Part shown: one piece after another, positions 1-48,218 of the stretch
Position numbering within the stretch: the stretch's first letter is position 1
Layout of the letters: each line of letters starts with the position of its first letter
Assembly (NCBI GenBank): GCA_000806015.1
Contig: JWKY01000008.1
Span: forward strand, 1 to 48,218
From: an archaeon GW2011_AR19
Lineage (GTDB): Archaea; Nanobdellota; Nanobdellia; Pacearchaeales; GW2011-AR1
DNA: 48,218 nucleotides
Direction: 5' to 3'
The notes under the pieces: generated by a model
What the model was told of the DNA's origin: nothing
What the model saw: only the letters and a program-made list of their open reading frames with translations
Database searches by the model: none
Translations under genes and position numbers: made by a program

Positions 1-177
1 CCAAAGTATTTCTTTTTGAGCAATATATCCTACTAATTTTTTATTTTTGTCAACAATTAACAAAGCTCCAACTTTGTTTTTAAGCATTTTTTTAGCGCAG
101 TCAAGCAAATTTGTTTTTGGACTGATAGTTATTGGCTTTCTGGTCATTACATCTGCTACGGTTATTTCATTTTTCAT
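1..177 (-). CDS. CBS-domain protein (N-terminal part; runs off window)
   Basis: Manual translation MKNEITVADVMTRKPITISPKTNLLDCAKKMLKNKVGALLIVDKNKKLVGYI matches the CBS pattern V.DVM...PIT......A...M....GAL.IVD...LVG. Confidence 0.85.
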   Translation of the reverse strand, partial: MKNEITVADVMTRKPITISPKTNLLDCAKKMLKNKVGALLIVDKNKKLVGYIAQKEILW

Positions 178-270
178 AATTTTATTAAAGCGTTTAAGAT
201 TATAAATGTTACTAAAACCTAAGCTTTTGAGCATAATAATGTTTAAATATTTTAAATTTGAAATTTTAAT

Positions 271-555
271 ATGAAAAAAGTTGAAATAGGGATTTATAAA
301 AATTATAAAGAATATTTTGCCCAAGGAATTTCAGGTTATAAAATGACGGCAATTAAAGATGAGGATAAATATACTCTGGCCTTTAAAATCAGGGATAAAC
401 TAAATAAGAAAAAAATAAAATCTTGTTTTATCCGTCCATTTAAGAATGGCGATGCCGGTCATTATCTCCCGACGAAATATGACTTGGAAGAGATTGCGAA
501 GATTATATCAGAGGATGAAACTTTAAAAATTAAAGTAAAAATTAAAAATGAATAA
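271..555 (+). CDS. hypothetical protein
   Basis: 94-aa ATG ORF with TTTAAATA TATA-like box at ~242; no recognised motif. Confidence 0.55.
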   Translation: MKKVEIGIYKNYKEYFAQGISGYKMTAIKDEDKYTLAFKIRDKLNKKKIKSCFIRPFKNGDAGHYLPTKYDLEEIAKIISEDETLKIKVKIKNE

Positions 556-628
556 AGCAAAACATACCCTAAGGAAGGGCATAAAGGAAGTTTTCCATTA
601 TTCATTTAACAGGAAATAAAATGAATAA
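545..628 (+). repeat. Family A repeat (AAAGCAAAACAGGAAGTTTTCCA + hairpin TTATTCATTT..AAATGAATAA) carrying an extra ~21-nt hairpin insert
   Basis: Near-identical to 884-943 and 14993-15054 except for the insert ATACCCTAAGGAAGGGCATAA; AAAATGAATAA is present at both ends. Confidence 0.8.
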
Positions 629-832
629 TATAGAATATCGTTTGACCAAAAATAATCTCCCTCTTGGAATAGAAATGTTTGAGGGTATAATCTCCTGTAT
701 GTATGCTCCAATCACGAAGGAAATAATTTAGTATTGGCCGGCGAGATTCCAATCTGGTTTAAAGAAGAATTCAATAAATATAACATTAAATTAAATAAAT
801 TAAAATTAAATTTAACGGATGAATATCATGAC

Positions 833-943
833 AAATAAAGTAAATTCAGGAAAAATTTTCATTCATTCGCCCAAGCGTGGTCAAATGAAAGCAAAACAGG
901 AAGTTTTCCATTACTCATTTAACAGGAAATAAAATGAATAAAC
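833..943 (+). repeat. Two tandem Family A units; the second supplies the thermosome ATG
   Basis: CAGGAAAAATTTTCA+TTCATTCGCCCAAGCGTGGTCAAATGAA, then CAGGAAGTTTTCCA+TTACTCATTTAACAGGAAATAAAATGAATAA. Confidence 0.8.
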
Positions 944-2460
944 CAGTTATTTTAATGCCCGAAGATATTCAAAGACTAATTGGAAAAGATGCGCAAAGAA
1001 ATAATATCGCTGCCGCGAAAATGATTGCAGAAGTTGTCAAAACTACCCTTGGACCAAAAGGCATGGATAAAATGCTGGTTTCTCCGACTAATGAAATTAT
1101 TATAACCAATGACGGAGTGACGATTTTAAGTGAGATGCAAATTGAGCATCCTGCCGCGAAAATGATTGCTGAAGTTGCTAAAACTCAGGAATCTGAAATT
1201 GGCGACGGCACAACAAGCGTTGTTATGATTGCCGGGAAATTATTAGAAAATGCCGAGAAACTTTTGGATATAAAAATTCATCCGACAGTTATTATCCATG
1301 GATATAAAATTGCTGCTGAAAAATCTTTGGAGATTTTAAAAGAGATAGCCTTTAAAGTTGACAGTTCTGAAACGCATGACGATGAAAACGATATTTTAAA
1401 ACAAATTGCAATGACTGCTATGACCGGCAAGAGCGCAGAGGATTCAAAAGAAAAACTTGCTGATATAATTATTAAAATCATAAAGCAAATTAAAATATGC
1501 AGTCAGGAAGTTGAAAATTTTAATTTAAATGATATTAAAATAGTAAAGATTAGAGGAGAAAGCATTAAAGACAGCGAGCTAATTTCCGGAATTGTTTTAG
1601 AAAAAGAAAAGATTTCACATGAAATGCCGTCGGAAATCAAAGCAGCGAGAATTGCTTTAATTGATGTTCCTTTGGAGCTGAAAAATCCTGAAATTACCAC
1701 AAAAATTTCCATTTCTTCTCCGGAGCAATTGCAGGGATTTTTATTTCAGGAAGAGCAGATAATAAAACAAATGATTGATAATATTAAAGATTCCGGAGCA
1801 AATGTTGTTTTTTGCCAAAAAGGAATTGATGATTTTGCCCAGTATTTATTAGCCAAAGAAGGAGTTTATGCCTGCAGAAGAGTTGCCAGAAGCGACATGG
1901 AAAAACTTTCTAAAACCACCGGAGCAAAAATTATTTCCAATCTGAAAGAAATAACTCCATTTGAACTTGGCGGCGCTGAACGTGTTAAAGAAATCAGGCA
2001 CGGCGAGAATATTATGACTTATGTTTATGGCTGTAAAAATCCAAAATCTTTGACAATATTAATCCGCGGAGGAACAGAGCATATTCTTGACGAAGTTGAG
2101 AGAGCAATGAAAGACGGGCTTGGAGATGTTCTTTGTGTTTTGAAATCTGGATTAATTGTTTTAGGAGGGGGAAGCGTGGAGGTTGAATTGTCCAGAAGAT
2201 TGAGAATCTTTGCTAAATCTCTAATCGGGAGAGAGAAATTAGCAGTGGAAGAATTTGCAAATGCTTTAGAATTTATTCCTATGACATTAGCAGAAAATGC
2301 AGGTTTAGACCCGATTGATATTTTAACTGAACTAAGATTTTTACATGACTCCGGGCAAATTAATACTGGCTTGAATTTATTTACAAATAAAATTGAAGAT
2401 GTTTTAAAAGCAAGAATTATTGAGCCGTACAGCATTAAAAAACAGGCAATTAATTCTTGA
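934..2460 (+). CDS. ths: Thermosome (group II chaperonin) subunit, C-terminally truncated
   Basis: [36 protein letters not shown] motifs; ends at KKQAINS*, lacking the usual A.E....ILRIDD end. Confidence 0.9.
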
Positions 2461-2533
2461 TTTTAATTAATCACGAAGGTAAATGTAAAAAATAGAAATC
2501 GGGGTCGGGAGCAGAGCGACTTTGCGAGAGAAA
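2457..2533 (+). repeat. Family B structured repeat (..CGAAGGTAAATGTAAAAAATAGAAATCGGGGTCGGGAGCAGAGCGACTTTGCGAGAG)
   Basis: Reverse-complement match to 30557-30620 and 39406-39474; partial copies at 2634-2666 and 6545-6570. Confidence 0.85.
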
Positions 2534-2570
2534 CTTATAAAATTAAATAAATAAAAAATAACGAGTGCGA

Positions 2571-2628
2571 GCGTTTACGATTTGACAAACTTTTAATATT
2601 AATATAAATTAATGCAAATCGTGGGCGC
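2571..2628 (+). repeat. 14-bp hairpin with three consecutive T-G pairs
   Basis: GCGTTTACGATTTG (2571-2584) pairs with CAAATCGTGGGCGC (2615-2628). Confidence 0.7.
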
Positions 2629-2709
2629 AAGTTGGGTCGGGAATAGAGCAACTTTGCGAGAGAAAATTAGAAAAGATAATTTTTTAAACTTGTAAATTCT
2701 TGATAGTCT

Positions 2710-2913
2710 ATGGAAAATATAAACGTAAGCGCAGAAGATTTGAAAAAATTAATTAGAGATGTAGCTCAAATAAAAGAAATGCTTACAGAAGAAAAGGGAG
2801 AAATAGAATTAACAAATTGGGCTAAAGAAGAATTAGAAGAGGCAAGAAATCGTTCTGAAAAAGAGTATGTTTCTTTGGAAAATGTTAAAAAAAGAATATT
2901 ATCCAAAAAATGA
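2710..2913 (+). CDS. Putative antitoxin (RelB-like)
   Basis: Small acidic ORF ending YVSLENVKKRI; ATGA overlap with the downstream RelE. Confidence 0.75.
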   Translation: MENINVSAEDLKKLIRDVAQIKEMLTEEKGEIELTNWAKEELEEARNRSEKEYVSLENVKKRILSKK

Positions 2914-3161
2914 GTTATTTAGTTAAAGTGGATAAAAAGGCGCAAGATTTTCTTGATAAACTTCCTCAAAATATTTCCTTGAGGATTATTAATAAATTGG
3001 AGCAAATTAAAGAAAATCCTTTTCATTTTCTTGAACATTATGAAGGAGAATATTATAAGTTAAGAATTGGAGATTATAGGGCTTTAATGGATATTGATTT
3101 TCAAAGAAAAATAATTTGGGTTAGAATAATAGATAAACGGGGAAGAGTTTATAAAAGATAA
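2910..3161 (+). CDS. relE: RelE/ParE family toxin
   Basis: YKLRIGDYRAL motif, 83 aa. Confidence 0.9.
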   Translation: MSYLVKVDKKAQDFLDKLPQNISLRIINKLEQIKENPFHFLEHYEGEYYKLRIGDYRALMDIDFQRKIIWVRIIDKRGRVYKR

Positions 3162-3315
3162 ATTATAAAATTTTGCGAACCGATTGATAAAACAATATTT
3201 GCAGGCGAGATGCCGGATTATCTTGGGGGATTGGGTTGAAATAGGGAAGAGAAATATTTTTAAAGAGGATAATAATAATAATAGAAAACTAATTGTTTTC
3301 TGATTTAGAATTAAT

Positions 3316-4557
3316 TTAATCTAACTTTTCACCAGCCTTCATTTTTTCAAATTTTTTACTAAATCTTTCTATAGCTCCTTTATTGCTTTCTGTTTCTTTT
3401 GCTAATCTTATTGCTTTTTCTTCAATTTGTATTGCTTTTGCTGTGTCTCCTAAGACATAAAGAAGACATGCATAGGTGTCATTATTATTTGGATTATCTG
3501 CTATTTTTACTGAATTTTCTGACCAATTCAATGCTTTTTCTAAATGATCTTTATTTTTTATATTTTTAAAAAATGTCCAAGCAACATCATTTAATTTATC
3601 TGCGCTATAATTCCTGTTGTGTTTATCTATCAATAAAATCGCGTTATTAGCATACTCTTCCCAGTTTTTTATTTTTTCATTATATTGTAAATCTACTTCA
3701 AGTAGAACCCCATCAACTCTTGAAAAATTTTGTTCTTTTATTTTATTTTTCCATTCTTGATAAATAGAATCATTAAATGATTTTTTATATAAAATATTAT
3801 TAAAATTAGAAGAGTATGCATTAAAAATTTTTTCATCTACAGAATCTGAAGTATAAATTTCGTCAAATTTAATTTTATTTTTTATTAAATAATTGAAAGT
3901 CTCAGAATTTATATCTGTATTATTTTTATTAATAAAAAGGATGTTCCAATTAACTCTTGAATTAAGGTCTTCATCTTTTTGTGTTTTGAAATAATCTTTT
4001 GAAATATATTCATAACTTATAGATGCCCCATCTAATTTTTTTAAATATTCATATATAAATTCGCCGTCTCTATTGCCTTCTTCATATTTTTCATTGAATG
4101 TTGCAAGCTGTGTTTTTGGATCTGACGCTTCTTTACCAAGTTTAATAAATTCAGGAGATTTCATCCAGCCTACCCCTTTATGGAGTAATTTTCCTTCTCC
4201 ATTAATATACAAAAATGTTGGATAAGCTCCTATAGAAAATAATTTTTTTATCTTTTTTCCTTCTTCTGATTCCATATCCATTTTTATATTCAGAAAATTT
4301 TTATTATAAAAATCAGCTACACTGTCATTAGTGAAAACTTCTTTATCCATTTTTTTACAAGGACCGCACCAAACGGCATATCCATCCATAAAAATTAATT
4401 TATTTGTGTTTTTTGCTTCATTTTTAGCGTTTTCAAAATTTCCCCCATAAAATTCTATTGAACGATTTTGAGTATAAGCCGTAATTGTAGAAAGAGAGAG
4501 GCTAATTCCAAGTGCAATTTGTTTTATTGGTTTTTTTAGTTTGTTTATTAAATTCAT
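3316..4557 (-). CDS. Secreted thioredoxin-fold protein with C-terminal TPR-like helices
   Basis: Signal-like N-terminus, WCGPCK active site, YPTF cis-Pro motif, LNDVAW...DTYACLLY TPR-like segment. Confidence 0.85.
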   Translation of the reverse strand: MNLINKLKKPIKQIALGISLSLSTITAYTQNRSIEFYGGNFENAKNEAKNTNKLIFMDGYAVWCGPCKKMDKEVFTNDSVADFYNKNFLNIKMDMESEEGKKIKKLFSIGAYPTFLYINGEGKLLHKGVGWMKSPEFIKLGKEASDPKTQLATFNEKYEEGNRDGEFIYEYLKKLDGASISYEYISKDYFKTQKDEDLNSRVNWNILFINKNNTDINSETFNYLIKNKIKFDEIYTSDSVDEKIFNAYSSNFNNILYKKSFNDSIYQEWKNKIKEQNFSRVDGVLLEVDLQYNEKIKNWEEYANNAILLIDKHNRNYSADKLNDVAWTFFKNIKNKDHLEKALNWSENSVKIADNPNNNDTYACLLYVLGDTAKAIQIEEKAIRLAKETESNKGAIERFSKKFEKMKAGEKLD

Positions 4558-4766
4558 TTTATTACATTAAAATTAAACTATATAAATTTTTGCTATTTAA
4601 TGTCATTTTTAAATAATTAAAATGTTGATAATTTTTATTATTTTTTATCAATTAAATATAATATAATTTAACAAAGTTAAAAAGATGGAAATATTTATAA
4701 AGATAATAATAATAATAATAATAAGAAATCAAATAGATTTCTATAAAAAATGAAAGGAGGTAAAAA

Positions 4767-5360
4767 ATGAAAAAGAGTTTAATTGTTTTTAGCGTTGTTA
4801 TCTTATTAGCTAGCATGATTTTTCTATTAACGAATATAAGTTTTGTTTCTGCAGAAGGATGTAAATGCGATACGGACTGTTCGGTAGTTGAGGGTTGTAC
4901 TGGAAAATCTGGTACTTGTGAAAAAGATGGTGTACCTAGTTGTTCATCGTGTGATTGTCCCAGCGTAAATTTAAATTCAGTTAATACTGGATTAACCTCT
5001 CTTATGATTAAAACAGCTTCTGGCAACGTTAAAGTTGAGCCAGGACAGACAATTAGCGCGGCTCTTAGAGTTAAGGAAGCTGCAACTGTATCTTCAAGAA
5101 CACCCATCACAACTACTGGAAAAAGAGGAGGTTTTTTGGGCTTGGGCAGAAATGAAGTTCGCGTTGGTGAGGCTACTGCAAAAAGATCAAGTTCAGCTTA
5201 TGCTGGATGGACTGAAGTTGATAGGGAAAGTCCACCTGGTGGAAAATGTTTTATACAATCTGCTTCTTCAGGTAGAACCGGAGCAGTTATCAAATGGTGG
5301 GGAAATGGCAAAGTGATAATAAATGAGGATAATAGTATTATGTTTACTACTCAAGATTAG
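4767..5360 (+). CDS. Secreted Cys-rich hypothetical protein
   Basis: AGGAGGT RBS, signal peptide, Cys-rich N-terminal region. Confidence 0.7.
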   Translation: MKKSLIVFSVVILLASMIFLLTNISFVSAEGCKCDTDCSVVEGCTGKSGTCEKDGVPSCSSCDCPSVNLNSVNTGLTSLMIKTASGNVKVEPGQTISAALRVKEAATVSSRTPITTTGKRGGFLGLGRNEVRVGEATAKRSSSAYAGWTEVDRESPPGGKCFIQSASSGRTGAVIKWWGNGKVIINEDNSIMFTTQD

Positions 5361-5415
5361 ATTTTTATTCTTTTTCTTTTTTTTATGAATCTGAAAAGTT
5401 CTGATTAGGAAGTTT

Positions 5416-5433
5416 TATAAACTATAGTTTATA
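5416..5433. promoter_or_regulatory. Perfect 18-bp palindrome overlapping the TATA region; likely autoregulatory operator of the HTH-MNT gene
   Basis: TATAAACTA|TAGTTTATA immediately upstream of 5447. Confidence 0.55.
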
Positions 5434-5446
5434 TATGTAAACTAAT

Positions 5447-5986
5447 ATGGATATCTATAAACTAAAATGGACAAGATTACAATACAGAATATTTTCATTG
5501 CTTTGCATTAGAGCCGGGGAAGAGCTAAGCCAACGGGAAATTGCGCAATTATTAAAAGTTTCCCCAACCGCTGTAGCTAAATCATTAACCTTATTAAATA
5601 AAAATAATTTAATAACTATTAAAAAAACTAAAAATATTAATTTTGTTGAGTTTAACGGGGATGAGAGAAAAGCAATAAAGCTCAAACAAGCGGAAAATTT
5701 AAGGAATATTTATTTATCCGGTTTATCTGATTATCTTGAAGAAAACTTAGCTGGAGGAACTATAATCTTATTTGGAAGTTATTCTCGGGGAGAAGATGTT
5801 AAAAATTCAGACATAGATATTGCCGTAATTGAAAGAAAAGAAAAACCACTAAAATTAAAAGAATTTGGGCTTATTTTAAACAGGGAAATAATTGTGCAAT
5901 TTTATGATTCTTGGAAGAACATACATAAACATTTAAAAAATAATATTTTAAATGGCATAATCCTTGCCGGGAGTGTTGAGCTATGA
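5447..5986 (+). CDS. wHTH + minimal nucleotidyltransferase (MNT) antitoxin
   Basis: HTH (LSQREIAQLLKVSPTAV) and LFGSYSRGEDVKNSDIDIAV. Confidence 0.9.
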   Translation: MDIYKLKWTRLQYRIFSLLCIRAGEELSQREIAQLLKVSPTAVAKSLTLLNKNNLITIKKTKNINFVEFNGDERKAIKLKQAENLRNIYLSGLSDYLEENLAGGTIILFGSYSRGEDVKNSDIDIAVIERKEKPLKLKEFGLILNREIIVQFYDSWKNIHKHLKNNILNGIILAGSVEL

Positions 5987-6090
5987 AAGCAAAAAGCAAA
6001 CAAGAAGTTTTCATTCGTTTTCCGAGGACGTCAAACGAAACAGGAAGTTTTTTCATTCATTCAAATTTCAGGAAAAAATTCAAATGAAAG
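5983..6090 (+). repeat. Two tandem Family A units between MNT and HEPN
   Basis: ATGAAAG at both ends (5983, 6084); hairpins TTCGTTT..AAACGAA and TTCATT..AATGAA. Confidence 0.8.
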
Positions 6091-6524
6091 ATGCAGGGGA
6101 TTTTGAAGAGTTTATTAAAAAAGGAATTGTTAAAAAACAAAGCCCTAATAAATTCAGGGCAGAATTTCTTATTAAAGAATCAGAGAAGAATTATTCTTTT
6201 TTATTGCAGTTATTGGATAAATTTGAAATTACTGACGGCAATGCAAACACAATCATAAAATTATGCTATGATATTCTTATGGAAACAATAAGAGCAAAGA
6301 TGCTTCTTGATGGATATAATGCCTCGGGATTTGAAGCGCATAAAGCTGAAGTTGCGTATCTCAAAGTTTTGGGGTTTGAAGAAAAAGATATTAAATTTGC
6401 AGATCAAATGAGATATTACAGAAATGGAATGCTCTATTACGGAACAAGTTTAGATAAAGAATATACTGAAAAAGTTTTGGAATTTACAAAAAGAAATTAT
6501 TTAAAATTAAAAATCTTAAAATGA
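6084..6524 (+). CDS. HEPN-like partner of MNT
   Basis: Helical ~146 aa with RYYRNGMLYYG (RN-x3-Y variant); true start probably ATG 6084 rather than 5964. Confidence 0.75.
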   Translation: MKDAGDFEEFIKKGIVKKQSPNKFRAEFLIKESEKNYSFLLQLLDKFEITDGNANTIIKLCYDILMETIRAKMLLDGYNASGFEAHKAEVAYLKVLGFEEKDIKFADQMRYYRNGMLYYGTSLDKEYTEKVLEFTKRNYLKLKILK

Positions 6525-6735
6525 AAGACTACAGAATAAAACAAAAAATAGAAATCGGAGTCGGGAGCAGGGTTGAGCTGAGATGTTTTTGGATGATAAA
6601 TTGACCAATAAATTTAAATTGTTAAAATCCGCTCCGTTATTCTTTGAGGAGAATTTAGTTAAACAAAGTAGATTAAATTTTATTCAGGTTTATGCAAAAC
6701 ATAAAATTTAAATACTCATATCAATTGATATTATT

Positions 6736-7035
6736 ATGAAAACAGCACAAAAAGAATATTTACAATTGAATCAAATAGCAAGAAGTCCAACATTGCAAAC
6801 GGTTTTGATGGTTGAAAAATTTATTGATAAAAATTCCGGGGAATTTAAGAAAACAGAACTTTTTAATAATCTTCCAAAAAAAGTTATGTGGCAAACTTTT
6901 CAAGTTATAATGGAATATTTAGAGAATACGATGAAAATCGCTTATGATAAAAAGGATTATGTGGTTTATATTTGGAATCCTGAATTTGTTGCGCGATTTA
7001 GAAATAAACCAGAATTACAATGGAATGCAAAGTAA
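6736..7035 (+). CDS. Small putative DNA-binding/antitoxin protein
   Basis: SPTLQTVLMVE..LPKKVMWQTF; directly upstream of a RelE-like toxin. Confidence 0.6.
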   Translation: MKTAQKEYLQLNQIARSPTLQTVLMVEKFIDKNSGEFKKTELFNNLPKKVMWQTFQVIMEYLENTMKIAYDKKDYVVYIWNPEFVARFRNKPELQWNAK

Positions 7036-7342
7036 ATTTTATTGATGTTGAATTAAAGAAGACATTTGAAGAATTAGAGAATTTAGACTCTCGACTCTAT
7101 AAGGAAATTAATAAAGCAATAAATGATGTTTGTCAAAATGCTTTTTGCGGCAGAAATGTAAAAAAAAAGTTAATCCAAAAGAATTGAAACAAAAATATAA
7201 TATTGATAATCTCTGGATTTATAATTTAAGAAAAGATTGGAGATTATTATATTCTATCGGTAAAGATGAAATTGAATTGATTGCCGTAGTTCTTGATTGG
7301 ATGAATCATAAAGATTATGAGAGATTATTTGGATTTAATTAA
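7020..7342 (+). pseudogene. RelE-superfamily toxin, frameshifted near 7160-7180
   Basis: ATG 7020 frame MECKVNF..GRNVKKKLIQKN*; the -1 frame continues PKELKQKYNIDNLWIYNLRKDWRLLYSI..WMNHKDYERLF. Confidence 0.7.
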
Positions 7343-7343
7343 A

Positions 7344-7919
7344 ATGAAAAACAACGAGGAAGTTGAAAAATTAGCGAGAAAAATTATTTCTGAGTTAAAG
7401 CCTTTTTGCAAAAAAATTAAAATTGTTGGAAGCATTGGAAGACATGAAAAAAAACATGTTGATATTGATATTGTTTTAATCCCAAAAGACAGAAAGAAGC
7501 TTGAAGATTTTATGAAGACGCGGGGAAAATTTTTGCAGGGAGGAGAGCATGAGTCAACATGGAAAGTTAAATACGAACAAAAAACAGGAAATTTTTTGAC
7601 AAACTCTGCTCCCGACCTCGCACGAGCTATTGATAAAAAAATTTACTCTCTACCACGAAGTCGCTCGCCCAAACGTGGACGAGTTAAGGGAATTCAGATA
7701 GAACTTTATTACACTAATGAAAAAGAATGGGGAGCGGAATTGCTGGCTTATTCGTCGTCAAAAGGTTCTGCAATTGGATTAAGAGTTATTGCAAAGAAAA
7801 AAGGGCTTCATTTAACACAGCATGGTTTGTTTAAAGGAAAAAAAAGAATTGCCGGCAAAACTGAAAAAGAAATTTATAGAGCGTTGGGGAGAAAATACAA
7901 AAAACTTGAGGACAGATGA
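7344..7919 (+). CDS. Minimal DNA polymerase X-like protein (palm+thumb) with a 39-aa repeat-derived insertion
   Basis: IVGSIGR..DIDIVL and WGAELLAYSSSK..AKKKGLHLTQHGLF..EKEIYRALG motifs. Confidence 0.8.
   Translation: MKNNEEVEKLARKIISELKPFCKKIKIVGSIGRHEKKHVDIDIVLIPKDRKKLEDFMKTRGKFLQGGEHESTWKVKYEQKTGNFLTNSAPDLARAIDKKIYSLPRSRSPKRGRVKGIQIELYYTNEKEWGAELLAYSSSKGSAIGLRVIAKKKGLHLTQHGLFKGKKRIAGKTEKEIYRALGRKYKKLEDR
7565..7687. mobile_element. 117-bp in-frame composite repeat insertion (Family A + Family B parts) bounded by AGTTAA direct repeats
   Basis: AGTTAA at 7565 and 7682; contains AACAGGAAATTTTTT, CTCTGCTCCCGACC, AAGTCGCTCGCCC and CGCCCAAACGTGG. Confidence 0.75.
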
Positions 7920-8833
7920 TGAAAAAATTATTTTTTGTGATATTATTTGTAATTTCGTTATTAGTTTTGATTTTTATAATTATTTTTATTATTGGTTACA
8001 TTAAACAAGAAGAAAGAATTGTAGATATAGAACGAGTTGTTAGCGGTTATGTTAGAGATTGCATCTTTAAGGTTGGTGAAAATGTTTCCATCCCCTCTGC
8101 TAAAATTCGTTATGCTGGTATTTCTGTTTCTACTTTAGACGATGGTTATTTCTCAATAAAAGTTAGAGGTGACCCAGAGCTATTGATAACTGCGAATGGT
8201 TATCACAATTACAAAGAGAAACCTTCAAGGATGGTTGACAGTGCATTTTATCTAATTCCTGATGATGTCTACAAAGACCTGTCTACTGTGGTGTGGGAGA
8301 AGGAAAACGGTAAATATGAAAATTGGATGAGAAAGTGGACCAGACAACCTGAAATTATTGTGGCAAAAGAAAACGGCACCGATGAACAAGTTAATACTGT
8401 TGTTACTGCTTTAAAAAGCGACGTGTTTAATAAAATGACTGGCGGTTTGTATTCTTCCGAAAACATTACTGTTCTTGATAGAATACCGCAAGAATTATAT
8501 GAAATGAAAAATAGGGATGGAAAAATAATAATTTATTTTGCAGAAAAGATGATGCATGATTTTGTTGTTGATATGGGCGGTTCTGCGCATGCCATTGATA
8601 ATGAAGATGGTGACATATTTTTTGCTGAATCTGTTTGGAATCCTCTAGATAATTTTGACAAGTTTAATGTTTACCATGAACTAGCGCACACAGTTACTAG
8701 TGGAGGGCATATCAACTACAAGCCCAGCATAGTCACCGAAGTTGAGCCCAGGCCTCCAAATGGTAATCCAACTGAAGCGGATTACAAATACTTGAATTGT
8801 GTTTACAACAGTCCATTAAAAAGGGATAACTAA
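7916..8833 (+). CDS. Membrane-anchored putative zinc metalloprotease
   Basis: N-terminal TM, carboxypeptidase-regulatory-like beta domain, HELAHTVTSGGH. Confidence 0.7.
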   Translation: MMKKLFFVILFVISLLVLIFIIIFIIGYIKQEERIVDIERVVSGYVRDCIFKVGENVSIPSAKIRYAGISVSTLDDGYFSIKVRGDPELLITANGYHNYKEKPSRMVDSAFYLIPDDVYKDLSTVVWEKENGKYENWMRKWTRQPEIIVAKENGTDEQVNTVVTALKSDVFNKMTGGLYSSENITVLDRIPQELYEMKNRDGKIIIYFAEKMMHDFVVDMGGSAHAIDNEDGDIFFAESVWNPLDNFDKFNVYHELAHTVTSGGHINYKPSIVTEVEPRPPNGNPTEADYKYLNCVYNSPLKRDN

Positions 8834-8870
8834 AATTCTTTTTAGAAAAATTAAAATGAAAAGATTTAAA

Positions 8871-8897
8871 TATACTAAGGTATACTACGATATACTA
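8871..8897 (+). promoter_or_regulatory. Three TATACTA direct repeats at 10-bp spacing; probable TA operator
   Basis: TATACTA at 8871, 8881 and 8891 between the TTTAAA box and the antitoxin ATG. Confidence 0.5.
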
Positions 8898-9106
8898 TGG
8901 AAACCACAATAAAAGTATCTAATGAAGTAAAAAAATATTTGGATAAAATGAAGATTTTTGAACGAGAAACATACAACAATGTTATAGAGGTTCTCATAGA
9001 AGATAATCTGGAATTGAACGAAAAGACAAAAAGAGAATTAAGAGAAAGAGAGAAAAATCCAAAGTTTATTTCTCATGAAGAAGTTGGGAGAAAATTAGGA
9101 TTATAA
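8897..9106 (+). CDS. RHH-type antitoxin
   Basis: TTIKVSNEVK..ETYNNVIE..ISHEEV; TAATG-coupled to RelE. Confidence 0.8.
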   Translation: METTIKVSNEVKKYLDKMKIFERETYNNVIEVLIEDNLELNEKTKRELREREKNPKFISHEEVGRKLGL

Positions 9107-9351
9107 TGTTTGAAATAAAATGGGAAGAAAAAGCTCAAAAAGAATTATACAAATTAGAAAATCAAATTTCTTCTAGAATCTATAAAAAGATTAATGAGCT
9201 AAAACAAGGATTTCAATCAAAAGACATAAAACGAATTCAAGGAGAAAATAAATTTAGATTAAGAGTTGGGGATTATAGAGTTCTCTTTTCTTTGGAAAAT
9301 GACTTAATAACTATCTGGAAAATTGGACATAGAAAAAATATCTGTGATTAA
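9106..9351 (+). CDS. relE: RelE family toxin
   Basis: FRLRVGDYRVLF..IGHRKNI. Confidence 0.9.
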   Translation: MFEIKWEEKAQKELYKLENQISSRIYKKINELKQGFQSKDIKRIQGENKFRLRVGDYRVLFSLENDLITIWKIGHRKNICD

Positions 9352-9352
9352 T

Positions 9353-9565
9353 ATGAAAATAAAAATAAAACTTCATCCAAATTCATCACAGGAAAAAATA
9401 GAGAAAATATTAGAGAATAATTATGAAGTTTGGATTAAAGAAAAACCAATTGATAACCAGGCGAATATTGAGCTATGTAAAATATTGAAAAAATATTTTG
9501 GAAAACCCGTAAAAATAAAAAGCGGTTTTACATCAAGAAATAAAATTATTGAAATTTTGGAATGA
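9353..9565 (+). CDS. DUF167/UPF0235 (YggU-like) protein
   Basis: IKLHPNS..KPIDNQAN.EL..IKSGFTSRNK; start reassigned to ATG 9353. Confidence 0.85.
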   Translation: MKIKIKLHPNSSQEKIEKILENNYEVWIKEKPIDNQANIELCKILKKYFGKPVKIKSGFTSRNKIIEILE

Positions 9566-9620
9566 AAGCAAATAGGAAATTTTCATTCATCCAAATTTCA
9601 GGAAAAAAATAAAATGAAAT
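9561..9620 (+). repeat. Family A unit at a stop/start junction
   Basis: AATGAAA at both ends; contains the stop of the upstream gene and the ATG of the next. Confidence 0.8.
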
Positions 9621-10015
9621 ACGAACCTGCGCCGGACATTCAAATAATTGTTGAAGAACTTTGTGTAAGTTTGTTTCCGCATGTAAAATTGGACAGAGTT
9701 AAATGTTTTAGGAGTTTTGGAACTTCTTCAAGAGGAACTATTGCAAGATGCCACGCTCTCGGAAAATTAATGCAAAAAGCAATTGGGATTGACGCTGTTT
9801 ATGCTTTAGAATTTTTGTGTCCAAGATTTGAAAAATTATCTGAAGAAGATAAAATAAAAACAATTATTCATGAATTAATGCACATTCCTAAAACTTTTGG
9901 CGGAGGATTCAGGCAGCATGATTTTGTTTGCGAAAAAAATGTTGCCCTTCATTACGAAACTTACAAAGCGAAAAAAGCAGACAAGGAAAAAATGAAGAGG
10001 TGGTTTGGAGTATGA
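9614..10015 (+). CDS. Putative metallopeptidase (HExxH)
   Basis: IIHELMHIP..FGGGFRQH. Confidence 0.8.
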   Translation: MKYEPAPDIQIIVEELCVSLFPHVKLDRVKCFRSFGTSSRGTIARCHALGKLMQKAIGIDAVYALEFLCPRFEKLSEEDKIKTIIHELMHIPKTFGGGFRQHDFVCEKNVALHYETYKAKKADKEKMKRWFGV

Positions 10016-10377
10016 ACTTTTATATTAATTTTAAAAATAATAACCTAAAGGTCACAAGAAAAATTAAAATTTCAAATGTTAAAAAACTTTCATGGTTTCA
10101 AAAAGTAATTGGCTTGATGTTTTCATCCAGAGAAAAAGCCAAAGCACTTTTATTTGAATTTGAAAAACCAACAAAAATGAGCTATACTTCTTTGTTTGTA
10201 TTTTTTCCTTTCATAATAATCTGGTTAGATAGCAGTAATAATGTTCTTGATTTTAGAAAAGCAATCCCATTTACATTTAATATTCCGTCGAGAAAACTTT
10301 ATAAAAAAGCATTAGAAATCCCATTTAATAGTAATTACGAGGAGATAATTAAAAAAATTTTAAACTCTCGTCGGTAG
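10012..10377 (+). CDS. DUF192-like protein
   Basis: GLMF..LLFEF..FVFFP..IWLD; start at the ATGA overlap 10012. Confidence 0.7.
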   Translation: MNFYINFKNNNLKVTRKIKISNVKKLSWFQKVIGLMFSSREKAKALLFEFEKPTKMSYTSLFVFFPFIIIWLDSSNNVLDFRKAIPFTFNIPSRKLYKKALEIPFNSNYEEIIKKILNSRR

Positions 10378-10433
10378 AAAAGTTTAAAAAGAAATGAGGG
10401 CATACTTATTCATGCAAAAGGAGGTAAAAAAAG

Positions 10434-10559
10434 ATGGGAAGTATAATTGCTAAAAATATTGTTAAGAGAAAGCCAGGGTTTCTTTACTATGTAGATGGAA
10501 AAGGAAATGTATGTGAAGCTAAAATGGCTAGAGGCGGAAAAAAGAAAAAGAGGAAATAA
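10434..10559 (+). CDS. 41-aa basic small protein (absent from ORF track)
   Basis: GGAGGT RBS, MGSIIAKNIVKRKPGFLYYVDGKGNVCEAKMARGGKKKKRK, followed by a T-rich terminator-like tract. Confidence 0.75.
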   Translation: MGSIIAKNIVKRKPGFLYYVDGKGNVCEAKMARGGKKKKRK

Positions 10560-10650
10560 ATTCAAAAACATTTTTATCTTTTATTTTTTAATTAATTTTA
10601 TTTTTTTATTTTTTAGTTAATTTTATATATTTCTTTTTTCTTTTTGTTTC

Positions 10651-11679
10651 ATGTCAATTATTTTAGGAATTGAATCAACAGCGCACACTTTTGGAATTGG
10701 AATTGTAAAAAATGGAAAAATTCTTTCAAATATTAAAAGCAGTTTTACAACTGAAAAAGGCGGGCTGATTCCCCTGGAAGTTGCTAAGCATCATCGGGAA
10801 AATAAAGAAAGAATTTATTTTGAATCTTTAGAAAAAGCAGGAATCAGCGAGGAGAAAATTGATGCAATTGCTTTTTCTCAGGGTCCTGGATTGGCTCCTT
10901 GTCTGCTTGAAGGAATAAAATTTGCAAAAGAGATTTCATTAAAATTAAAAAAACCAATTATTCCCGTGAATCATTGTGTTGCTCATCTTGAAATTGGTCA
11001 AATAACTGGTGCGAGAGATCCGGTCATGCTTTATGCTTCCGGAGCAAATACTCAAGTGATTGCTTATGCTTCTGGAAAATATAGGGTTTTTGGAGAAACT
11101 TTGGACATTGGCGTCGGTAATTTTATTGACACTTTTGCGCGCTACGCAGGAATTGGTTTTCCCGGAGGACCAGCAATAGAAAAATTATCTTTAACAGGAA
11201 AAACTTTAATTGAATTGCCTTACACAATCAAAGGAATGGATTGCGCTTTTTCAGGAATTTTAACTAATTTAAAACAAAAATTGGAATCTGGGTCCCCAAG
11301 GGATGACTCTGATGAGCCTTCTGGTGAGCCTAATTATAAATTATCTGATTTAGCATATTCAATGCAGGAAGTTGTTTTTGCAATGCTGGTTGAAACTGCA
11401 GAAAGAGCTTTGGCGCACACCGGAAAAAATGAATTGCTTTTAGGAGGAGGTGTTGCATGCAATTCAAGATTACAAGAAATGTGCAAAATAATGTGCGATG
11501 AAAGAGGGGCTAAATTTTTTGTTCCATCAAATGATTTATTAACTGATAACGGCAGTATGATCGCATATTTGGGTGAAATTTTATTTAAAAATAGAGATTT
11601 TATTCTAGCTAAAGATATTGATAAAGTAGACATAGCCCCACGTCAACGAACTGACGATGTAGAAATAAAATATAAGTGA
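10651..11679 (+). CDS. kae1: tRNA t6A threonylcarbamoyltransferase Kae1/TsaD
   Basis: GIESTAHT, GPGLAPCL, NHCVAHLE, GGGVACN, DNGSMIA. Confidence 0.95.
   Translation: MSIILGIESTAHTFGIGIVKNGKILSNIKSSFTTEKGGLIPLEVAKHHRENKERIYFESLEKAGISEEKIDAIAFSQGPGLAPCLLEGIKFAKEISLKLKKPIIPVNHCVAHLEIGQITGARDPVMLYASGANTQVIAYASGKYRVFGETLDIGVGNFIDTFARYAGIGFPGGPAIEKLSLTGKTLIELPYTIKGMDCAFSGILTNLKQKLESGSPRDDSDEPSGEPNYKLSDLAYSMQEVVFAMLVETAERALAHTGKNELLLGGGVACNSRLQEMCKIMCDERGAKFFVPSNDLLTDNGSMIAYLGEILFKNRDFILAKDIDKVDIAPRQRTDDVEIKYK
11293..11331 (+). repeat. Family C in-frame coding repeat (39-bp form, SPRDDSDEPSGEP)
   Basis: TCCCCAAGGGATGACTCTGATGAGCCTTCTGGTGAGCCT inside kae1. Confidence 0.9.
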
Positions 11680-12686
11680 GGCCAATGTGTTTTATCGAAT
11701 TGGATTAATCCTTCTTTTTTGAGTTTTGATAAATAATGATTAACTACTCTTTTGCTTTTTTTAAGATGATTAGCAAATTCCTCCGAGGTTACTTTTTTAT
11801 TCAATTTTTTTAATTCTTTTACATAAAATTCTTTATAGCTGTTTCTTGAAATCTGATTTCTTTTAAAACTACCCATAATCTCTTTCCAAGATTTCTCTTT
11901 TTTTGAATTATAGAACTTTATCCCTATTTCAGATAATTTATTAAAATCTTCCCATCCAGAAATATTTATTTCATATTCTTTATCATTATTTTTTCTAAAT
12001 TTACATCCAATGTCTATTTTATTTAATAATTCTGCCCACTGCTCTAAATATTTTTTGTTTCTCATTCTTACTCTTAATTTCCTGTATAATTGATAATGAT
12101 TAATTGAACCTTCACAATCTATTAACGCGCTAAATGCTGAAGCTATTAACTCGGTGTTTTTAGGAAGCATATATTCTCCTATTTCTAATTTCTTTTTATT
12201 AGCATATTTATCCAGAAATTCTAATAATTTTTTAGTTGGAAACCTTAAATCGCCATATGCCCAACATTCTAAATTTCCTTCACATATTATTTTATCTTTT
12301 AGGTATTTTATATTAATAAGATATATTCTATTATTATAGTTGATTGATATTTTATGATTTTTCTTATAAGGGAGGCTTGTAACAGCTTTTACTTTATTTT
12401 CATCAAAAGGGCTTTTTTCTATGTGAAAATTTAACTCTTTATTTTTCTCAATCAATTTCACCTCTTCTTTTTTTGTATTATTGTTCAGTCTTATTTTAAG
12501 TAATATTCTTTTTCCAACTTTCATACCTAAATTATTTGCTAGTTCTTCAATATGGTTTAGTAAAGGAAGGTCTTTATTCTGAATTGTTAAAGTAAAATTT
12601 TTTGATGACCAATATCCTTTTACTTTGAGTGCTTCAATTAAGTAAGCCGTGTCTTTATTTATCTTAATTTCTGAATAAGCAATCAT
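11643..12686 (-). CDS. Free-standing LAGLIDADG homing-endonuclease-like protein with C-terminal winged HTH
   Basis: SAFSALIDCEGSI motif, degenerate first motif TAYLIEALKVKGY, C-terminal SEEFANHLKKSKRVVNHYLSKLKKEGLI. Confidence 0.75.
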   Translation of the reverse strand: MIAYSEIKINKDTAYLIEALKVKGYWSSKNFTLTIQNKDLPLLNHIEELANNLGMKVGKRILLKIRLNNNTKKEEVKLIEKNKELNFHIEKSPFDENKVKAVTSLPYKKNHKISINYNNRIYLINIKYLKDKIICEGNLECWAYGDLRFPTKKLLEFLDKYANKKKLEIGEYMLPKNTELIASAFSALIDCEGSINHYQLYRKLRVRMRNKKYLEQWAELLNKIDIGCKFRKNNDKEYEINISGWEDFNKLSEIGIKFYNSKKEKSWKEIMGSFKRNQISRNSYKEFYVKELKKLNKKVTSEEFANHLKKSKRVVNHYLSKLKKEGLIQFDKTHWPHLYFISTSSVR

Positions 12687-12729
12687 AGCATAAATAGTCT
12701 ATTAATCTATTTAAATGTTGCTTTTTGAC

Positions 12730-12855
12730 GCAATGATTGGCTTCTTAGGAGAAATTATGTTCAAGAAAGGAATTAAATTTTCTCATAAAAATTTAGATGA
12801 AGTTGATATTTTACCGAGGCAAAGAACTGACGAAGTTCAAATTAATTGGAAATGA
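12730..12855 (+). pseudogene. Second, divergent copy of the kae1 3' end
   Basis: AMIGFLGEIMFKKGIKFSHKNLDEVDILPRQRTDEVQINWK* vs kae1 SMIAYLGEILFKNRDFILAKDIDKVDIAPRQRTDDVEIKYK*. Confidence 0.9.
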
Positions 12856-12896
12856 ACTTCTATTGTGATGGATTTTTTCAAGAATAAAAAATCCTA

Positions 12897-12929
12897 AGAA
12901 CCGACGACGTGGAAGTTTTTTGGAAATAA
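12897..12929 (+). pseudogene. Third, short copy of the kae1 extreme 3' end
   Basis: RTDDVEVFWK*, preceded by hairpin GGATTTTTT-CAAGAAT-AAAAAATCC. Confidence 0.7.
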
Positions 12930-12973
12930 ATAATAACAATAATATTTAAATATCTCATTTTTATTATTAAATT

Positions 12974-14971
12974 ATGAAAAAATTGGCGATAATCTTTGGA
13001 TTATTTTTATTAATGTCTGTTGCATTTGTTTCTGCGCATTATAATTCTGAAAATGATTTAGATAAAAACGGAAAAGTTTCTTTTAGCGAATGGATAAAAA
13101 ATATTTTTGGAAAAATTACTGGGAAAGCATTGGACCAACCTCAACAGGGACCTCTTCCTCTTTGCCTTGACAGCGACGGAGATGGTTATAACTCTACTAT
13201 TGGTGACGCGTGTGGGAGAGTTGTAGATTGCAATGACCTCAATAAGCTAATCTATCCTGGAGCTCCAGAGAATACCACTGCTCTTTGTTCGGACAATTTA
13301 GATAATGATTGTGATTTTGGAAAAGATTGCGCGGATTCTAATTGCAATTTAAAACTTAGTACAGGAGGAAAAACTTGTCAATATGGAACTGAGACAACTT
13401 GTAATGATGTTTTCGACAACGATGCTGATGGAAAAATAGATTGCGCTGATTCTGATTGTAGTTCTTCTTCTTCTTCTTCGTGTGTGCAAGTTGGTTGCGT
13501 GAATGGCGCTACCCAAATCTGCGGGACTACTGATGCTGGAGAGTGTAATAAAGGAGTTCAAACTTGCTCAAGTGGGCAATGGAGTGCTTGCGGAGGTGCT
13601 TATGTAGGTCCTGCAACAGAAATCTGCGGAAATAATATTGATGAGGATTGTAACGGGGTTGATTTGGTTTGTCCTATTACTGCTTGCACAGATACCGACG
13701 CTGGAATAAATTACACTATTGCAGGAAGCGCATATAATTTAACTTTTTTAAATTCTCCAAAACAAGATTATTGCATTAATAATACTCATTTAAATGAAAG
13801 TTCCTGCTCTGTAAATAATGCAGTTATTTCTCAACCTTATAATTGTAAATTATTAGGCGCTGCATATTCGTGCTCTCAAGGAGCATGCTCCTGCAACCCT
13901 ACTTATGTAAAATCCAGCTGTGCAAACGAAATCGCAGTTTTTGAAGACGCAAGCGCCTGTGGCGCTTCTGATTATACTGCGCCTTATGACTGCGACGGAA
14001 ACGGGGTAATTTCAAAACCTTCCTGCATTTCAACAACTGCTGACGTTTCAATAGGAGAAGGAATGGAATTTTTGCCTTTTGATAATTCAATAAATTATTC
14101 AGGCGCGGGTTCGCAAATAGTGCAGGTAGCAGAAGGTTATCAGGGAGTTGAATTTGACTGGAATTTTTCAGCTTCAGAAAAACTTGATTTTTGTGACATT
14201 GAAATTAAAACCTCTTCTCCAACAAATAACTTTGGTTATGTTTTGTTTAATTCAACTCAAAATATCTCCAATAAAATAGTTTATGTTGATAAATTAAATT
14301 CAAGTTCAGGAGCAGTTTGCATAAAAGATGTTTCCGGAGTTGTTTCAGTCAGTGAATTTAGTTCTAATTGTTCTGCAAGCAACGAAGTTTTATTGATATG
14401 TCCCTCCCCAAGGGATGACTCTGGTGAGCCTTCTCCGACTAATTCAATTTATAATTGTGATATTTCAGAGGATAATCTTACATTTATTGTTTGGCCTTTA
14501 AATCATTCTGCAGTTAAAGAGATGTTATCAATTACCGGATTAGTCAGCGACGGAACAGGATGTTTTGAAAATTGGAATTGCACCGAATGGTCTGACGCTG
14601 TTAATCAGTGCGGAACAAAAACTTGCAATGATTTAAATAATTGCGGGACAAATCTTTCAAGACCCTTAGAAATTAAAAGTTGTGTTTTGATTGGAGAGAC
14701 AGAAGGAGACGAATTTGAGACAGGCACAAGTGAAAGTCGGGAATCTAATACAAAATCTGTTCTTTTTATTATCCTTGGAATTGTCGGACTTATTTTAATT
14801 ATTTTTCTTATTTTGCATTTTATGAAAAGAGGAAAATCTGAAGAAGAATTTTCAGAGCCTCCAGCACACCATCAACAAACTCCTCCTCCAAGAAGTCTGC
14901 CTGCTCCTCCTCAAAACAGAGCAGTTCATCATAACCAATATCAACATACTCAGTTAGCTCCTCAGCGTTAG
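12974..14971 (+). CDS. Cys-rich surface protein with putative metal-binding (DxDGDG/DCND/DNDCD) repeats, C-terminal TM and Pro/Gln tail
   Basis: Signal peptide, DSDGDGY..DCNDLNKLIYPGAPE, EICGNNIDEDCNG, hydrophobic anchor. Confidence 0.8.
   Translation: MKKLAIIFGLFLLMSVAFVSAHYNSENDLDKNGKVSFSEWIKNIFGKITGKALDQPQQGPLPLCLDSDGDGYNSTIGDACGRVVDCNDLNKLIYPGAPENTTALCSDNLDNDCDFGKDCADSNCNLKLSTGGKTCQYGTETTCNDVFDNDADGKIDCADSDCSSSSSSSCVQVGCVNGATQICGTTDAGECNKGVQTCSSGQWSACGGAYVGPATEICGNNIDEDCNGVDLVCPITACTDTDAGINYTIAGSAYNLTFLNSPKQDYCINNTHLNESSCSVNNAVISQPYNCKLLGAAYSCSQGACSCNPTYVKSSCANEIAVFEDASACGASDYTAPYDCDGNGVISKPSCISTTADVSIGEGMEFLPFDNSINYSGAGSQIVQVAEGYQGVEFDWNFSASEKLDFCDIEIKTSSPTNNFGYVLFNSTQNISNKIVYVDKLNSSSGAVCIKDVSGVVSVSEFSSNCSASNEVLLICPSPRDDSGEPSPTNSIYNCDISEDNLTFIVWPLNHSAVKEMLSITGLVSDGTGCFENWNCTEWSDAVNQCGTKTCNDLNNCGTNLSRPLEIKSCVLIGETEGDEFETGTSESRESNTKSVLFIILGIVGLILIIFLILHFMKRGKSEEEFSEPPAHHQQTPPPRSLPAPPQNRAVHHNQYQHTQLAPQR
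14405..14431 (+). repeat. Family C in-frame coding repeat (SPRDDSGEP)
   Basis: TCCCCAAGGGATGACTCTGGTGAGCCT. Confidence 0.9.
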
Positions 14972-14992
14972 ATTCTTTTTAGATATTTTTTA

Positions 14993-15054
14993 AAATAAAT
15001 AAAGAAAACAGGAAGTTTTCATTATTCATTTAACAGGAAATAAAATGAATAAAG
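14993..15054 (+). repeat. Family A unit
   Basis: AAAACAGGAAGTTTTCATTATTCATTTAACAGGAAATAAAATGAATAAAG. Confidence 0.8.
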
Positions 15055-15153
15055 ATTTATAAAGCAACTTTTTCTTTACTAAATATCCAATGAGCGATTA
15101 AAAATTCGCGAGGAATTTTTAATTGTTCTTATAACTAAATAGAAATAAAACCA

Positions 15154-15215
15154 AAATGAAAGCAAAAACAGGAAATTTTTGTATTCATTCAAATTTCAGG
15201 AAAAAATTTAAATGA
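15154..15215 (+). repeat. Family A unit supplying the L7Ae ATG
   Basis: AAATGAAAGCAAAAACAGGAAATTTTTGTATTCATTCAAATTTCAGGAAAAAATTTAAATGA. Confidence 0.8.
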
Positions 15216-15517
15216 CTGACATATATCAAATTATTGAAAAGGCAAGAAAGACCGGAAAAATAGAAAAAGGAACTAATGAAGTTACCAAAGCTATTGAAAG
15301 AGGAACTGCAAAATTAGTTGTTTATGCTTCTGATGTTGAGCCAAAAGAAATTGTTCAGCATCTGCCAGTTTTGTGCAAAGAAAAAAAGATTTTATGCAAA
15401 GAAGTTGATAGCAAGCAAAAATTAGGAATTGCAGCAGGTTTGCCTGTTTCAGCATCTTCTCTTGTTGTTATTGAATCCGGCGACGCTGAAAAAGAAATTG
15501 TTGCTCTGAAAAAATAA
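15212..15517 (+). CDS. rpl7ae: 50S ribosomal protein L7Ae
   Basis: KGTNEVTKAIERGTAKLVV.A.DVEP.EIV.HLP.LC. Confidence 0.95.
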   Translation: MTDIYQIIEKARKTGKIEKGTNEVTKAIERGTAKLVVYASDVEPKEIVQHLPVLCKEKKILCKEVDSKQKLGIAAGLPVSASSLVVIESGDAEKEIVALKK

Positions 15518-15622
15518 ATTTTTTTAAGATAAAAATATAATTTAACCAAATGAAAAACAAATTATCAAATACAAAAATTTTTAATAGGAAAATAACAAAG
15601 GAGTTGTTAATAATTTTATAAA

Positions 15623-15931
15623 ATGGGCGGAAGTTCAAAACAACAAAAACAAAAAGAAGATAAACAGCAGCAGCAATCTTCAAAAGGAAGCGAGAGAATT
15701 GTTTTAGGAGAAGCTGTGCCGGCTCTTGTAGAAGAGATTTTAGGAAGGACTGGTTTTAGAGGAGAAGTTACACAAGTTAAGTGTCTTGTTCAGGAAGGCA
15801 AGGATCAGGGACGGTCAATGAGGAGAAATTTAAAAGGGCCTGTGAGAGTTGGAGATGTTTTAATGCTTAGAGAAACAGAAATTGAGGCTCGTAGAATCAA
15901 ACCAAAAGTAACAAAGGGGGCTTATACATGA
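15623..15931 (+). CDS. rps28e: 30S ribosomal protein S28e with Gln/Lys-rich N-terminal extension
   Basis: [37 protein letters not shown]. Confidence 0.92.
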
Positions 15932-16170
15932 TAATTGATTTAGAAATTCCAACAATAGAAAATGGAAAAATTAATTTTTCTAAATTAGAATCTGAATTAG
16001 GAAAGTTTTTTTGCAATGATCCGGAAAATGTTTATGTTAATGTGATGGGAAAAGATAAATTTCTTGTAAAAGAAGTAATGGATAATTTACAACCTTCTTT
16101 TGATTATAAAATTCTTGGAATAGGAAGAAGAAAAGATAATTATTTAATTAAAGTTGGAGCTAAAATATAA
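15928..16170 (+). CDS. hypothetical protein within the r-protein operon
   Basis: ATGA-coupled to rps28e; 80 aa. Confidence 0.6.
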
Positions 16171-16171
16171 A

Positions 16172-16336
16172 ATGCCAATCTGTTTTTATTGCAAAAAAGA
16201 ATATGATATTCATAGGGGTTTGACTTTTATTTTAGCTGACGGAACAATAAAGCATTTATGTTCCTCAAAATGCAGAAAAAATATGCATATGAAAAGAAGA
16301 AAAGTTCGTTGGATTTCTAAGAAGAAAAAAGAATAA
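16172..16336 (+). CDS. rpl24e: 50S ribosomal protein L24e
   Basis: CFYC..G..DG....LCSSKCRKN..RW; start ATG 16172. Confidence 0.9.
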   Translation: MPICFYCKKEYDIHRGLTFILADGTIKHLCSSKCRKNMHMKRRKVRWISKKKKE

Positions 16337-16467
16337 ATTGCTCACTTCATTTGGATTTATTTATAATTTTACTTTAAACAATTTAATTAAAGTATTAACC
16401 TCATTCTCAATCTTTGCTGTTAGGATAATCTTCTTAATTTCTGCGAGTGAAACGAGCAAGTATTTTT
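16336..16467. repeat. Family D ~130-bp dispersed repeat
   Basis: Shares GGATTTATTTATAAT and TTAATTTCTGCGAG..CA(A/G)GTATTTT with 27539-27675; a similar start occurs at 48190-48218. Confidence 0.65.
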
Positions 16468-16545
16468 AAAAGGAGATATATTCTTGTTTAAAGCAATATT
16501 TAAAAGGTTACCCTACCTAAATTTTTTAGAAATAAAAGGGGTGGT

Positions 16546-18747
16546 ATGGTGTATAAAAAGTATATTAAAAGAGGGGGTAAGTTATTTGGTCCGTATTATT
16601 ATAGAAGTATAAAAAAAGGCGGTAAGGTAATTACTCAATATGTTAAAAACCCAAACGATTTTCCCAAAAAAAAGTTTTCAATTGGCTATAAAAAGATTAA
16701 TAAAAATTTCTTAATTTTGCCGATACTCTTTTTAATTTTAATTGCAGGTTTCTTTATTCTTAAGCCCGTTTTAACCGGTAAGGTAATTCTTTCTGTTGAT
16801 AATTCTTATGTTTCTCAGGAAGCTCTTTTTGGCGAACTAAAGCTGAATTTAGAGCCAAATGAATTTATTCCTGCAGATACAAAAGTTTTAATTAACAATG
16901 AAGAATTTATTTTAAGAAATTTAATAAAAGAAATTCCAAAACCGGGAGAATTTTATGTTTCTGGAACAGAAATTTCCGGGAAAGGAGAGGGCTATGGTTC
17001 AGGAAATCCGGAAGTTTTTTTTGTTTTGAATATTTTGTCTGAGAAAGAGAAGGATAAAGAAATTTCTAAGGGAATTTTAGAAAATGAAACAACAGAATCT
17101 AATGAAGCTGAAGAAGAAACAGAAACAATAGAATCTAATGAAACTAAAGAAGAAATTCCTGCAGAAATAACAACTTCTGAAATTCCTGAAACTGAAGAAT
17201 CCCCAAGGGATGACACTGGTGAGCCTCAAACACCAATAGAAGAAATAGAAGAGACAACTCCGGCAACAGGGCAAATAATTTTGAATTTTTTTAATAAAAT
17301 ATTTTTGACAATTACAGGAAAAACTGCTCTTGAAAATGTTAATGAAGTTTCAGGAAGAGTTTCTAAAGACAAGCCAATTGTTTATGCGCTTGAACAGGGT
17401 CAGACAGCTGAAATAAAAAATTCAAATGAAAAAGTAAATTTGGAAATAATAAACAATACAGCGACTATAACAACGGATTATTCAGGCGAGAGGGCGGAAT
17501 ATTTGATAAATTTGTCTGAATTAAATATTCTTACAGGACAAAATGAATTTGAAATTAAATTAATTTACAACGACACTGAATTTGCTTCTATAGTTAAAAA
17601 TGTTAAATTTGAAAGCAATGAAACAAATATTACCGGGAGCAGTGTGATTTTTGAAAATCTTACAGAAGAGATAATTCAGCATACAGCAATTGCAGGAAAG
17701 CCGGTAAAATGGACAAAAAAAATAAAAGCAGATAGTCGGGAAACAAATGTTCTGCTTCCAAAAGAGGCAGAAAATATTTCGATTTATAAATTGGAGAATA
17801 CAATTGCTGCGGATTTGAATAATTCAATAACCGGAAGTTTGATTTTAAGTTATGAAAAAGAAAATCCTGGTTTTTTTAATAGATTATTTGCTTTTATTAC
17901 AGGAAGAGCAGTAGAGATTATTGAAAGGCAGGAAGAAATTGAAATTAATATCAGCGAAAATGCAAATAGTGATTATGAAATTGAATATTTTACTCCCGGA
18001 CCTGAAATTACAGAAAAAAATATTTCTAATGGAAAAGAGATTGTAATTTCTTCTGAAGTTAATTATGAAAACATTTTAGCATATACGGCTCTTCCCGAGA
18101 ATATTAATTTAGAAGAAATTAAACTTTATCATAAAATAAATGGTTCTACACCCGACGGTGTATCCTCTGGTGAGGTAAGAGTTTTAGTGGATTTTATTGC
18201 TTATACCGAAGACAATAAAATTGTAGAAAATGAAAATGATTTAGATGATGATGTTTTGAATGAAATTGAAAATAAAGTTTTGAAAAAAGAAGAAAATGAA
18301 ATTATGGAAAATAAATCTTTGGATAAACCATACAGGAATATAATTTATGGAGAAGAAATCCAAGAGAAATTAGATTATCAAATTAAAAAAATAAGAACAG
18401 AAAGCAAAGAAAAAGTTTCTTATATTGAATGGATTGTTCCGCATTTGTCAAATCAGACTTATGAACTTATTTTAATTTCAAAAGCAGAACATCTTGACGA
18501 AAATAAAACTTTTATTGAAGATGTTTATGAGCAGGTAAAAGAAAGAGATGGCAATTTTACAAACGAAATTCCTGCAAAACATTACATCAGAGTAACTTTT
18601 GAAAAAAATCTGACAAATGAAAATGATATTACAATTTATGCAAAGGCGGGCTGCAATGGCTCCATAAAAATAAATGAAATAGATGTTCCTTGCGAGATTT
18701 ATGAAAAGAAAATGAGGCTTGATTCCTTAAGAGGTGAAAATGGATAA
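16546..18747 (+). CDS. Large membrane-anchored acidic surface protein
   Basis: Basic N-terminus, TM, repeated (I/L)TG(K/R/S) motifs, Glu/Thr-rich linker. Confidence 0.75.
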   Translation: MVYKKYIKRGGKLFGPYYYRSIKKGGKVITQYVKNPNDFPKKKFSIGYKKINKNFLILPILFLILIAGFFILKPVLTGKVILSVDNSYVSQEALFGELKLNLEPNEFIPADTKVLINNEEFILRNLIKEIPKPGEFYVSGTEISGKGEGYGSGNPEVFFVLNILSEKEKDKEISKGILENETTESNEAEEETETIESNETKEEIPAEITTSEIPETEESPRDDTGEPQTPIEEIEETTPATGQIILNFFNKIFLTITGKTALENVNEVSGRVSKDKPIVYALEQGQTAEIKNSNEKVNLEIINNTATITTDYSGERAEYLINLSELNILTGQNEFEIKLIYNDTEFASIVKNVKFESNETNITGSSVIFENLTEEIIQHTAIAGKPVKWTKKIKADSRETNVLLPKEAENISIYKLENTIAADLNNSITGSLILSYEKENPGFFNRLFAFITGRAVEIIERQEEIEINISENANSDYEIEYFTPGPEITEKNISNGKEIVISSEVNYENILAYTALPENINLEEIKLYHKINGSTPDGVSSGEVRVLVDFIAYTEDNKIVENENDLDDDVLNEIENKVLKKEENEIMENKSLDKPYRNIIYGEEIQEKLDYQIKKIRTESKEKVSYIEWIVPHLSNQTYELILISKAEHLDENKTFIEDVYEQVKERDGNFTNEIPAKHYIRVTFEKNLTNENDITIYAKAGCNGSIKINEIDVPCEIYEKKMRLDSLRGENG
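17200..17226 (+). repeat. Family C in-frame coding repeat (SPRDDTGEP)
   Basis: TCCCCAAGGGATGACACTGGTGAGCCT. Confidence 0.9.
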
Positions 18748-20083
18748 AAAAGAAATTAATTTTATTTTGGAAGAAGGAGAAGGATTGAAAATAGAGTTTA
18801 AAGAGAGTTTTGACTCAAAAAACCTATCTAAAGAACTTGTTGCCTTTGCAAATTCTGAAGGCGGGAAAATATTTTTAGGAATCAGCGATAAGAAAGAAAT
18901 AAAAGGCATTGATGTTAACAATAAATTAAAATCTCAAATTCAAGATATTGCGAGGAATTGCGAACCTCAAATTAAAATTAATTTTGAAGAATTTGAAAAT
19001 CTTTTGATAATAAATGTTTTTGAAGGAAAAGACAAGCCTTACAAATGTTCTTCAGGATTTTATTTGAGGCAGGGTCCAAATTCCCAGAAATTAACAAGAA
19101 ATGAGATTTTATATTTTGCAGTAAATCTTGGAAAAATTAAATTTGATGAACAAATAAATGAAAATTTTAAATTTCCTAAAGATTTTGATAAAAACAAATT
19201 TAACTCTTTTTTGAAGAAAAGCAACATTTCAAAGATGAATAATTCTAAAAATGTTCTAATAAATTTATCTGTTGCTGTTAAATCAGGTAAAAATATTCAA
19301 TTGAACAATGCTGGAATTTTATTTTTTGGAAAAAACATCCCTAAATTCATCAGGCAGAATTTTACAACTTGTGTTTTGTATAAAGGCAAAGAAAGAGTGA
19401 ACGTAATAGACAGGAAGGATTTTAATGAAGATTTAATCAGCAATTATGAAAATTCTCTTAAATTTTTAAAACAGCATTTAAAATTAGAATATATTATTAA
19501 GGGAGGAGGACCAAGGCAGGAAATTTTAGAGGTTCCAGAAGAAGCATTAAAGGAAGCTTTGTTAAACGCACTGGCTCATAGAGATTATTTTGAAAGCGGG
19601 GCTGGAATTTTTGTTGAAATTTTTGATGATAGAATTGAAATTTATAATAAAGGCAAACTGCTTTTTGATAAAAAAGATTTGGGAAAAATAAGTTTATCAA
19701 GAAATCCGATTTTATTTGATTTATTTCATAGAATAAATTTAATTGAGAAAATCGGTTCTGGAATAGGAAGAATAAAAAAATTAATCAAAGAAAGAAAATT
19801 AAAAGTTAGTTTTGAGAGCAATGAATTTTTTAGAATTATTTTTGAGAGGTCAAAAATTAGCCAGGAGAAAACTGTGGAGAAAACTGTGGAGAAAACTGTG
19901 GAGAAAATATTAGATATAATTCATAAAAATCAAAAAATAACGCAGGAAGAATTAGCTGAAAAAACGGGGTTGTCAAGAAGAGGGATAGAATGGAATATAG
20001 AAAAATTAAAACAAGAAGGCAAAATAAAAAGGATAGGTCCTGACAAAGGCGGTTCTTGGGAAATTTTAAAAAATGAAAAATAA
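18740..20083 (+). CDS. Schlafen/AlbA_2 domain + HATPase-like + C-terminal HTH protein
   Basis: GEGLKIEFKES, VAFANSEGG, EALLNALAHRDY, RNP, IEKIGSGI, HTH..GPDKGGSW. Confidence 0.88.
   Translation: MDKKEINFILEEGEGLKIEFKESFDSKNLSKELVAFANSEGGKIFLGISDKKEIKGIDVNNKLKSQIQDIARNCEPQIKINFEEFENLLIINVFEGKDKPYKCSSGFYLRQGPNSQKLTRNEILYFAVNLGKIKFDEQINENFKFPKDFDKNKFNSFLKKSNISKMNNSKNVLINLSVAVKSGKNIQLNNAGILFFGKNIPKFIRQNFTTCVLYKGKERVNVIDRKDFNEDLISNYENSLKFLKQHLKLEYIIKGGGPRQEILEVPEEALKEALLNALAHRDYFESGAGIFVEIFDDRIEIYNKGKLLFDKKDLGKISLSRNPILFDLFHRINLIEKIGSGIGRIKKLIKERKLKVSFESNEFFRIIFERSKISQEKTVEKTVEKTVEKILDIIHKNQKITQEELAEKTGLSRRGIEWNIEKLKQEGKIKRIGPDKGGSWEILKNEK
19864..19907 (+). repeat. 12-bp tandem repeat x3.7 (EKTV)
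   Basis: GGAGAAAACTGT repeated. Confidence 0.9.
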
Positions 20084-23000
20084 AATAAAAAATTTAACAA
20101 TATTTGGAATAATATTAATTTCTATTTTCTTATTTATATTTTTAGCAAGCGCATTAACTCCGCAGGAAGAGATTGCGCAATTAGAAAACGAATTAAACAG
20201 CGCGGGTTATGATTGGCTCGTTAACTATTCCCTAAGGGATGACCCTCATGGGCCTAATTTAACTTATCCTAGAGTTGAAGTTTATGAGAAAGATAAGAAT
20301 GATACAATTGCAACTTTTGAAAAAATCAGCGAAGACAAGGAATATAAAATTTATCTGACAAATCTAAATGGAAGCCAGAACACTTTTGATTTGAAAGTTT
20401 TTTCCCCAAGGGATGACTCTGGTGAGCCTGGAGGAAGTGTTTGGTTTGATTATATTGTTGACCCGATTATTCTCGGAAATGCCAATTCAGTAAATACAAA
20501 CACAACTTATGAAAACAACTTCACGCACTTAAACGTCTCAAATTCATCAATAATTGCATATTATCCTTTTGATGTTAATAATAATTCTGATGGAATAACT
20601 TATGATTATACAGACAAGAATAATGATGGAGTTAAAATGACTGGAGTAACTTTTAACAATACTGGATGTATTTATGGAAATTGTTATACTTTTAGAGGTT
20701 CTGATGCCAGTAATCTTACTCTTCCTAATGGCGCAGGAGTTTATGGTTCATCTCCAAGAACACTGTCTGTATGGGTAAAAACAACAGATACTTTTGGAGC
20801 ATTTTGGGCTTATGGAAATAGAAATGCAAATACTGAGGAATTTACATTATTTATAAACAGCGGTTCAACTATATTGCTTAAAATTCAAGGAGCGGGAATG
20901 ATTCAATGGCCAACTTCTAACGTTCTAAATGGAAATTGGCATAATGTTGTTTTAACTTATAATGGAAGCACAATTAATAATTCTGAATTATATTTAGATG
21001 GAGTTAAATTAGTCAGAACTGAACTTACTGTAGGAACTCCAAACACTCAACCTAAATTCTTTATACTTGGCATGGCTCAATATGCGGGGTATGAATTTGC
21101 AGGAGAATTAGATGAATTTATGGTTTGGAATACTGCTTTAACCGCTGACGAAGTTTTAGCGATTTACAACAACCAAACAAATAGATTTTTTCCAACAGGA
21201 ACAATGAATTGGACGGGTGTGAATTTTGCAGGAAATGATACAATAAATATAACTTTGCAGGGTTGTCAGCAAAACATGGGAAGCTCTTTGAAAGCAAGTG
21301 TCAATGACGGGGCTTTTGTTGCATTTGACAGCAATTGTTTTATTCAGGATTACAATGCAACAGGAGATTTAAATTCTGCAAATGTGACAATTCAATTTCT
21401 TGCAGGAACAAATAATTTTTACACTCCGTTGGTAATTGGGAATTTGAGTTTGGATAATAGAGATGCAATTTTCCCGCAAATCTCTTTCAAATCCCCGACG
21501 CCTGCAAATGGAACTATCAGCTCAGACAATAATTCAATCATCATAAATACTTCTATAACTGAATTAAATTTAAATACGGCAAAATTTAATTGGAACGGAA
21601 CTAATTTCACGATTTTCAATGATTCAACAGTTTTGCATTTGGGTTTGAATAATTTTTCAGCAATTGGAGAAAACGGAACTCGTGTTGTGGATGTTTCAAA
21701 ATATGAAAATCACGGAACACCTAATGGGGCATTTTTTAATAGCACAGGAGGATTTTATGGCGGAGGTTATACTTTTGACGGCGTGAATGATTTTATTAAT
21801 GTTAGCGACCCTTCAAGTCTTAATATAACTGGCAAAATAACAGTTGCGTCTTGGATTAAACTTTCAGCATCTCAACTTAATGCACCCATTGTAGCAAGAT
21901 GGGGGAGCGACCAAAGTTATTTGCTGGGTGTAGACTATGTGACTGCTAATAAGATTATATTTGGAATTAGAGTTTCTGAGGTGTCTAAAACTGCAACTTC
22001 AACAAATACTTATAATGATGGGAAATGGCATCAAGTTGTTGGTGTTTTTAATGGAACAAATGTTTTGCTTTATATTGATGGAGGAGCAGAAGCGGTAACA
22101 GGAAGTGCAACAACAGGACCTATTGATGGACCCGCAAATAATGTTTTTATTGGAAGTTATAATTCCCTTGGTAATTTTTTCAACGGCTCAATAGATGAAG
22201 TCCGTATTTTTGACAGAGCTTTATCTGCAAACGAGGTTACACAATTGTATATGTCAAATTTGCAAAAGTTAAATAATACAGATTGGCTTCTTTATGTTAA
22301 TCAGACAAAGCATAATTCAACAACTGGTTTAGGCAACGGGCAATATACTTATTTCTCAACTGCTATAGATACGGCAGGAAATGAAAATTCAACTGAAACA
22401 AGGACAATAACTTTAGATACAACAAATCCAACTTTTACCTGGAACTCGCCAACACCCGCAGACAAAACATTTTCGTCAAGTAATTCTTCATATTTGAATG
22501 CAACAATTACCGACGCCAGTAATACTTCAGCATGGTTTGACTGGAACAAATCAGTTAAAGGATATTGGGCAATGGATTTCAGAAACTCAACAGATGTTTT
22601 TGATAATTCAACATACAGCAACTTTGGAACAATTTCAGGAGCAGTAGCAAACATTTCAGGAAAACGCGGGGATTCTTTTACTTTTGATGGTGTGAATGAT
22701 TTAATAAATATTAATACAGCAGTTGGTGATTTGGCTGCAACAACTAAAGGAACTTGGAGTGCTTGGGTTAAACCTGTTGATGCAACGCCTACGGCTCAAG
22801 ATGAAATTATTGCATTTGCTAATGGTGATCAGACAGATATGATACATCTTATGATAGATATAACGACTGGAAATTTTCGGATAAATGCTATAAATAATGG
22901 GGCAGCATTGTGGCAAGTGGCTACCGACGTTGCTCCTTTTTCTGATAATACCTGGACCCAGATTGCATTAGTTCAAGACGGGGTTTCGCCAGTTTTGTAT

Positions 23001-24143
23001 GTTAATGGTGTTGCTCCAGCACAAACTTTTTCAATTTCAACTGATAAAACTATTTGGTTTAATAATTTGGTAATGAATAATGGAAGAATAGGGACAAGGT
23101 TTTGGGATGCAACAGAAGGAGATGGAGGACTTCCTTTTAACGGAAATATTGACGAAGTCTTAATTTTTGACAGAGCTCTTTCAGCAAATGAAATAAAAGC
23201 ATTATATGACACAAGTGCAGTAAATAATATTTTACAAAATAATTTCACATCTTTGTCAAATGCAAAATATAATTATTCAGTTTATGCAATTGATGATGCA
23301 GGAAATCTTAACTGGACTTCACCAGATAGGCAGTATACTGTTGATACAACCAATCCGACAATTTCCTACAATGCCCAAACACCAACAGATAATTCAACAA
23401 TTAATTCAAATTCAATTTATGTGAATGTTTCAGTTTCAGATACAAACTTTGAAAATATGACTTATTATTTATATAATGAAACTTTAAATGTTTCAAAGTT
23501 AGTCGGATATTGGAATTTTGATAGAAATACTACAAGTGTTCGGGATTTGTCGGGAAACAAAAATGACGGAACAAGAAACGGGGGAGTTAATTGGACGACG
23601 GGGGGAAAATTAGACAGTGGATTTAGTTTTGATGGTGTGGATGATTTTATTGAGAGAAATAATGCAGTAATCAGCGGGACCCCTGCAACTTTTAGTGCTT
23701 GGATAAATCTAAAGAGTTTAGGTGTAAATCAAAGAATAGTTACAATAAATCCAAAATCTGCAGGTAACAGTGCATTATCCATATTTGTTGATACAGCTAA
23801 TAAAGCCAGTGCACAACATTATGATACAGATGGTGCAGTAGCAACAGGCACAACTACTTTGACAACTAATACTTGGTATCATATAGTTGGGGTTTTTGCA
23901 AGTGATTCCTCAAGAACAATCTATGTAAATGGTGTTTCACAAAACACAAATACGGGAGTTCAATCTGCAATGAGCGGATTAAATTATACTTCTATTGGCG
24001 ATATTGCTTGGAGCACTGGAAATATTCAGTTTTTCAACGGCTCAATAGACGAACCAATGATTTTTAACAGCGCTTTATCAGCGACAGAAGTTTCAGAATT
24101 ATATAACAGAGGTTTGGTAAATCACACAACTTATTCAAATTAG
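20073..24143 (+). CDS. Giant LamG (concanavalin-like) surface protein, part 1 (signal peptide + 4 LamG domains)
   Basis: Repeated FDGVND..SAW(I/V)K..W.H....LY.NG..FNG.IDE..IF..ALS..E; many N-x-S/T sequons. Confidence 0.9.
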   Translation: MKNKIKNLTIFGIILISIFLFIFLASALTPQEEIAQLENELNSAGYDWLVNYSLRDDPHGPNLTYPRVEVYEKDKNDTIATFEKISEDKEYKIYLTNLNGSQNTFDLKVFSPRDDSGEPGGSVWFDYIVDPIILGNANSVNTNTTYENNFTHLNVSNSSIIAYYPFDVNNNSDGITYDYTDKNNDGVKMTGVTFNNTGCIYGNCYTFRGSDASNLTLPNGAGVYGSSPRTLSVWVKTTDTFGAFWAYGNRNANTEEFTLFINSGSTILLKIQGAGMIQWPTSNVLNGNWHNVVLTYNGSTINNSELYLDGVKLVRTELTVGTPNTQPKFFILGMAQYAGYEFAGELDEFMVWNTALTADEVLAIYNNQTNRFFPTGTMNWTGVNFAGNDTINITLQGCQQNMGSSLKASVNDGAFVAFDSNCFIQDYNATGDLNSANVTIQFLAGTNNFYTPLVIGNLSLDNRDAIFPQISFKSPTPANGTISSDNNSIIINTSITELNLNTAKFNWNGTNFTIFNDSTVLHLGLNNFSAIGENGTRVVDVSKYENHGTPNGAFFNSTGGFYGGGYTFDGVNDFINVSDPSSLNITGKITVASWIKLSASQLNAPIVARWGSDQSYLLGVDYVTANKIIFGIRVSEVSKTATSTNTYNDGKWHQVVGVFNGTNVLLYIDGGAEAVTGSATTGPIDGPANNVFIGSYNSLGNFFNGSIDEVRIFDRALSANEVTQLYMSNLQKLNNTDWLLYVNQTKHNSTTGLGNGQYTYFSTAIDTAGNENSTETRTITLDTTNPTFTWNSPTPADKTFSSSNSSYLNATITDASNTSAWFDWNKSVKGYWAMDFRNSTDVFDNSTYSNFGTISGAVANISGKRGDSFTFDGVNDLININTAVGDLAATTKGTWSAWVKPVDATPTAQDEIIAFANGDQTDMIHLMIDITTGNFRINAINNGAALWQVATDVAPFSDNTWTQIALVQDGVSPVLYVNGVAPAQTFSISTDKTIWFNNLVMNNGRIGTRFWDATEGDGGLPFNGNIDEVLIFDRALSANEIKALYDTSAVNNILQNNFTSLSNAKYNYSVYAIDDAGNLNWTSPDRQYTVDTTNPTISYNAQTPTDNSTINSNSIYVNVSVSDTNFENMTYYLYNETLNVSKLVGYWNFDRNTTSVRDLSGNKNDGTRNGGVNWTTGGKLDSGFSFDGVDDFIERNNAVISGTPATFSAWINLKSLGVNQRIVTINPKSAGNSALSIFVDTANKASAQHYDTDGAVATGTTTLTTNTWYHIVGVFASDSSRTIYVNGVSQNTNTGVQSAMSGLNYTSIGDIAWSTGNIQFFNGSIDEPMIFNSALSATEVSELYNRGLVNHTTYSN
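20229..20255 (+). repeat. Family C variant (SLRDDPHGP)
   Basis: TCCCTAAGGGATGACCCTCATGGGCCT, 22/27 identical to the consensus. Confidence 0.8.
20403..20429 (+). repeat. Family C in-frame coding repeat (SPRDDSGEP)
   Basis: TCCCCAAGGGATGACTCTGGTGAGCCT. Confidence 0.9.
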
Positions 24144-24985
24144 ATACAACTTTCCCGACAATTTCCTACAACTCTCAAACTCCTGCAGATAATTCAACAA
24201 TTAATTCAAATTCAATTTATGTGAATGTTTCAGTTACAGAAACAAACTTTGAAAATATGACTTATTATTTATATAATGAAACTTTAAATGTTTCAAAGTT
24301 AGTCGGATATTGGAATTTTGATAGAAATACAACTTCTGTAAGAGATATTTCTGGAAATAAAAATGACGGAACAAGAGTTGGGGGAGTAAATTGGACGACG
24401 GGGGGAAAGTTGGATAGTGGATTTAGTTTTGACGGCGTGAATGACAGAATTAATATTGATACAGCAGTTGGAGATTTATCTACAACAACAAAAGGAACTT
24501 TGAGTGCTTGGGTTAAACCTGTTGATGCTACCCCTCCGAATCACGACACAATTATTTCTTTTACAAATTCAGCAGTACAAGATACTTTTTTTTATATACC
24601 AATTTTACCTAATAGTGGAATCCTGCGTGTCGAAATGAACGTTGCAAATGAAATTAAATGGGGAATAGATACTGATGCTTCCCCATTTTCAGACAATACT
24701 TGGACACATATTGCAATAGTTCAAGATGCAGTTTCGCCTATTTTATATGTAAATGGTGTTGTGCCAGCACAAACATCTTATTCACCAAATGATATAACTG
24801 TTTGGTTTAATGGTTTAACATCAGCAAATAGTGGAAGAATAGGAGACTTTTTTGATAGTTCTGGCGAGAGATTATTTTTTAATGGCTCAATAGACGAACC
24901 AATGATTTTTAACAGCGCTTTATCAGCGACAGAAGTTTCAGAATTATATAACAGAGGTTTGGTAAATCACACAACTTATTCATGA
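24140..24985 (+). pseudogene. LamG surface protein part 2 (out-of-frame duplicated module)
   Basis: Frame from TTA GAT ACA 24140 (LDTTFPTISYN..); 5' and 3' blocks near-identical to 23341-23640 and 24031-24137. Confidence 0.8.
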
Positions 24986-24986
24986 A

Positions 24987-26969
24987 TTAGATACAACAAA
25001 TCCCTCAATAGTTTTTGCAAATCCGACGACAAATGCGAGTAATCTTTCTCAGGAGGATATTTTAGCGAATGTAACTTTCACTGAAGCAAATATTAATATC
25101 ACAAACATAACTTTGTATAATTCAACCCAGAATATAATTAATTCAACAACGGGCACAACCTCGCCGGTTTATATTAATTTTTCAGATTTGGAAAACGGAA
25201 AATATTATTTAAATGCAACAATCAGCGACACAGCAGGAAATACAAATCAAACAGAAACAAGAGAGATAATTTTAGATACTATCAATCCTCTTTTAAATAT
25301 AACTTTTCCAACAAATAATTCTTTTAGTTCAATCACTAATTTAAGTATTAATTATACAAGAAGCGATGCTACTGCAGGATTGAGTACTTGTTGGTATTCA
25401 AATGACACTTACACAACAAATACAACTCTTGCAGATTGTAATAATATAACAACAGTTCAGTGGGCAGAAGGACAGCATAATTTAACAATCTGGGTTAATG
25501 ATACTGCTAATAATCAAGATTGGTTTAGAATAACTTTTACTATTGATACAACTCTCCCTGTTCCAGTATTTGCAAATCCAACAACAAACTCTTCAAATCT
25601 TTCACAAAATTTCATACAAGCAAATGTGTCTGTAACAGAAACAAATCTTAATACAATAAATATTTCTTTATTTAACTCAACACAAAATTTAATTAATTCA
25701 ACTGCCGGAACAACTTCACCGCTTTATATTAATTTTTCAGATTTAGAAAACGGAAAATATTATTTGAATGCGACAGTAAATGATTCTGCAAATAATAAAA
25801 ATTATACTGAAACAAGAACGATTTATTTGGATACTGTTGCTCCTAATTTAACTATAAATTCCCCAATAGCGACGACTTATTCTGTTTCTACAATTTTATT
25901 TAATGCAACTGCAATAGATTTTACTACTTTTGTAGATTCATGCTGGTACACATTAAACAGCGGAGCAACAAACCAGACTCTTTCAAGAGCAGGAACTTCA
26001 AACTCTTATAATTTCACGCAAACTTCAGTTGCAGACGCAAGTTATACTGCAAGATTTTATTGCAATGATACTGCAAATAATGTAAATAATACTGAAACAA
26101 AAGCATTTACAATTGATACGAGTGTTCCCGTTCTTGGAGGAGGCGGACCAGCGCCTGCTGTCGGGGCTGGCGGAGGAGCCGGAGTTTCAAAGCCGTCGCC
26201 AAAAAGAATTTTTAATTTGAATTATAATATGTATGATACAACAATTTCATTAAAGCAGGTGGAATTTGATTTGCTCAAGATAACAAACAATGGAGAAATA
26301 TCAGACGATTATATAATCGAAGTTAAGACAATAGGAAATATTATTTCTTTTGAAAATAATAAAATGAGTCTTGAACCAGGCGAAACAAAAGGCGCTGAAT
26401 TTAAAATTTCCTCTCCAAAAGAGCCGGGAATTTATACAGGAAAAATAATTGTTACAAATGGAATTTCTGAAAGGGAAGTTTTGGTAACAATAAATGTAAA
26501 AACAGAAAAAAGTTTGTTTGATATAACTCTTGCAATTCCAGAATCTTTAAAAATTCTTTTAACAGGACAAAACTTAATTTCAAAAATTGATTTAATTCAG
26601 ATGGGAGCAAAAGAAAAAATAGATGTTACTTTAAGATATGTAATAAAAGATTTTGAAGGTCAGACTTATCTTCAGGAGTCGGAAACTATTGCAGTTATAG
26701 ACCAAAAATCATACGAAAAAGAATTTTTTACAAGCGAACTTCCTCCTGGCCAGTATGTTTTTGGAACTGAACTAATACATCCTGACGGAGTTGCAGTAGC
26801 AAGCACTCATTTTGTTGTGCAGGAAAAAGGATTTAAATTTGGAAAAGATGATATTTTATTGACTTCTTTAATTCTTGTTTTAATTTTAGTCTCTCTAATT
26901 ATATTTTTATCAATTAGGAAATATAAGAGAGTTGGGAAGATGCTGGGAAAAAGAAAGACATTAAACTAA
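24987..26969 (+). pseudogene. LamG surface protein part 3 (Ig-like repeats, Gly linker, C-terminal TM)
   Basis: Frame from TTA GAT ACA 24987; no own signal peptide; C-terminal hydrophobic anchor. Confidence 0.8.
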
Positions 26970-27063
26970 TCTAGATACGTTTAAACTAATATGGAGACAT
27001 ATAAACTAAAATGATTAATTTTCTAACCAAAAAAGTTAAAAACTTAGTTTATTTAGGATAAAC

Positions 27064-27264
27064 ATGGAACAAAAACGATTAAACCTCGAGAATATGGGCA
27101 GAGAAATAATTGCTTTAAAGCAAGAGATGGAAAGAATGAAAGAGTTTATTAAAGAAGATTTAGAATTTGCAATAAAAACAGAATTAGCGTGGCAAAGGCA
27201 TGATCGCGGAGAATTTACTAGAATAGATAGTGAAGAATTTCTTAAAGAAATAAAAAAATGGTGA
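27064..27264 (+). CDS. Putative antitoxin
   Basis: Small ORF ..DRGEF....EEFLKEIKKW overlapping the toxin start. Confidence 0.75.
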   Translation: MEQKRLNLENMGREIIALKQEMERMKEFIKEDLEFAIKTELAWQRHDRGEFTRIDSEEFLKEIKKW

Positions 27265-27506
27265 AAGTTGACTATGATGATAATTTTAAACAAATTTTTT
27301 CTAAAATTAAAGATAATTTGCTTAGAATAAAAATTGAAAAACAAATAGAAAAAATAATTCAAAATCCTGAGATTGGAAAACCTATGCAACATAATAGAAA
27401 AGGAACAAGAGAAATTTATGTTAAACCTTTTAGATTATCTTATGCTTATCATAAAGGAGAGGATTTATTAGTATTCTTAGATTTTTATCATAAAGACGAG
27501 CAATAG
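27258..27506 (+). CDS. RelE/ParE family toxin
   Basis: NPEIGKPM..GTREIYVKPFRLSY..YHKDEQ. Confidence 0.85.
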   Translation: MVKVDYDDNFKQIFSKIKDNLLRIKIEKQIEKIIQNPEIGKPMQHNRKGTREIYVKPFRLSYAYHKGEDLLVFLDFYHKDEQ

Positions 27507-27538
27507 AAATGTGGAACGCTAAATATCCGGGATATTAA

Positions 27539-27675
27539 AATTACTCGCTCAGCGGATTTATTTATAATCTTTATCCAGGCAGTTTTTTAATTATGATTTA
27601 TCTTAATTAATTAACTTAATATCTCGAACTTTTCTATTATGGCAATTTTTTTAATTTCTGCGAGCAGGTATTTTC
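27539..27675. repeat. Family D ~130-bp dispersed repeat
   Basis: Homologous to 16336-16467. Confidence 0.65.
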
Positions 27676-27680
27676 AAGAA

Positions 27681-27798
27681 TAAATTAATAAAGTAAAAAC
27701 AGGAAATTTTTTCATTATTCCTTTTACGGGAAATAAAAGAAATAAAGCAAATTCAGGAAAAATTTCCATTATTAATTTCAAGAATAAATTAATAAAGC
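27681..27798 (+). repeat. Two tandem Family A units
   Basis: CAGGAAATTTTTTCA+TTATTCCTTTTA..TAAAAGAAATAA; CAGGAAAAATTTCCA+TTATTAATTT..AAATTAATAA. Confidence 0.75.
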
Positions 27799-27817
27799 TA
27801 AAAAAACTAATATTATA

Positions 27818-28978
27818 ATGAAAAGAAAGGGGTGGATTGCGCTAATTGTTATTTTAATTGTTTTAGCAATTGCAATAGGAATTTATTTTAAATTCTCTCA
27901 GCCTGCAAGTTTTAAAATAACTCCCGATTATCCGATTAATTTGAATTTAATTTCAGGGGCAGAGGCAAGAACTTCAATAAAAATTACAAATAATGAAGAA
28001 GAACCCCATAATTTTAAAATTGAATTTACTGGAACAGATGAAATAGCTTCGCTAAGCGAAACAGAATTTTCTTTAGAGCCAAAAGAATCAAAAGAAATTG
28101 AAATAGTTTTTAATGACCCTCAAAATGTTTCCCATGTTTATTTTGCGAATTTAATTATAACTAATACAAATTTTAAAAAAAAGATTCCTGTTCTCCTGAC
28201 TTTTAGAGAATCTGCGAGTTTATTTTCAATAATACAAAAACCAATTCCAAAATATTTTGATGTTTATCCCGGAGGAAAATTAGGAGTTGATATTGATGTA
28301 TTTGCATCTGGCGGGAAAGATTATTCCAAAGAAGTAAAAGCAAGCTATGAATTATTGAGTTCTGAAGAATCAATTTTTTATTCTGAAGAAAATCTGATTA
28401 TTGGAAATGAATACTCTTTTTCAAAAGTTTTTGATATTAGTCCTGAACTCTCCTACGGAAAATATGTTTTAGTTACTTCTATAGAATATAACGGGATAAA
28501 AAGCGTTTCATCTTATTTATTTGAGGTCAAGCCAAAACAAAATGAGTTTTTCCTGGAAAAAACCAATCTTCTTATTTTAGTTTTTTTTGCTTTTGTTATT
28601 TTAATTGTCATTCTTTTTATATATTTTATAAAATCAAGAGATGAATTGCTTTTGGCGTTGAGAAAACAGCAGTCAAGAGAGCTGGCAAAAAATATTGAAT
28701 TAATTACTGCTGTTCAAAAGAGAGTTCCGGCTAAAAAAGAAAAGCTGGAAAAAGCAAAGAAAAAAGTTGTTATAAAAATAAAGAAAAGGCAGGAAAAACA
28801 GATAAAGGAATTAAGCAGATTAAAAAAGAAAGGCGTTAAAAAAGACAAAATTAAAATTCAATTAGAAAAATGGAAAAAACAAGGATATGGTTTCCCCGAA
28901 ATTAAAGAAGAAATTCCGGAAAAAAACATCAATAAGCAAATAATAGAATGGAAAAGAGCAGGTTATAAACGGGAATAA
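27818..28978 (+). CDS. Membrane protein with Ig-like extracellular domains and basic tail
   Basis: Two TM segments; domain similar to the C-terminus of 24987-26969. Confidence 0.7.
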   Translation: MKRKGWIALIVILIVLAIAIGIYFKFSQPASFKITPDYPINLNLISGAEARTSIKITNNEEEPHNFKIEFTGTDEIASLSETEFSLEPKESKEIEIVFNDPQNVSHVYFANLIITNTNFKKKIPVLLTFRESASLFSIIQKPIPKYFDVYPGGKLGVDIDVFASGGKDYSKEVKASYELLSSEESIFYSEENLIIGNEYSFSKVFDISPELSYGKYVLVTSIEYNGIKSVSSYLFEVKPKQNEFFLEKTNLLILVFFAFVILIVILFIYFIKSRDELLLALRKQQSRELAKNIELITAVQKRVPAKKEKLEKAKKKVVIKIKKRQEKQIKELSRLKKKGVKKDKIKIQLEKWKKQGYGFPEIKEEIPEKNINKQIIEWKRAGYKRE

Positions 28979-29035
28979 ATTCCTTTTATAAGCAATATTT
29001 AAAAACTAAAATAACTTTATAAAAAGAGAAAAAAA

Positions 29036-30547
29036 ATGGTGAGTAAAAAAAATAAAACTTCTCCAAAATCTAAAAAACAGAAGAAGGGTTCTGTTTCAAA
29101 AACAGATTTTGAGACATTTAAATTTGGAGTTGAGCGATTAAAAGAGCTTGAAAAAGAACTTAATTCTCTTGATACTCGTGGGTTTGCCGGCGAAGAACAG
29201 GATATAAAGTCAAGACTGAAAAAAGTTTCTGAAATTCCATATATTGAAAGACAGATTAAAACTTTAAAATTAAAAATTGACAAAAAATACAAGCCTAAAA
29301 ACAGAAAAAAAAGTTCCACTAAAAAAGTTGAAAAAGGATTAGAAAGAATTCAGGAAGATTTAGAAAAAATAGAAAAAGCCCACAAGCAGGATTCTGAAGT
29401 TATTAAAAAATCAGCAATCAGACAAAAAATTCTTATTGATTCCGGTGTTGATAATTTGGTGGATACTAATTTTAATAGTTTCTTGAAAGATACAAAAAAA
29501 TCTTTGTCAGAGAGAATTGAGAAAAAAGAAAAAGAAATTGATGAATTTATGGAAATGGATTTAGAAGGAAGAGAAGAAAAATATCGTAAGAAACATGATA
29601 GCTTGTTATCTGATTTTGAAAACAAAAGAGTCAGTTTGGAAAAAGAACATAAGAAATTATTTAAAAATCTTATAAATGAAAAATTAAGATTAGAAAAGAA
29701 TTTTTCAGGAAAAAAAATTAAATTAAAAGCAAGAGATGAAGAATTAAGAAAAAAACTTGAAAAAAAATATCAAAAAGAATTTGATGAGAAAGTTGAAACT
29801 GATTTGCATAAAGAAGTTGCTGAAAAATTCAGGGAAAAACTTAATAAAAAATTTGAAGAAGAAAAATCAATATTGGAAAAGAGTTTTTTAGGCGAAAAAA
29901 CTAAATTAGAAGCAGGAGATGAAAAATTCAGGGAAAAACTTAATGAAAAACTTGAGAAAGAATATCAAGAAAAATTTGATGAGAAAGTTGCAGCTGATTT
30001 GCATAAAGAAATTACTAAAAAATTCAGGGAAAAACTTAATAAAAAATTTGAACAGGAAAAAGCAAGAATTGACAAGGAGTATAATGCTGAATTAAAGAAA
30101 CATGCTAAAGAGGAATTGGAAAATCAAAATCGAAAATTAGAAGAAATAACAAAAGAAATTTTTAAAGAATCTAAAAAAAAGTTTGATATGGAAATTAAAC
30201 AAGAAAAAATGAAAATTGATAAAGAAGTAAAATTAGAAAAACGCACAAGAAGAGAATTAGAAATTCAAAAACAAAAATTAGGAGAGAGAATAAAAAATAA
30301 AGAGCAGATGCTTAAAAATCAGGAAGAGAGAAAAATAAAGCAAATAAGAGAAGAACTTGCTGAACAATCGCACAGAGAACTTGAAGCAGAGCTTGTAAAA
30401 AAAGAAAAAATTCTTAAATCCAGATTAGAAAGCGAATATGACTTAAGATTAAAGCAGGAACTTCAAAGGCAGGAGCAGGAAATTAAGAGAAAGAAACTTG
30501 ATTTAGAAATGGAAATGCAGAAAAAAATAAAACAGGTTTTAGAATAA
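29036..30547 (+). CDS. Lys/Glu-rich coiled-coil protein with internal duplication
   Basis: FDEKV..DLHKE...KFREKLNKKFE occurs twice. Confidence 0.75.
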   Translation: MVSKKNKTSPKSKKQKKGSVSKTDFETFKFGVERLKELEKELNSLDTRGFAGEEQDIKSRLKKVSEIPYIERQIKTLKLKIDKKYKPKNRKKSSTKKVEKGLERIQEDLEKIEKAHKQDSEVIKKSAIRQKILIDSGVDNLVDTNFNSFLKDTKKSLSERIEKKEKEIDEFMEMDLEGREEKYRKKHDSLLSDFENKRVSLEKEHKKLFKNLINEKLRLEKNFSGKKIKLKARDEELRKKLEKKYQKEFDEKVETDLHKEVAEKFREKLNKKFEEEKSILEKSFLGEKTKLEAGDEKFREKLNEKLEKEYQEKFDEKVAADLHKEITKKFREKLNKKFEQEKARIDKEYNAELKKHAKEELENQNRKLEEITKEIFKESKKKFDMEIKQEKMKIDKEVKLEKRTRRELEIQKQKLGERIKNKEQMLKNQEERKIKQIREELAEQSHRELEAELVKKEKILKSRLESEYDLRLKQELQRQEQEIKRKKLDLEMEMQKKIKQVLE

Positions 30548-30556
30548 TTTTTTTTA

Positions 30557-30620
30557 CTTCCGACCCCGATTTCTATTTTTTACATTTACCTTCGGAATTG
30601 ATTGAAATCAAAGTCGCTCG
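30557..30620 (-). repeat. Family B structured repeat
   Basis: Minus strand CGAGCGACTTTGATTTC..CCGAAGG..GAAATCGGGGTCGGAAG. Confidence 0.85.
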
Positions 30621-30863
30621 GTCCTCACAACGAAAAACATTGTTGCGGGAATAAATTAGGAAAATTTATTCTAATGTAGTAAAAAATTAAGCAAGTTCTT
30701 GAGTGAAATAGGATTTTTTTTACAATAAACAAAGGACATTTTCTAAAATCCATAAACATCAAATTTTTTTATCAAAATCAATTTTATCGACGATAAAATG
30801 GAAGAAAGCTTTATAAAGCAAGTTAATTTTATTATTAGATAAAATAAAAAAATTCAAAATAAA

Positions 30864-33800
30864 ATGTCTACAAAAGAAGAATATGGAGCAGAATCTATTA
30901 AAGTATTAGAAGGATTGGAAGGAGTTAGAAAGCGCCCAGCTATGTATATTGGTTCAACAGGAAAAGAAGGGCTGCATCATTTAGTTTATGAAGTTGTTGA
31001 TAATAGTGTTGATGAGGCTCTTGCAGGTTTTTGCAAAAGTATAAAAGTTTTTATAAATAAAGACGGTTCCGTGACGGTTGATGATGATGGCAGAGGAATT
31101 CCGGTAGATATTCATCCGCAATATAAAGTTCCTGCGTGTGAAGTTGCCCTGACAAAATTGCATGCCGGGGGAAAATTTGACAAAAAATCTTATGTTATAT
31201 CTGGAGGACTGCATGGAGTGGGGGTCTCCTGCGTAAATGCTCTGTCAAAAAAATTAATCTTGGAAATTAAAAGAGACGGCAAGCTTTATTCTCAGGAATA
31301 TTCCCGCGGTGAAGCAAAAACTAAATTAAAAGCTGTCGGCAGCGCCGGGAAAGATGAAACGGGAACTAAAATAACTTTTTGGCCGGACGAACAAATTTTT
31401 TCTACGCTTGAATTTGATTATAAATTCTTGGAAAACAGGTTCAGGGAAATTGCTTTTTTAAATTCAGGATTAAAAATAAATTTAGTTGATGAAAATAAAA
31501 ACAAATCAGAAGAATTTTTTTCTACAGGCGGATTAATTGAATTTGTAAAGTGGATAAATAAATCAAAAGAACCGTTATTTGCAAAGCCAATTTATTTTAA
31601 AAAAGAGATGGAAAGTGTGATTATTGAAATTTCTATTCAATATATTTCCGGATATCAGGAAAATATTTTTGGATTTGTCAACACAATAAATACTGTTGAG
31701 GGCGGGACGCACATTTCTGGTTTTAAGACAGCTTTAACAAGAGTAATTAATGATTATGTTAAGAAGAGAAATTTATTAAAGGGTGAAGAAGGTTTGTCCG
31801 GAGAGGATGTCCGCGAAGGCCTGACCGCAATTGTCAGCATTAAAATTCCGGAACCTCAATTTGAGGGACAAACAAAAACCAAATTAGGAAACAGCGAGGT
31901 CAAGGGTTTTGTGGATTCAATTGTTACTTCTCTTTTAGCAGAATTTTTTGAAGAAAATCCAAATATTGCCAAAAACATTATTACAAAATGTTTGGATGCT
32001 GCAAAAGCAAGACTCGCTGCTAAAAAAGCAAGAGAATTAGTTAGAAGAAAAAGCGTCTTTGGTCTTGGAGGATTGCCCGGAAAATTAGCCGACTGCTCTT
32101 CAAAAAAATCAGAAGAAACTGAATTATATATTGTTGAGGGAGAATCTGCTGGCGGATGTTTTGACGGAGACACAAAAGTTGAGCTTGCTGACGGGAGAAA
32201 CCTCTCTTTTAAAGAATTAATTGAAGAATACAATGAAGGAAAAGAAAATTTTTGTTATACTATACAAGAAGACGGAAGTATTGGAATAGAGAAAATAGAA
32301 TATCCGAGACTAACTAAAAAAAATATAGAAGTAATTAAAATTGTTTTAGACAATGATGAAGAAATAATTTGCACCCCCGACCATAAATTTATGTTAAGAA
32401 ATGGAGAATATAAAGAAGCAAAGGATTTAGTCTCTGAAGATTCTTTAATGCCTTTATATAAAAAAATATCTGAAATCGGCGGGAAAATTACAATTGAGGG
32501 TTATGAGATGGTTTTAAATACAAATGGAAAATGGATTTTCACACACATGCTTTCTGATGAATACAATTTGGAAAAGAATATTTATTCCAAAAAACAGGGA
32601 GAGGCAAGACATCACATTGATTTTAATAAAAGAAATAATAATCCTTCAAATATCGTAAGATTAACCAAAGAACAACATTTAATTTTACATACTGAAAATT
32701 TAGAAAAAACAATTCATAGACCCGACATTAAGGAAAAGGCAGCTAAAGCTCATCAAACTAAAGAATACAGAGAGAAAATGAGCAATTGGGCAAAAACACC
32801 TGAAGTTAATGAAATTATAAGACAGAACAGTAAAAAGTTATGGGAAAATGAGGAATATAAAAAATACATGGTTGCAAAATTTAAAGAATTTTATAATTCT
32901 AATGAGGAATGCAGAAATAAAAATAATAAGCTTCTTAATGAGCAACAAAAAATCTATTGGCAGAACCCGGAAAATAGGAAAAAAACTACTGAAAAAGTAA
33001 AAAGATTTTTTGAAGAAAATCCAGATGCTAAAGAATATTTATCTAGTTTAGCTAAAGAACAATGGAAAGATGAAGCTTTGATTATCTGGAGAAGACAAAA
33101 AACAAAAGAGCAATGGACTCCGGAATTTAGAGAAAAAAGAATAAATTCATATAATAAAACTTATTATAATAAAACAATAAAATTAATGAAACAAACTATT
33201 GAAAAAGAAGGGAATTTATATAAATTTGATAAGATAAGAATTGAAAATAATGATAAATCTGTTTTGTCTATGAAAACTTTTTGTTCAAGATTTTTCAATA
33301 ATAATCCAGAATTAATGTTGGAATCTGTTAAAAATTACAATCACAAAATTAAAAGCACGGAATGGATTAATAAAAAAATAGATGTTTATGATTTAGAAGT
33401 TCCAAATACGCATAATTTTGCTTTAGCTTCTGGAATTTTTGTTCATAACAGCGCAAAAATGGCGCGCAACAAAGAATTGCAGGCGATTCTTCCATTAAAA
33501 GGAAAAATATTAAATGTTGAAAAAGCAGCGTCCTCAAAAACTCTTTCAAGCGAAGAGATTATAAATTTAATCACTGCAATCGGAACAGGAGTTGGCGAAC
33601 AGTTTGATACAAATAATCTCAGGTATGGTAAAATAATTATTATGACTGATGCAGATGTTGACGGACAGCATATTATGACTTTGCTTTTGACATTTTTCTT
33701 TAGATTCATGCCGCACTTAATTGAAAATGGAAATGTTTATGCTGCTCTGCCTCCATTGTATAGAATCAGGAAAAAAGAAGATTACTATGTTTATTCGGAC

Positions 33801-34061
33801 GAAGAACTTAAAAAAATTATTAAAGAATTAAGTGTTTCAGAATCTTCAGGAGCAGTGACGAGGTTTAAAGGATTGGGAGAAATGTCTGCTGACCAGCTTT
33901 GGGAAACAACAATGAATCCAAAGAATCGAAAAATAAAAAAAATTTATATTGAAGACGCTGTTGAAGCTGACGCGACTTTTACAATGCTTATGGGCAATGA
34001 TGTTCAATCAAGAAAAGAATTCATACAAGAAAACGCGCAAAAAGCGCAGTTGGATGTTTAA
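30864..34061 (+). CDS. gyrB: DNA gyrase subunit B with intein
   Basis: VRKRPAMYIGST, EVVDNSVDE, GGLHGVG, EGESAGG/SAK, PLKGKILNV, MTDADVDG, RFKGLGEM. Confidence 0.97.
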   Translation: MSTKEEYGAESIKVLEGLEGVRKRPAMYIGSTGKEGLHHLVYEVVDNSVDEALAGFCKSIKVFINKDGSVTVDDDGRGIPVDIHPQYKVPACEVALTKLHAGGKFDKKSYVISGGLHGVGVSCVNALSKKLILEIKRDGKLYSQEYSRGEAKTKLKAVGSAGKDETGTKITFWPDEQIFSTLEFDYKFLENRFREIAFLNSGLKINLVDENKNKSEEFFSTGGLIEFVKWINKSKEPLFAKPIYFKKEMESVIIEISIQYISGYQENIFGFVNTINTVEGGTHISGFKTALTRVINDYVKKRNLLKGEEGLSGEDVREGLTAIVSIKIPEPQFEGQTKTKLGNSEVKGFVDSIVTSLLAEFFEENPNIAKNIITKCLDAAKARLAAKKARELVRRKSVFGLGGLPGKLADCSSKKSEETELYIVEGESAGGCFDGDTKVELADGRNLSFKELIEEYNEGKENFCYTIQEDGSIGIEKIEYPRLTKKNIEVIKIVLDNDEEIICTPDHKFMLRNGEYKEAKDLVSEDSLMPLYKKISEIGGKITIEGYEMVLNTNGKWIFTHMLSDEYNLEKNIYSKKQGEARHHIDFNKRNNNPSNIVRLTKEQHLILHTENLEKTIHRPDIKEKAAKAHQTKEYREKMSNWAKTPEVNEIIRQNSKKLWENEEYKKYMVAKFKEFYNSNEECRNKNNKLLNEQQKIYWQNPENRKKTTEKVKRFFEENPDAKEYLSSLAKEQWKDEALIIWRRQKTKEQWTPEFREKRINSYNKTYYNKTIKLMKQTIEKEGNLYKFDKIRIENNDKSVLSMKTFCSRFFNNNPELMLESVKNYNHKIKSTEWINKKIDVYDLEVPNTHNFALASGIFVHNSAKMARNKELQAILPLKGKILNVEKAASSKTLSSEEIINLITAIGTGVGEQFDTNNLRYGKIIIMTDADVDGQHIMTLLLTFFFRFMPHLIENGNVYAALPPLYRIRKKEDYYVYSDEELKKIIKELSVSESSGAVTRFKGLGEMSADQLWETTMNPKNRKIKKIYIEDAVEADATFTMLMGNDVQSRKEFIQENAQKAQLDV
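32157..33449 (+). mobile_element. 431-aa intein with HNH homing endonuclease
   Basis: Starts CFDGDTKV, CTPDHKF block B, HHIDFNKRNN..N..H HNH motif, ends VYDLEV..HNF..FVHN followed by Ser. Confidence 0.95.
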
Positions 34062-34062
34062 G

Positions 34063-35064
34063 ATGAAAAAAACAAAAATAAAAATCGAAGATAGAATTAG
34101 CGGAGCATTTACTGGATTATATTTTGGCTCGGGAGTTAATCCAAGGTTTTCTCCAATGCTTACTCCAGAAAAAGCAAGAGAATTGTTTAGTAAAAGAAAA
34201 TTTGGAGATTATTTTTCTTTTCCATTTTATGGAAAATCTAATCAATTATTTGACCAACATACGCAAACTAAAATTGTTTATGACATGTTAATGAAGTTTG
34301 GAAAAATTACTCCTGAATTATCCCGGGATTATTTAATGGAGTTGCATAAAAAATATGATGTGTTTAAAGGAGATGTTTACGGACCAAGCACACAAAAAGC
34401 AATAACAAAAATTCTTGCTGGAGAAGATGTTTATGAAATGGGAAAAACTGGAATAACTTGCGGTTCTGCAATGAAATGTCTTCCAATTGCAATGTTTTTT
34501 CATAATAATATGGAAGCGTTAGTAGAAAATACTGTTAATACTTGTATTATTTCTCATAATACTGATGTTACAATCGACGCAGCAATCGCTTGTAATATAA
34601 CTTTAGCAAGTTTGATTAATGGTGTTGAAAAATTTGAAGCAATAAAAAAGGGGATTGATGCTGTTAAAAAATATCATGGAAAATTCGGAGAAAAAACAAG
34701 CGAGCCACGAATTGACGAAAGAATAGAAACTGCTTTGAAATTATTAAAAGGAAAAAGTATTGAAGATGCAGAAAAGATAATTCCTGAGAAAATTGGGGTA
34801 AGTTGGTTTGCTAGAGAAACAATTCCGGGAGCTTTTGCAAATTATATTGTTTCAAATTCTCCTGAAGATTCTTCATTATTAGCAATGAGATGCGGAGGAG
34901 ATAATCAAACAGTTCCAGAAATTGCTTGCGCATTTTTAGGCGCAGAAAAAGGATCAAATATTTTTTCAGAAGAAGTATTAAAAAATATTGAAAAAATAAA
35001 TAAAATTAAAATTGATAAGATGGCAGGAATTTTATTAAATAAATTGAAGAAATTAAAAAAATAA
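34063..35064 (+). CDS. ADP-ribosylglycohydrolase (DraG/ARH) family protein, divergent
   Basis: DRISGAFTG, YGPST, TCGSAMKCLPI, ISHN, GGDNQT..IACAFLGA. Confidence 0.8.
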   Translation: MKKTKIKIEDRISGAFTGLYFGSGVNPRFSPMLTPEKARELFSKRKFGDYFSFPFYGKSNQLFDQHTQTKIVYDMLMKFGKITPELSRDYLMELHKKYDVFKGDVYGPSTQKAITKILAGEDVYEMGKTGITCGSAMKCLPIAMFFHNNMEALVENTVNTCIISHNTDVTIDAAIACNITLASLINGVEKFEAIKKGIDAVKKYHGKFGEKTSEPRIDERIETALKLLKGKSIEDAEKIIPEKIGVSWFARETIPGAFANYIVSNSPEDSSLLAMRCGGDNQTVPEIACAFLGAEKGSNIFSEEVLKNIEKINKIKIDKMAGILLNKLKKLKK

Positions 35065-35191
35065 AATGACTAATATAATAAATAAAAGGGATTCGAACAG
35101 AATGGCTAAATTCAACCGTTTGATACGCAGTTATAATATATTCAATATATCTGGGTATTTAAATATTTTGGTTAATTCAAATTTATACTGT

Positions 35192-35273
35192 GCTGGGATG
35201 GCAGAATGGTTATTGCGACTGTCTGATACGCAGTGCCCTTTGGGGTTTGTGGGTTCGATTCCCACTCCCAGCG
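35192..35273 (+). tRNA. tRNA with GAT (Ile) anticodon, long variable arm and G73
   Basis: Acceptor GCTGGGA/TCCCAGC, D GCAG/TTGC, anticodon arm ACTGT-CTGATAC-GCAGT, 14-nt V-arm, T arm GTGGG-TTCGATT-CCCAC. Confidence 0.92.
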
Positions 35274-35314
35274 CAGAATATTCTAATTTTTTTAGGAGGA
35301 GTTTTTAAAATAAA

Positions 35315-35596
35315 ATGCCCCGCGAATCAAAACTAAAAACACCAGACTGGATTTTAAAAGGTGGAAAAAAGCCAGACAAAAAGAAAACTGAAAAAACTTT
35401 TAAAATTAAAGAATGTCCGAAGTGCAAAAGCGACGATGTTGGAGTTGTTTTAAGCGGAAGCGACAGCGAAGAAGGCGGGGGAAGAGAATGGGAATGTCAT
35501 AAATGCAAATGGGCAGGAGCAGATATTATTGAAAAAGAACTTTCAGAAGATGAATTTATGAAATATTTAGATGAAAAGGGGGAAGAGGTTGCTTGA
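35315..35596 (+). CDS. Small zinc-ribbon protein
   Basis: CPKC..CHKC; AGGAGG upstream; abuts gyrA. Confidence 0.75.
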
Positions 35597-35597
35597 G

Positions 35598-37962
35598 ATG
35601 ACAGACTCAAATAAGACAGACGACGAAACCCAAAAAAAATTAACAGAAGAGAAGGGCGTAATCCAGACAGAAATTTCAAGCGAAATGAAAAAAGCATATT
35701 TGGATTATGCTATGTCTGTGATTGTGTCAAGGGCAATTCCGTCAGTTGAAGACGGATTAAAACCTGTTCAGAGAAGAATTTTATATGCAATGCAGCAGCT
35801 TGGCTTGAAGCCAAACTCTCAGACAAAAAAATCAGCAAGAATCGTCGGAGATGTAATTGGTAAATACCATCCGCACGGCGACACTGCGGTTTATGAAGCA
35901 ATGGTCAGAATGGCTCAGGATTTTTCATTAAGATATCCTTTGGTTTTTGGGCAAGGCAATTTTGGATCAGTTGACGGGGACAGCGCAGCGGCCATGCGTT
36001 ACACCGAGGCGCGAATAATGGATATTTCTTCAGAATTATTGCAGGATCTTGAAAAGGAAACTGTTAATTTTGTTCCGAATTATGACAACTCTCTAAAAGA
36101 ACCTGAATTGCTCCCCGGAAAACTTCCAAATTTATTATTAAACGGAGCGTCAGGAATTGCAGTCGGTATGGCTACAACTATTCCTCCGCATAATTTAACA
36201 GAAGTTTGCGACGCTATTATAGCATATATTAAAAATAAAGAGATAACTTTTGAAGAACTTTGCGAGATTATCAAAGGGCCGGATTTTCCGACGGGTGGAA
36301 GTGTTCAGGGAGATATGCTTGAGTTGTATAAAACAGGCATTGGAAAATTAATTATGAGGGGAAAAATTACAACAGAAAATTTCAAAAATAAAGAAGCAAT
36401 TATAATAACTGAAATTCCTTATATGCTTAATAAAACTATTTTAGTCACCCAAATTGCAAATCTTGTTCAGGAGAAAAAATTAAAAGATATTTCGGATTTA
36501 AGGGATGAATCTTCAAGAGGAAAAACAAGAATTGTTATTGAACTTAAAAAAGGAGTCAATTCAAATTTTGTAATTAATGCTTTGTATAAATACACGAGAG
36601 TTCAGGATTCTTTTAATGTTAATTTATTAGCTTTGCATTCTGGTCAGCCAAAAGTTATGAATCTTAAGGAAGTTATTGATGCATATGTTAATTACAGGAA
36701 ATTAATTATTACAAACCGCTCTAAATATGAATTAAAAAGAGCAAAAGAAAGGCAGGAAATTGTGCAGGGACTGCTGATAGCTTTAAATGATATTGACGGC
36801 GCTGTTGCTTTGATTAAAAAATCAAAAAGCGCAGTTGAAGCTTCTGAAGGGTTAATAAAAAAATATAAATTAACAAAAGTTCAGGCTCAGGCGATTTTAG
36901 ATATTAAGCTGCAGCAATTAACTTCTTTGGAAGTTTCTAAATTAGAAAAAGAAGAACAGGAATTAAAAAAAGAAATTGAAGAGCTTGAAAAAATTTTAGG
37001 AGATGTTGAAGAGATTCTTAAAATTATTATCAAAGAAGTCAGGGAATTAAAAGAAAAATACGGAGACAATAGAAAAACGCAAATATTAAAAAGACAAATA
37101 GGAGAGATTTCTGAAAAAGATTTGATTCAAAAAAAAGAAGTAACTATAACAATAACTGAAAAAGGATATTGCAAAAGAATGGATGTCAAAGATTACAAGG
37201 AGCAATACAACAAGAGGAAGAGTTCTCTGGCTGAAAGCATATGACATTCCTGCTTCTGAAAAATACAGCAAAGGACGGGCAATAACAAATTTAATGGAAT
37301 TAAAAGATGAAAAAATTACAAATGTTATTTCAGTAAAAAACTTTGACGATTCTTTATTTATGGCGACAAAAAAAGGCGTGGTTAAAAGGATTTCGTTAAA
37401 ACATTTTTCAAAACCAAGAGCTTCCGGAATCAAGGCAATTAATTTTCCTCCTGGGGATTCAGACATTTTAATTGGCGTTGAAGTTGTCAAGCCTAAACAA
37501 GAAGTTCTTTTAGCAACTAAAAAAGGAAAAGCAATAAGATTTAATGCAGAAGATGTCAGGGAAATGGGGAGAGCAAGCTACGGAGTTACAGGAATAAAGC
37601 TAAATGGAAATGATGAAGTTGTTAGTTTGGAAATTTTAGACACCAAGGCGATTTTAACAATTACAAAAAAAGGATATGGAAAACGAAGTTTGGTTGAAGA
37701 TTACAGGAAAACTTCAAGAGCAGGCAAGGGCGTAATTAATTTAAAAATAACGGATAAGACCGGGGAGATTGTTACAACAGCATCAGTAAATGACAAAGAC
37801 AGCATAATAATTACAACTGCAAAAGGAATTGTAATTAGAACTTCTCTGGAAAATATAAGGGTAATGGGGCGCGCAACTCAAGGCGTTAGAATTGTCAAAC
37901 TTCAGCAGGGAGATTATGTTACTGATTTGGTTAAATTTATTGAAATTGGGGAAGAGGGATAA
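35598..37962 (+). CDS. gyrA: DNA gyrase subunit A, frame broken at 37205/37207 by an apparent ~100-nt deletion
   Basis: [25 protein letters not shown] (catalytic Tyr); C-terminal pinwheel in a second frame ([22 protein letters not shown]). Confidence 0.9.
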
Positions 37963-38056
37963 ATTTAAAGAGTAAATATAATTAAGCCAAATTGTTACTT
38001 CTTATAAAAGATAACAAAATAGAAAGATTTAAATACCTGGGAGGGTTATTAATTTT

Positions 38057-38446
38057 ATGTTAAATGCAAAATCAACAATAATAAAGGGCGCAATTTCTTT
38101 GCTAATCGGGATTGGAGGATTATGTTACATTAAATCTTTTTCAAATAAAAATATAGAATACAATCCTTTAATTATTAAAAAAAACGATATTGAAGTATGG
38201 GATATAAACAGAGACGGTGTTGCTGATGTTGTGCAATCCTTTTCTGGATTCTCACAAAAATATGGCATCAAGAATAAATTGTTTGTTAATCCTGATATAA
38301 AAAAACAAATTATAAAATATAATCATTTTTTTGATATGTATGGATATTCAAAACCCCTTTCACCAGAATTACAATCTGTTGCTGCATGCGCGCTAAAAAC
38401 CAACGATTTTAATGAATTAGAAAAAAATCTTATAGAATTTAAATAA
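38057..38446 (+). CDS. Membrane-anchored hypothetical protein with DxNxDG loop
   Basis: N-terminal TM, WDINRDGVAD; TTTAAATA box upstream. Confidence 0.65.
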   Translation: MLNAKSTIIKGAISLLIGIGGLCYIKSFSNKNIEYNPLIIKKNDIEVWDINRDGVADVVQSFSGFSQKYGIKNKLFVNPDIKKQIIKYNHFFDMYGYSKPLSPELQSVAACALKTNDFNELEKNLIEFK

Positions 38447-38474
38447 TTAATAATGATTTCTTCTCGCCTTTTCT

Positions 38475-39269
38475 TTATCTTTTTTTATTCCTCTCAAAGT
38501 TTTCTTCCCTCTCTTCCTTAAAACAAATATTTTTATATTCGCACCAGTTGCACAATACTGACCTGTTTCTTGGAAATTCTTTTGTAGATTCAACTTTTTT
38601 AATTAATTCAATAGTTTCTTTTTTTAAATTTTCAAGCTGTGAATTTGTTCTTTTTGATTTTATTATTTTATTGTGCGCCAAAAAATGCCAAACTAAAAGA
38701 ACTTCTTTATCTTTGCCATAAATTTCTTTTATCGCTAAGGAATACAGCGCCAATTGTCTTTCTTTATCAAAGTGTTCTTGTTTTGGAAGAAGATTTCCTG
38801 TTTTATAGTCGTGAATTTCGTATTCTCCTGTTTCTAAATTATAAACTAATCTGTCAATAAATCCCTGAATTTTATATTCTTCGCCGTCTAATTCTATTAA
38901 TATTCTTTTTTCGCATTCAATTGTTCCGTCTTTAAATGGATAGTGTTTAGAATAATAATCAATTAAAAAATGCACACCTTTATTAAAATAATCTCTTGCA
39001 GTAAATTGTTTTTTTACTATTAAAATATTTTCTGAAAATTCTTTTTGCCATTCTTCCGTATATTTCACGATTATATCGTCTATTTTTAAGTCTTGATTTA
39101 TTTCTTTGATATTGCTATAAATCCATTCTAATGTTTTATGCACCGCGCTTCCTAAATGCGTTTCAATTGTTTTTTCTATTTCAGGTTTTATTTTGTCAAG
39201 ATATTTGTATTTGAATTTTTTTGGGCATTGTTCAAAAGCGCTTAGTCTTGAATGAGAATAGATTGTCAT
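38475..39269 (-). CDS. PD-(D/E)XK nuclease, RecB/Cas4-like, standalone
   Basis: SHSRL..FEQCP, GSAVH, GFIDRL..IHDYKTG, QLALY, C-terminal CNWCEYKNIC. Confidence 0.88.
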   Translation of the reverse strand: MTIYSHSRLSAFEQCPKKFKYKYLDKIKPEIEKTIETHLGSAVHKTLEWIYSNIKEINQDLKIDDIIVKYTEEWQKEFSENILIVKKQFTARDYFNKGVHFLIDYYSKHYPFKDGTIECEKRILIELDGEEYKIQGFIDRLVYNLETGEYEIHDYKTGNLLPKQEHFDKERQLALYSLAIKEIYGKDKEVLLVWHFLAHNKIIKSKRTNSQLENLKKETIELIKKVESTKEFPRNRSVLCNWCEYKNICFKEEREENFERNKKR

Positions 39270-39361
39270 TTTTTAAAAAAGAGAAAGAGGATTATAAAGT
39301 TTATTGATGTGTTAATTTTTGTTGATTAAGAAAAAGCTTTTTTAAGGATTATTGTATTTAA

Positions 39362-39564
39362 GGCTCTGTTGAAAATCTAAATTTTTTTAGTTTTGAGTTC
39401 AAATAACTCCCGACCCCGATTTCTACCTTTTACAAATAGCCTTCGGAATTAATTGAAATCAAAGTCGCTCGCCCACTCCACCTCGATTATCGTTGAAACC
39501 CGCCCTTTATTTTTACGATGAATTTCCAAAGAAGTTACGAACTCAAAACTTTTTCAACAGAGCC
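39362..39564. mobile_element. 203-bp MITE with IS5/IS903-like ends and 9-bp target duplication
   Basis: TIR GGCTCTGTTGAAAA/TTTTCAACAGAGCC; TGTATTTAA on both flanks (39353-39361, 39565-39573); contains a Family B repeat. Confidence 0.9.
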
Positions 39565-39636
39565 TGTATTTAATTTATTCCAATATTTCTACTCGATCAC
39601 TTGAAAGTCGTTAGAATAAAATAAAATTTCTCGCTT

Positions 39637-40842
39637 TCAAATAATCTCGCCGAATCCAATTAATCTCCAATGTCCTTTAAGATTTCTTGCAAGCCCGACG
39701 TTGTTTCCTTTTAGCGCAACTATTGGAATATTTAATGATACTTCTATTTCACTTGCGCCATTTAGGGTATCATTTTTTATTTTTTCAACAATTCCGACAG
39801 TGATTGTTGTATTGACGCTCATCATAAGCATTTCTTTTGTTTTTATTGGCTCGACCGGGTTTTTATCTTCTGTTCCTAAAATTTCTTTAAAAAGTTTTGT
39901 TTTTATTTTTGTGTTATATGTTATTTCCGGAAGTTTTCCTTTAAGAGAAACAATGCACCCGGTTAATGAATCTGATTTTGTTAAAATCGGGTCAAGATTT
40001 GTTTCAATAGAAATGCTTGTTCCAGGAATAACTTGAGTAACTGATTGATTTCCTTTATATAAAGAAATAATTTTTGTTGTCAGTGTTTGATATATTTTGT
40101 CGTGGGCTTTTTTAATAATCATCCCGGGCTTGATTTCAATTTCATCCCCAATTTTTAATGTTCCTTGTTTTAAGATTCCTCCAAGAACTCCTCCATGCAG
40201 ATTTTTAATTTCTGTTCCCGGACGATTTATATCAAAACTTCTTGCAACTAAAAAAATAGGTTCAAGGGAAATGTCTTTTTTAGGGATTTTCAACTTTGTG
40301 AGTGTCTCTATTAATTTGTCTATATTAATTTCTTGCTGAGCTGAAATAGGAATAATCTCTGCGTTTTCAGCAATTGTGCCTTTTGTAAATTGTTTAATTT
40401 TCCGGTAATTTTCTAATGCTTTTTCCTTTGAGACTAAGTCTATTTTATTTTGAACAATAATTATATTCTCTATTTTTTTTGCTTCTAAAACCATTAAGTG
40501 TTCGCGGGTTTGAGGTTTTATTCCTTCATTTGCAGCAATAACAAGAATGGCAGCGTCAATAATTGCCGCCCCTGAAAGCATTGTTGCCATAAGCATTTCG
40601 TGCCCCGGAGTGTCAATAAAACTTATGTATCTGATTGGTCTGCCTTTTTTAAGATTATATTTTCCATTTTCTTCGTAGATTGTAGCATCAGCGTATCCTA
40701 ATTTAATTGTAATTCCTCTTTTTAATTCTTCAGAATGCGTATCTGCGAATTTTCCAGTTAGTCTGCTAAGTAAAGTTGTTTTTCCATGGTCTATATGTCC
40801 GACCATTCCAATATTTATTTCCGGCAGTTCTGATTTTTCCAT
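39637..40842 (-). CDS. eif2g: Translation initiation factor aIF2 gamma
   Basis: GHIDHGKTT, HSEELKRGITIKLGYAD, DTPGHE, QNKID, RSFDINRPG, WRLIGFG. Confidence 0.95.
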   Translation of the reverse strand: MEKSELPEINIGMVGHIDHGKTTLLSRLTGKFADTHSEELKRGITIKLGYADATIYEENGKYNLKKGRPIRYISFIDTPGHEMLMATMLSGAAIIDAAILVIAANEGIKPQTREHLMVLEAKKIENIIIVQNKIDLVSKEKALENYRKIKQFTKGTIAENAEIIPISAQQEINIDKLIETLTKLKIPKKDISLEPIFLVARSFDINRPGTEIKNLHGGVLGGILKQGTLKIGDEIEIKPGMIIKKAHDKIYQTLTTKIISLYKGNQSVTQVIPGTSISIETNLDPILTKSDSLTGCIVSLKGKLPEITYNTKIKTKLFKEILGTEDKNPVEPIKTKEMLMMSVNTTITVGIVEKIKNDTLNGASEIEVSLNIPIVALKGNNVGLARNLKGHWRLIGFGEII

Positions 40843-40919
40843 ATATTTAAGTTAATAGATTGCTTTATAATATTTTTGATTATATAAATGGTTTTAAACA
40901 GAATCTAATTGAAATTTCT

Positions 40920-41498
40920 ATGGAATTATTTAAACCATCAGAGAAAATTTTAGAGATTATTTGTTCTGATGTTGATGAATTGAGTTATTCTTATGAGATT
41001 TATCCGAAAAGAACCATGAATCTCAATGAAAGAGACGTCAGATTATTCGTGCCAAGATTGTATTCAGGGATACAGGAATTTTATGATTTGGGTCTTGAAA
41101 TACGTGTTGGAGGAAGGCTTGCCTATCAGAAAATATGGAATGTCTCGGGAGAGGCTTTAAAAAACTGCTATGATCACGGGCCTAAAAACAAGGAAGTTTT
41201 GTTTGGGTTGTTTTTGGGAGACAAGGGAGTTTGCTATGGATTTTGCGATCAGGGAGGTTATTTTAAAAATGAAAAAATAAAAAACCAGTATGAAAATAAA
41301 GTTGAAATTACTGAATTTAATAAAAGAACTTTAAAAGATAATCATCAGTCCGGAGTTAATGAAAATATTTTCTGTTACTCAGATTTTATTGAAGTTGATT
41401 CTGAAAAAGGAATTTTATATTGTGTTCAGTTAAAAGAAAATATTATTGCTCCTGAAGGAGAAAAAGGAAATTCGTATTTTTTTAAAAGAGATGGATGA
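40920..41498 (+). CDS. HATPase_c-like (GHKL) single-domain protein
   Basis: EALKNCYDHG (N-box-like), DQGGYF (G1-like); start reassigned to ATG 40920. Confidence 0.55.
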   Translation: MELFKPSEKILEIICSDVDELSYSYEIYPKRTMNLNERDVRLFVPRLYSGIQEFYDLGLEIRVGGRLAYQKIWNVSGEALKNCYDHGPKNKEVLFGLFLGDKGVCYGFCDQGGYFKNEKIKNQYENKVEITEFNKRTLKDNHQSGVNENIFCYSDFIEVDSEKGILYCVQLKENIIAPEGEKGNSYFFKRDG

Positions 41499-41539
41499 AT
41501 AGGTTATTAAATTGCAGAATTAGTTTTTAAGGTTTGGGA

Positions 41540-41950
41540 TTAATTTGATTTCTCATAATTTTTCATAGAAATTGTTAAATCATCATTGATTTTTTTAGCC
41601 CAGGGTCTATTCCAGTTTCCACAATCACATCTTTCTCCATATATTTTTAATATTCTATCATTACAGATTTCTTCATTCTTCTGAATTTGCTTGATTGTCA
41701 AACTTTTTTCTAAACTAATTAGATTAATAATTTTATCATAATTATCCAGACACCTTTCTCTAAATGCATAATTATTTTTTTCCTTCCCTTTTTTATATAA
41801 TTCAAATGCTTTATTAAACCACCCTTGTTTTTTAGCGATTTTTCCTGCAAGAAAAAAATATCCTGCTTTTTCAGCTAAAGAAATTCCTTTTTTTATTTTT
41901 CTTTTATTATATGATTCAGATATTTTATTTAATAATTTTTTAAGTGTCAT
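41540..41950 (-). CDS. hypothetical protein
   Basis: 136-aa ORF closely spaced with upstream ORFs. Confidence 0.55.
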   Translation of the reverse strand: MTLKKLLNKISESYNKRKIKKGISLAEKAGYFFLAGKIAKKQGWFNKAFELYKKGKEKNNYAFRERCLDNYDKIINLISLEKSLTIKQIQKNEEICNDRILKIYGERCDCGNWNRPWAKKINDDLTISMKNYEKSN

Positions 41951-41951
41951 T

Positions 41952-42305
41952 TTAATTTTTTGAAAATATTTTATATATTAAATTTTTTAATTTTTCATTT
42001 TTGTCGTCTTTAATAATTTTGTTAAAAAAATCAATTGCCTTATTTTTATTAAATCCACTATAAATTACTTCTATCCCATCTTCCATCTTATTTTCAATAA
42101 ACTTATTGTCTTTTATAATATGATAAATATCTTTTGAAATGACTACTTCATATGCCCCTGAATTAAGTTGTTTAACCAGATTAACTCGTTTTTCATAAAG
42201 AGGATACTCTCTGGTATTTACTTTCAAAATGCCGAGTTTTTTTCCAATTCCTTTATCTTTGAGAATTTCTAGTCCGTTAAAAAAATTTTCAAATGTTTTT
42301 GTCAT
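41952..42305 (-). CDS. hypothetical protein
   Basis: 117-aa ORF, 1-nt spacing to neighbours. Confidence 0.55.
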   Translation of the reverse strand: MTKTFENFFNGLEILKDKGIGKKLGILKVNTREYPLYEKRVNLVKQLNSGAYEVVISKDIYHIIKDNKFIENKMEDGIEVIYSGFNKNKAIDFFNKIIKDDKNEKLKNLIYKIFSKN

Positions 42306-42306
42306 T

Positions 42307-42789
42307 TTAAATTATTTTTGAATCTGGATTTATTTCTTTGATTATTTTTGCTAATCCTGAAGATTTTACTTTTTCTTCAGTCCAAAAAGAATTTGCTCGG
42401 GTGTTTCCCATCGGAACACCATCAAATATACAGCATTCTGACCCCCCTCTATACACATTATACATAAAAGAAGTTGATACGCCTGTTACTGGATCGATCA
42501 TATTAATATTTCTTTCTGTTGGTGTTATAAAATATATAACCCCTTTGACTTTTCTTGAAAGTGTTCCATATTCTTTTAAAAGGTTTTCTGGTAATTTTTG
42601 ATCAGGCCCTTCATAAATTACTTGTTTCTTTTTATCTAAATATTTTACAATTTCTATCTTTTCTATGCTTTCTGGGACTCCTCTATATAATCCTCCTTGT
42701 CCAAACATATCAATCCCTTTTATTCTTTCAAATAGTTCTGAACTTTCTGGATATTCTGCTGGAATAAATATTTTAATTTCATTTGTCAT
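42307..42789 (-). CDS. hypothetical protein
   Basis: 160-aa ORF in an apparent operon. Confidence 0.6.
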   Translation of the reverse strand: MTNEIKIFIPAEYPESSELFERIKGIDMFGQGGLYRGVPESIEKIEIVKYLDKKKQVIYEGPDQKLPENLLKEYGTLSRKVKGVIYFITPTERNINMIDPVTGVSTSFMYNVYRGGSECCIFDGVPMGNTRANSFWTEEKVKSSGLAKIIKEINPDSKII

Positions 42790-43040
42790 TTTATTTATTT
42801 TGCATTCTATTATAATTTTGTTTTATTTTATACTCTGGATTTTTATGATTCTCTATTTTATTCTCGGTTTTTTCTCTTGGAGTGTTAACTATTCTATTGA
42901 TTTTCTCAAAGAATTTATCAATGTAATATTTTCCAGGCGCTGTAAAATGTTCTATGTGGTTTGTCATAATCTATATAGAAAAAAGAACTATTTAAATCTT
43001 TTGATTATTGTAACTTAAGAATAATAACACTTGTGAGATT

Positions 43041-43268
43041 TTAATTATAAGCCCGATGTGTCTCCCAAAATTCAATATTTGGATTTTGTGTCTTTTTGGC
43101 TTGGTCGCCATACATTAATTCAGAAAGAACATAATTCTTGTTAGACTGCGAGTCTTTAATAATTTTTTCAGAACTAACTCTTCTTCCTTTAACCATAAGG
43201 TCTGTATTTGAATATAGCTTTTTCATTTCTCTTTCAAATTCATCTTGATTAAATTCTTGGGTTGTCAT
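43041..43268 (-). CDS. hypothetical protein
   Basis: 75-aa ORF directly downstream of rps6e. Confidence 0.5.
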   Translation of the reverse strand: MTTQEFNQDEFEREMKKLYSNTDLMVKGRRVSSEKIIKDSQSNKNYVLSELMYGDQAKKTQNPNIEFWETHRAYN

Positions 43269-43273
43269 TTTAT

Positions 43274-43720
43274 TTATTTTTTCTCTTCTGATTTAGCAGA
43301 TACAAAAATTTCTTCCAAGGGTTTTTTTCCTTCCTTAATAATTTTCAAATTAATTTGGACAATATCCGGGCTTATTACTCTTCCGCGAACTGTTTTTCTT
43401 AATCTTAATCCTTTTGGAGTGTAATCAGATCTTTTTCTTTTTCCTTCTCGTCTTGGGCGTTTTTTCATTCCTTTTTCATAGCTCAATAAGGCTCTTCCTA
43501 ATCCCGTTCCAGGAATAGATTCTAATGCAGTAAATCCTGCTTTGTCGCTTGCGCCAGTTATTTCAAATTCATAATCTTCAAGAGATTTTAATTCTGAAGC
43601 TAAATCAAGATCTTTTCCTAAAATTTTCTGGTGAAGCTCTTTTCCTTCTACGCCTTTAGCTTCTGTTTCTAATTTGTATGTTTTTCCGCTTTTAGTTCCG
43701 ATATTTATTTTGAAAACCAT
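43274..43720 (-). CDS. rps6e: 30S ribosomal protein S6e
   Basis: FEITGASDKAGF, GLRLRKTVRG..I..DIVQINLK. Confidence 0.93.
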   Translation of the reverse strand: MVFKINIGTKSGKTYKLETEAKGVEGKELHQKILGKDLDLASELKSLEDYEFEITGASDKAGFTALESIPGTGLGRALLSYEKGMKKRPRREGKRKRSDYTPKGLRLRKTVRGRVISPDIVQINLKIIKEGKKPLEEIFVSAKSEEKK

Positions 43721-43801
43721 AAAAATTAATGTTCTTCAAGGTTTTTAAAGATTGTCCATTAATATAATAATTAATATAAAGCAGGTTTTTGATGGGAATT
43801 T

Positions 43802-46258
43802 ATGGGTTTTTGGATTAATAATTTTGCAGAGTTTGAGAGAAAGCAAAAACGCAAGAATCGCTTAATTTTAAATTTTTCATATATTTCTAATTCTTCAGAA
43901 CGCAAAAATGTTAAGGTTTTTGTTGAGCAAAATGTAAAAGTTCCAACAAAATTTATTAACCAATACCTTAGCAAAGAAATTCTTAGCTCTTTTGCCGGAA
44001 ATAATAATTTTGAAGATTTAACTATTCAGAAAAAATCAAGAGGAAAATTTGATGTTTTGAGCATAGAAGTCCCAAACGACAGGGCTTTTTTAAACAAACT
44101 TCCTAATTATTTTCAGATAGGAAATTACGACAAATTATTAAGATTTGGGGGAGCTTATCCGGATAGAAAAATTATTCTAAATAGCAAACTTGAAAAATTA
44201 TTCGGAGAAAATTCAGAAATTGAATTAAAAGATTTATCTGGAATAAGTTTTGGAGATTTTTTAAATGAAAAAGAACTTAATTCTCTTCCCTACATAGTTC
44301 TTGATATAGAGAAGCCGTTATGGAAAAAAGATTTTGAAAAAAGAGAACTTAAATGGAGAGAGAATATATTAAAAGCTGAGAAAAAATATTCTAAACTTCC
44401 TGGAGCAGAGCAAGAAGCTCAAAAAAAGAAACATGAGCAAAGACAGAGAATTATAAAAAATTTAGAAGATAAATTAACAATTGAGGTTGAGGGGGTTGGA
44501 AAAGTTAAGCTGTATGAGGAAAATTTTAATTCAGAAGTTTCTTATGTAGGCACAATCTGGGGAAAAGGAAAAAAGAAGAAAAAAGAAATGTATATAATTG
44601 ATCCTAAAGATGAAATTATTTGCAAAAGATATAATGGTTTTAAAATTCTTAAATTTAAAAATGAAAAAGAATTAATCTCGGGATTTTTAGATTCTTTGCA
44701 CAAGAGAAATCCGATTATTTCTTATGGTCATAATCAGGTTTATGATATAACTCAATTAAGATTTGCGTCAGAAGATAATAAAATTATTTATGATCCTGCG
44801 GTTAAAGAAATAAAGCCAAGAAGAGATTTTGTAAGAAGTTTTTTGCAGAGGCTTAGAGAAGATATGATTTATCTTGATACTTTGTGGCTTTCAAAAATTT
44901 TTTATCCGTATCTATCTCAAAAAAGATTTGACACAAGCCATAAATTAGCAGGTGTTGCGCAGTTTCTTGATATTGATTTTACTAAATCACAAACTCATGA
45001 AGAATTAAGGATTACTGAACTTAAGAGATTAGTTGGAGAAACAAAAGAAATTAGAAAAAAAGCCATTGATGATATGTTATTTTATTCATGCGGGGATTTA
45101 GATGTCACACAAGAAATAGTTAATAGAATTAATTTCTTGCCTTTGCTTGTAAAAATGAAAGAGATTCTGCCTTTTTCCACTTTAAGCGAGATTGCTTTTT
45201 CAACAAATTCTATGAATAAACTTCATGAATTTAATCATTTTAAAAAAAATGGAAATCTCCCGTATTATGGATATGCATCAAAAGAAAGACAGGACAAACT
45301 GCAAATTTTTAAAAAAAGATTTGTCAGCATAAAAAAAGAATTATTGGGATGGGCTAAATTTAAAAAAGCAGATAAAGGAGAGTATGAAAATATCCAGGAG
45401 TTTTATCTGCCGTTGGAAGATTGGACTAAAGACGCTGCATTTAAAATAAATCCTGAATTAGAAAAAGCATATAATGAAACTAAAAATAATAAAAATGAAA
45501 ATTTTGCTTTTTTGCAATATCTCAAATCTTATATGAAAGAAATTTTTGCAGATTATTATTTTGTCAGAAGAGATGAAAAAATTTATCAATTTACTAAAAA
45601 TTTTCTTAAATTAGATAATAATGCGCTTAATGAAAATTTTAATAAAATAAAAAATAGTTTTGGCGAGGAAAATTTAAATAAAGTTATTGGTTCATTTAGA
45701 TATTTAAAAAATCATTTTAGGAGCATTTATGCTTCTTTAGAAGGCAAAGATAGAGCAATAATAAGACCTGTGCAGACATCTATTCAGGGAAATCTTTTTG
45801 AATCAGGGTTTCCTAAAATAATGGAAAAGGATTCTGACATTTTTCTTTTGAAAGAAAATTCAGAAAGCATTAGAAAAAATTTATCCCCTGCAAACGCAAG
45901 AAATCTTAATTCTTTTTTAGAAAATTTTGAAACTTTTGAAGGTTATTTAAATTCAAGCGCAAATGGTTTGTTCACCAACAAGGAGGGTGACGAGACCAAT
46001 TCAAAGGATTTAATTTATTCATATATTTATTTTAATAGATTTTCTTCCGGCAGTAAAAAATTTTTTGGAGTTTATGGAGTTTCTATTGATGAACTAAATG
46101 ATAAAATTTCAAAAGGATATGAAAGTTTATTTGAAGAAATAACTCGAAAAAATTTGAAGTTTCTTGATAATATCGGCGATTATATTTTTGTTCAAGGAAA
46201 AGGAGAGCTAAATTCTGCTGTAAAAATAAGGGATTTGGAAAAGTTTGTTGTTGAGTGA
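43802..46258 (+). CDS. Large protein with family-B-like DEDD 3'-5' exonuclease domain; no intact polymerase motifs
   Basis: VLDIEK (ExoI), GHNQVYDITQL (ExoII), YLDTL, HKLAGVAQFL, YSCGDLD (ExoIII). Confidence 0.7.
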   Translation: MGFWINNFAEFERKQKRKNRLILNFSYISNSSERKNVKVFVEQNVKVPTKFINQYLSKEILSSFAGNNNFEDLTIQKKSRGKFDVLSIEVPNDRAFLNKLPNYFQIGNYDKLLRFGGAYPDRKIILNSKLEKLFGENSEIELKDLSGISFGDFLNEKELNSLPYIVLDIEKPLWKKDFEKRELKWRENILKAEKKYSKLPGAEQEAQKKKHEQRQRIIKNLEDKLTIEVEGVGKVKLYEENFNSEVSYVGTIWGKGKKKKKEMYIIDPKDEIICKRYNGFKILKFKNEKELISGFLDSLHKRNPIISYGHNQVYDITQLRFASEDNKIIYDPAVKEIKPRRDFVRSFLQRLREDMIYLDTLWLSKIFYPYLSQKRFDTSHKLAGVAQFLDIDFTKSQTHEELRITELKRLVGETKEIRKKAIDDMLFYSCGDLDVTQEIVNRINFLPLLVKMKEILPFSTLSEIAFSTNSMNKLHEFNHFKKNGNLPYYGYASKERQDKLQIFKKRFVSIKKELLGWAKFKKADKGEYENIQEFYLPLEDWTKDAAFKINPELEKAYNETKNNKNENFAFLQYLKSYMKEIFADYYFVRRDEKIYQFTKNFLKLDNNALNENFNKIKNSFGEENLNKVIGSFRYLKNHFRSIYASLEGKDRAIIRPVQTSIQGNLFESGFPKIMEKDSDIFLLKENSESIRKNLSPANARNLNSFLENFETFEGYLNSSANGLFTNKEGDETNSKDLIYSYIYFNRFSSGSKKFFGVYGVSIDELNDKISKGYESLFEEITRKNLKFLDNIGDYIFVQGKGELNSAVKIRDLEKFVVE

Positions 46259-46364
46259 ATTTTACATCCATCTCAGTCATTGAAAATAATCTTTTTAAAA
46301 AAGATTAGACAAAACCAGAATTTTACCAAGAGGCCGTTATTGGTTTGATAGATTTTGTCGCTGT

Positions 46365-48134
46365 TCAATAACTTCGACCCCACTCGCTATTTCCTTTTCT
46401 TTTTATCTCAGAAATTTCCTGAAGAGTCTTTATTTCGCTGGAAGAAAGCAAGTCTTTGTTTTTTTTGAAATTCCTAAAGTGGGATTCTGACATATCGCTG
46501 TAAAGATAATTTTTGTCTTTTAAAACTCTTTCAAAATTTATTCCAGGAACAGAGACTGCAATTTCCATTCCTTCTGTTGCTTCATCAATAGATTTTTTTT
46601 CATGTTGAATATTTTTCAGCCTTCCGATTTTTTCTCCTTTGTCATCAATTAAACTCAAACCTTTTTTCACTTTTCCAGCTTCAACTCTTATCCCAAAAAT
46701 TGCAGGATGAGTATTTCTAAAAACATACTGATTGAGAATTTTTATTTTAAATAAAGAAGCAAGCTCCATTAAACGCTCTTTTTCAATTTCTTTTGCTTTT
46801 TGTTTTCTGAATTCAACAGCGTCTTCAATTAATTTGTAAATAACTTCATTTGTCAAGATTTTTATTTTTTCTTTTTGCTCCTGAAATAAAAATTTAGCAT
46901 CTTCGTCAATTAAAACATTAAATCCCAAGATGACCGCATCAAGTTCATTAATTTCTAAATTTGCTTTTGCTGAAGCGATATCTGTTTTTTTTATACTTCC
47001 GATTCCTGCTTTTAAGACCGGGATTTTGTTTTGTTTTAATAAAAATAATAATGCTTCTAAACTTCCAAGAGAATCTGCTTTTACAATCACCCCTTGTTTT
47101 TCAAGTAATGAGTTTATAGATTCAGACAATTGTTTTTTAAATTTTTCTTTTAATTCCTGCAGATTATTTTTATAAATTTCAAAGGGCATTCCTGAAAGAA
47201 TTTCTTCTTTTTCTCCAGAGCTAATTAATTGTATTCTTAAACCGGTTGATGCATGAACTATTTCTTTTGGTCTGAATTTTGCGCTTAAAGGTTCAATTTC
47301 TTCCAACACTCTGATTTTTGAAATTAAAGGTTTTCCTTCAAGATTTGATAATGCTATTTGGTCTGATTTTTTAAGCTGTCCGTCGTAAAGAATTGCTTCA
47401 GCATAATTCCCGGATCTTTCTTTTTTTATTTCAAGAATTACTCCCTTTGCATTTTCTCCTAATTTTAATTTATTTACAAGATATTTCTGGCTTAAACCGC
47501 ACAGCATCATTATTAATTCAGAAATTCCCTGCTGTGTTCTTGCAGAGCATGGAATCAATGCGATTTTTTTTGTAAAATCAGTTATGTTATAATATAAATC
47601 TGATTCAAAGCCATATGAATTTAGGGAACCAATTAAAGTCATATATCTTTCATTGAAAGTATTTTGAATGTTCATTGCCTGCGATTCTATATTTTCTTTT
47701 AATCCCATTTTCAAATCTGTCCTCCAGCCGGAAATGTTATCTATTTTATTCAGCGCGATTAAAAAAGGAGTTTTGTTGTGTTTTAAAATTTGAATTACTT
47801 CTGCTGTTTGGAGTTTTATTCCTTCATTTATATCTATAACTAAAACTGCCAAGTCTGCCAAGCTTCCCCCGCGTTTTCTTAAATTTGTAAATGCTGCGTG
47901 CCCCGGAGTGTCAATTAATAAAAAACCGGGAATATCTAATTTAATTCCAGAACTTTCAATAAGCGGGCAGGTTTTTTTAAGCTGTTCTGCAGGATAACTT
48001 GTGAAAGAAATTTTTTGCGTTATTCCGCCTTTTTCAGTTTCCTGAACAGAAGTGTTTCTAAGAGAATCTAAAATTGAAGTTTTTCCGTGGTCAACATGAC
48101 CGCAAACTGTGACGATTGGCTGACGGATTGTCAT
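46365..48134 (-). CDS. infB: Translation initiation factor aIF5B (IF-2)
   Basis: IRQPIVTVCGHVDHGKT, GGITQ, DTPGHAAFTNLRKRGGSLAD, NKID. Confidence 0.96.
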   Translation of the reverse strand: MTIRQPIVTVCGHVDHGKTSILDSLRNTSVQETEKGGITQKISFTSYPAEQLKKTCPLIESSGIKLDIPGFLLIDTPGHAAFTNLRKRGGSLADLAVLVIDINEGIKLQTAEVIQILKHNKTPFLIALNKIDNISGWRTDLKMGLKENIESQAMNIQNTFNERYMTLIGSLNSYGFESDLYYNITDFTKKIALIPCSARTQQGISELIMMLCGLSQKYLVNKLKLGENAKGVILEIKKERSGNYAEAILYDGQLKKSDQIALSNLEGKPLISKIRVLEEIEPLSAKFRPKEIVHASTGLRIQLISSGEKEEILSGMPFEIYKNNLQELKEKFKKQLSESINSLLEKQGVIVKADSLGSLEALLFLLKQNKIPVLKAGIGSIKKTDIASAKANLEINELDAVILGFNVLIDEDAKFLFQEQKEKIKILTNEVIYKLIEDAVEFRKQKAKEIEKERLMELASLFKIKILNQYVFRNTHPAIFGIRVEAGKVKKGLSLIDDKGEKIGRLKNIQHEKKSIDEATEGMEIAVSVPGINFERVLKDKNYLYSDMSESHFRNFKKNKDLLSSSEIKTLQEISEIKRKGNSEWGRSY

Positions 48135-48218
48135 AAGAAATAAGAAAATAAAAGAAGTTAAAAGGCTTTTGATTTTTACTGAATACTGAAATTGCTCGCA
48201 ATAAATTGCTCGGATTTA

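Follow-up and report, generated by a model that had tools for sequence, protein, structure and literature searches.

Repeat units at gene junctions of the window

The genome under study (G000), 0.68 Mb in size, belongs to a groundwater archaeon of the Pacearchaeota type within the DPANN group, and the window is the 48,218-nt stretch of it analyzed here. Among the window genes, Pfam confirms Cpn60_TCP1, NTP_transf_2, DUF167, PhageMetallopep and Ribosomal_L7Ae domains. Between and within genes of the window lie short hairpin repeats (Table 1), members of a modular family of 27- to 60-nt units that is dispersed over the whole genome. The 5′ part of a unit is a box made of an A-run, AGGA(A/G) and a T-run, itself a small hairpin; the 3′ part is a second hairpin that combines a variable stem with a loop drawn from a small conserved set, and AAATGA(A) or TAAAG closes the unit.

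Table 1. Repeat units of the window and the features associated with them
Feature	Position	Strand	Details
Compound unit	545..632	+	At stop of ORF 271..555; left duplicate AAAATGAATAA
Compound unit, module TACCCTAAGGAAGGGCAT	about 565-582	+	Unit also holds AGGAAGTTTT box
Compound unit, hairpin	arms 598-607/619-628	+	Loop AACAGGAAATA; fold -13.7 kcal/mol, z -2.4
Compound unit, mini-ORF	548..619	+	23 codons; stop 1 nt ahead of ATG 621
Tandem pair 5′ of thermosome gene	828..933	+	In G002, stretch 546-930 replaced by 12 nt
Thermosome pair, unit 1	loop 869-882	+	Loop GCCCAAGCGTGGTC; arms TTCATT/AATGAA
Thermosome pair, unit 2	885-933	+	Arms TTACTCATTT/AAATGAATAA
Thermosome pair, mini-ORF	828..932	+	34 codons; stop 1 nt ahead of thermosome ATG 934
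Tandem pair between MNT-type nucleotidyltransferase gene and next gene	5983..6087	+	MNT stop TGA 5984-5986; next ATG 6084
MNT pair, first hairpin	6014-6020/6033-6039	+	TTCGTTT/AAACGAA; no ATG inside
MNT pair, second hairpin		+	TTCATT.../...AATGAA; ATGAAAG duplicated
MNT pair, mini-ORF	5983..6087	+	34 codons; opens on upstream ATGA, stops on downstream ATGA
In-frame insert in PolX-like ORF 7317..7919	7569..7685	+	117 nt, 39 codons; GACAAACTC...GAGTT unit, loop GCCCAAACGTGGAC
Second dispersed repeat nested in PolX-like insert	about 7604-7667	+	
Single unit between DUF167 and metallopeptidase genes	9562..9616	+	TGA 9563-9565, ATG 9614; AATGAAA duplicated
DUF167-metallopeptidase unit, mini-ORF	9562..9612	+	16 codons
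Unit away from gene start	14993..15057	+	Perfect 10-bp stem TTATTCATTT/AAATGAATAA; fold -10.4 kcal/mol, z -4.8
Unit on L7Ae start codon	15156..15215	+	AAATGA duplicated: left ATG 15156, real ATG 15212
L7Ae unit, mini-ORF	15156..15215	+	19 codons; ends in ATGA overlap
Two units without ATG in arms	27672..27800	+	Arms TTATTCCTTTT/AAAAGAAATAA and TTATTAATTT/AAATTAATAA; fold -17 kcal/mol, z -2.3
Direct repeat TTTCAAGAATAAATTAATAAAG flanking the 27672..27800 pair		+	About 22 nt; pair ends 18 nt 5′ of gene start 27818

All copies listed in an earlier note on this DNA are present in place and on the plus strand, those at 828, 5983 and 27672 being the tandem pairs it described; the copy at 7579, which it took to be partial, is complete, represents a sister subtype and encloses a second repeat. 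The arm pairs it named (TTATTCATTT/AAATGAATAA, TTCGTTT/AAACGAA, TTCATT/AATGAA and TTATTAATTT/AAATTAATAA) can be read directly in the sequence, as can the repetition, in the 3′ arm, of the sequence upstream of the unit. The 3′ arm was further said to supply the ATG of four genes, and this holds for the called starts of the thermosome gene (934), the gene after MNT (6084), the metallopeptidase gene (9614) and L7Ae (15212), the label "HEPN" for the second of these being unconfirmed: Pfam gives nothing for it at E ≤ 0.01, and NCBIfam gives no match better than E = 0.09. The TATA-like TTTATAAAG that belongs to the L7Ae gene lies just 3′ of the unit at 14993, a unit whose ATG starts a frame of only 5 codons. 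With Rfam at gathering thresholds, nothing was detected in the whole window other than a tRNA at 35192-35273.

Distribution, empty alleles and turnover

The window holds 31 matches to CAGGAARTTTT with at most one mismatch, compared to 10.1 ± 3.6 (maximum 19) in 100 shuffles, although repeat copies share descent and shuffle statistics thus overstate their independence. Genome-wide, a weight matrix of the box, in which AGGA is the best conserved portion, gave 111 matches versus 8 on the reversed sequence used as a control; 61 were intergenic, in a genome whose intergenic share is 13.6%, 48 lay in coding sequence in the sense direction and 2 were antisense. Altogether, 109 of the 111 follow the sense strand of genes, and the downstream gene is co-oriented for 56 of the 61 intergenic matches. 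The strand bias of the target motifs (AAATGAA 555:106, TTAAAG 722:471) is too small to be the sole cause of this orientation. Subfamilies are restricted to species or genus: a 27-mer subfamily has 25 copies in G000 and none in 40 relatives, while the ATGAAAGCAAAAACAGGAA type has 9, 3, 13 and 8 copies in the four congeners and a single copy in the remaining 37 genomes.

Comparison with three genomes of the same genus (G001, G002 and G003) bore out the idea of an inserted multi-copy element for which relatives should hold empty alleles. Congeners were empty at 12 sites, namely the L7Ae start codon (empty in all three), the region upstream of the thermosome gene, the PolX-like insert and 9 of 17 junctions of the ribosomal-protein operon. 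The 117-nt PolX-like insert is missing from G002 and G003, where the site reads TGGAAAGTTGAAGG, and at junction 5 of the ribosomal-protein operon three of the four congeners carry three different units and the fourth a plain ATGA overlap. These comparisons show that units are gained and lost between sister species. In G000, at least 6 of the 17 ribosomal-protein junctions bear units, versus 27 of the 267 co-directional spacers of 25 to 260 nt genome-wide, a density that could reflect positive selection for a function. It had also been proposed that removing the element would restore ATGA coupling at two gene pairs. For the MNT pair, cutting 5987-6087 does give a CTATGA overlap, and three paralogous MNT pairs of 65% identity have such an overlap; for the DUF167-peptidase pair no ancestral ATGA coupling is evident, because these genes are not neighbors in either G002 or G003.

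Units land on A-rich ATG(A) starts or stop-start junctions and duplicate them, in line with the ATGAA targeting suggested earlier. The duplications measure 6 nt (AAATGA at L7Ae), about 7 nt, 11 to 12 nt (ribosomal-protein junctions 5 and 1), 14 nt (junction 2) and about 22 nt (the 27672 pair), and perfect duplications of 44 and 58 nt are bounded by TAAAG and AAAATGA; throughout this range of 6 to 58 nt, they start and finish at AAATGA and TAAAG microhomologies. The suggestion that the 5′ arm of the unit selects its own target by pairing is conjectural: all sites show a match between the arm and the family-constant core (CATT or AACT), but of the 5 sites that are informative only 2, junction 1 (CCATTTT/AAAATGG) and junction 2 of G002 (10 of 12), have a match that continues into gene-specific bases. 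Units have no terminal inverted repeats, the left end being the A-run/AGGA box and the inverted repeat consisting of an internal arm paired with the 3′ end.

Start signals, mini-ORFs and hairpins

The enrichment at gene starts expected by the earlier note was found in that the nearest AGGA lies within 45 nt of the start in 22 of the 38 genes with an upstream same-strand copy. Distances from the nearest AGGA to the start fall into two narrow classes, 13 to 15 nt and 31 to 43 nt, and the AGGAG or AGGAGG of 27-mer units begins at -14/-15, the same position as the canonical GGAGG of the genome. Element-borne CAGGA precedes the start of 34 of 832 genes in this Shine-Dalgarno (SD)-poor genome, and canonical GGAGG that of 32 of 832. 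No 16S gene was found in G000, G001 or G003, and in G002 only its 5′ part, not the 3′ end with the anti-SD. At 12 genes the start codon lies inside the 3′ arm, with loops that almost always contain AGGA or GGAG.

Spacers that bear units often contain a chain of mini-ORFs leading from the upstream stop to the downstream start: such chains were present in 10 of 27 element-bearing and 4 of 240 element-free spacers, and 200 shuffles, whose statistics are again affected by the shared descent of the copies, gave 2.6 ± 1.2 (maximum 6); in the other 17 of the 27 element-bearing spacers a complete chain is missing. All 5 start-associated copies of the window have a mini-ORF predicted from the sequence. 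Both strands of the units are poor in stop trinucleotides, so this openness may be a by-product of their A-run/T-run build; stop avoidance as a sign of selection on sense frames was rejected, as antisense depletion is equally strong. A conserved leader peptide was likewise dropped, the same DNA being read in different frames in different copies. Copies that lie in frame within genes give K/E/Q/N-rich peptides in three or more frames, and further ones occur in other long ORFs, for example at C1:78070 between KKQAKK and ILFLGRISPIK.

The stems covary, as the earlier note had claimed: 203 cells were Watson-Crick paired, compared to 139 ± 6 with arms permuted (maximum 161 of 1,000) and 62 to 93 with the partner slid. 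Around loop GCCCAAGCGTGGTC, pairs 1 to 5 are Watson-Crick in 33 to 41 of 43 copies, with 2 to 4 pair types each. RNAalifold returned 0 consensus pairs on a MAFFT alignment of 10 window hairpins, because the arm and loop lengths of the subtypes differ and put the alignment out of register; for this reason the covariation figures come from copies lined up at the loop. Stem covariation is also expected from selection on RNA structure. Single-sequence folds are weak, from -5 to -17 kcal/mol with z values from -4.8 to +0.2, and several are no better than shuffles (884-945, -0.4; 5983-6095, +0.2; 829-945, -0.25). The burying of start codons in these hairpins is doubtful, given the weak folds and the preference of the 5′ arm of the units at 9558 and 15150 for the left duplicate, which leaves the real start open. 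The loop GCCCAAGCGTGGTC bears only a loose resemblance to the D-arm of the tRNA-Leu of the same genome, and a tRNA-derived (SINE-like) origin was dropped.

Mode of spread and rival explanations

We consider it probable that the units form a lineage-specific modular family of tiny selfish repeats in this Pacearchaeota-type DPANN archaeon, spread without a transposase and tolerated at gene starts. The cassettes look like tolerated selfish DNA rather than a dedicated control switch, because they bring along their own ribosome-binding motif and start codon; a translational control function is not required by the data, and any effect of the weak hairpin on translation would be secondary. Genes for PF01797 (Y1), PF07282 (TnpB-type) and PF00078 (RVT_1), the three families searched, were not found in G000 to G003 or G015, a further genome, these being MAGs that are 72 to 93% complete. 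The variable duplications at microhomologies, together with this result for the three enzyme families, favor copying by template switching and disfavor a classical MITE. Units would spread by template switching or short-homology repair without an element-encoded transposase: a nascent strand would exit the target at ...AAATGA, copy a donor unit and re-enter at a microhomology, either TAAAG or AAATGA, and the spacing of the two joints would determine how long the duplication is. Tolerance may arise as the duplication rebuilds the start codon, ahead of which the unit places an SD-like AGGAG(G) or AGGAA at 8 to 10 nt, while the frequent open frame from the old ATG(A) to a stop touching the new ATG could hand the ribosome on by termination-reinitiation; a unit within a gene would be read as a hydrophilic linker.

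A bolder version of transposase-free spread, possible but rather improbable, makes the family a new mobile element homing to start codons, with a 5′ arm that is written from AAATG(A) or selects it by pairing. This anti-start arm would pair with the old or the new start. In leaderless or SD-poor DPANN genomes, initiation would then be rewired by a portable module with two states, which combines an SD in the loop with an AUG in the stem and a coupled mini-ORF and multiplies through replication template switching. We think it unlikely that the units are kept because they are regulatory, as portable translational control modules whose hairpin keeps the start codon and the SD-like loop inaccessible until melting, an upstream ribosome or a factor gates translation. 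The start codons in the 3′ arm at 12 genes with their AGGA or GGAG loops, the covarying stems, the density of units in the ribosomal-protein operon and the fold of the 14990 unit well beyond shuffles (z -4.8) are what such modules would show, and the 5′ arm, which can pair with the duplicate on either side, is laid out like a two-state switch. Yet most folds are weak and no better than shuffles, and copies also lie upstream of a promoter (14993), in coding sequence (7569-7685, C1:78070) and where there is no ATG at all (27672-27800); sister-species orthologues manage without units, the same junction holds different units in different species, and the subfamilies are species-specific bursts.

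Mobilization in trans is a further unlikely alternative, in which a classical non-autonomous transposon (MITE, REP or IS200/IS605-like) is served by a transposase from the unassembled part of the genome, a host cell or a virus, and the 5′ arm guides it to ATGA or AGTT. Hairpins with conserved loops and variable stems do resemble HUH/Y1 recognition sites; at all sites with an empty allele the 5′ arm is able to pair with the target core, at junction 1 and at junction 2 of G002 also with gene-specific bases, and the short AAATGA "duplications" would equally result if an element ending in this word inserted 3′ of a fixed target. However, no Y1_Tnp, TnpB-type or RVT_1 gene was found in the five genomes, terminal inverted repeats are missing, and duplications of 14, 22, 44 and 58 nt are unlike the work of a transposase with a fixed stagger or no duplication; the perfect 44- and 58-nt duplications likewise disfavor a guide-directed cut, and the arm covers gene-specific bases at only 2 of the 5 informative sites. 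Two unit cores had no exact match in a collection of viral contigs, on which ground a viral origin was rejected. CsrA targets carry AGGA in stem loops repeated ahead of the start codon, and the units could by analogy be a binding-site array, spread by duplication, for a CsrA/Rsm-type RNA-binding regulator or an archaeal analogue. This is very unlikely, even though AGGA, the best conserved stretch of the box, lies in the loop of short A/T stems, often in 2 or 3 repeats just before the start: PF02599 was found in 0 of 4 genomes of the genus, with a single sub-threshold match in G015, many units have a full AGGAGG at canonical SD spacing, and neither the in-frame coding copies nor those with loop GCCCAAGCGTGGTC fit.

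REP/BIME and REPIN sequences, which are mobilized by RAYT, a Y1 HUH transposase, are like the units short hairpins with conserved features, covarying stems and mosaic modular arrays, found inside operons. The units differ from them in that RAYT (PF01797) was found in none of the five incomplete genomes, in not being strictly extragenic, in forming direct rather than inverted tandem doublets and in their A+T-rich stems. IS200/IS605-type single-strand transposition, which places the element 3′ of a fixed target of 4 to 5 nt, makes no duplication and is guided by pairing with the foot of the hairpin, would be compatible with the AAATGA cases and the arm-core complementarity, whereas the 14- to 58-nt duplications and the failure to find TnpA or TnpB argue against it. 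Similar in habit are the Rickettsia palindromic elements, bacterial repeats of about 100 to 150 bp (Ogata et al. 2000, 2002, via the MITE review PMC10969869), which, as that review outlines them, are likewise small palindromic repeats of a reduced genome, genus-restricted, with no known transposase, and found between genes and in frame in unrelated protein genes. The units share hairpin formation and in-frame insertion with insert-free alleles (PolX-like ORF), an analogy rather than membership, and they are archaeal, built of 27- to 60-nt modules (117 nt when nested), almost always sense-oriented and flanked by target duplications of variable length; unlike the Rickettsia elements, they show a preference for start codons and stop-start junctions, where they rebuild the ATG and bring an SD-like motif with them. 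Prokaryotic MITEs (Correia/NEMIS, ERIC, RUP, BOX) are, in the account of PMC10969869, multi-copy, non-coding, non-autonomous and structured, lie in transcribed intergenic regions, can change the expression of neighbors and can fuse to ORFs, a profile like that of the units; the units, however, lack terminal inverted repeats and a fixed-length duplication, are much shorter and have no related insertion sequence that we could find. The words "Shine" and "start codon" are absent from the accessible text of PMC10969869. Mitochondrial hairpin elements (sponge RHE, Allomyces double-hairpin elements, yeast GC clusters), organellar repeats whose mechanism of spread is described as unresolved, are also short, transposase-free, different between close relatives and at home in compact A+T-rich genomes, mostly between genes and now and then in frame in protein genes; unlike the units, they are not reported in the accessible text of PMC2800124 on start codons, with ribosome-binding motifs or with coupled mini-ORFs. 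In the literature covered, to which subscription journals mostly do not belong, we found no description of cassettes of hairpins targeting start codons in DPANN archaea.

If these units are indeed selfish repeats, the smallest archaeal genomes would tolerate constant turnover of tiny repeats right at their translation-start signals, extending into essential genes, with the chaperonin gene, L7Ae and the ribosomal-protein operon as examples. Annotation would be affected by mis-called start codons, neighbors fused into one ORF and proteins that gain linkers of 15 to 40 residues. For the evolution of initiation signals, it would mean that element-borne CAGGA is about as common as canonical GGAGG in an SD-poor genome, and for mobile DNA, microhomology-bounded variable duplications with no detectable transposase would point to copy-in by template switching, a route that to our knowledge is rarely documented for dispersed repeats. 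The filled and empty alleles of one junction in sister species form a natural experiment that could test archaeal termination-reinitiation.

Unit insertions at gene starts

The earlier note had interpreted the repeats at ATGA stop/start junctions as copies of a mobile element. All of the copies it listed were found on the + strand by reading the window, and both the quoted arm pairs and the recurrence of the 3' arm word directly 5' of each unit are readable in the sequence. With at most one mismatch allowed, CAGGAARTTTT was matched 31 times in the window, compared to 10.1 ± 3.6 by chance in 100 dinucleotide-preserving shuffles of the window, none of which reached 31. Pfam supports the assignments of the thermosome (Cpn60_TCP1), MNT-type nucleotidyltransferase, DUF167, PhageMetallopep-family peptidase, and L7Ae genes; the label HEPN, proposed for the gene after MNT, is without Pfam or NCBIfam support. 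An Rfam search of the window matched tRNA alone, the repeats having no Rfam match.

Filled and empty alleles were obtained by searching the DNA of three congeners (G001, G002, and G003) of G000, the genome of the window. The mobile-element interpretation was supported, since empty alleles exist at L7Ae, a PolX-like ORF, the thermosome gene, and ribosomal-protein junctions. At the L7Ae start, the empty allele is AAAATGACAGATATATATCAG in G001 and G003, and the filled allele of the window is CCAAAATGAAAG[58 nt]...TTTAAATGACTGACATATATC; by this comparison, AAATGA was duplicated. The empty site of the PolX-like ORF is TGGAAAGTTGAAGG in G002 and G003, relative to which the ORF of the window contains an extra 117 nt (39 codons) with the reading frame kept. 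Only 12 nt lead from the upstream gene to ATGTCAAACAAACCAG at the thermosome gene of G002. The corresponding stretch of the window is 385 nt long and consists of units and other DNA, and the thermosome start ATGAATAAACCAG in the window is supplied by the 3' arm of the unit. Presence or absence varied among the four genomes at 9 of the 17 gene-gene junctions (numbered from 0) of the ribosomal-protein operon. Junction 5 is a plain ATGA overlap in G002 and holds three different units in G000, G001, and G003, while junctions 7 and 13 have spacers of 212 and 99 nt in G000 and overlaps or 1-nt spacers in the other three genomes. A stretch of ~80 nt (…GGAACAGGCAATAACTGATTCAAAAAAACCGGAGATTCAAAAAAAAGAAG…) adjoins units at both junctions 0 and 7 of G000 (contig C1, operon L045) and is a segmental duplication beside the repeats.

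It had also been predicted that two gene pairs would show ATGA coupling without the unit. For MNT and its partner, a plain ATGA overlap was indeed observed in three paralogous pairs (65% identity). For DUF167 and the peptidase, the prediction finds no support in G002 and G003, where the genes are not adjacent. The two are neighbors only in G000 (compared with G002:C128, G002:C184, and G003:C13), which places a unit precisely on a rearrangement junction. The peptidase gene of G002 and G003 has its own promoter-like region upstream.

Modules, distribution, and mode of spread

The window corresponds to contig 8 of a genome of 678 kb (30% G+C, 75% complete), and the same repeat is also present in relatives, MAGs labelled Pacearchaeota, Nanoarchaeota, or Woesearchaeota. 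A genome scan revealed that "family A" of the earlier note is one arrangement of shared modules. The box module, in which (C)AGGA(A/G) stands between an A-run and a T-run, is a small hairpin in itself; AAAGAT..ATCTTT and GAGAAAC..GTTTCTC are examples of its compensated variants. It is accompanied by a second hairpin, which has a variable stem and a loop from a small conserved set (AACAGGAAAT, CAGGAAAA, GCCCAAGCGTGGTC, TCCGAGGACGTC, CGCTTGAGGACAATC, and TCTTCAGGAAAAAGC), and the unit terminus is AAATGA(A) or TAAAG. The family further includes a 27-nt tandem unit (27-mer), GATACAAAACAGGA(A/G)(A/G)TTTTGCATAA(TG), and the module TACCCTAAGGAAGGGCAT. The 27-mer was found in 25 copies in G000 and in none of 40 relatives. 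For the ATGAAAGCAAAAACAGGAA type, the four congeners have 9, 3, 13, and 8 copies, with a single copy among the remaining 37 genomes; both distributions point to lineage bursts. The GCCCAAGCGTGGTC loop is present in 8 of 41 genomes.

A weight matrix of the box detected 111 sites in the whole genome and 8 in a reversed-sequence control. Sixty-one sites are intergenic (intergenic DNA being 13.6% of the genome), and for 56 of these the gene that follows has the same orientation. Another 48 fall within called ORFs in the sense direction, and only 2 sites are antisense. Target-like words are sense-biased too (sense:antisense, 555:106 for AAATGAA and 722:471 for TTAAAG), a bias too small to explain the sense orientation of 109 of the 111. 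When the 38 genes with an upstream copy were analyzed, the nearest AGGA was within 45 nt of the start in 22; since these distances cluster (13-15 nt for nine genes, 31-43 nt for twelve), the unit terminates on the start codon.

Flanking duplications vary in length. They span 6 nt at L7Ae, 11-12 nt at ribosomal-protein junctions 5 and 1, 14 nt around the 64-nt unit at junction 2 of G002 (a junction that is a plain ATGA overlap in G001), and ~22 nt at window position 27672. At junction 2 of G000 (C1, L045), the sequence AAAAATGAAATATGAAATTTAAAG has ATGAAAT twice in tandem and may be an excision footprint. Perfect duplications of 44 and 58 nt were found at two G001 junctions; these blocks begin at (T)AAAG, a match to the 3' end of the unit, and end at the A-rich word before ATGA (AAAATGA at the 58-nt site), which matches the unit's 5' flank. 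Because there are two independent microhomology joints a variable distance apart, we infer that the units would be copied by template switching or short-homology repair; such joints would not arise from a cut with a fixed stagger. Searches of five genomes yielded no Y1 transposase, no TnpB-type protein, and no reverse transcriptase, and two unit cores had no exact match in viral contigs. The units show signs of transposase-free copying. The 5' arm matched the target core at every site, but of 5 informative sites only 2 showed a match to gene-specific bases as well; this arm may thus direct targeting as a guide.

The nearest known parallels are the Rickettsia palindromic elements, which are selfish palindromes inserted in frame (PMC10969869), and the hairpin repeats of mitochondria (PMC2800124); MITEs and REP/BIME are looser ones. 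Terminal inverted repeats, a fixed duplication, and a parent IS, as in the MITE definition, were absent or not found for the units, nor was a RAYT, as of REP elements, found. The units are probably small selfish palindromic repeats, a known kind of element. They are unusual in their start-codon targeting and their built-in SD, ATG, and mini-ORF, and no description of start-codon hairpin cassettes of this type was found in the literature searched.

Hairpin structure and tolerance of the units

The proposed stem covariation was borne out on 43 distinct GCCCAAGCGTGGTC-loop copies (at most two mismatches) from G000 and loci of relatives, anchored on the loop. At stem positions 1-5, 33-41 of the 43 copies had a Watson-Crick pair, and each position showed 2-4 pair types. 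The Watson-Crick total for pairs 1-7 was 203, compared to 139 ± 6 with 3' arms permuted among copies (maximum 161 in 1000 permutations) and 62-93 with the partner slid. RNAalifold found nothing in a plain alignment of ten window hairpins because subtypes were out of register. This covariation can come from selection on structure. Templated correction inside quasi-palindromes, which is a known source of mutations, can produce it as well.

The earlier note had suggested that the hairpin acts in translational control. Single-sequence folds gave -5 to -17 kcal/mol with z-scores of -4.8 to +0.2, and -20 kcal/mol for a 131-nt nested insert. In the folds predicted for the units at 9558 and 15150, the partner of the 5' arm is the left duplicate (the target word before the unit) and the real start stays open, and the well-folding copy at 14993 lies upstream of the L7Ae promoter, at no gene start. 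Given weak folds, left-duplicate pairing, and the position of copy 14993, a dedicated control function would not be needed, though one may exist.

That the units are tolerated owing to an SD, a mini-ORF chain, and in-frame reading is partly shown. AGGAG or AGGAGG begins at -14/-15 in many units, the same position as GGAGG of G000 itself, suggesting that the box in many units is a true SD; loops adjoining starts nearly always contain AGGA or GGAG. In each of the five window copies associated with a start, an open frame runs from the old ATG(A) to a stop that abuts the new ATG or is at most 1 nt from it. Across the genome, an unbroken ORF chain from upstream stop to downstream start was present in 10 of 27 element-bearing spacers, whose copies are related by descent, versus 4 of 240 element-free spacers and 2.6 ± 1.2 with shuffled spacer interiors; the remaining 17 lack a complete chain. 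A further caveat is that stop depletion in units is equally strong on both strands. Units inside genes encode K/E/Q/N-rich segments in at least three reading frames.

Leader features and other repeats

In the L7Ae leader, a TATA-like TTTATAAAG precedes a k-turn-like CCAATGAGCG...CGCGAGG, which is conserved in G001 and G003 as CCGATGAGCG...CGCGAGG and in G002 as CCGATGAGCG...CGTGAGG. It is probably an L7Ae autoregulatory site, which the L7Ae unit now separates from the coding sequence. A different repeat of ~30 nt, CCCCAAGGGATGACTCTGGTGAGCC, has 97-100% identical copies in G001-G003 and turns up at a ribosomal-protein junction of G002 as well; it probably represents a further family of in-frame repeats. 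GGGTCGGGAGCAGAGCGACTTTGCGAGAG is the reverse complement of a piece nested in the PolX-like insert and has many copies in G001-G003; that family therefore occurs in both orientations. One intergenic stretch matches several G001 contigs at 72-87% and is another dispersed repeat. Long internal repeats (100-300 nt, 60-98% identity) are common to three large adjacent ORFs, which resemble a family of surface proteins with repeat domains. Two unrelated gene starts are preceded by a common 52-nt region, TAAACTA..TATAAACTAAAATG (79% alike).

Coordinates of features in the window
Feature	Position	Location
Filled junctions upstream of thermosome	545-933	
Units and other DNA upstream of thermosome	546-930	
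GGGTCGGGAGCAGAGCGACTTTGCGAGAG, two copies	2457-2560, 2620-2670	right behind thermosome stop
52-nt upstream region	5418-5469, 26962-27013	gene starts
MNT unit pair	5983-6087	
PolX-like ORF	7317-7919	
PolX-like insert	7569-7685	
Reverse complement of GGGTCGGGAGCAGAGCGACTTTGCGAGAG	7604-7667	nested in PolX-like insert
DUF167 and metallopeptidase	9323-10015	
DUF167-metallopeptidase unit	9562-9616	
CCCCAAGGGATGACTCTGGTGAGCC repeat	11280-11322, 14392-14434, 17187-17229, 20216-20258, 20390-20432	inside + strand ORFs
L7Ae leader	15056-15113	
L7Ae unit	15156-15215	
Dispersed repeat	16335-16470	intergenic, after ORF 16154-16336
Long internal repeats	20073-26969	three large adjacent ORFs

Follow-up and report, generated by a model that had tools for sequence, protein, structure and literature searches.

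What is the 27-nt unit that recurs, in frame, within unrelated protein genes of an archaeal genome, and how could it have come to be there? The window that we analyzed, a stretch of 48,218 nucleotides from the archaeon GW2011_AR19, contains five copies of this unit. All are on the plus strand, within long plus-strand open reading frames (ORFs) and in one common frame, as the initial annotation had described. Two copies match the consensus exactly and encode the peptide SPRDDSGEP: one (positions 14405-14431) in the gene of a 665-aa Cys-rich protein (12974-14971, whose only Pfam match is the MopE metal-binding motif), and the other (20403-20429) in the gene of a 1356-aa protein with several Laminin_G_3 domains (20073-24143; LamG protein). 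The LamG gene carries another copy on its N-terminal side, diverged by five changes (20229-20255; SLRDDPHGP). A copy with a single change, T16>A (17200-17226; SPRDDTGEP), is surrounded by an acidic low-complexity stretch of a 733-aa protein (16546-18747; no Pfam family). The fifth copy is a 39-nt array (11293-11331) inside the gene of the 342-aa Kae1/TsaD protein (10651-11679; Pfam TsaD, E = 2e-77) and reads SPRDDSDEPSGEP. All of these copies had been noticed before at the same places, including the 39-nt form, which consists of a 27-mer with one change (11293-11319) followed by a second 12-nt unit (11320-11331). None would be expected in the window by chance (0 matches in 100 shuffles), and the reversed pattern, used as a control, occurs neither in the genome nor in 1.09 Mb of related DNA.

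The unit is composed of two modules, each with its own hairpin. Module A (15 nt) consists of TCCC-CAA-GGGA plus TGAC and forms a 4-bp hairpin, whose stem is the opening mini-hairpin seen earlier. Module B (12 nt) uses the last C of module A to form the 3-bp hairpin C-N-C / TGGT / G-N'-G, which is followed by CCT. In both the minimum free energy and the centroid fold, the two hairpins form separately and are joined by a 3-nt linker. As had also been noted, the unit is GC-rich (16 of 27 nucleotides) on an AT-rich background (30% GC in the genome). The Kae1 array comprises A (11293-11307), B' with one loop change (11308-11319) and B (11320-11331). The T16>A substitution of the 17200-17226 copy creates an A.A mismatch within stem 2. 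In the diverged copy at 20229-20255, all seven stem positions are paired because stem 2 has switched to CCC/GGG. The second hairpin, the 15 + 12 modules, the compensatory changes, the nested or expanded arrays and the longer composites had been overlooked in the initial annotation.

Short, GC-rich and near-identical copies are also what an assembly, adapter or chimera artefact would produce. However, the pattern is present in 5 of 41 related genomes and in 62 low-GC loci, nearly all archaeal, from about 30 assemblies and many studies, and therefore it is no artefact. It is also found in metagenome contigs picked solely by Kae1 homology, and its copies are always in frame, show compensatory variants and have orthologous placements. 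We consider an artefact as good as dismissed. The carriers, which go by Pacearchaeota, Woesearchaeota or Nanoarchaeota in the titles of their records, are DPANN archaea with small, gene-dense, AT-rich genomes.

The initial annotation held that the unit always has the same strand, the same frame and an SPRDDSGEP-type peptide. This is true in the window only: elsewhere, all five stop-free frames of the consensus are used, and frame +2 is, as stated earlier, the only one with a stop (TGA). Across the whole G000 genome, 11 of the 17 arrays are sense in frame 0, four are antisense in frame -1, one is antisense in frame -0, and one is probably intergenic. Among 84 arrays from relatives, the frame is +0 in 42, -1 in 13, -2 in 4, +1 in 2 and -0 in 1 (22 are unclear), and none uses the TGA frame. 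About 18 of the 62 clearly placed arrays are antisense, and orientation does not correspond to either the direction of neighboring genes or GC skew. The host frame is left open in all arrays that lie inside ORFs. Both copies in the hydrophobic +1 frame are found in N-terminal hydrophobic segments. The hosts include Kae1, class II aminoacyl-tRNA synthetase, SecD/F, P-type ATPase, LigT, GATase and LamG proteins, and comprise both cytoplasmic and surface proteins.

The single frame of the five window copies, and +0 as the commonest frame overall, would be compatible with SPRDDSGEP being a portable peptide module under protein-level selection. Comparison of orthologous copies contradicts this explanation. 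Third codon positions of the element are identical (9 of 9) in all eight orthologous pairs, compared with 8 to 18 of 30 in the flanks, and all differences within the element are non-synonymous and are either located in loops or of a wobble or compensatory kind. Residues vary (SPRDD, SSKDD and SQRDD; SGEP, TAVP, AAAP and PRGP), but synonymous positions do not. Because third positions are kept while the differences alter the peptide, these data argue against a peptide tag, as do the antisense copies, the four further frames in use and the presence of the unit in both cytoplasmic and surface hosts. We find a peptide module hardly credible. What is conserved is the DNA sequence rather than the peptide that it encodes.

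Alignment with orthologs from the same genus revealed empty sites. The 13 codons of the Kae1 array are absent from three such orthologs, in agreement with the clean insertion proposed for this gene. Likewise, there is a clean 9-codon gap in genomes G001, G002 and G003 for the Cys-rich protein, and in G003 for the 20403-20429 copy of the LamG protein. In the 733-aa protein, a 9-residue gap is seen in G001, in a region where the alignment is loose. The reverse case, in which relatives are filled and G000 is empty, occurs in the G000 genes at C3:25715, C12:30639, C7:49257, C11:28453 and C8:35315. As suspected earlier, there is no target duplication at the aligned filled and empty junctions. Flanks are unrelated from site to site, and on the upstream side those of 82 arrays differ widely, with no conserved 4-5 nt target before the left end. 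The 3' flank opens with TC in 25 of these 82 arrays, compared with 5.9% in the background. Both modules likewise start with TC; alternatively, the bias at the 3' junction could be due to leftover, decayed B modules.

Of 81 Kae1 orthologs, 52 have no insert; in the other 29, about four hot spots are occupied by unrelated inserts. In the AF2 model of the window's Kae1, the insert is predicted to be a coil between helices 200-212 and 231-257 (pLDDT 56 to 62), i.e., a low-confidence inter-helix loop. The empty sites, the turnover of presence and absence among relatives, the use of all five stop-free frames (with +1 confined to N-terminal hydrophobic segments) and this predicted loop largely support the earlier proposal of a minimal mobile element tolerated only as a hydrophilic loop. 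Its distribution suggests, rather than demonstrates, mobility.

Could the inserted segment be removed before it reaches the protein? The 27 nt might be a micro-intron that the archaeal splicing endonuclease cuts out of the mRNA, or a segment skipped by the ribosome. DPANN archaea have numerous tRNA introns, and of the 25 tRNAs that the program aragorn calls in G000, 8 have predicted introns. Mitochondrial byp elements, 27 to 55 nt in length, are skipped by ribosomes. Hairpin 1 would also supply a 4-bp helix, with a 3-nt linker after it. Nevertheless, the 3-4-3 bulge-helix-bulge (BHB) of archaeal introns cannot form across the splice sites, given the two separate hairpins and the unrelated flanks. 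Copies in ORFs are readable in the host frame, and no matching pair of take-off and landing codons is present at Kae1 and LamG. Removal would require neither modules of 15 and 12 nt, nor ORFs that stay open, nor an unused TGA frame, and antisense copies are common. Judged by its anatomy, the element is very unlikely to be the micro-intron that had been entertained at first, or a bypassed segment.

Among 86 arrays, 61 are AB, nine AABB, seven ABB, two AAB and two AA, and A7B3, ABAB, ABABAB, ABA and ABABB occur once each. In longer composites, the left end is still A and the right end still B, with variable content in the middle (e.g., an 87-nt form at C11:32090-32176 of G000, and others at loci L064, L081, L083 and L099). 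When the same site was compared in different genomes, an extra inner 27-nt unit was found precisely at the A/B junction. On direct reading, module A is unlike the reverse complement of module B, and terminal inverted repeats are absent.

These features may be explained by a miniature transposon that consists of its ends only, with A as the left end, B as the right end and nothing between them. A single-strand DNA enzyme acting in trans, either IS200/IS605-like (HUH/Y1) or some equivalent, would move it, recognizing two unlike end hairpins, making no target duplication and excising precisely. The unlike hairpins without inverted repeats, the clean empty sites without duplication and the composites with A left and B right all fit. 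Copies also appear to be either intact or missing (90 copies with 0 to 5 changes, 0 with 6). However, Y1_Tnp was found in none of the four genomes of the window's genus (G000, G001, G002 and G003; 72-93% complete), yet G008 has it, as do 10 pattern-free relatives. None of the five carriers gave a match to PF07282, the family of the TnpB nuclease domain. In G000, G001 and G003 (72-77% complete), searches for Y1_Tnp, PF07282, RVT_1, Cas1, rve, DDE_Tnp_1 and IS110 gave no match, and none of these seven families is common to the carrier genomes (72-93% complete). A co-occurring HUH/Y1 transposase or reverse transcriptase, as envisaged in the initial annotation, is thus not shared by the carriers for the families searched. 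Moreover, the stems are merely 4 and 3 bp, the diverse upstream flanks provide no conserved target, and IMG/VR viral contigs contain only three, chance-like matches to the pattern. We regard an ends-only transposon as unlikely.

Conservation of nucleotides could also indicate a functional structured cis-element (RNA or single-stranded DNA) that is kept in place by selection, with the peptide as a by-product. A candidate function could be a protein-binding site in which the two mini-hairpins are read together with GGATGAC and GCCT, two invariant stretches. In addition to the invariant third positions, no change is seen among 40 variants in the unpaired columns A11-T12 and A14, and hardly any in G13. 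Paired cells amount to 98.2%, versus 88.5% in shuffles, a level that none of the 500 shuffles reaches. Three of the seven stem pairs covary, in a tally that counts copies rather than independent events and for a structure derived from the same sequences. The diverged window copy at 20229 retains its pairing, and a copy with eight changes at locus L129 still has all seven stem positions paired. Unless reinsertion or ascertainment is responsible, invariant third positions despite saturated flanks, together with the L129 copy, resemble the outcome of selection at the site more than they resemble a selfish copy of recent origin. The pattern with which most copies were retrieved leaves only 8 of the 27 bases free, the other 19 being fixed. 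On the other hand, the element is dispensable, in that other members of the genus have the same housekeeping genes without it and most Kae1 orthologs are free of inserts. Antisense arrays are equally well kept, which argues against an mRNA signal, and orientation is independent of gene direction and GC skew. As free structures, the stems are marginal, with folding energies no better than those of shuffles (z from +0.6 to -1.8), and no Rfam family matches the element. Biased retrieval favors conserved copies, and quasi-palindrome correction could mimic covariation. A cis-element of this kind therefore seems doubtful to us.

We think it equally improbable, if worth stating, that the unit is an intragenic, structure-bearing nucleic-acid signal of a new class in DPANN archaea, in which two mini-hairpins plus GGATGAC/GCCT have long been selected in place and have spread by transposase-free, hairpin-guided copying into their own A/B junction. 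If both the signal and the copying were real, the unit would be smaller than any other self-propagating DNA described from a cellular genome.

The reading that we tentatively prefer, without calling it probable, is that of a selfish or neutral translated micro-repeat, of which the 27-mer is the minimal form and which is copied without a transposase. That the element is translated with its host protein we infer from just two features, the open frames and the module lengths of 3n. Under this scenario, units would enter DNA as clean insertions without target duplication and land anywhere, in either orientation and any frame. Most would fall inside genes because about 88% of the genome is coding, where they would be transcribed and translated together with the host protein. 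Copies would persist only at places that offer an open frame and accommodate the added peptide. In loops and linkers, survivors would mostly be the hydrophilic +0 (SPRDDSGEP) and -1 (GSPESSLG) frames, and in signal-like segments the hydrophobic +1 frame. Existing units would be preferred targets, with new units or modules entering at or beside the A/B junction and giving rise to A-A'-B'-B, A-B-B and A7-B3 arrays and to the longer composites. We conjecture that copying proceeds from an existing array by template switching or repair synthesis: hairpins would stall the polymerase, short homologies would guide entry and return, and the same hairpins would promote clean loss. Stems might persist because propagation is limited to intact copies, or else through hairpin-templated correction.

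If the micro-repeat reading is true, essential genes in reduced archaeal genomes, such as those for Kae1, an aminoacyl-tRNA synthetase, SecD/F and a P-type ATPase, are being remodeled by DNA units of 12 to 27 bases. To our knowledge, this is far below the size of any described miniature transposable element with inverted repeats (MITE) or Rickettsia palindromic element (RPE), and no recognizable transposase of the seven families accompanies the units. They would offer a tractable case of the spread of short hairpin repeats, the gain of new protein loops and the origin of lineage-specific inserts in DPANN proteins. For annotation and phylogenomics, it is relevant that marker proteins such as Kae1 hold unrelated inserts. 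Conserved nucleotides alongside a variable peptide also raise the possibility, which can be tested, that the unit functions as a nucleic acid.

Among known systems, a MITE was rejected: there are no terminal inverted repeats, no target duplications at filled and empty junctions and no parent transposase among the seven families in G000, G001 and G003 (72-77% complete). Unlike end hairpins, the lack of terminal inverted repeats and target duplications, and clean loss are shared with IS200/IS605 ends, REPs and palindrome-associated elements. REPs, however, are extragenic, and the unit differs from IS200/IS605 in having no fixed target tetranucleotide, no Y1 found in the window's genus and much shorter stems. 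Archaeal BHB introns and mitochondrial byp elements are very short gene insertions as well (12 to 55 nt) and need not be in frame; those are removed or skipped, whereas the arrays in ORFs keep the host frame open and form no BHB. The coding palindromic repeats of Methanocaldococcus jannaschii are archaeal, intragenic and potentially coding, but larger than 27 nt. The analogy with these repeats and with RPEs, drawn in the initial annotation, is apt as a way of working, but not as membership.

The closest analogs are the RPEs of Rickettsia and the GC clusters of mitochondria. In the passages of PMC10969869 that deal with them, RPEs are dispersed, selfish-looking repeats that lie in frame in unrelated, often essential genes, are presumably translated and would be accommodated on the surface of proteins. 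Dispersal in frame within unrelated protein genes is seen here too. RPEs measure about 100-150 bp and have a conserved peptide per family, in contrast to 27 nt built from 15- and 12-nt modules, five frames, conserved nucleotides rather than peptide, and an archaeal host. GC clusters (e.g., yeast GC42) are, in the relevant passages of PMC4478555, GC-rich hairpin units in AT-rich mitochondrial DNA that vary mainly in loops, merge and shuffle, and differ in presence or absence between close relatives; these passages know of no element-encoded enzyme and leave the mechanism unresolved. With GC clusters and fungal mitochondrial double-hairpin elements, the unit shares a GC-rich hairpin build in a compact, AT-rich genome, changes in loops, merger and shuffling, and turnover between close relatives. 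GC clusters are mostly intergenic and have a putative AG target duplication, whereas the units described here insert without duplication and are mostly intragenic, in frame and resident in a cellular archaeal genome.

The 27-mer TCCCCAAGGGATGACTCTGGTGAGCCT occurs exactly at positions 14405 and 20403 of the window, with 1 change at 17200 and with 5 changes at 20229, and at 11293 a 39-nt form joins the 27-mer with 1 change to a second 12-nt unit, as the initial annotation had described (0 matches in 100 shuffles). All five copies lie on the + strand, in the same frame, inside long + strand open reading frames encoding Kae1/TsaD (identified with Pfam; 11293 copy), a 665-aa Cys-rich protein (14405), a 733-aa protein without a Pfam family (17200) and a multi-LamG protein (Pfam; both the 20229 and the 20403 copies). 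The use of a single strand and frame therefore holds in the window but not across the genome of archaeon GW2011_AR19 (G000; an assembly of 678 kb in 20 contigs with 74.5% completeness, the window being its contig C8), where 5 of 17 arrays of the element are antisense. Sixteen of the 27 bases are G or C, versus 30% GC in the genome.

A genome-wide search revealed that the element is modular. Module A (15 nt) consists of the hairpin TCCC-CAA-GGGA followed by TGAC, and module B (12 nt) contributes C-N-C / TGGT / G-N'-G, formed with the last C of module A, followed by CCT. We aligned 40 distinct 27-mers with at most 6 changes from 1.09 Mb (G000 and the 62 low-GC public loci listed), in which a reversed-sequence control gave 0 matches. 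Variable positions are limited to the two loops and three stem pairs, and in all three both partners vary, with pair 4:8 found as CG, UA, GC and UG, pair 16:23 as UA, CG, AU, GC, GU and UG, and pair 17:22 as CG and UA. No variation occurs in columns G9-T12, A14 and C15 and almost none in G13, a stretch that takes in the unpaired linker T12-A14. Paired states fill 98.2% of 280 cells versus 88.5% in shuffles, and double changes fill 29 cells versus 7.2 expected, these cells not being independent events because the copies are related. None of 500 shuffles matched the covariation score and every slid register fell far below it, with the stem structure derived from the very sequences that were scored. 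Folding energy z-scores (+0.6 to -1.8) are unremarkable and lend no support to the structure; the case for it is therefore one of covariation, not of stability. An Rfam scan of five loci with composite arrays returned tRNAs only. A likeness of GGATGA...CTGA to a K-turn or box C/D motif, seen by eye, was dropped because its register varies among A variants.

Empty sites were sought in the syntenic regions of three genomes of the same genus (G001, G002 and G003) and of one from another genus (G008). The Kae1 copy proved to be the clean insertion that the initial annotation had read it as, with exactly 13 codons absent in G001, G002 and G003. Exactly 9 codons are absent from the gene of the Cys-rich protein in the same three genomes, and the 9 codons of the LamG copy at 20403 are absent in G003; the 17200 copy lies in an acidic low-complexity stretch that aligns loosely. 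The reverse case, an element in relatives and a clean gap in G000, was found in the G000 genes at C3:25715, C12:30639, C7:49257, C11:28453 and C8:35315 (contig and position). The lack of a target duplication was upheld at the aligned filled and empty junctions, and no fixed target site was found in the array flanks.

Kae1 genes from 80 metagenome loci, selected by Kae1 homology alone, were surveyed together with that of G000. Of these 81 genes, 52 have no internal insert of at least 4 residues and 29 have at least one; A/B-type modules are present in 8, at two different sites. An AF2 model of Kae1 (7-sequence alignment, mean pLDDT 74) places the insert in a predicted coil between helices 200-212 and 231-257 (pLDDT 56-62). 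About four places in Kae1 are insertion hot spots (following HLEIG, preceding PVMLY, following LAL.S and at the SG^NYK loop), and in different relatives they hold other GC-rich hairpin families, for example ..AP(Q/K)(V/A)YPEKSSSKISTKG.. and ..APKGVP..GTRTSNEVP.. (loci L025, L026, L028 and L081 and metagenome loci L130, L136, L154, L155, L158, L160, L166, L179, L196, L200 and L208).

The 17 arrays of G000 comprise 11 in sense frame 0, 4 in antisense frame -1 (peptide GSPESSLG), 1 in antisense frame -0 and 1 that is probably intergenic. Under strict criteria, 84 arrays among the matches listed were assigned to frames +0 (42 arrays), -1 (13), -2 (4), +1 (2) and -0 (1), with 22 unclear and none in the TGA frame. 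Both +1 copies (loci L050 and L070) encode ...PQRMTLLCLLVSL... within N-terminal hydrophobic, signal-like segments. Since predicted coding density is 88%, mainly genic placement does not call for special targeting. The idea that orientation follows the replication strand was rejected, as it is independent of neighboring gene direction and of 10-kb GC skew. Splicing or bypass of the element, the former raised in the initial annotation as a micro-intron, would spare host proteins an insert within their coding sequence; it is unlikely, and arrays occur on both strands. The best-supported reading of these sequence comparisons is a DNA micro-repeat, selfish or neutral, that is predicted to be translated with its host. 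Such a repeat would insert without duplication, in any frame and in both orientations, and tolerance by the host protein would filter which insertions persist.

Three sites occupied in several genomes allowed 8 pairwise comparisons of orthologous copies. The flanks (90 bases) are 57 to 80% identical, with 8 to 18 of 30 third codon positions shared, and the element is 89 to 100% identical, with 9 of 9 third positions shared in each pair. Every difference within the element changes a residue (P/Q, G/A, E/G or PR/SK). Because third positions are kept while residues differ, peptide-level selection is ruled out as the main constraint. A SPRDDSGEP peptide tag, also proposed initially, would fit the 42 arrays in frame +0, yet it is unlikely given this pattern of change. 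Ninety copies differ from the 27-mer by 0 to 5 changes and none by 6, and matches at 7 to 8 changes are nearly all A-A junction windows within arrays. Decayed copies were found by synteny: in L129, the closest metagenomic Kae1, an AT-shifted copy with 8 changes occupies the same Kae1 site and retains pairing at 7 of 7 stem positions, two wobbles counted. Third-position invariance at old shared sites and pairing retained in diverged copies suggest a functional structured signal maintained by selection, a rival reading with real weight.

The selfish or neutral micro-repeat would also tend to grow by nested or adjacent additions and to be lost cleanly. Among the matches listed, 86 arrays have the forms AB (61), AABB (9), ABB (7), AAB (2) and AA (2), and A7B3, ABAB, ABABAB, ABA and ABABB occur once each. 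A 54-nt form, A-A'-B'-B, in which A' and B' are module variants, reads SPRDD-SSKDD-TAVP-SGEP and recurs in several genomes, at sites that are unrelated. Where genomes share a site, A-B in one corresponds to A-[A'B']-B in another, the extra 27 nt lying exactly at the A|B junction (the G000 gene at C3:37025 versus L076; contig C9 versus L092), and at the Kae1 site G000, G008, L050, L079 and L081 each have a different array, five in all. In longer composites, A and B are separated by additional GC-rich hairpin modules, for example ...GAGAACCTGC-AA-GCAGGTGAC (an 87-nt form in the G000 LigT gene; L064, L081, L083 and L099). This LigT/2H phosphoesterase gene (C11:31898-32560; L121) contains an 87-nt and a 54-nt array, one after each of its two H-x-T motif regions; these positions roughly correspond between the fold's two halves. 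The 3' flank starts with TC, which also opens both modules, in 25 of 82 arrays versus a 5.9% background; this bias may stem from return by microhomology or from remnants left by additional modules.

The degenerate pattern TCCNNNNNGGATGACNCTNNTGNGCCT, which fixes 19 of 27 bases, found most copies and favors conserved ones. It has 15 matches in G000 and is present in all three other genomes of the genus. Beyond the genus, 1 of 21 further genomes of the family has it, and none of 16 genomes drawn from the order's other families does (reversed-pattern control, 0 in every genome of this set). Contigs of a one-genome-per-species collection, which may overlap G001-G003 and G008, contain 89 stretches with the pattern, 80 of them listed as loci. 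Sixty-two of the 80 are low-GC loci (GC ≤0.45) from about 30 assemblies titled Pacearchaeota, Woesearchaeota, Nanoarchaeota or archaeon, and one more titled Patescibacteria; the 18 high-GC bacterial loci, most without stem complementarity, were left out of all counts by the 0.45 cutoff. The Patescibacteria-titled assembly has, on a contig of 37% GC, a well-formed copy with stem 1 switched to G:C (L102:5031-5057), which may reflect mis-binning or transfer. IMG/VR viral contigs gave only 3 chance-like matches, 0 of 3 with stem complementarity. An assembly artifact is excluded because many independent assemblies carry the element.

Enzyme screens covered the five genomes that carry the pattern, which are 72 to 93% complete, so that absence of an enzyme is not proven. 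Neither a Y1 transposase nor a reverse transcriptase, the partners suggested for a mobile element, co-occurs consistently with the repeat: no Y1_Tnp was detected in the 4 genomes of the genus, G008 and 10 relatives without the pattern have it, and RVT_1 is found in G008 only among the five carriers. PF07282 (TnpB/Cas12f nuclease-domain family), Cas1 and IS110 were each detected in 0 of 5 carriers. Among carriers, rve and DDE_Tnp_1 were found in G002 only (200 contigs, 6% contamination), and G000, G003 and G008 each have one tyrosine recombinase. Movement of an ends-only element by a single-strand DNA enzyme that escaped detection retains real weight. For the selfish or neutral micro-repeat, we infer that copying may be transposase-free: existing arrays would be copied by template switching or by repair synthesis, aided by hairpins, a route that would fit the missing enzymes and target duplication, the junctions at module boundaries and the TC bias of the flanks.

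Two other GC-rich repeat families occur in G000: TACCCTAAGGAAGGGCATAAA, which reads YPKEGHK (13 copies, 8 genic, 7 of these 8 in one frame), and the hairpin AACTCG-CCCAAGCGTGG-TCGAGTT, which reads ..LTNSPKRGRVKE.. (12 copies, 8 genic). Their window copies, at 563-596 and 860-909, are both intergenic. With these two further in-frame families in G000 genes, the 27-mer exemplifies a broader pattern. Paired GC-rich boxes, ..CTCCCGACC(T/C)C.. and ..CGAGCGACTTCG.. with an AT-rich spacer between them, recur throughout some 30 or more G000 locations, mainly intergenic (25 of 34 and 23 of 32 copies), and in the window at 2493-2581, 7605-7671 and 39402-39477. Some complete tRNA genes have their own last 13 to 18 nt (T-loop to discriminator base) directly repeated 120 to 240 nt downstream (G000 C7:28813-29070, C7:51881-52151 and C9:10786-11125; L086:5047-5290; L060:2454-2730). 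The stretch from tRNA to repeat ends in A-B units in L086 and L060 and contains the other repeat families in G000, and these stretches resemble very small integrated elements, or what remains of them, at tRNA 3' ends. The window also has a tandem repeat, GGAGAAAACTGT x3, at 19864-19898, near the end of a 449-aa open reading frame (18734-20083), and intergenic segments at about 15145-15220 and 16336-16472 with short stretches that recur, 82 to 97% identical, on many contigs of G001-G003.

In literature outside subscription journals, we found no description of the element, including by four of its encoded peptide strings. MITEs, IS200/IS605 derivatives, BHB introns and byp elements were rejected as identities, the 27-mer having failed their defining tests. 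Rickettsia RPEs resemble it as in-frame selfish repeats, but they are about 150 bp long with conserved peptides (PMC10969869), in contrast to 27 nt here. A closer likeness is to mitochondrial GC clusters and double-hairpin elements, GC-rich hairpins in genomes rich in AT; changes favor their loops, their units merge and are shuffled, and their mechanism is unknown (PMC4478555).

Follow-up and report, generated by a model that had tools for sequence, protein, structure and literature searches.

The window, a 48,218-nucleotide stretch of DNA that was analysed as a whole, comes from a 678-kb archaeal (DPANN) genome and carries kae1 on the forward strand at 10651-11679, where the original prediction had placed the gene and its C-terminus, as the list of open reading frames and profile matches bear out (342 aa; TIGR03722 arch_KAE1, 410.1 bits with a cut-off of 375; Pfam TsaD, 260.9 bits). 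Codons 1-299, through the Asp of the DNG motif (Kae1 residues 299-301), make up a vertically inherited, TIGR03722-matching body (10651..11547, forward), and the codons from N300 to the stop make up the tail that is probably in current use (11548..11679, forward; ...SMIAYLGEILFKN...PRQRTDDVEIKYK and a stop). Convergent with kae1 lies a predicted free-standing homing endonuclease gene (11643..12686, reverse strand), encoding 347 aa with two LAGLIDADG domains and a C-terminal winged helix, an assignment based on Pfam, AF2, Foldseek and dN/dS. Its last 11 codons and stop are antisense to the last 12 codons and stop of kae1, giving the predicted antisense reading frame with its 37-nt overlap (11643..11679). 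Together with the kae1 tail, this gene forms a cassette of 1.18 kb (about 11548-12729), placed directly after the Asp codon of DNG, whose parts are a 43-codon kae1 replacement, the convergent gene for a predicted monomeric LAGLIDADG-winged-helix endonuclease with its 3' end antisense in that tail, and a putative TATA-type promoter. The inserted DNA holds no further open reading frame of at least 60 aa, save a 61-aa frame antisense within the endonuclease gene.

The original prediction had called for a profile and structure search of the 347-aa protein, and both found a LAGLIDADG fold. Pfam LAGLIDADG_3 (PF14528) matched residues 181-251 with 31.1 bits (cut-off 22.5), and the AF2 model (pLDDT 90.2) shows helices 11-23 and 178-192 with beta sheets after each, in keeping with the superfamily pattern of an alpha-beta-beta-alpha-beta-beta-alpha core present twice, with the LAGLIDADG helices at the interface. 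The best Foldseek matches were WhiA, I-Tsp061I, the TliVMA intein endonuclease, I-DmoI, PI-SceI and PI-PfuI, with a probability of 1.00 to WhiA, I-Tsp061I, I-DmoI, PI-SceI, I-AniI and I-SceI. Motif 1 (residues 13-26, TAYLIEALKVEGYW; 12609..12650, reverse) places E23 at the C-terminal end of helix 11-23 in the model, and motif 2 (residues 181-195, IASAFSALIDCEGSI; 12102..12146, reverse) places E192 at the C-terminal end of helix 178-192. The acidic residue ending each LAGLIDADG helix is involved in metal binding. E23 (KVEG) and E192 (DCEG) are invariant in 24/24 aligned homologues at 35-80% identity, as are D190 and G193 of motif 2; the first motif, which had been described as degenerate, is indeed unusual in sequence (YLIEALKVEG), yet homologues conserve it and its acidic residue is present. 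Residues 289-335 (11682..11822, reverse) probably form a winged helix-turn-helix domain, as suggested by matches to HTH_5, HTH_11, HTH_24, Lrs14 and ArsR-type models, all under their cut-offs, and by the AF2 model of this region (helices 281-295, 301-308 and 312-324; strands 328-331 and 338-341). Additionally, dN/dS of the endonuclease gene was 0.13-0.21 in nine pairs, four of which include the window copy, pointing to strong purifying selection.

Upstream of the endonuclease gene lies a putative cassette promoter region (12695..12716, reverse), with a TATA-like box ATTTAAATA at 12708-12716 (-30 to -22 from the ATG) and a TAGACTA box at 12695-12701. The upstream consensus AAAcATTTAaATA....TaGACTA is kept in 33 distinct upstream regions, and we infer a promoter from its likeness to the archaeal TATA consensus.

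Comparison with related alleles revealed a change of ancestry within kae1. Codons 1-296 of the window gene share 84.8% nucleotide identity with an uninvaded genome of the same genus (G201) and 73-75% with the nearest cassette-bearing loci (L041 and L042), whereas codons 300-342 share 61.2% with G201 and 55.8% with G202 but 91.5% with L041 and 92.2% with L042. The identity switch, from host lineage to cassette lineage, is placed at codon windows 266-305, and the last ~30 body codons (about 11460-11547, forward) may represent a co-conversion tract. The ends of the tails follow the same division: IKY[KR] before the stop ends all core-family invaded alleles with the kae1 end on the contig, with one exception (IEYK), and V.W[KR] ends 29/29 uninvaded alleles scanned as well as the orphan tails. 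Around the site, the consensus of native alleles is cTtGTtGAT/AATGg.GCaATGATtGC, compared with TTaacaGAt/AAcGG.ggtATGATaGC in invaded alleles (slash, insertion point).

A second kae1 tail follows the inserted DNA (12730..12855, forward; AMIGFLGEIMFKKGIKFSHKNLDEVDILPRQRTDEVQINWK and a stop), and appears to be the native one, displaced by the insertion. It has 54% identity to Kae1 residues 302-342 (E 1.6e-7 in a search of the whole genome), can be aligned with 11557-11679 at the nucleotide level, scores 85.6 bits with a tail HMM built here, and is 60% identical to the imported tail of the window. The original prediction had this second C-terminus begin right after the DNG position; the tail is present there, although its N-G codons and its frame have been lost at the 5' junction (12717..12729, the right end of the inserted DNA), where other loci have LFKCFPNGAMIA and read ...LFKCFP/NGAMIA and the window copy has an indel. 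The orphan shares 82.1% nucleotide identity with the functional tail of G043, an uninvaded congener, and remains colinear with it on into the downstream gene; measured against functional tails it has a pN/pS of 0.28-0.34, and functional tails give 0.27-0.37 among themselves. Because the orphan has barely decayed by these measures, the gain of the cassette in the window lineage looks recent.

To compare the histories of the C-termini with that of the 5' part of kae1, as had been proposed, we computed separate trees for body and tail, the latter with the last 9 columns removed. In the body tree, where the window kae1 sits with G201 and G202, 14 changes are required to place the invaded alleles, starred branches forcing no fewer than 6 of these, and their grouping as one clade was rejected (delta lnL 400, p-AU 9.8e-48). 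In the tail tree, imported tails need 3 changes, compared with 17.2 in shuffles (0/500 as low), and one clade of imported tails was not rejected (p-AU 0.70); orphans are intermixed with native tails, and a deletion specific to one lineage is common to the orphans of L006 and L056 and to the native tail of L034, their uninvaded sister. By these trees, kae1 of invaded alleles is a mosaic whose body follows the host phylogeny and whose imported tails cluster, and the orphan tails follow the host lineage. Tail ends, trees, window identities, orphan pN/pS and colinearity with G043 all indicate that the downstream copy, rather than the in-gene end, is the vertically inherited tail.

In Mantel tests on 17 invaded loci, distances of the endonuclease and of the tail each correlated with those of the kae1 body of the host (r 0.54; p 0.0002 and 0.001), so much of their history appears to have been vertical or to have involved exchange among close kin; tail and endonuclease distances correlated with each other at r 0.33, and at 0.07 in a partial correlation given the body. 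By this measure, the tails of these 17 loci track the host more closely than the endonuclease gene, which counts against long-range transfer. The pS between the window endonuclease gene and its nearest relatives is 0.53-0.57, a divergence large enough to suggest no recent donor among the sampled relatives, compared with 0.20-0.24 for the tail, and this far stronger synonymous-site conservation of the tail is not predicted by simple co-transfer with the endonuclease gene.

The comparison covered 53 related loci, 45 of a core family and 8 distant relatives (36-43% identity); an alignment-based metagenome scan proved productive, and a single-protein scan of genome contigs gave one locus only, a duplicate of G115. 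The predicted linkage, with homologues antisense to kae1 and followed by an orphan kae1 tail, was consistent across this set: kae1 is convergent on the endonuclease gene in 38/41 loci with enough flank (core family, 32/34; distant relatives, 6/7), and an orphan tail is present in 41/48. Within the core family, the orphan lies beyond the endonuclease start in 39/41 loci (23 full length, 16/39 truncated), and the distant relatives have it in 2/7. L067 and L075 are the sole loci in which the two genes lie on the same strand. Across the 53 loci the LAGLIDADG gene alone is a constant partner, the identical 37-nt overlap recurs in 30/32 convergent core-family loci, and the junction falls after the D codon of DNG in every locus with a full orphan.

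Within the order, the element is sporadic and often decayed, as for the gain-decay-loss cycle of a homing endonuclease gene. A full-length endonuclease gene occurs in 6/401 genomes; by genus, three genera gave 1/21, 1/15 and 1/26, the last as a remnant only (G274), and the gene is beside kae1 in none of three genomes of the same genus as the window. The IKY tail pattern was found in 9/401 genomes (0 in a reversed control), four of which (G254, G058, G348 and G245) retain only the last 19-35 endonuclease codons; in G254, a truncated orphan is also present 60 nt past the stop. The G160 gene has an in-frame TGA, those of G191 and G274 are truncated, and together with the four genomes above and loci L084 and L076 these make up the decayed or deleted copies at occupied sites. 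In the order sample, 5/10 invaded alleles hold remnants only. Additionally, among contigs of four sequencing runs, 2/4 runs contained a joint in which 27 other letters connect 11525 with 12729 (likeness 85%; the short side spans 25-30 letters). It represents an uninvaded allele, probably of a relative, and is the sole sign that invaded and uninvaded alleles occur in one community; depth profiles at the joint were left out, as they reflect a mixture of many organisms.

We consider it very likely that a selfish endonuclease gene invaded the essential kae1 by bringing along a substitute for the final 43 codons, leaving the old end as a fossil. The enzyme would recognise and cut uninvaded kae1 at the codons for L-V-D-N-G-A-M-I, and the break would be mended by recombination with an invaded allele, presumably after passage of DNA between cells. 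Through this repair the recipient would gain the tail, the endonuclease gene and as many as about 30 codons upstream of them, and its native tail would be shifted downstream as a dead orphan. The imported tail would preserve a whole Kae1, so that no intron or intein would be needed, and an invaded allele would be protected from cutting by its differing nucleotides around the site. The endonuclease gene would later decay and be deleted, leaving scars. The main reading of the original prediction, a splice-free homing element in an archaeal kae1, is thereby supported with respect to fold, linkage and inheritance.

The window copy could alternatively be a cassette by origin that is now an inert relic, inherited vertically after homing was lost. 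The large synonymous distance to the nearest relative (pS 0.53), with no recent donor sampled, would fit such a history, as would the decay of many relatives and an endonuclease tree that follows the host in part. We nevertheless regard this as unlikely: the reading frame in the window is intact and full length with both acids and the promoter box present, purifying selection is seen in all nine pairs, including the four with the window copy, and the hardly decayed orphan suggests a recent gain.

Less probable still is domestication, in which a LAGLIDADG-winged-helix regulator resembling WhiA would cut no DNA but bind near the kae1 3' end or its own promoter, for instance controlling kae1 by convergent transcription. 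The top Foldseek match, WhiA (3hyi), is itself built of two LAGLIDADG domains and a C-terminal HTH, and the strong purifying selection fits a host function; the endonuclease also diverges in step with its hosts and has a conserved TAGACTA box between TATA box and ATG. This alternative, raised in the original prediction, is disfavoured because the gene is rare (6/401 genomes, and beside kae1 in 0/3 congeners), half of the invaded alleles of the order sample are remnants, and both catalytic acids are invariant, unlike in WhiA, which is vertically conserved and not known to retain them. A regulator would also leave the imported and orphan tails unexplained.

Two further explanations are very improbable. 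LAGLIDADG genes in archaea typically sit in introns and inteins, but removal of the insert as an intron (group I, group II or bulge-helix-bulge) or in an intein-like manner, so that the downstream tail is used, conflicts with an endonuclease gene on the strand opposite to kae1, a complete in-gene tail with its own stop, a downstream tail that is out of frame at the window junction and truncated in 16/39 core loci with an orphan, and an IKY tail kept in four genomes after near-total loss of the endonuclease; Rfam found no intron in 11300-13100, its sole match there being to an unrelated sRNA (E 0.98). Equally, the tails could have been duplicated by an integrase- or transposase-type element, or in plain tandem, with the LAGLIDADG gene as a passenger, since integrative elements at gene 3' ends also bring a replacement end, as is established for tRNA-gene integration, and since G043 has the third stub and hairpin spacer without the endonuclease gene; however, the 1.18-kb insert encodes no integrase, transposase or other frame of at least 60 aa beyond the 61-aa one, a repeat search of it revealed neither inverted nor direct terminal repeats apart from chance matches rich in A/T, the two tails are just 60% identical and therefore not a recent duplication, and it is the LAGLIDADG gene that stays constant through all 53 loci.

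The third stub, RTDDVEVFWK and a stop (12897..12929, forward), was borne out as a kae1 tail end by the tail HMM (18.0 bits, E 7e-4), and a regular expression for it gave 0 matches in 6.2 Mb of shuffled loci; its positional orthologue in G201 and G202 is the end of the one tail found there, and it runs on into conserved intergenic sequence. A spacer of 41 nt with a 9-bp A/U-rich hairpin at 12870-12894 (12856..12896, forward) precedes it, common to G043 and absent from G201 and G202. The stub is older than the present insertion, since the uninvaded G043 has both stub and hairpin spacer with no endonuclease gene beside kae1. The suggestion that kae1 had been targeted possibly more than once thus fails for the present element as the source of the stub, and holds insofar as the stub is probably the scar of an earlier homing cycle. 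This reading draws on the analogy with G254, because the spacer has no similar sequence outside G043 among the other loci, no endonuclease similarity by tblastn, and a hairpin of ordinary energy (z-score only -0.6).

The closest known kind of element is the fungal mitochondrial mobile endonuclease ORF (mORF) carrying a foreign C-terminus, described in portions of one account for Glomus sp. atp6, atp9, cox2 and nad3, Rhizopus atp9, Mortierella cox2 and Allomyces macrogynus atp6 (PMC3630166). In the cases detailed there, as in the kae1 cassette, an intron-less endonuclease ORF (LAGLIDADG in 3/4 Glomus cases) occupies the 3' part of a protein-coding gene; the inserted C-terminus is in frame, and the native one is duplicated about 1 kb downstream. 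Likeness of inserted and native C-termini to close relatives is 64-81% versus 91-98% in Glomus (PMC3630166), and 61% versus 82% here. The mORFs of that account lie in phase (atp6, nad3) or downstream on the same strand (PMC3630166), whereas the kae1 cassette ORF is convergent and overlaps the imported tail by 37 nt. The kae1 cassette also differs in residing in an archaeal (DPANN) chromosome rather than an organelle, in its target, in its extra winged-helix domain and putative archaeal promoter of its own, and in being represented by about 50 loci with a whole decay series. Free-standing endonucleases of T4-like phages (SegF, MobE; 'intronless homing') likewise cut a nearby conserved gene in genomes without them and drag flanking markers along, but, in the parts of the accounts drawn on here, they are enzymes of the GIY-YIG or HNH type rather than LAGLIDADG, sit between genes without producing an orphaned gene end, and act in mixed infection.

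In Ophiostoma mitochondrial rps3, part of a further account has a LAGLIDADG gene directly in protein-coding sequence with the host frame whole (PMC7902536). That gene differs in being fused in frame to the host protein, within a group I intron-encoded gene, and organellar. An end duplication at this insertion was reportedly described by Sethuraman et al. in 2009. The bacterial regulator WhiA (PDB 3hyi; best Foldseek match, E 1.7e-6) has the domain order of the 347-aa protein, yet sequence likeness is negligible (Pfam LAGLIDADG_WhiA, E 0.74), and the archaeal protein is sporadic and keeps both catalytic acids. I-DmoI, I-Tsp061I, PI-PfuI and the TliVMA intein endonuclease share its fold and two-motif monomer design, and such archaeal intron and intein enzymes likewise occupy conserved sites of essential genes in archaeal hosts, but they need RNA or protein splicing for host gene function, where the kae1 element swaps the gene end.

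In the part of one review drawn on here, homing endonucleases owe their ability to enter conserved coding sequence to an association with self-splicing introns or inteins (PMC3943268). The kae1 family would represent a third way into conserved genes, in which a spare gene end is carried, here in a prokaryotic chromosome; portions of the mORF account document this solution for fungal mitochondria (PMC3630166), and our literature search found nothing on such a tail-swapping element in archaea or in kae1. Because its final codons lie antisense within the imported tail, the endonuclease may be locked to that tail, so that the two stay joined and are difficult to delete cleanly. The roughly 50 loci provide an unusually complete single homing cycle, with intact, stop-codon-bearing, truncated, scarred and re-invaded states, and the enzyme is a candidate natural meganuclease with an apparently defined, highly conserved target and an additional winged-helix domain.

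Whether LAGLIDADG 'end-swapping' cassettes form a wider guild, chromosomal and without intron or intein, at the ends of essential translation genes in DPANN and other archaea is a question on which we lean slightly towards the negative. If such a guild existed, fossil gene ends would pile up as genes were invaded, decayed and were invaded again, in the manner of the imported tail, native tail and older stub of the window, and C-termini of core proteins would be shuffled between lineages, an unrecognised recombination route inside prokaryotic core genes. For kae1 itself, a universal marker, invaded lineages have a chimeric end that comprises the last 43 codons and as many as about 30 preceding ones, and trimming of this stretch is advisable in phylogenies; annotation can easily mistake the orphan tails and stubs for small ORFs. 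A similar LAGLIDADG case at glyS was seen in passing in three genomes.

Comparison of this locus with its relatives lends strong support to the original prediction that a splice-free homing element sits in an essential tRNA-modification gene, and we regard the element at ~11548–12729, comprising a replacement kae1 tail (11548–11679), a convergent endonuclease gene and its putative promoter, as very probably a tail-carrying homing cassette. The host is a small archaeon (678 kb, 74.5% complete), whose relatives are labelled Pacearchaeota, Woesearchaeota or Nanoarchaeota depending on the source. Coordinates, profile scores and alignments confirmed each predicted part of the locus. The genome's only full kae1 copy (10651–11679, forward strand; 342 aa) scored 410.1 bits against TIGR03722 (cut-off 375) and 260.9 bits against Pfam TsaD, with its DNG motif at residues 299–301, and its terminal codons are also the final 37 nt of an antisense open reading frame (ORF; 11643–12686, reverse strand; 347 aa). 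Beyond the start of this ORF lie a second, orphan tail (12730–12855, forward strand), which shows 54% identity to kae1 residues 302–342 (E 1.6e-7) and also aligns as nucleotides, and, after a 41-nt spacer, a third stub, RTDDVEVFWK-stop (12897–12929, forward strand; tail HMM 18.0 bits, E 7e-4). The tail-end regular expression gave 0 matches in 6.2 Mb of shuffled sequence. No Rfam intron family matched within 11300–13100, a repeat search found no terminal repeats in the cassette region, the available genome sequence holds just one copy of the endonuclease gene, and the only other ORF of at least 60 aa on the insert is a 61-aa frame antisense within the endonuclease gene.

The 347-aa protein has the expected LAGLIDADG fold. 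Residues 181–251 matched Pfam LAGLIDADG_3 above its cut-off, an AlphaFold2 model built from an alignment of 24 homologues (35–80% identity) reached a mean pLDDT of 90.2 and a pTM of 0.82, and Foldseek returned 55 PDB matches at E ≤0.001, including WhiA, I-Tsp061I, the TliVMA intein endonuclease, I-DmoI, PI-SceI, PI-PfuI, I-AniI and I-SceI. The first LAGLIDADG motif had been called degenerate; it is unusual in sequence, yet the alignment shows both YLIEALKVEG and SAFSALIDCEGS to be conserved, with invariant acids E23 and E192 that the model places at the C-terminal ends of helices 11–23 and 178–192. The modelled chain ends in a winged helix of three helices and two strands; HTH and wHTH profiles on residues 289–335 all scored under their cut-offs. 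Because of the Pfam match, the invariant acids, the model and the structural matches, the protein is predicted to be a monomeric two-domain LAGLIDADG enzyme with catalytic acids and an extra DNA-binding domain. Values of dN/dS between 0.13 and 0.21 in nine pairs indicate purifying selection where the gene is intact, and the window enzyme is reasonably likely to be active still.

A word-indexed search recovered 116 relatives, nearly all of 340–350 aa (lengths of 190–608 were covered), and an exhaustive profile search gave 247 cluster representatives at E ≤0.001 and 34 at ≤1e-30, many of them fragments. We surveyed gene layout at 53 loci, about nine of which duplicate others, and the expected linkage, with homologues antisense to kae1 and followed by an orphan 3′ fragment, was borne out. 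Within the core family (≥50% identity; 45 loci), kae1 converged on the endonuclease 3′ end at 32 of the 34 loci whose flank spans 200 nt or more, the identical 37-nt overlap occurred at 30, and an orphan tail lay past the endonuclease start at 39 of the 41 loci with flank (23 full length, the remainder truncated). The two kae1 exceptions are L076, which is without kae1, and L067, where kae1 (1–678) lies upstream on the same strand as the endonuclease gene (948–1940) and orphan remnants follow (1967–2045); the two orphan exceptions retain a six-residue vestige (L042) or a truncated copy (L084). Among eight loci of distant relatives (36–43% identity), kae1 was convergent at 6/7 and an orphan tail present at 2/7, and one, L075, is a second same-strand variant (kae1 2016–2993, endonuclease gene 2998–3966).

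Full orphans begin ...LFKCFP/NGAMIAFLGEIMF (slash, junction), which places the insertion immediately 3′ of the DNG Asp codon. The endonuclease start codon lies ~39 nt from the junction, and at every locus (33 distinct sequences) the interval holds a box, AAAcATTTAaATA, at −33 to −22 and TAGACTA at −15 to −9. We read the box as a putative archaeal TATA box (12708–12716 in the window), so that the cassette would carry a predicted promoter of its own.

The in-gene tail is almost certainly the imported one and the downstream tail the native one. All core invaded in-gene tails terminate in RQRTD.(V/L)EIKY[KR] before the stop codon (one has IEYK), whereas V.W[KR] is the ending of every orphan and of each of the 29 uninvaded alleles of relatives (L012–L040). 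Of 31 uninvaded loci, 30 gave exactly one tail with the tail HMM. Orphans carry traits of the host lineage: a short-form deletion seen in the native tail of L034 recurs in the orphans of L006 and L056, and L034 is the sister of these two in the kae1 body tree with strong support (99, a starred branch). The alignment for the body tree stops at the fourth column ahead of D299 and comprises 57 rows, of which 20 are invaded alleles, 30 uninvaded and 7 distant or variant, omitting the duplicates L049, L051, L057, L061, L079 and L091 and loci with absent or partial kae1. Invaded alleles are scattered across it (14 changes, at least six forced by starred branches), with several invaded/uninvaded sister pairs at support ≥95, and forcing them into a single clade lowers the log-likelihood by 400 units (p-AU 9.8e-48). 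The tail tree, which omits seven duplicates and L069_B, compares 20 imported tails with 30 native ones and 15 orphans (65 rows) and was built with the final nine columns cut to keep the IKYK signature from driving the outcome. In it, imported tails cluster, requiring 3 changes where shuffles required 17.2 (none of the 500 reached so low a count); the tree constrained to one clade of them beats the free search (p-AU 0.70), and the 15 orphan rows, with 13 changes, are mixed in among the native tails. With 36 columns and poor resolution, the tail tree supports the importation without proving it.

The window kae1 is itself a mosaic. Over codons 1–296, nucleotide identity is 84.8% and 81.0% to the uninvaded congeners G201 and G202 and 73–75% to the nearest invaded loci, L041 and L042; over codons 300–342 it is 61.2% and 55.8% to the congeners and 91.5% and 92.2% to L041 and L042. 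The switch falls in codon windows 266–305, and up to ~30 codons upstream of the junction were co-converted. From the orphan onward (12729–13099), the window matches a third uninvaded congener, G043, colinearly at 82% identity through its functional tail, the intergenic region and the gene downstream; kae1 has no endonuclease gene beside it in any of the three congeners. The orphan's pN/pS against their functional tails (0.28–0.34) resembles that among those tails (0.27–0.37), indicating that it was under selection during most of its divergence and therefore that, measured against the split from G043, the insertion is a recent one.

Native alleles read cTtGTtGAT/AATGg.GCaATGATtGC at the junction and invaded alleles TTaacaGAt/AAcGG.ggtATGATaGC; the codon before Asp encodes Val in 23/30 native alleles and Thr, Gln or Leu in 16/20 invaded ones. 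Binding and cleavage by a LAGLIDADG enzyme would be expected around the insertion point, and the differences within ~10 bp of it are candidates for conferring immunity. Across 17 invaded loci, Mantel tests correlated kae1 body distances with those of the endonuclease (r 0.54, p 0.0002) and of the tail (r 0.54, p 0.001); tail and endonuclease correlated at r 0.33, or 0.07 given the body. Against its closest sampled relatives, the window endonuclease gene has a pS of 0.53–0.57, only a little below that of the kae1 bodies at those loci (0.61–0.76), so none of the sampled loci is the donor. Since endonuclease and tail distances track the body and pS is this high, spread has chiefly involved close kin, or else vertical descent with many losses, which counts against a simple 'jumping gene'. 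The imported tail differs from those of L041 and L042 at pS 0.20–0.24, far under both endonuclease (0.53–0.57) and body (0.61–0.65), and its doubly coding share (37/126 nt) does not account for the low pS of the remainder.

By profile, a full-length endonuclease gene occurs in 6 of the order's 401 sampled genomes (G000, G115, G144, G410, G309 and G247), and tallies within three genera were 1/21, 1/15 and 1/26, the last a remnant only (G274). A degenerate IKY tail-end pattern was found in 9/401 genomes (reversed control, 0), four of them with an intact endonuclease gene; G309 bears the cassette with an IKYR tail, its Arg codon outside the pattern. Of the other five genomes with the pattern, G274 retains 85 endonuclease codons, and G254, G058, G348 and G245 only the final 19–35. 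Elsewhere, the gene has an in-frame TGA (G160) or is reduced to residues 230–347 (G191). Counting the remnant-only genomes with IKY tails, roughly one in two invaded alleles sampled in the order has lost the endonuclease gene and retained the imported tail.

The original prediction had also raised the possibility of more than one invasion. The third stub predates the present insertion, as G043 has it without a cassette: there, a functional tail is followed by a spacer, whose 9-bp hairpin stem is that of the window, and then the stub LRTDEVEVKWR-stop. In G201 and G202 a single tail leads directly into the conserved ATAAATAATAAC..., which in the window comes after the stub. Together these arrangements indicate that the stub is the end of an older native tail, which a ~170-nt block of tail plus spacer would have displaced before the present insertion. 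G254 displays what remains of a cassette after endonuclease deletion, namely a working tail, a short remnant and a truncated orphan 60 nt past the kae1 stop. Because of this and the G043 arrangement, the window can be read as a once-cycled, then re-invaded allele, with G043 as a possible intermediate, and we give about even chances to the stub recording an earlier homing cycle. The second tail terminates in W-K, not IKYK; a non-overlapping W-type cassette variant exists (G247/L092). No endonuclease similarity was detected in the spacer between the second and third tails. The window and G043 stubs differ at five synonymous and three non-synonymous codons, which seems odd for a long-dead fragment, and the window alone carries three tails among 49 cassette-bearing loci scanned by regular expression.

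A published account of Glomus mitochondria describes LAGLIDADG or GIY-YIG ORFs that bring an inserted C-terminus to atp6, atp9, cox2 and nad3, the inserted end being transcribed together with the gene body and the native one lying ~1 kb downstream and still close to relatives; Allomyces atp6 is cited there as the first case (PMC3630166). Such mobile ORFs are the closest described kind and follow the same logic as the kae1 cassette, and the same-strand layout of L067 and L075, with the endonuclease gene directly after kae1, is also that of the fungal elements. What is new at kae1 is the setting (a different domain of life, replicon and target), the antisense layout with its overlap, the winged helix and how large the comparative series is. 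According to a review, it is by associating with self-splicing elements that homing endonucleases become free to enter conserved coding sequence (PMC3943268); the kae1 family appears to do so without them. By title and abstract, we found no account, outside subscription journals, of a tail-carrying homing cassette in archaea, DPANN or kae1, and in the same literature Kae1 together with homing endonuclease appeared solely inside one reference list. A Pacearchaeota paper mentioning LAGLIDADG reportedly concerns rRNA group I introns.

Paralogous LAGLIDADG-wHTH ORFs (305–419 aa, 23–30% identity to the kae1 endonuclease) converge on the 3′ end of the glycyl-tRNA synthetase gene, glyS, in 3/401 genomes of the order: L094 1084–2004 (G018), L096 1132–2049 (G012) and L095 844–2103 (G230). 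Orphan GlyRS tails lie just past the endonuclease start in L094 (935–1039, E 2.8e-5) and L096 (975–1082, E 3.5e-4), with a by-eye candidate only in L095; these loci would represent the same end-swapping trick at another essential gene. Weak LAGLIDADG-like matches flanking the uninvaded kae1 of L032 (G033; 73–393, 628–945 and 3065–3358, E 0.001–0.04) may be vestiges of other endonuclease genes.

Within kae1, window positions 11280–11347 (codons ~211–232) form a hypervariable insertion point: in G026, G024, G020 and G010, kae1 matches split into 1–213 and 221–342 within open frames of 383–394 aa, with inserts of differing length, and in metagenome contigs other sequence replaces 57–65 nt there. 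A 27-nt repeat, TCCCCAAGGGATGACTCTGGTGAGCCT, occurs at 11293–11319, 14405–14431, 17200–17226, 20229–20255 and 20403–20429; its 17-nt core was counted five times, whereas shuffles give an expectation of 0. Two of the copies fall in the kae1 variable loop and in a downstream 665-aa secreted protein, respectively, in both frames encoding SPRDDSGEP, and the near-identical nucleotides across different genes suggest a DNA-level element. A peptide similar to SPRDDSGEP is present in the orphan tail of L054.
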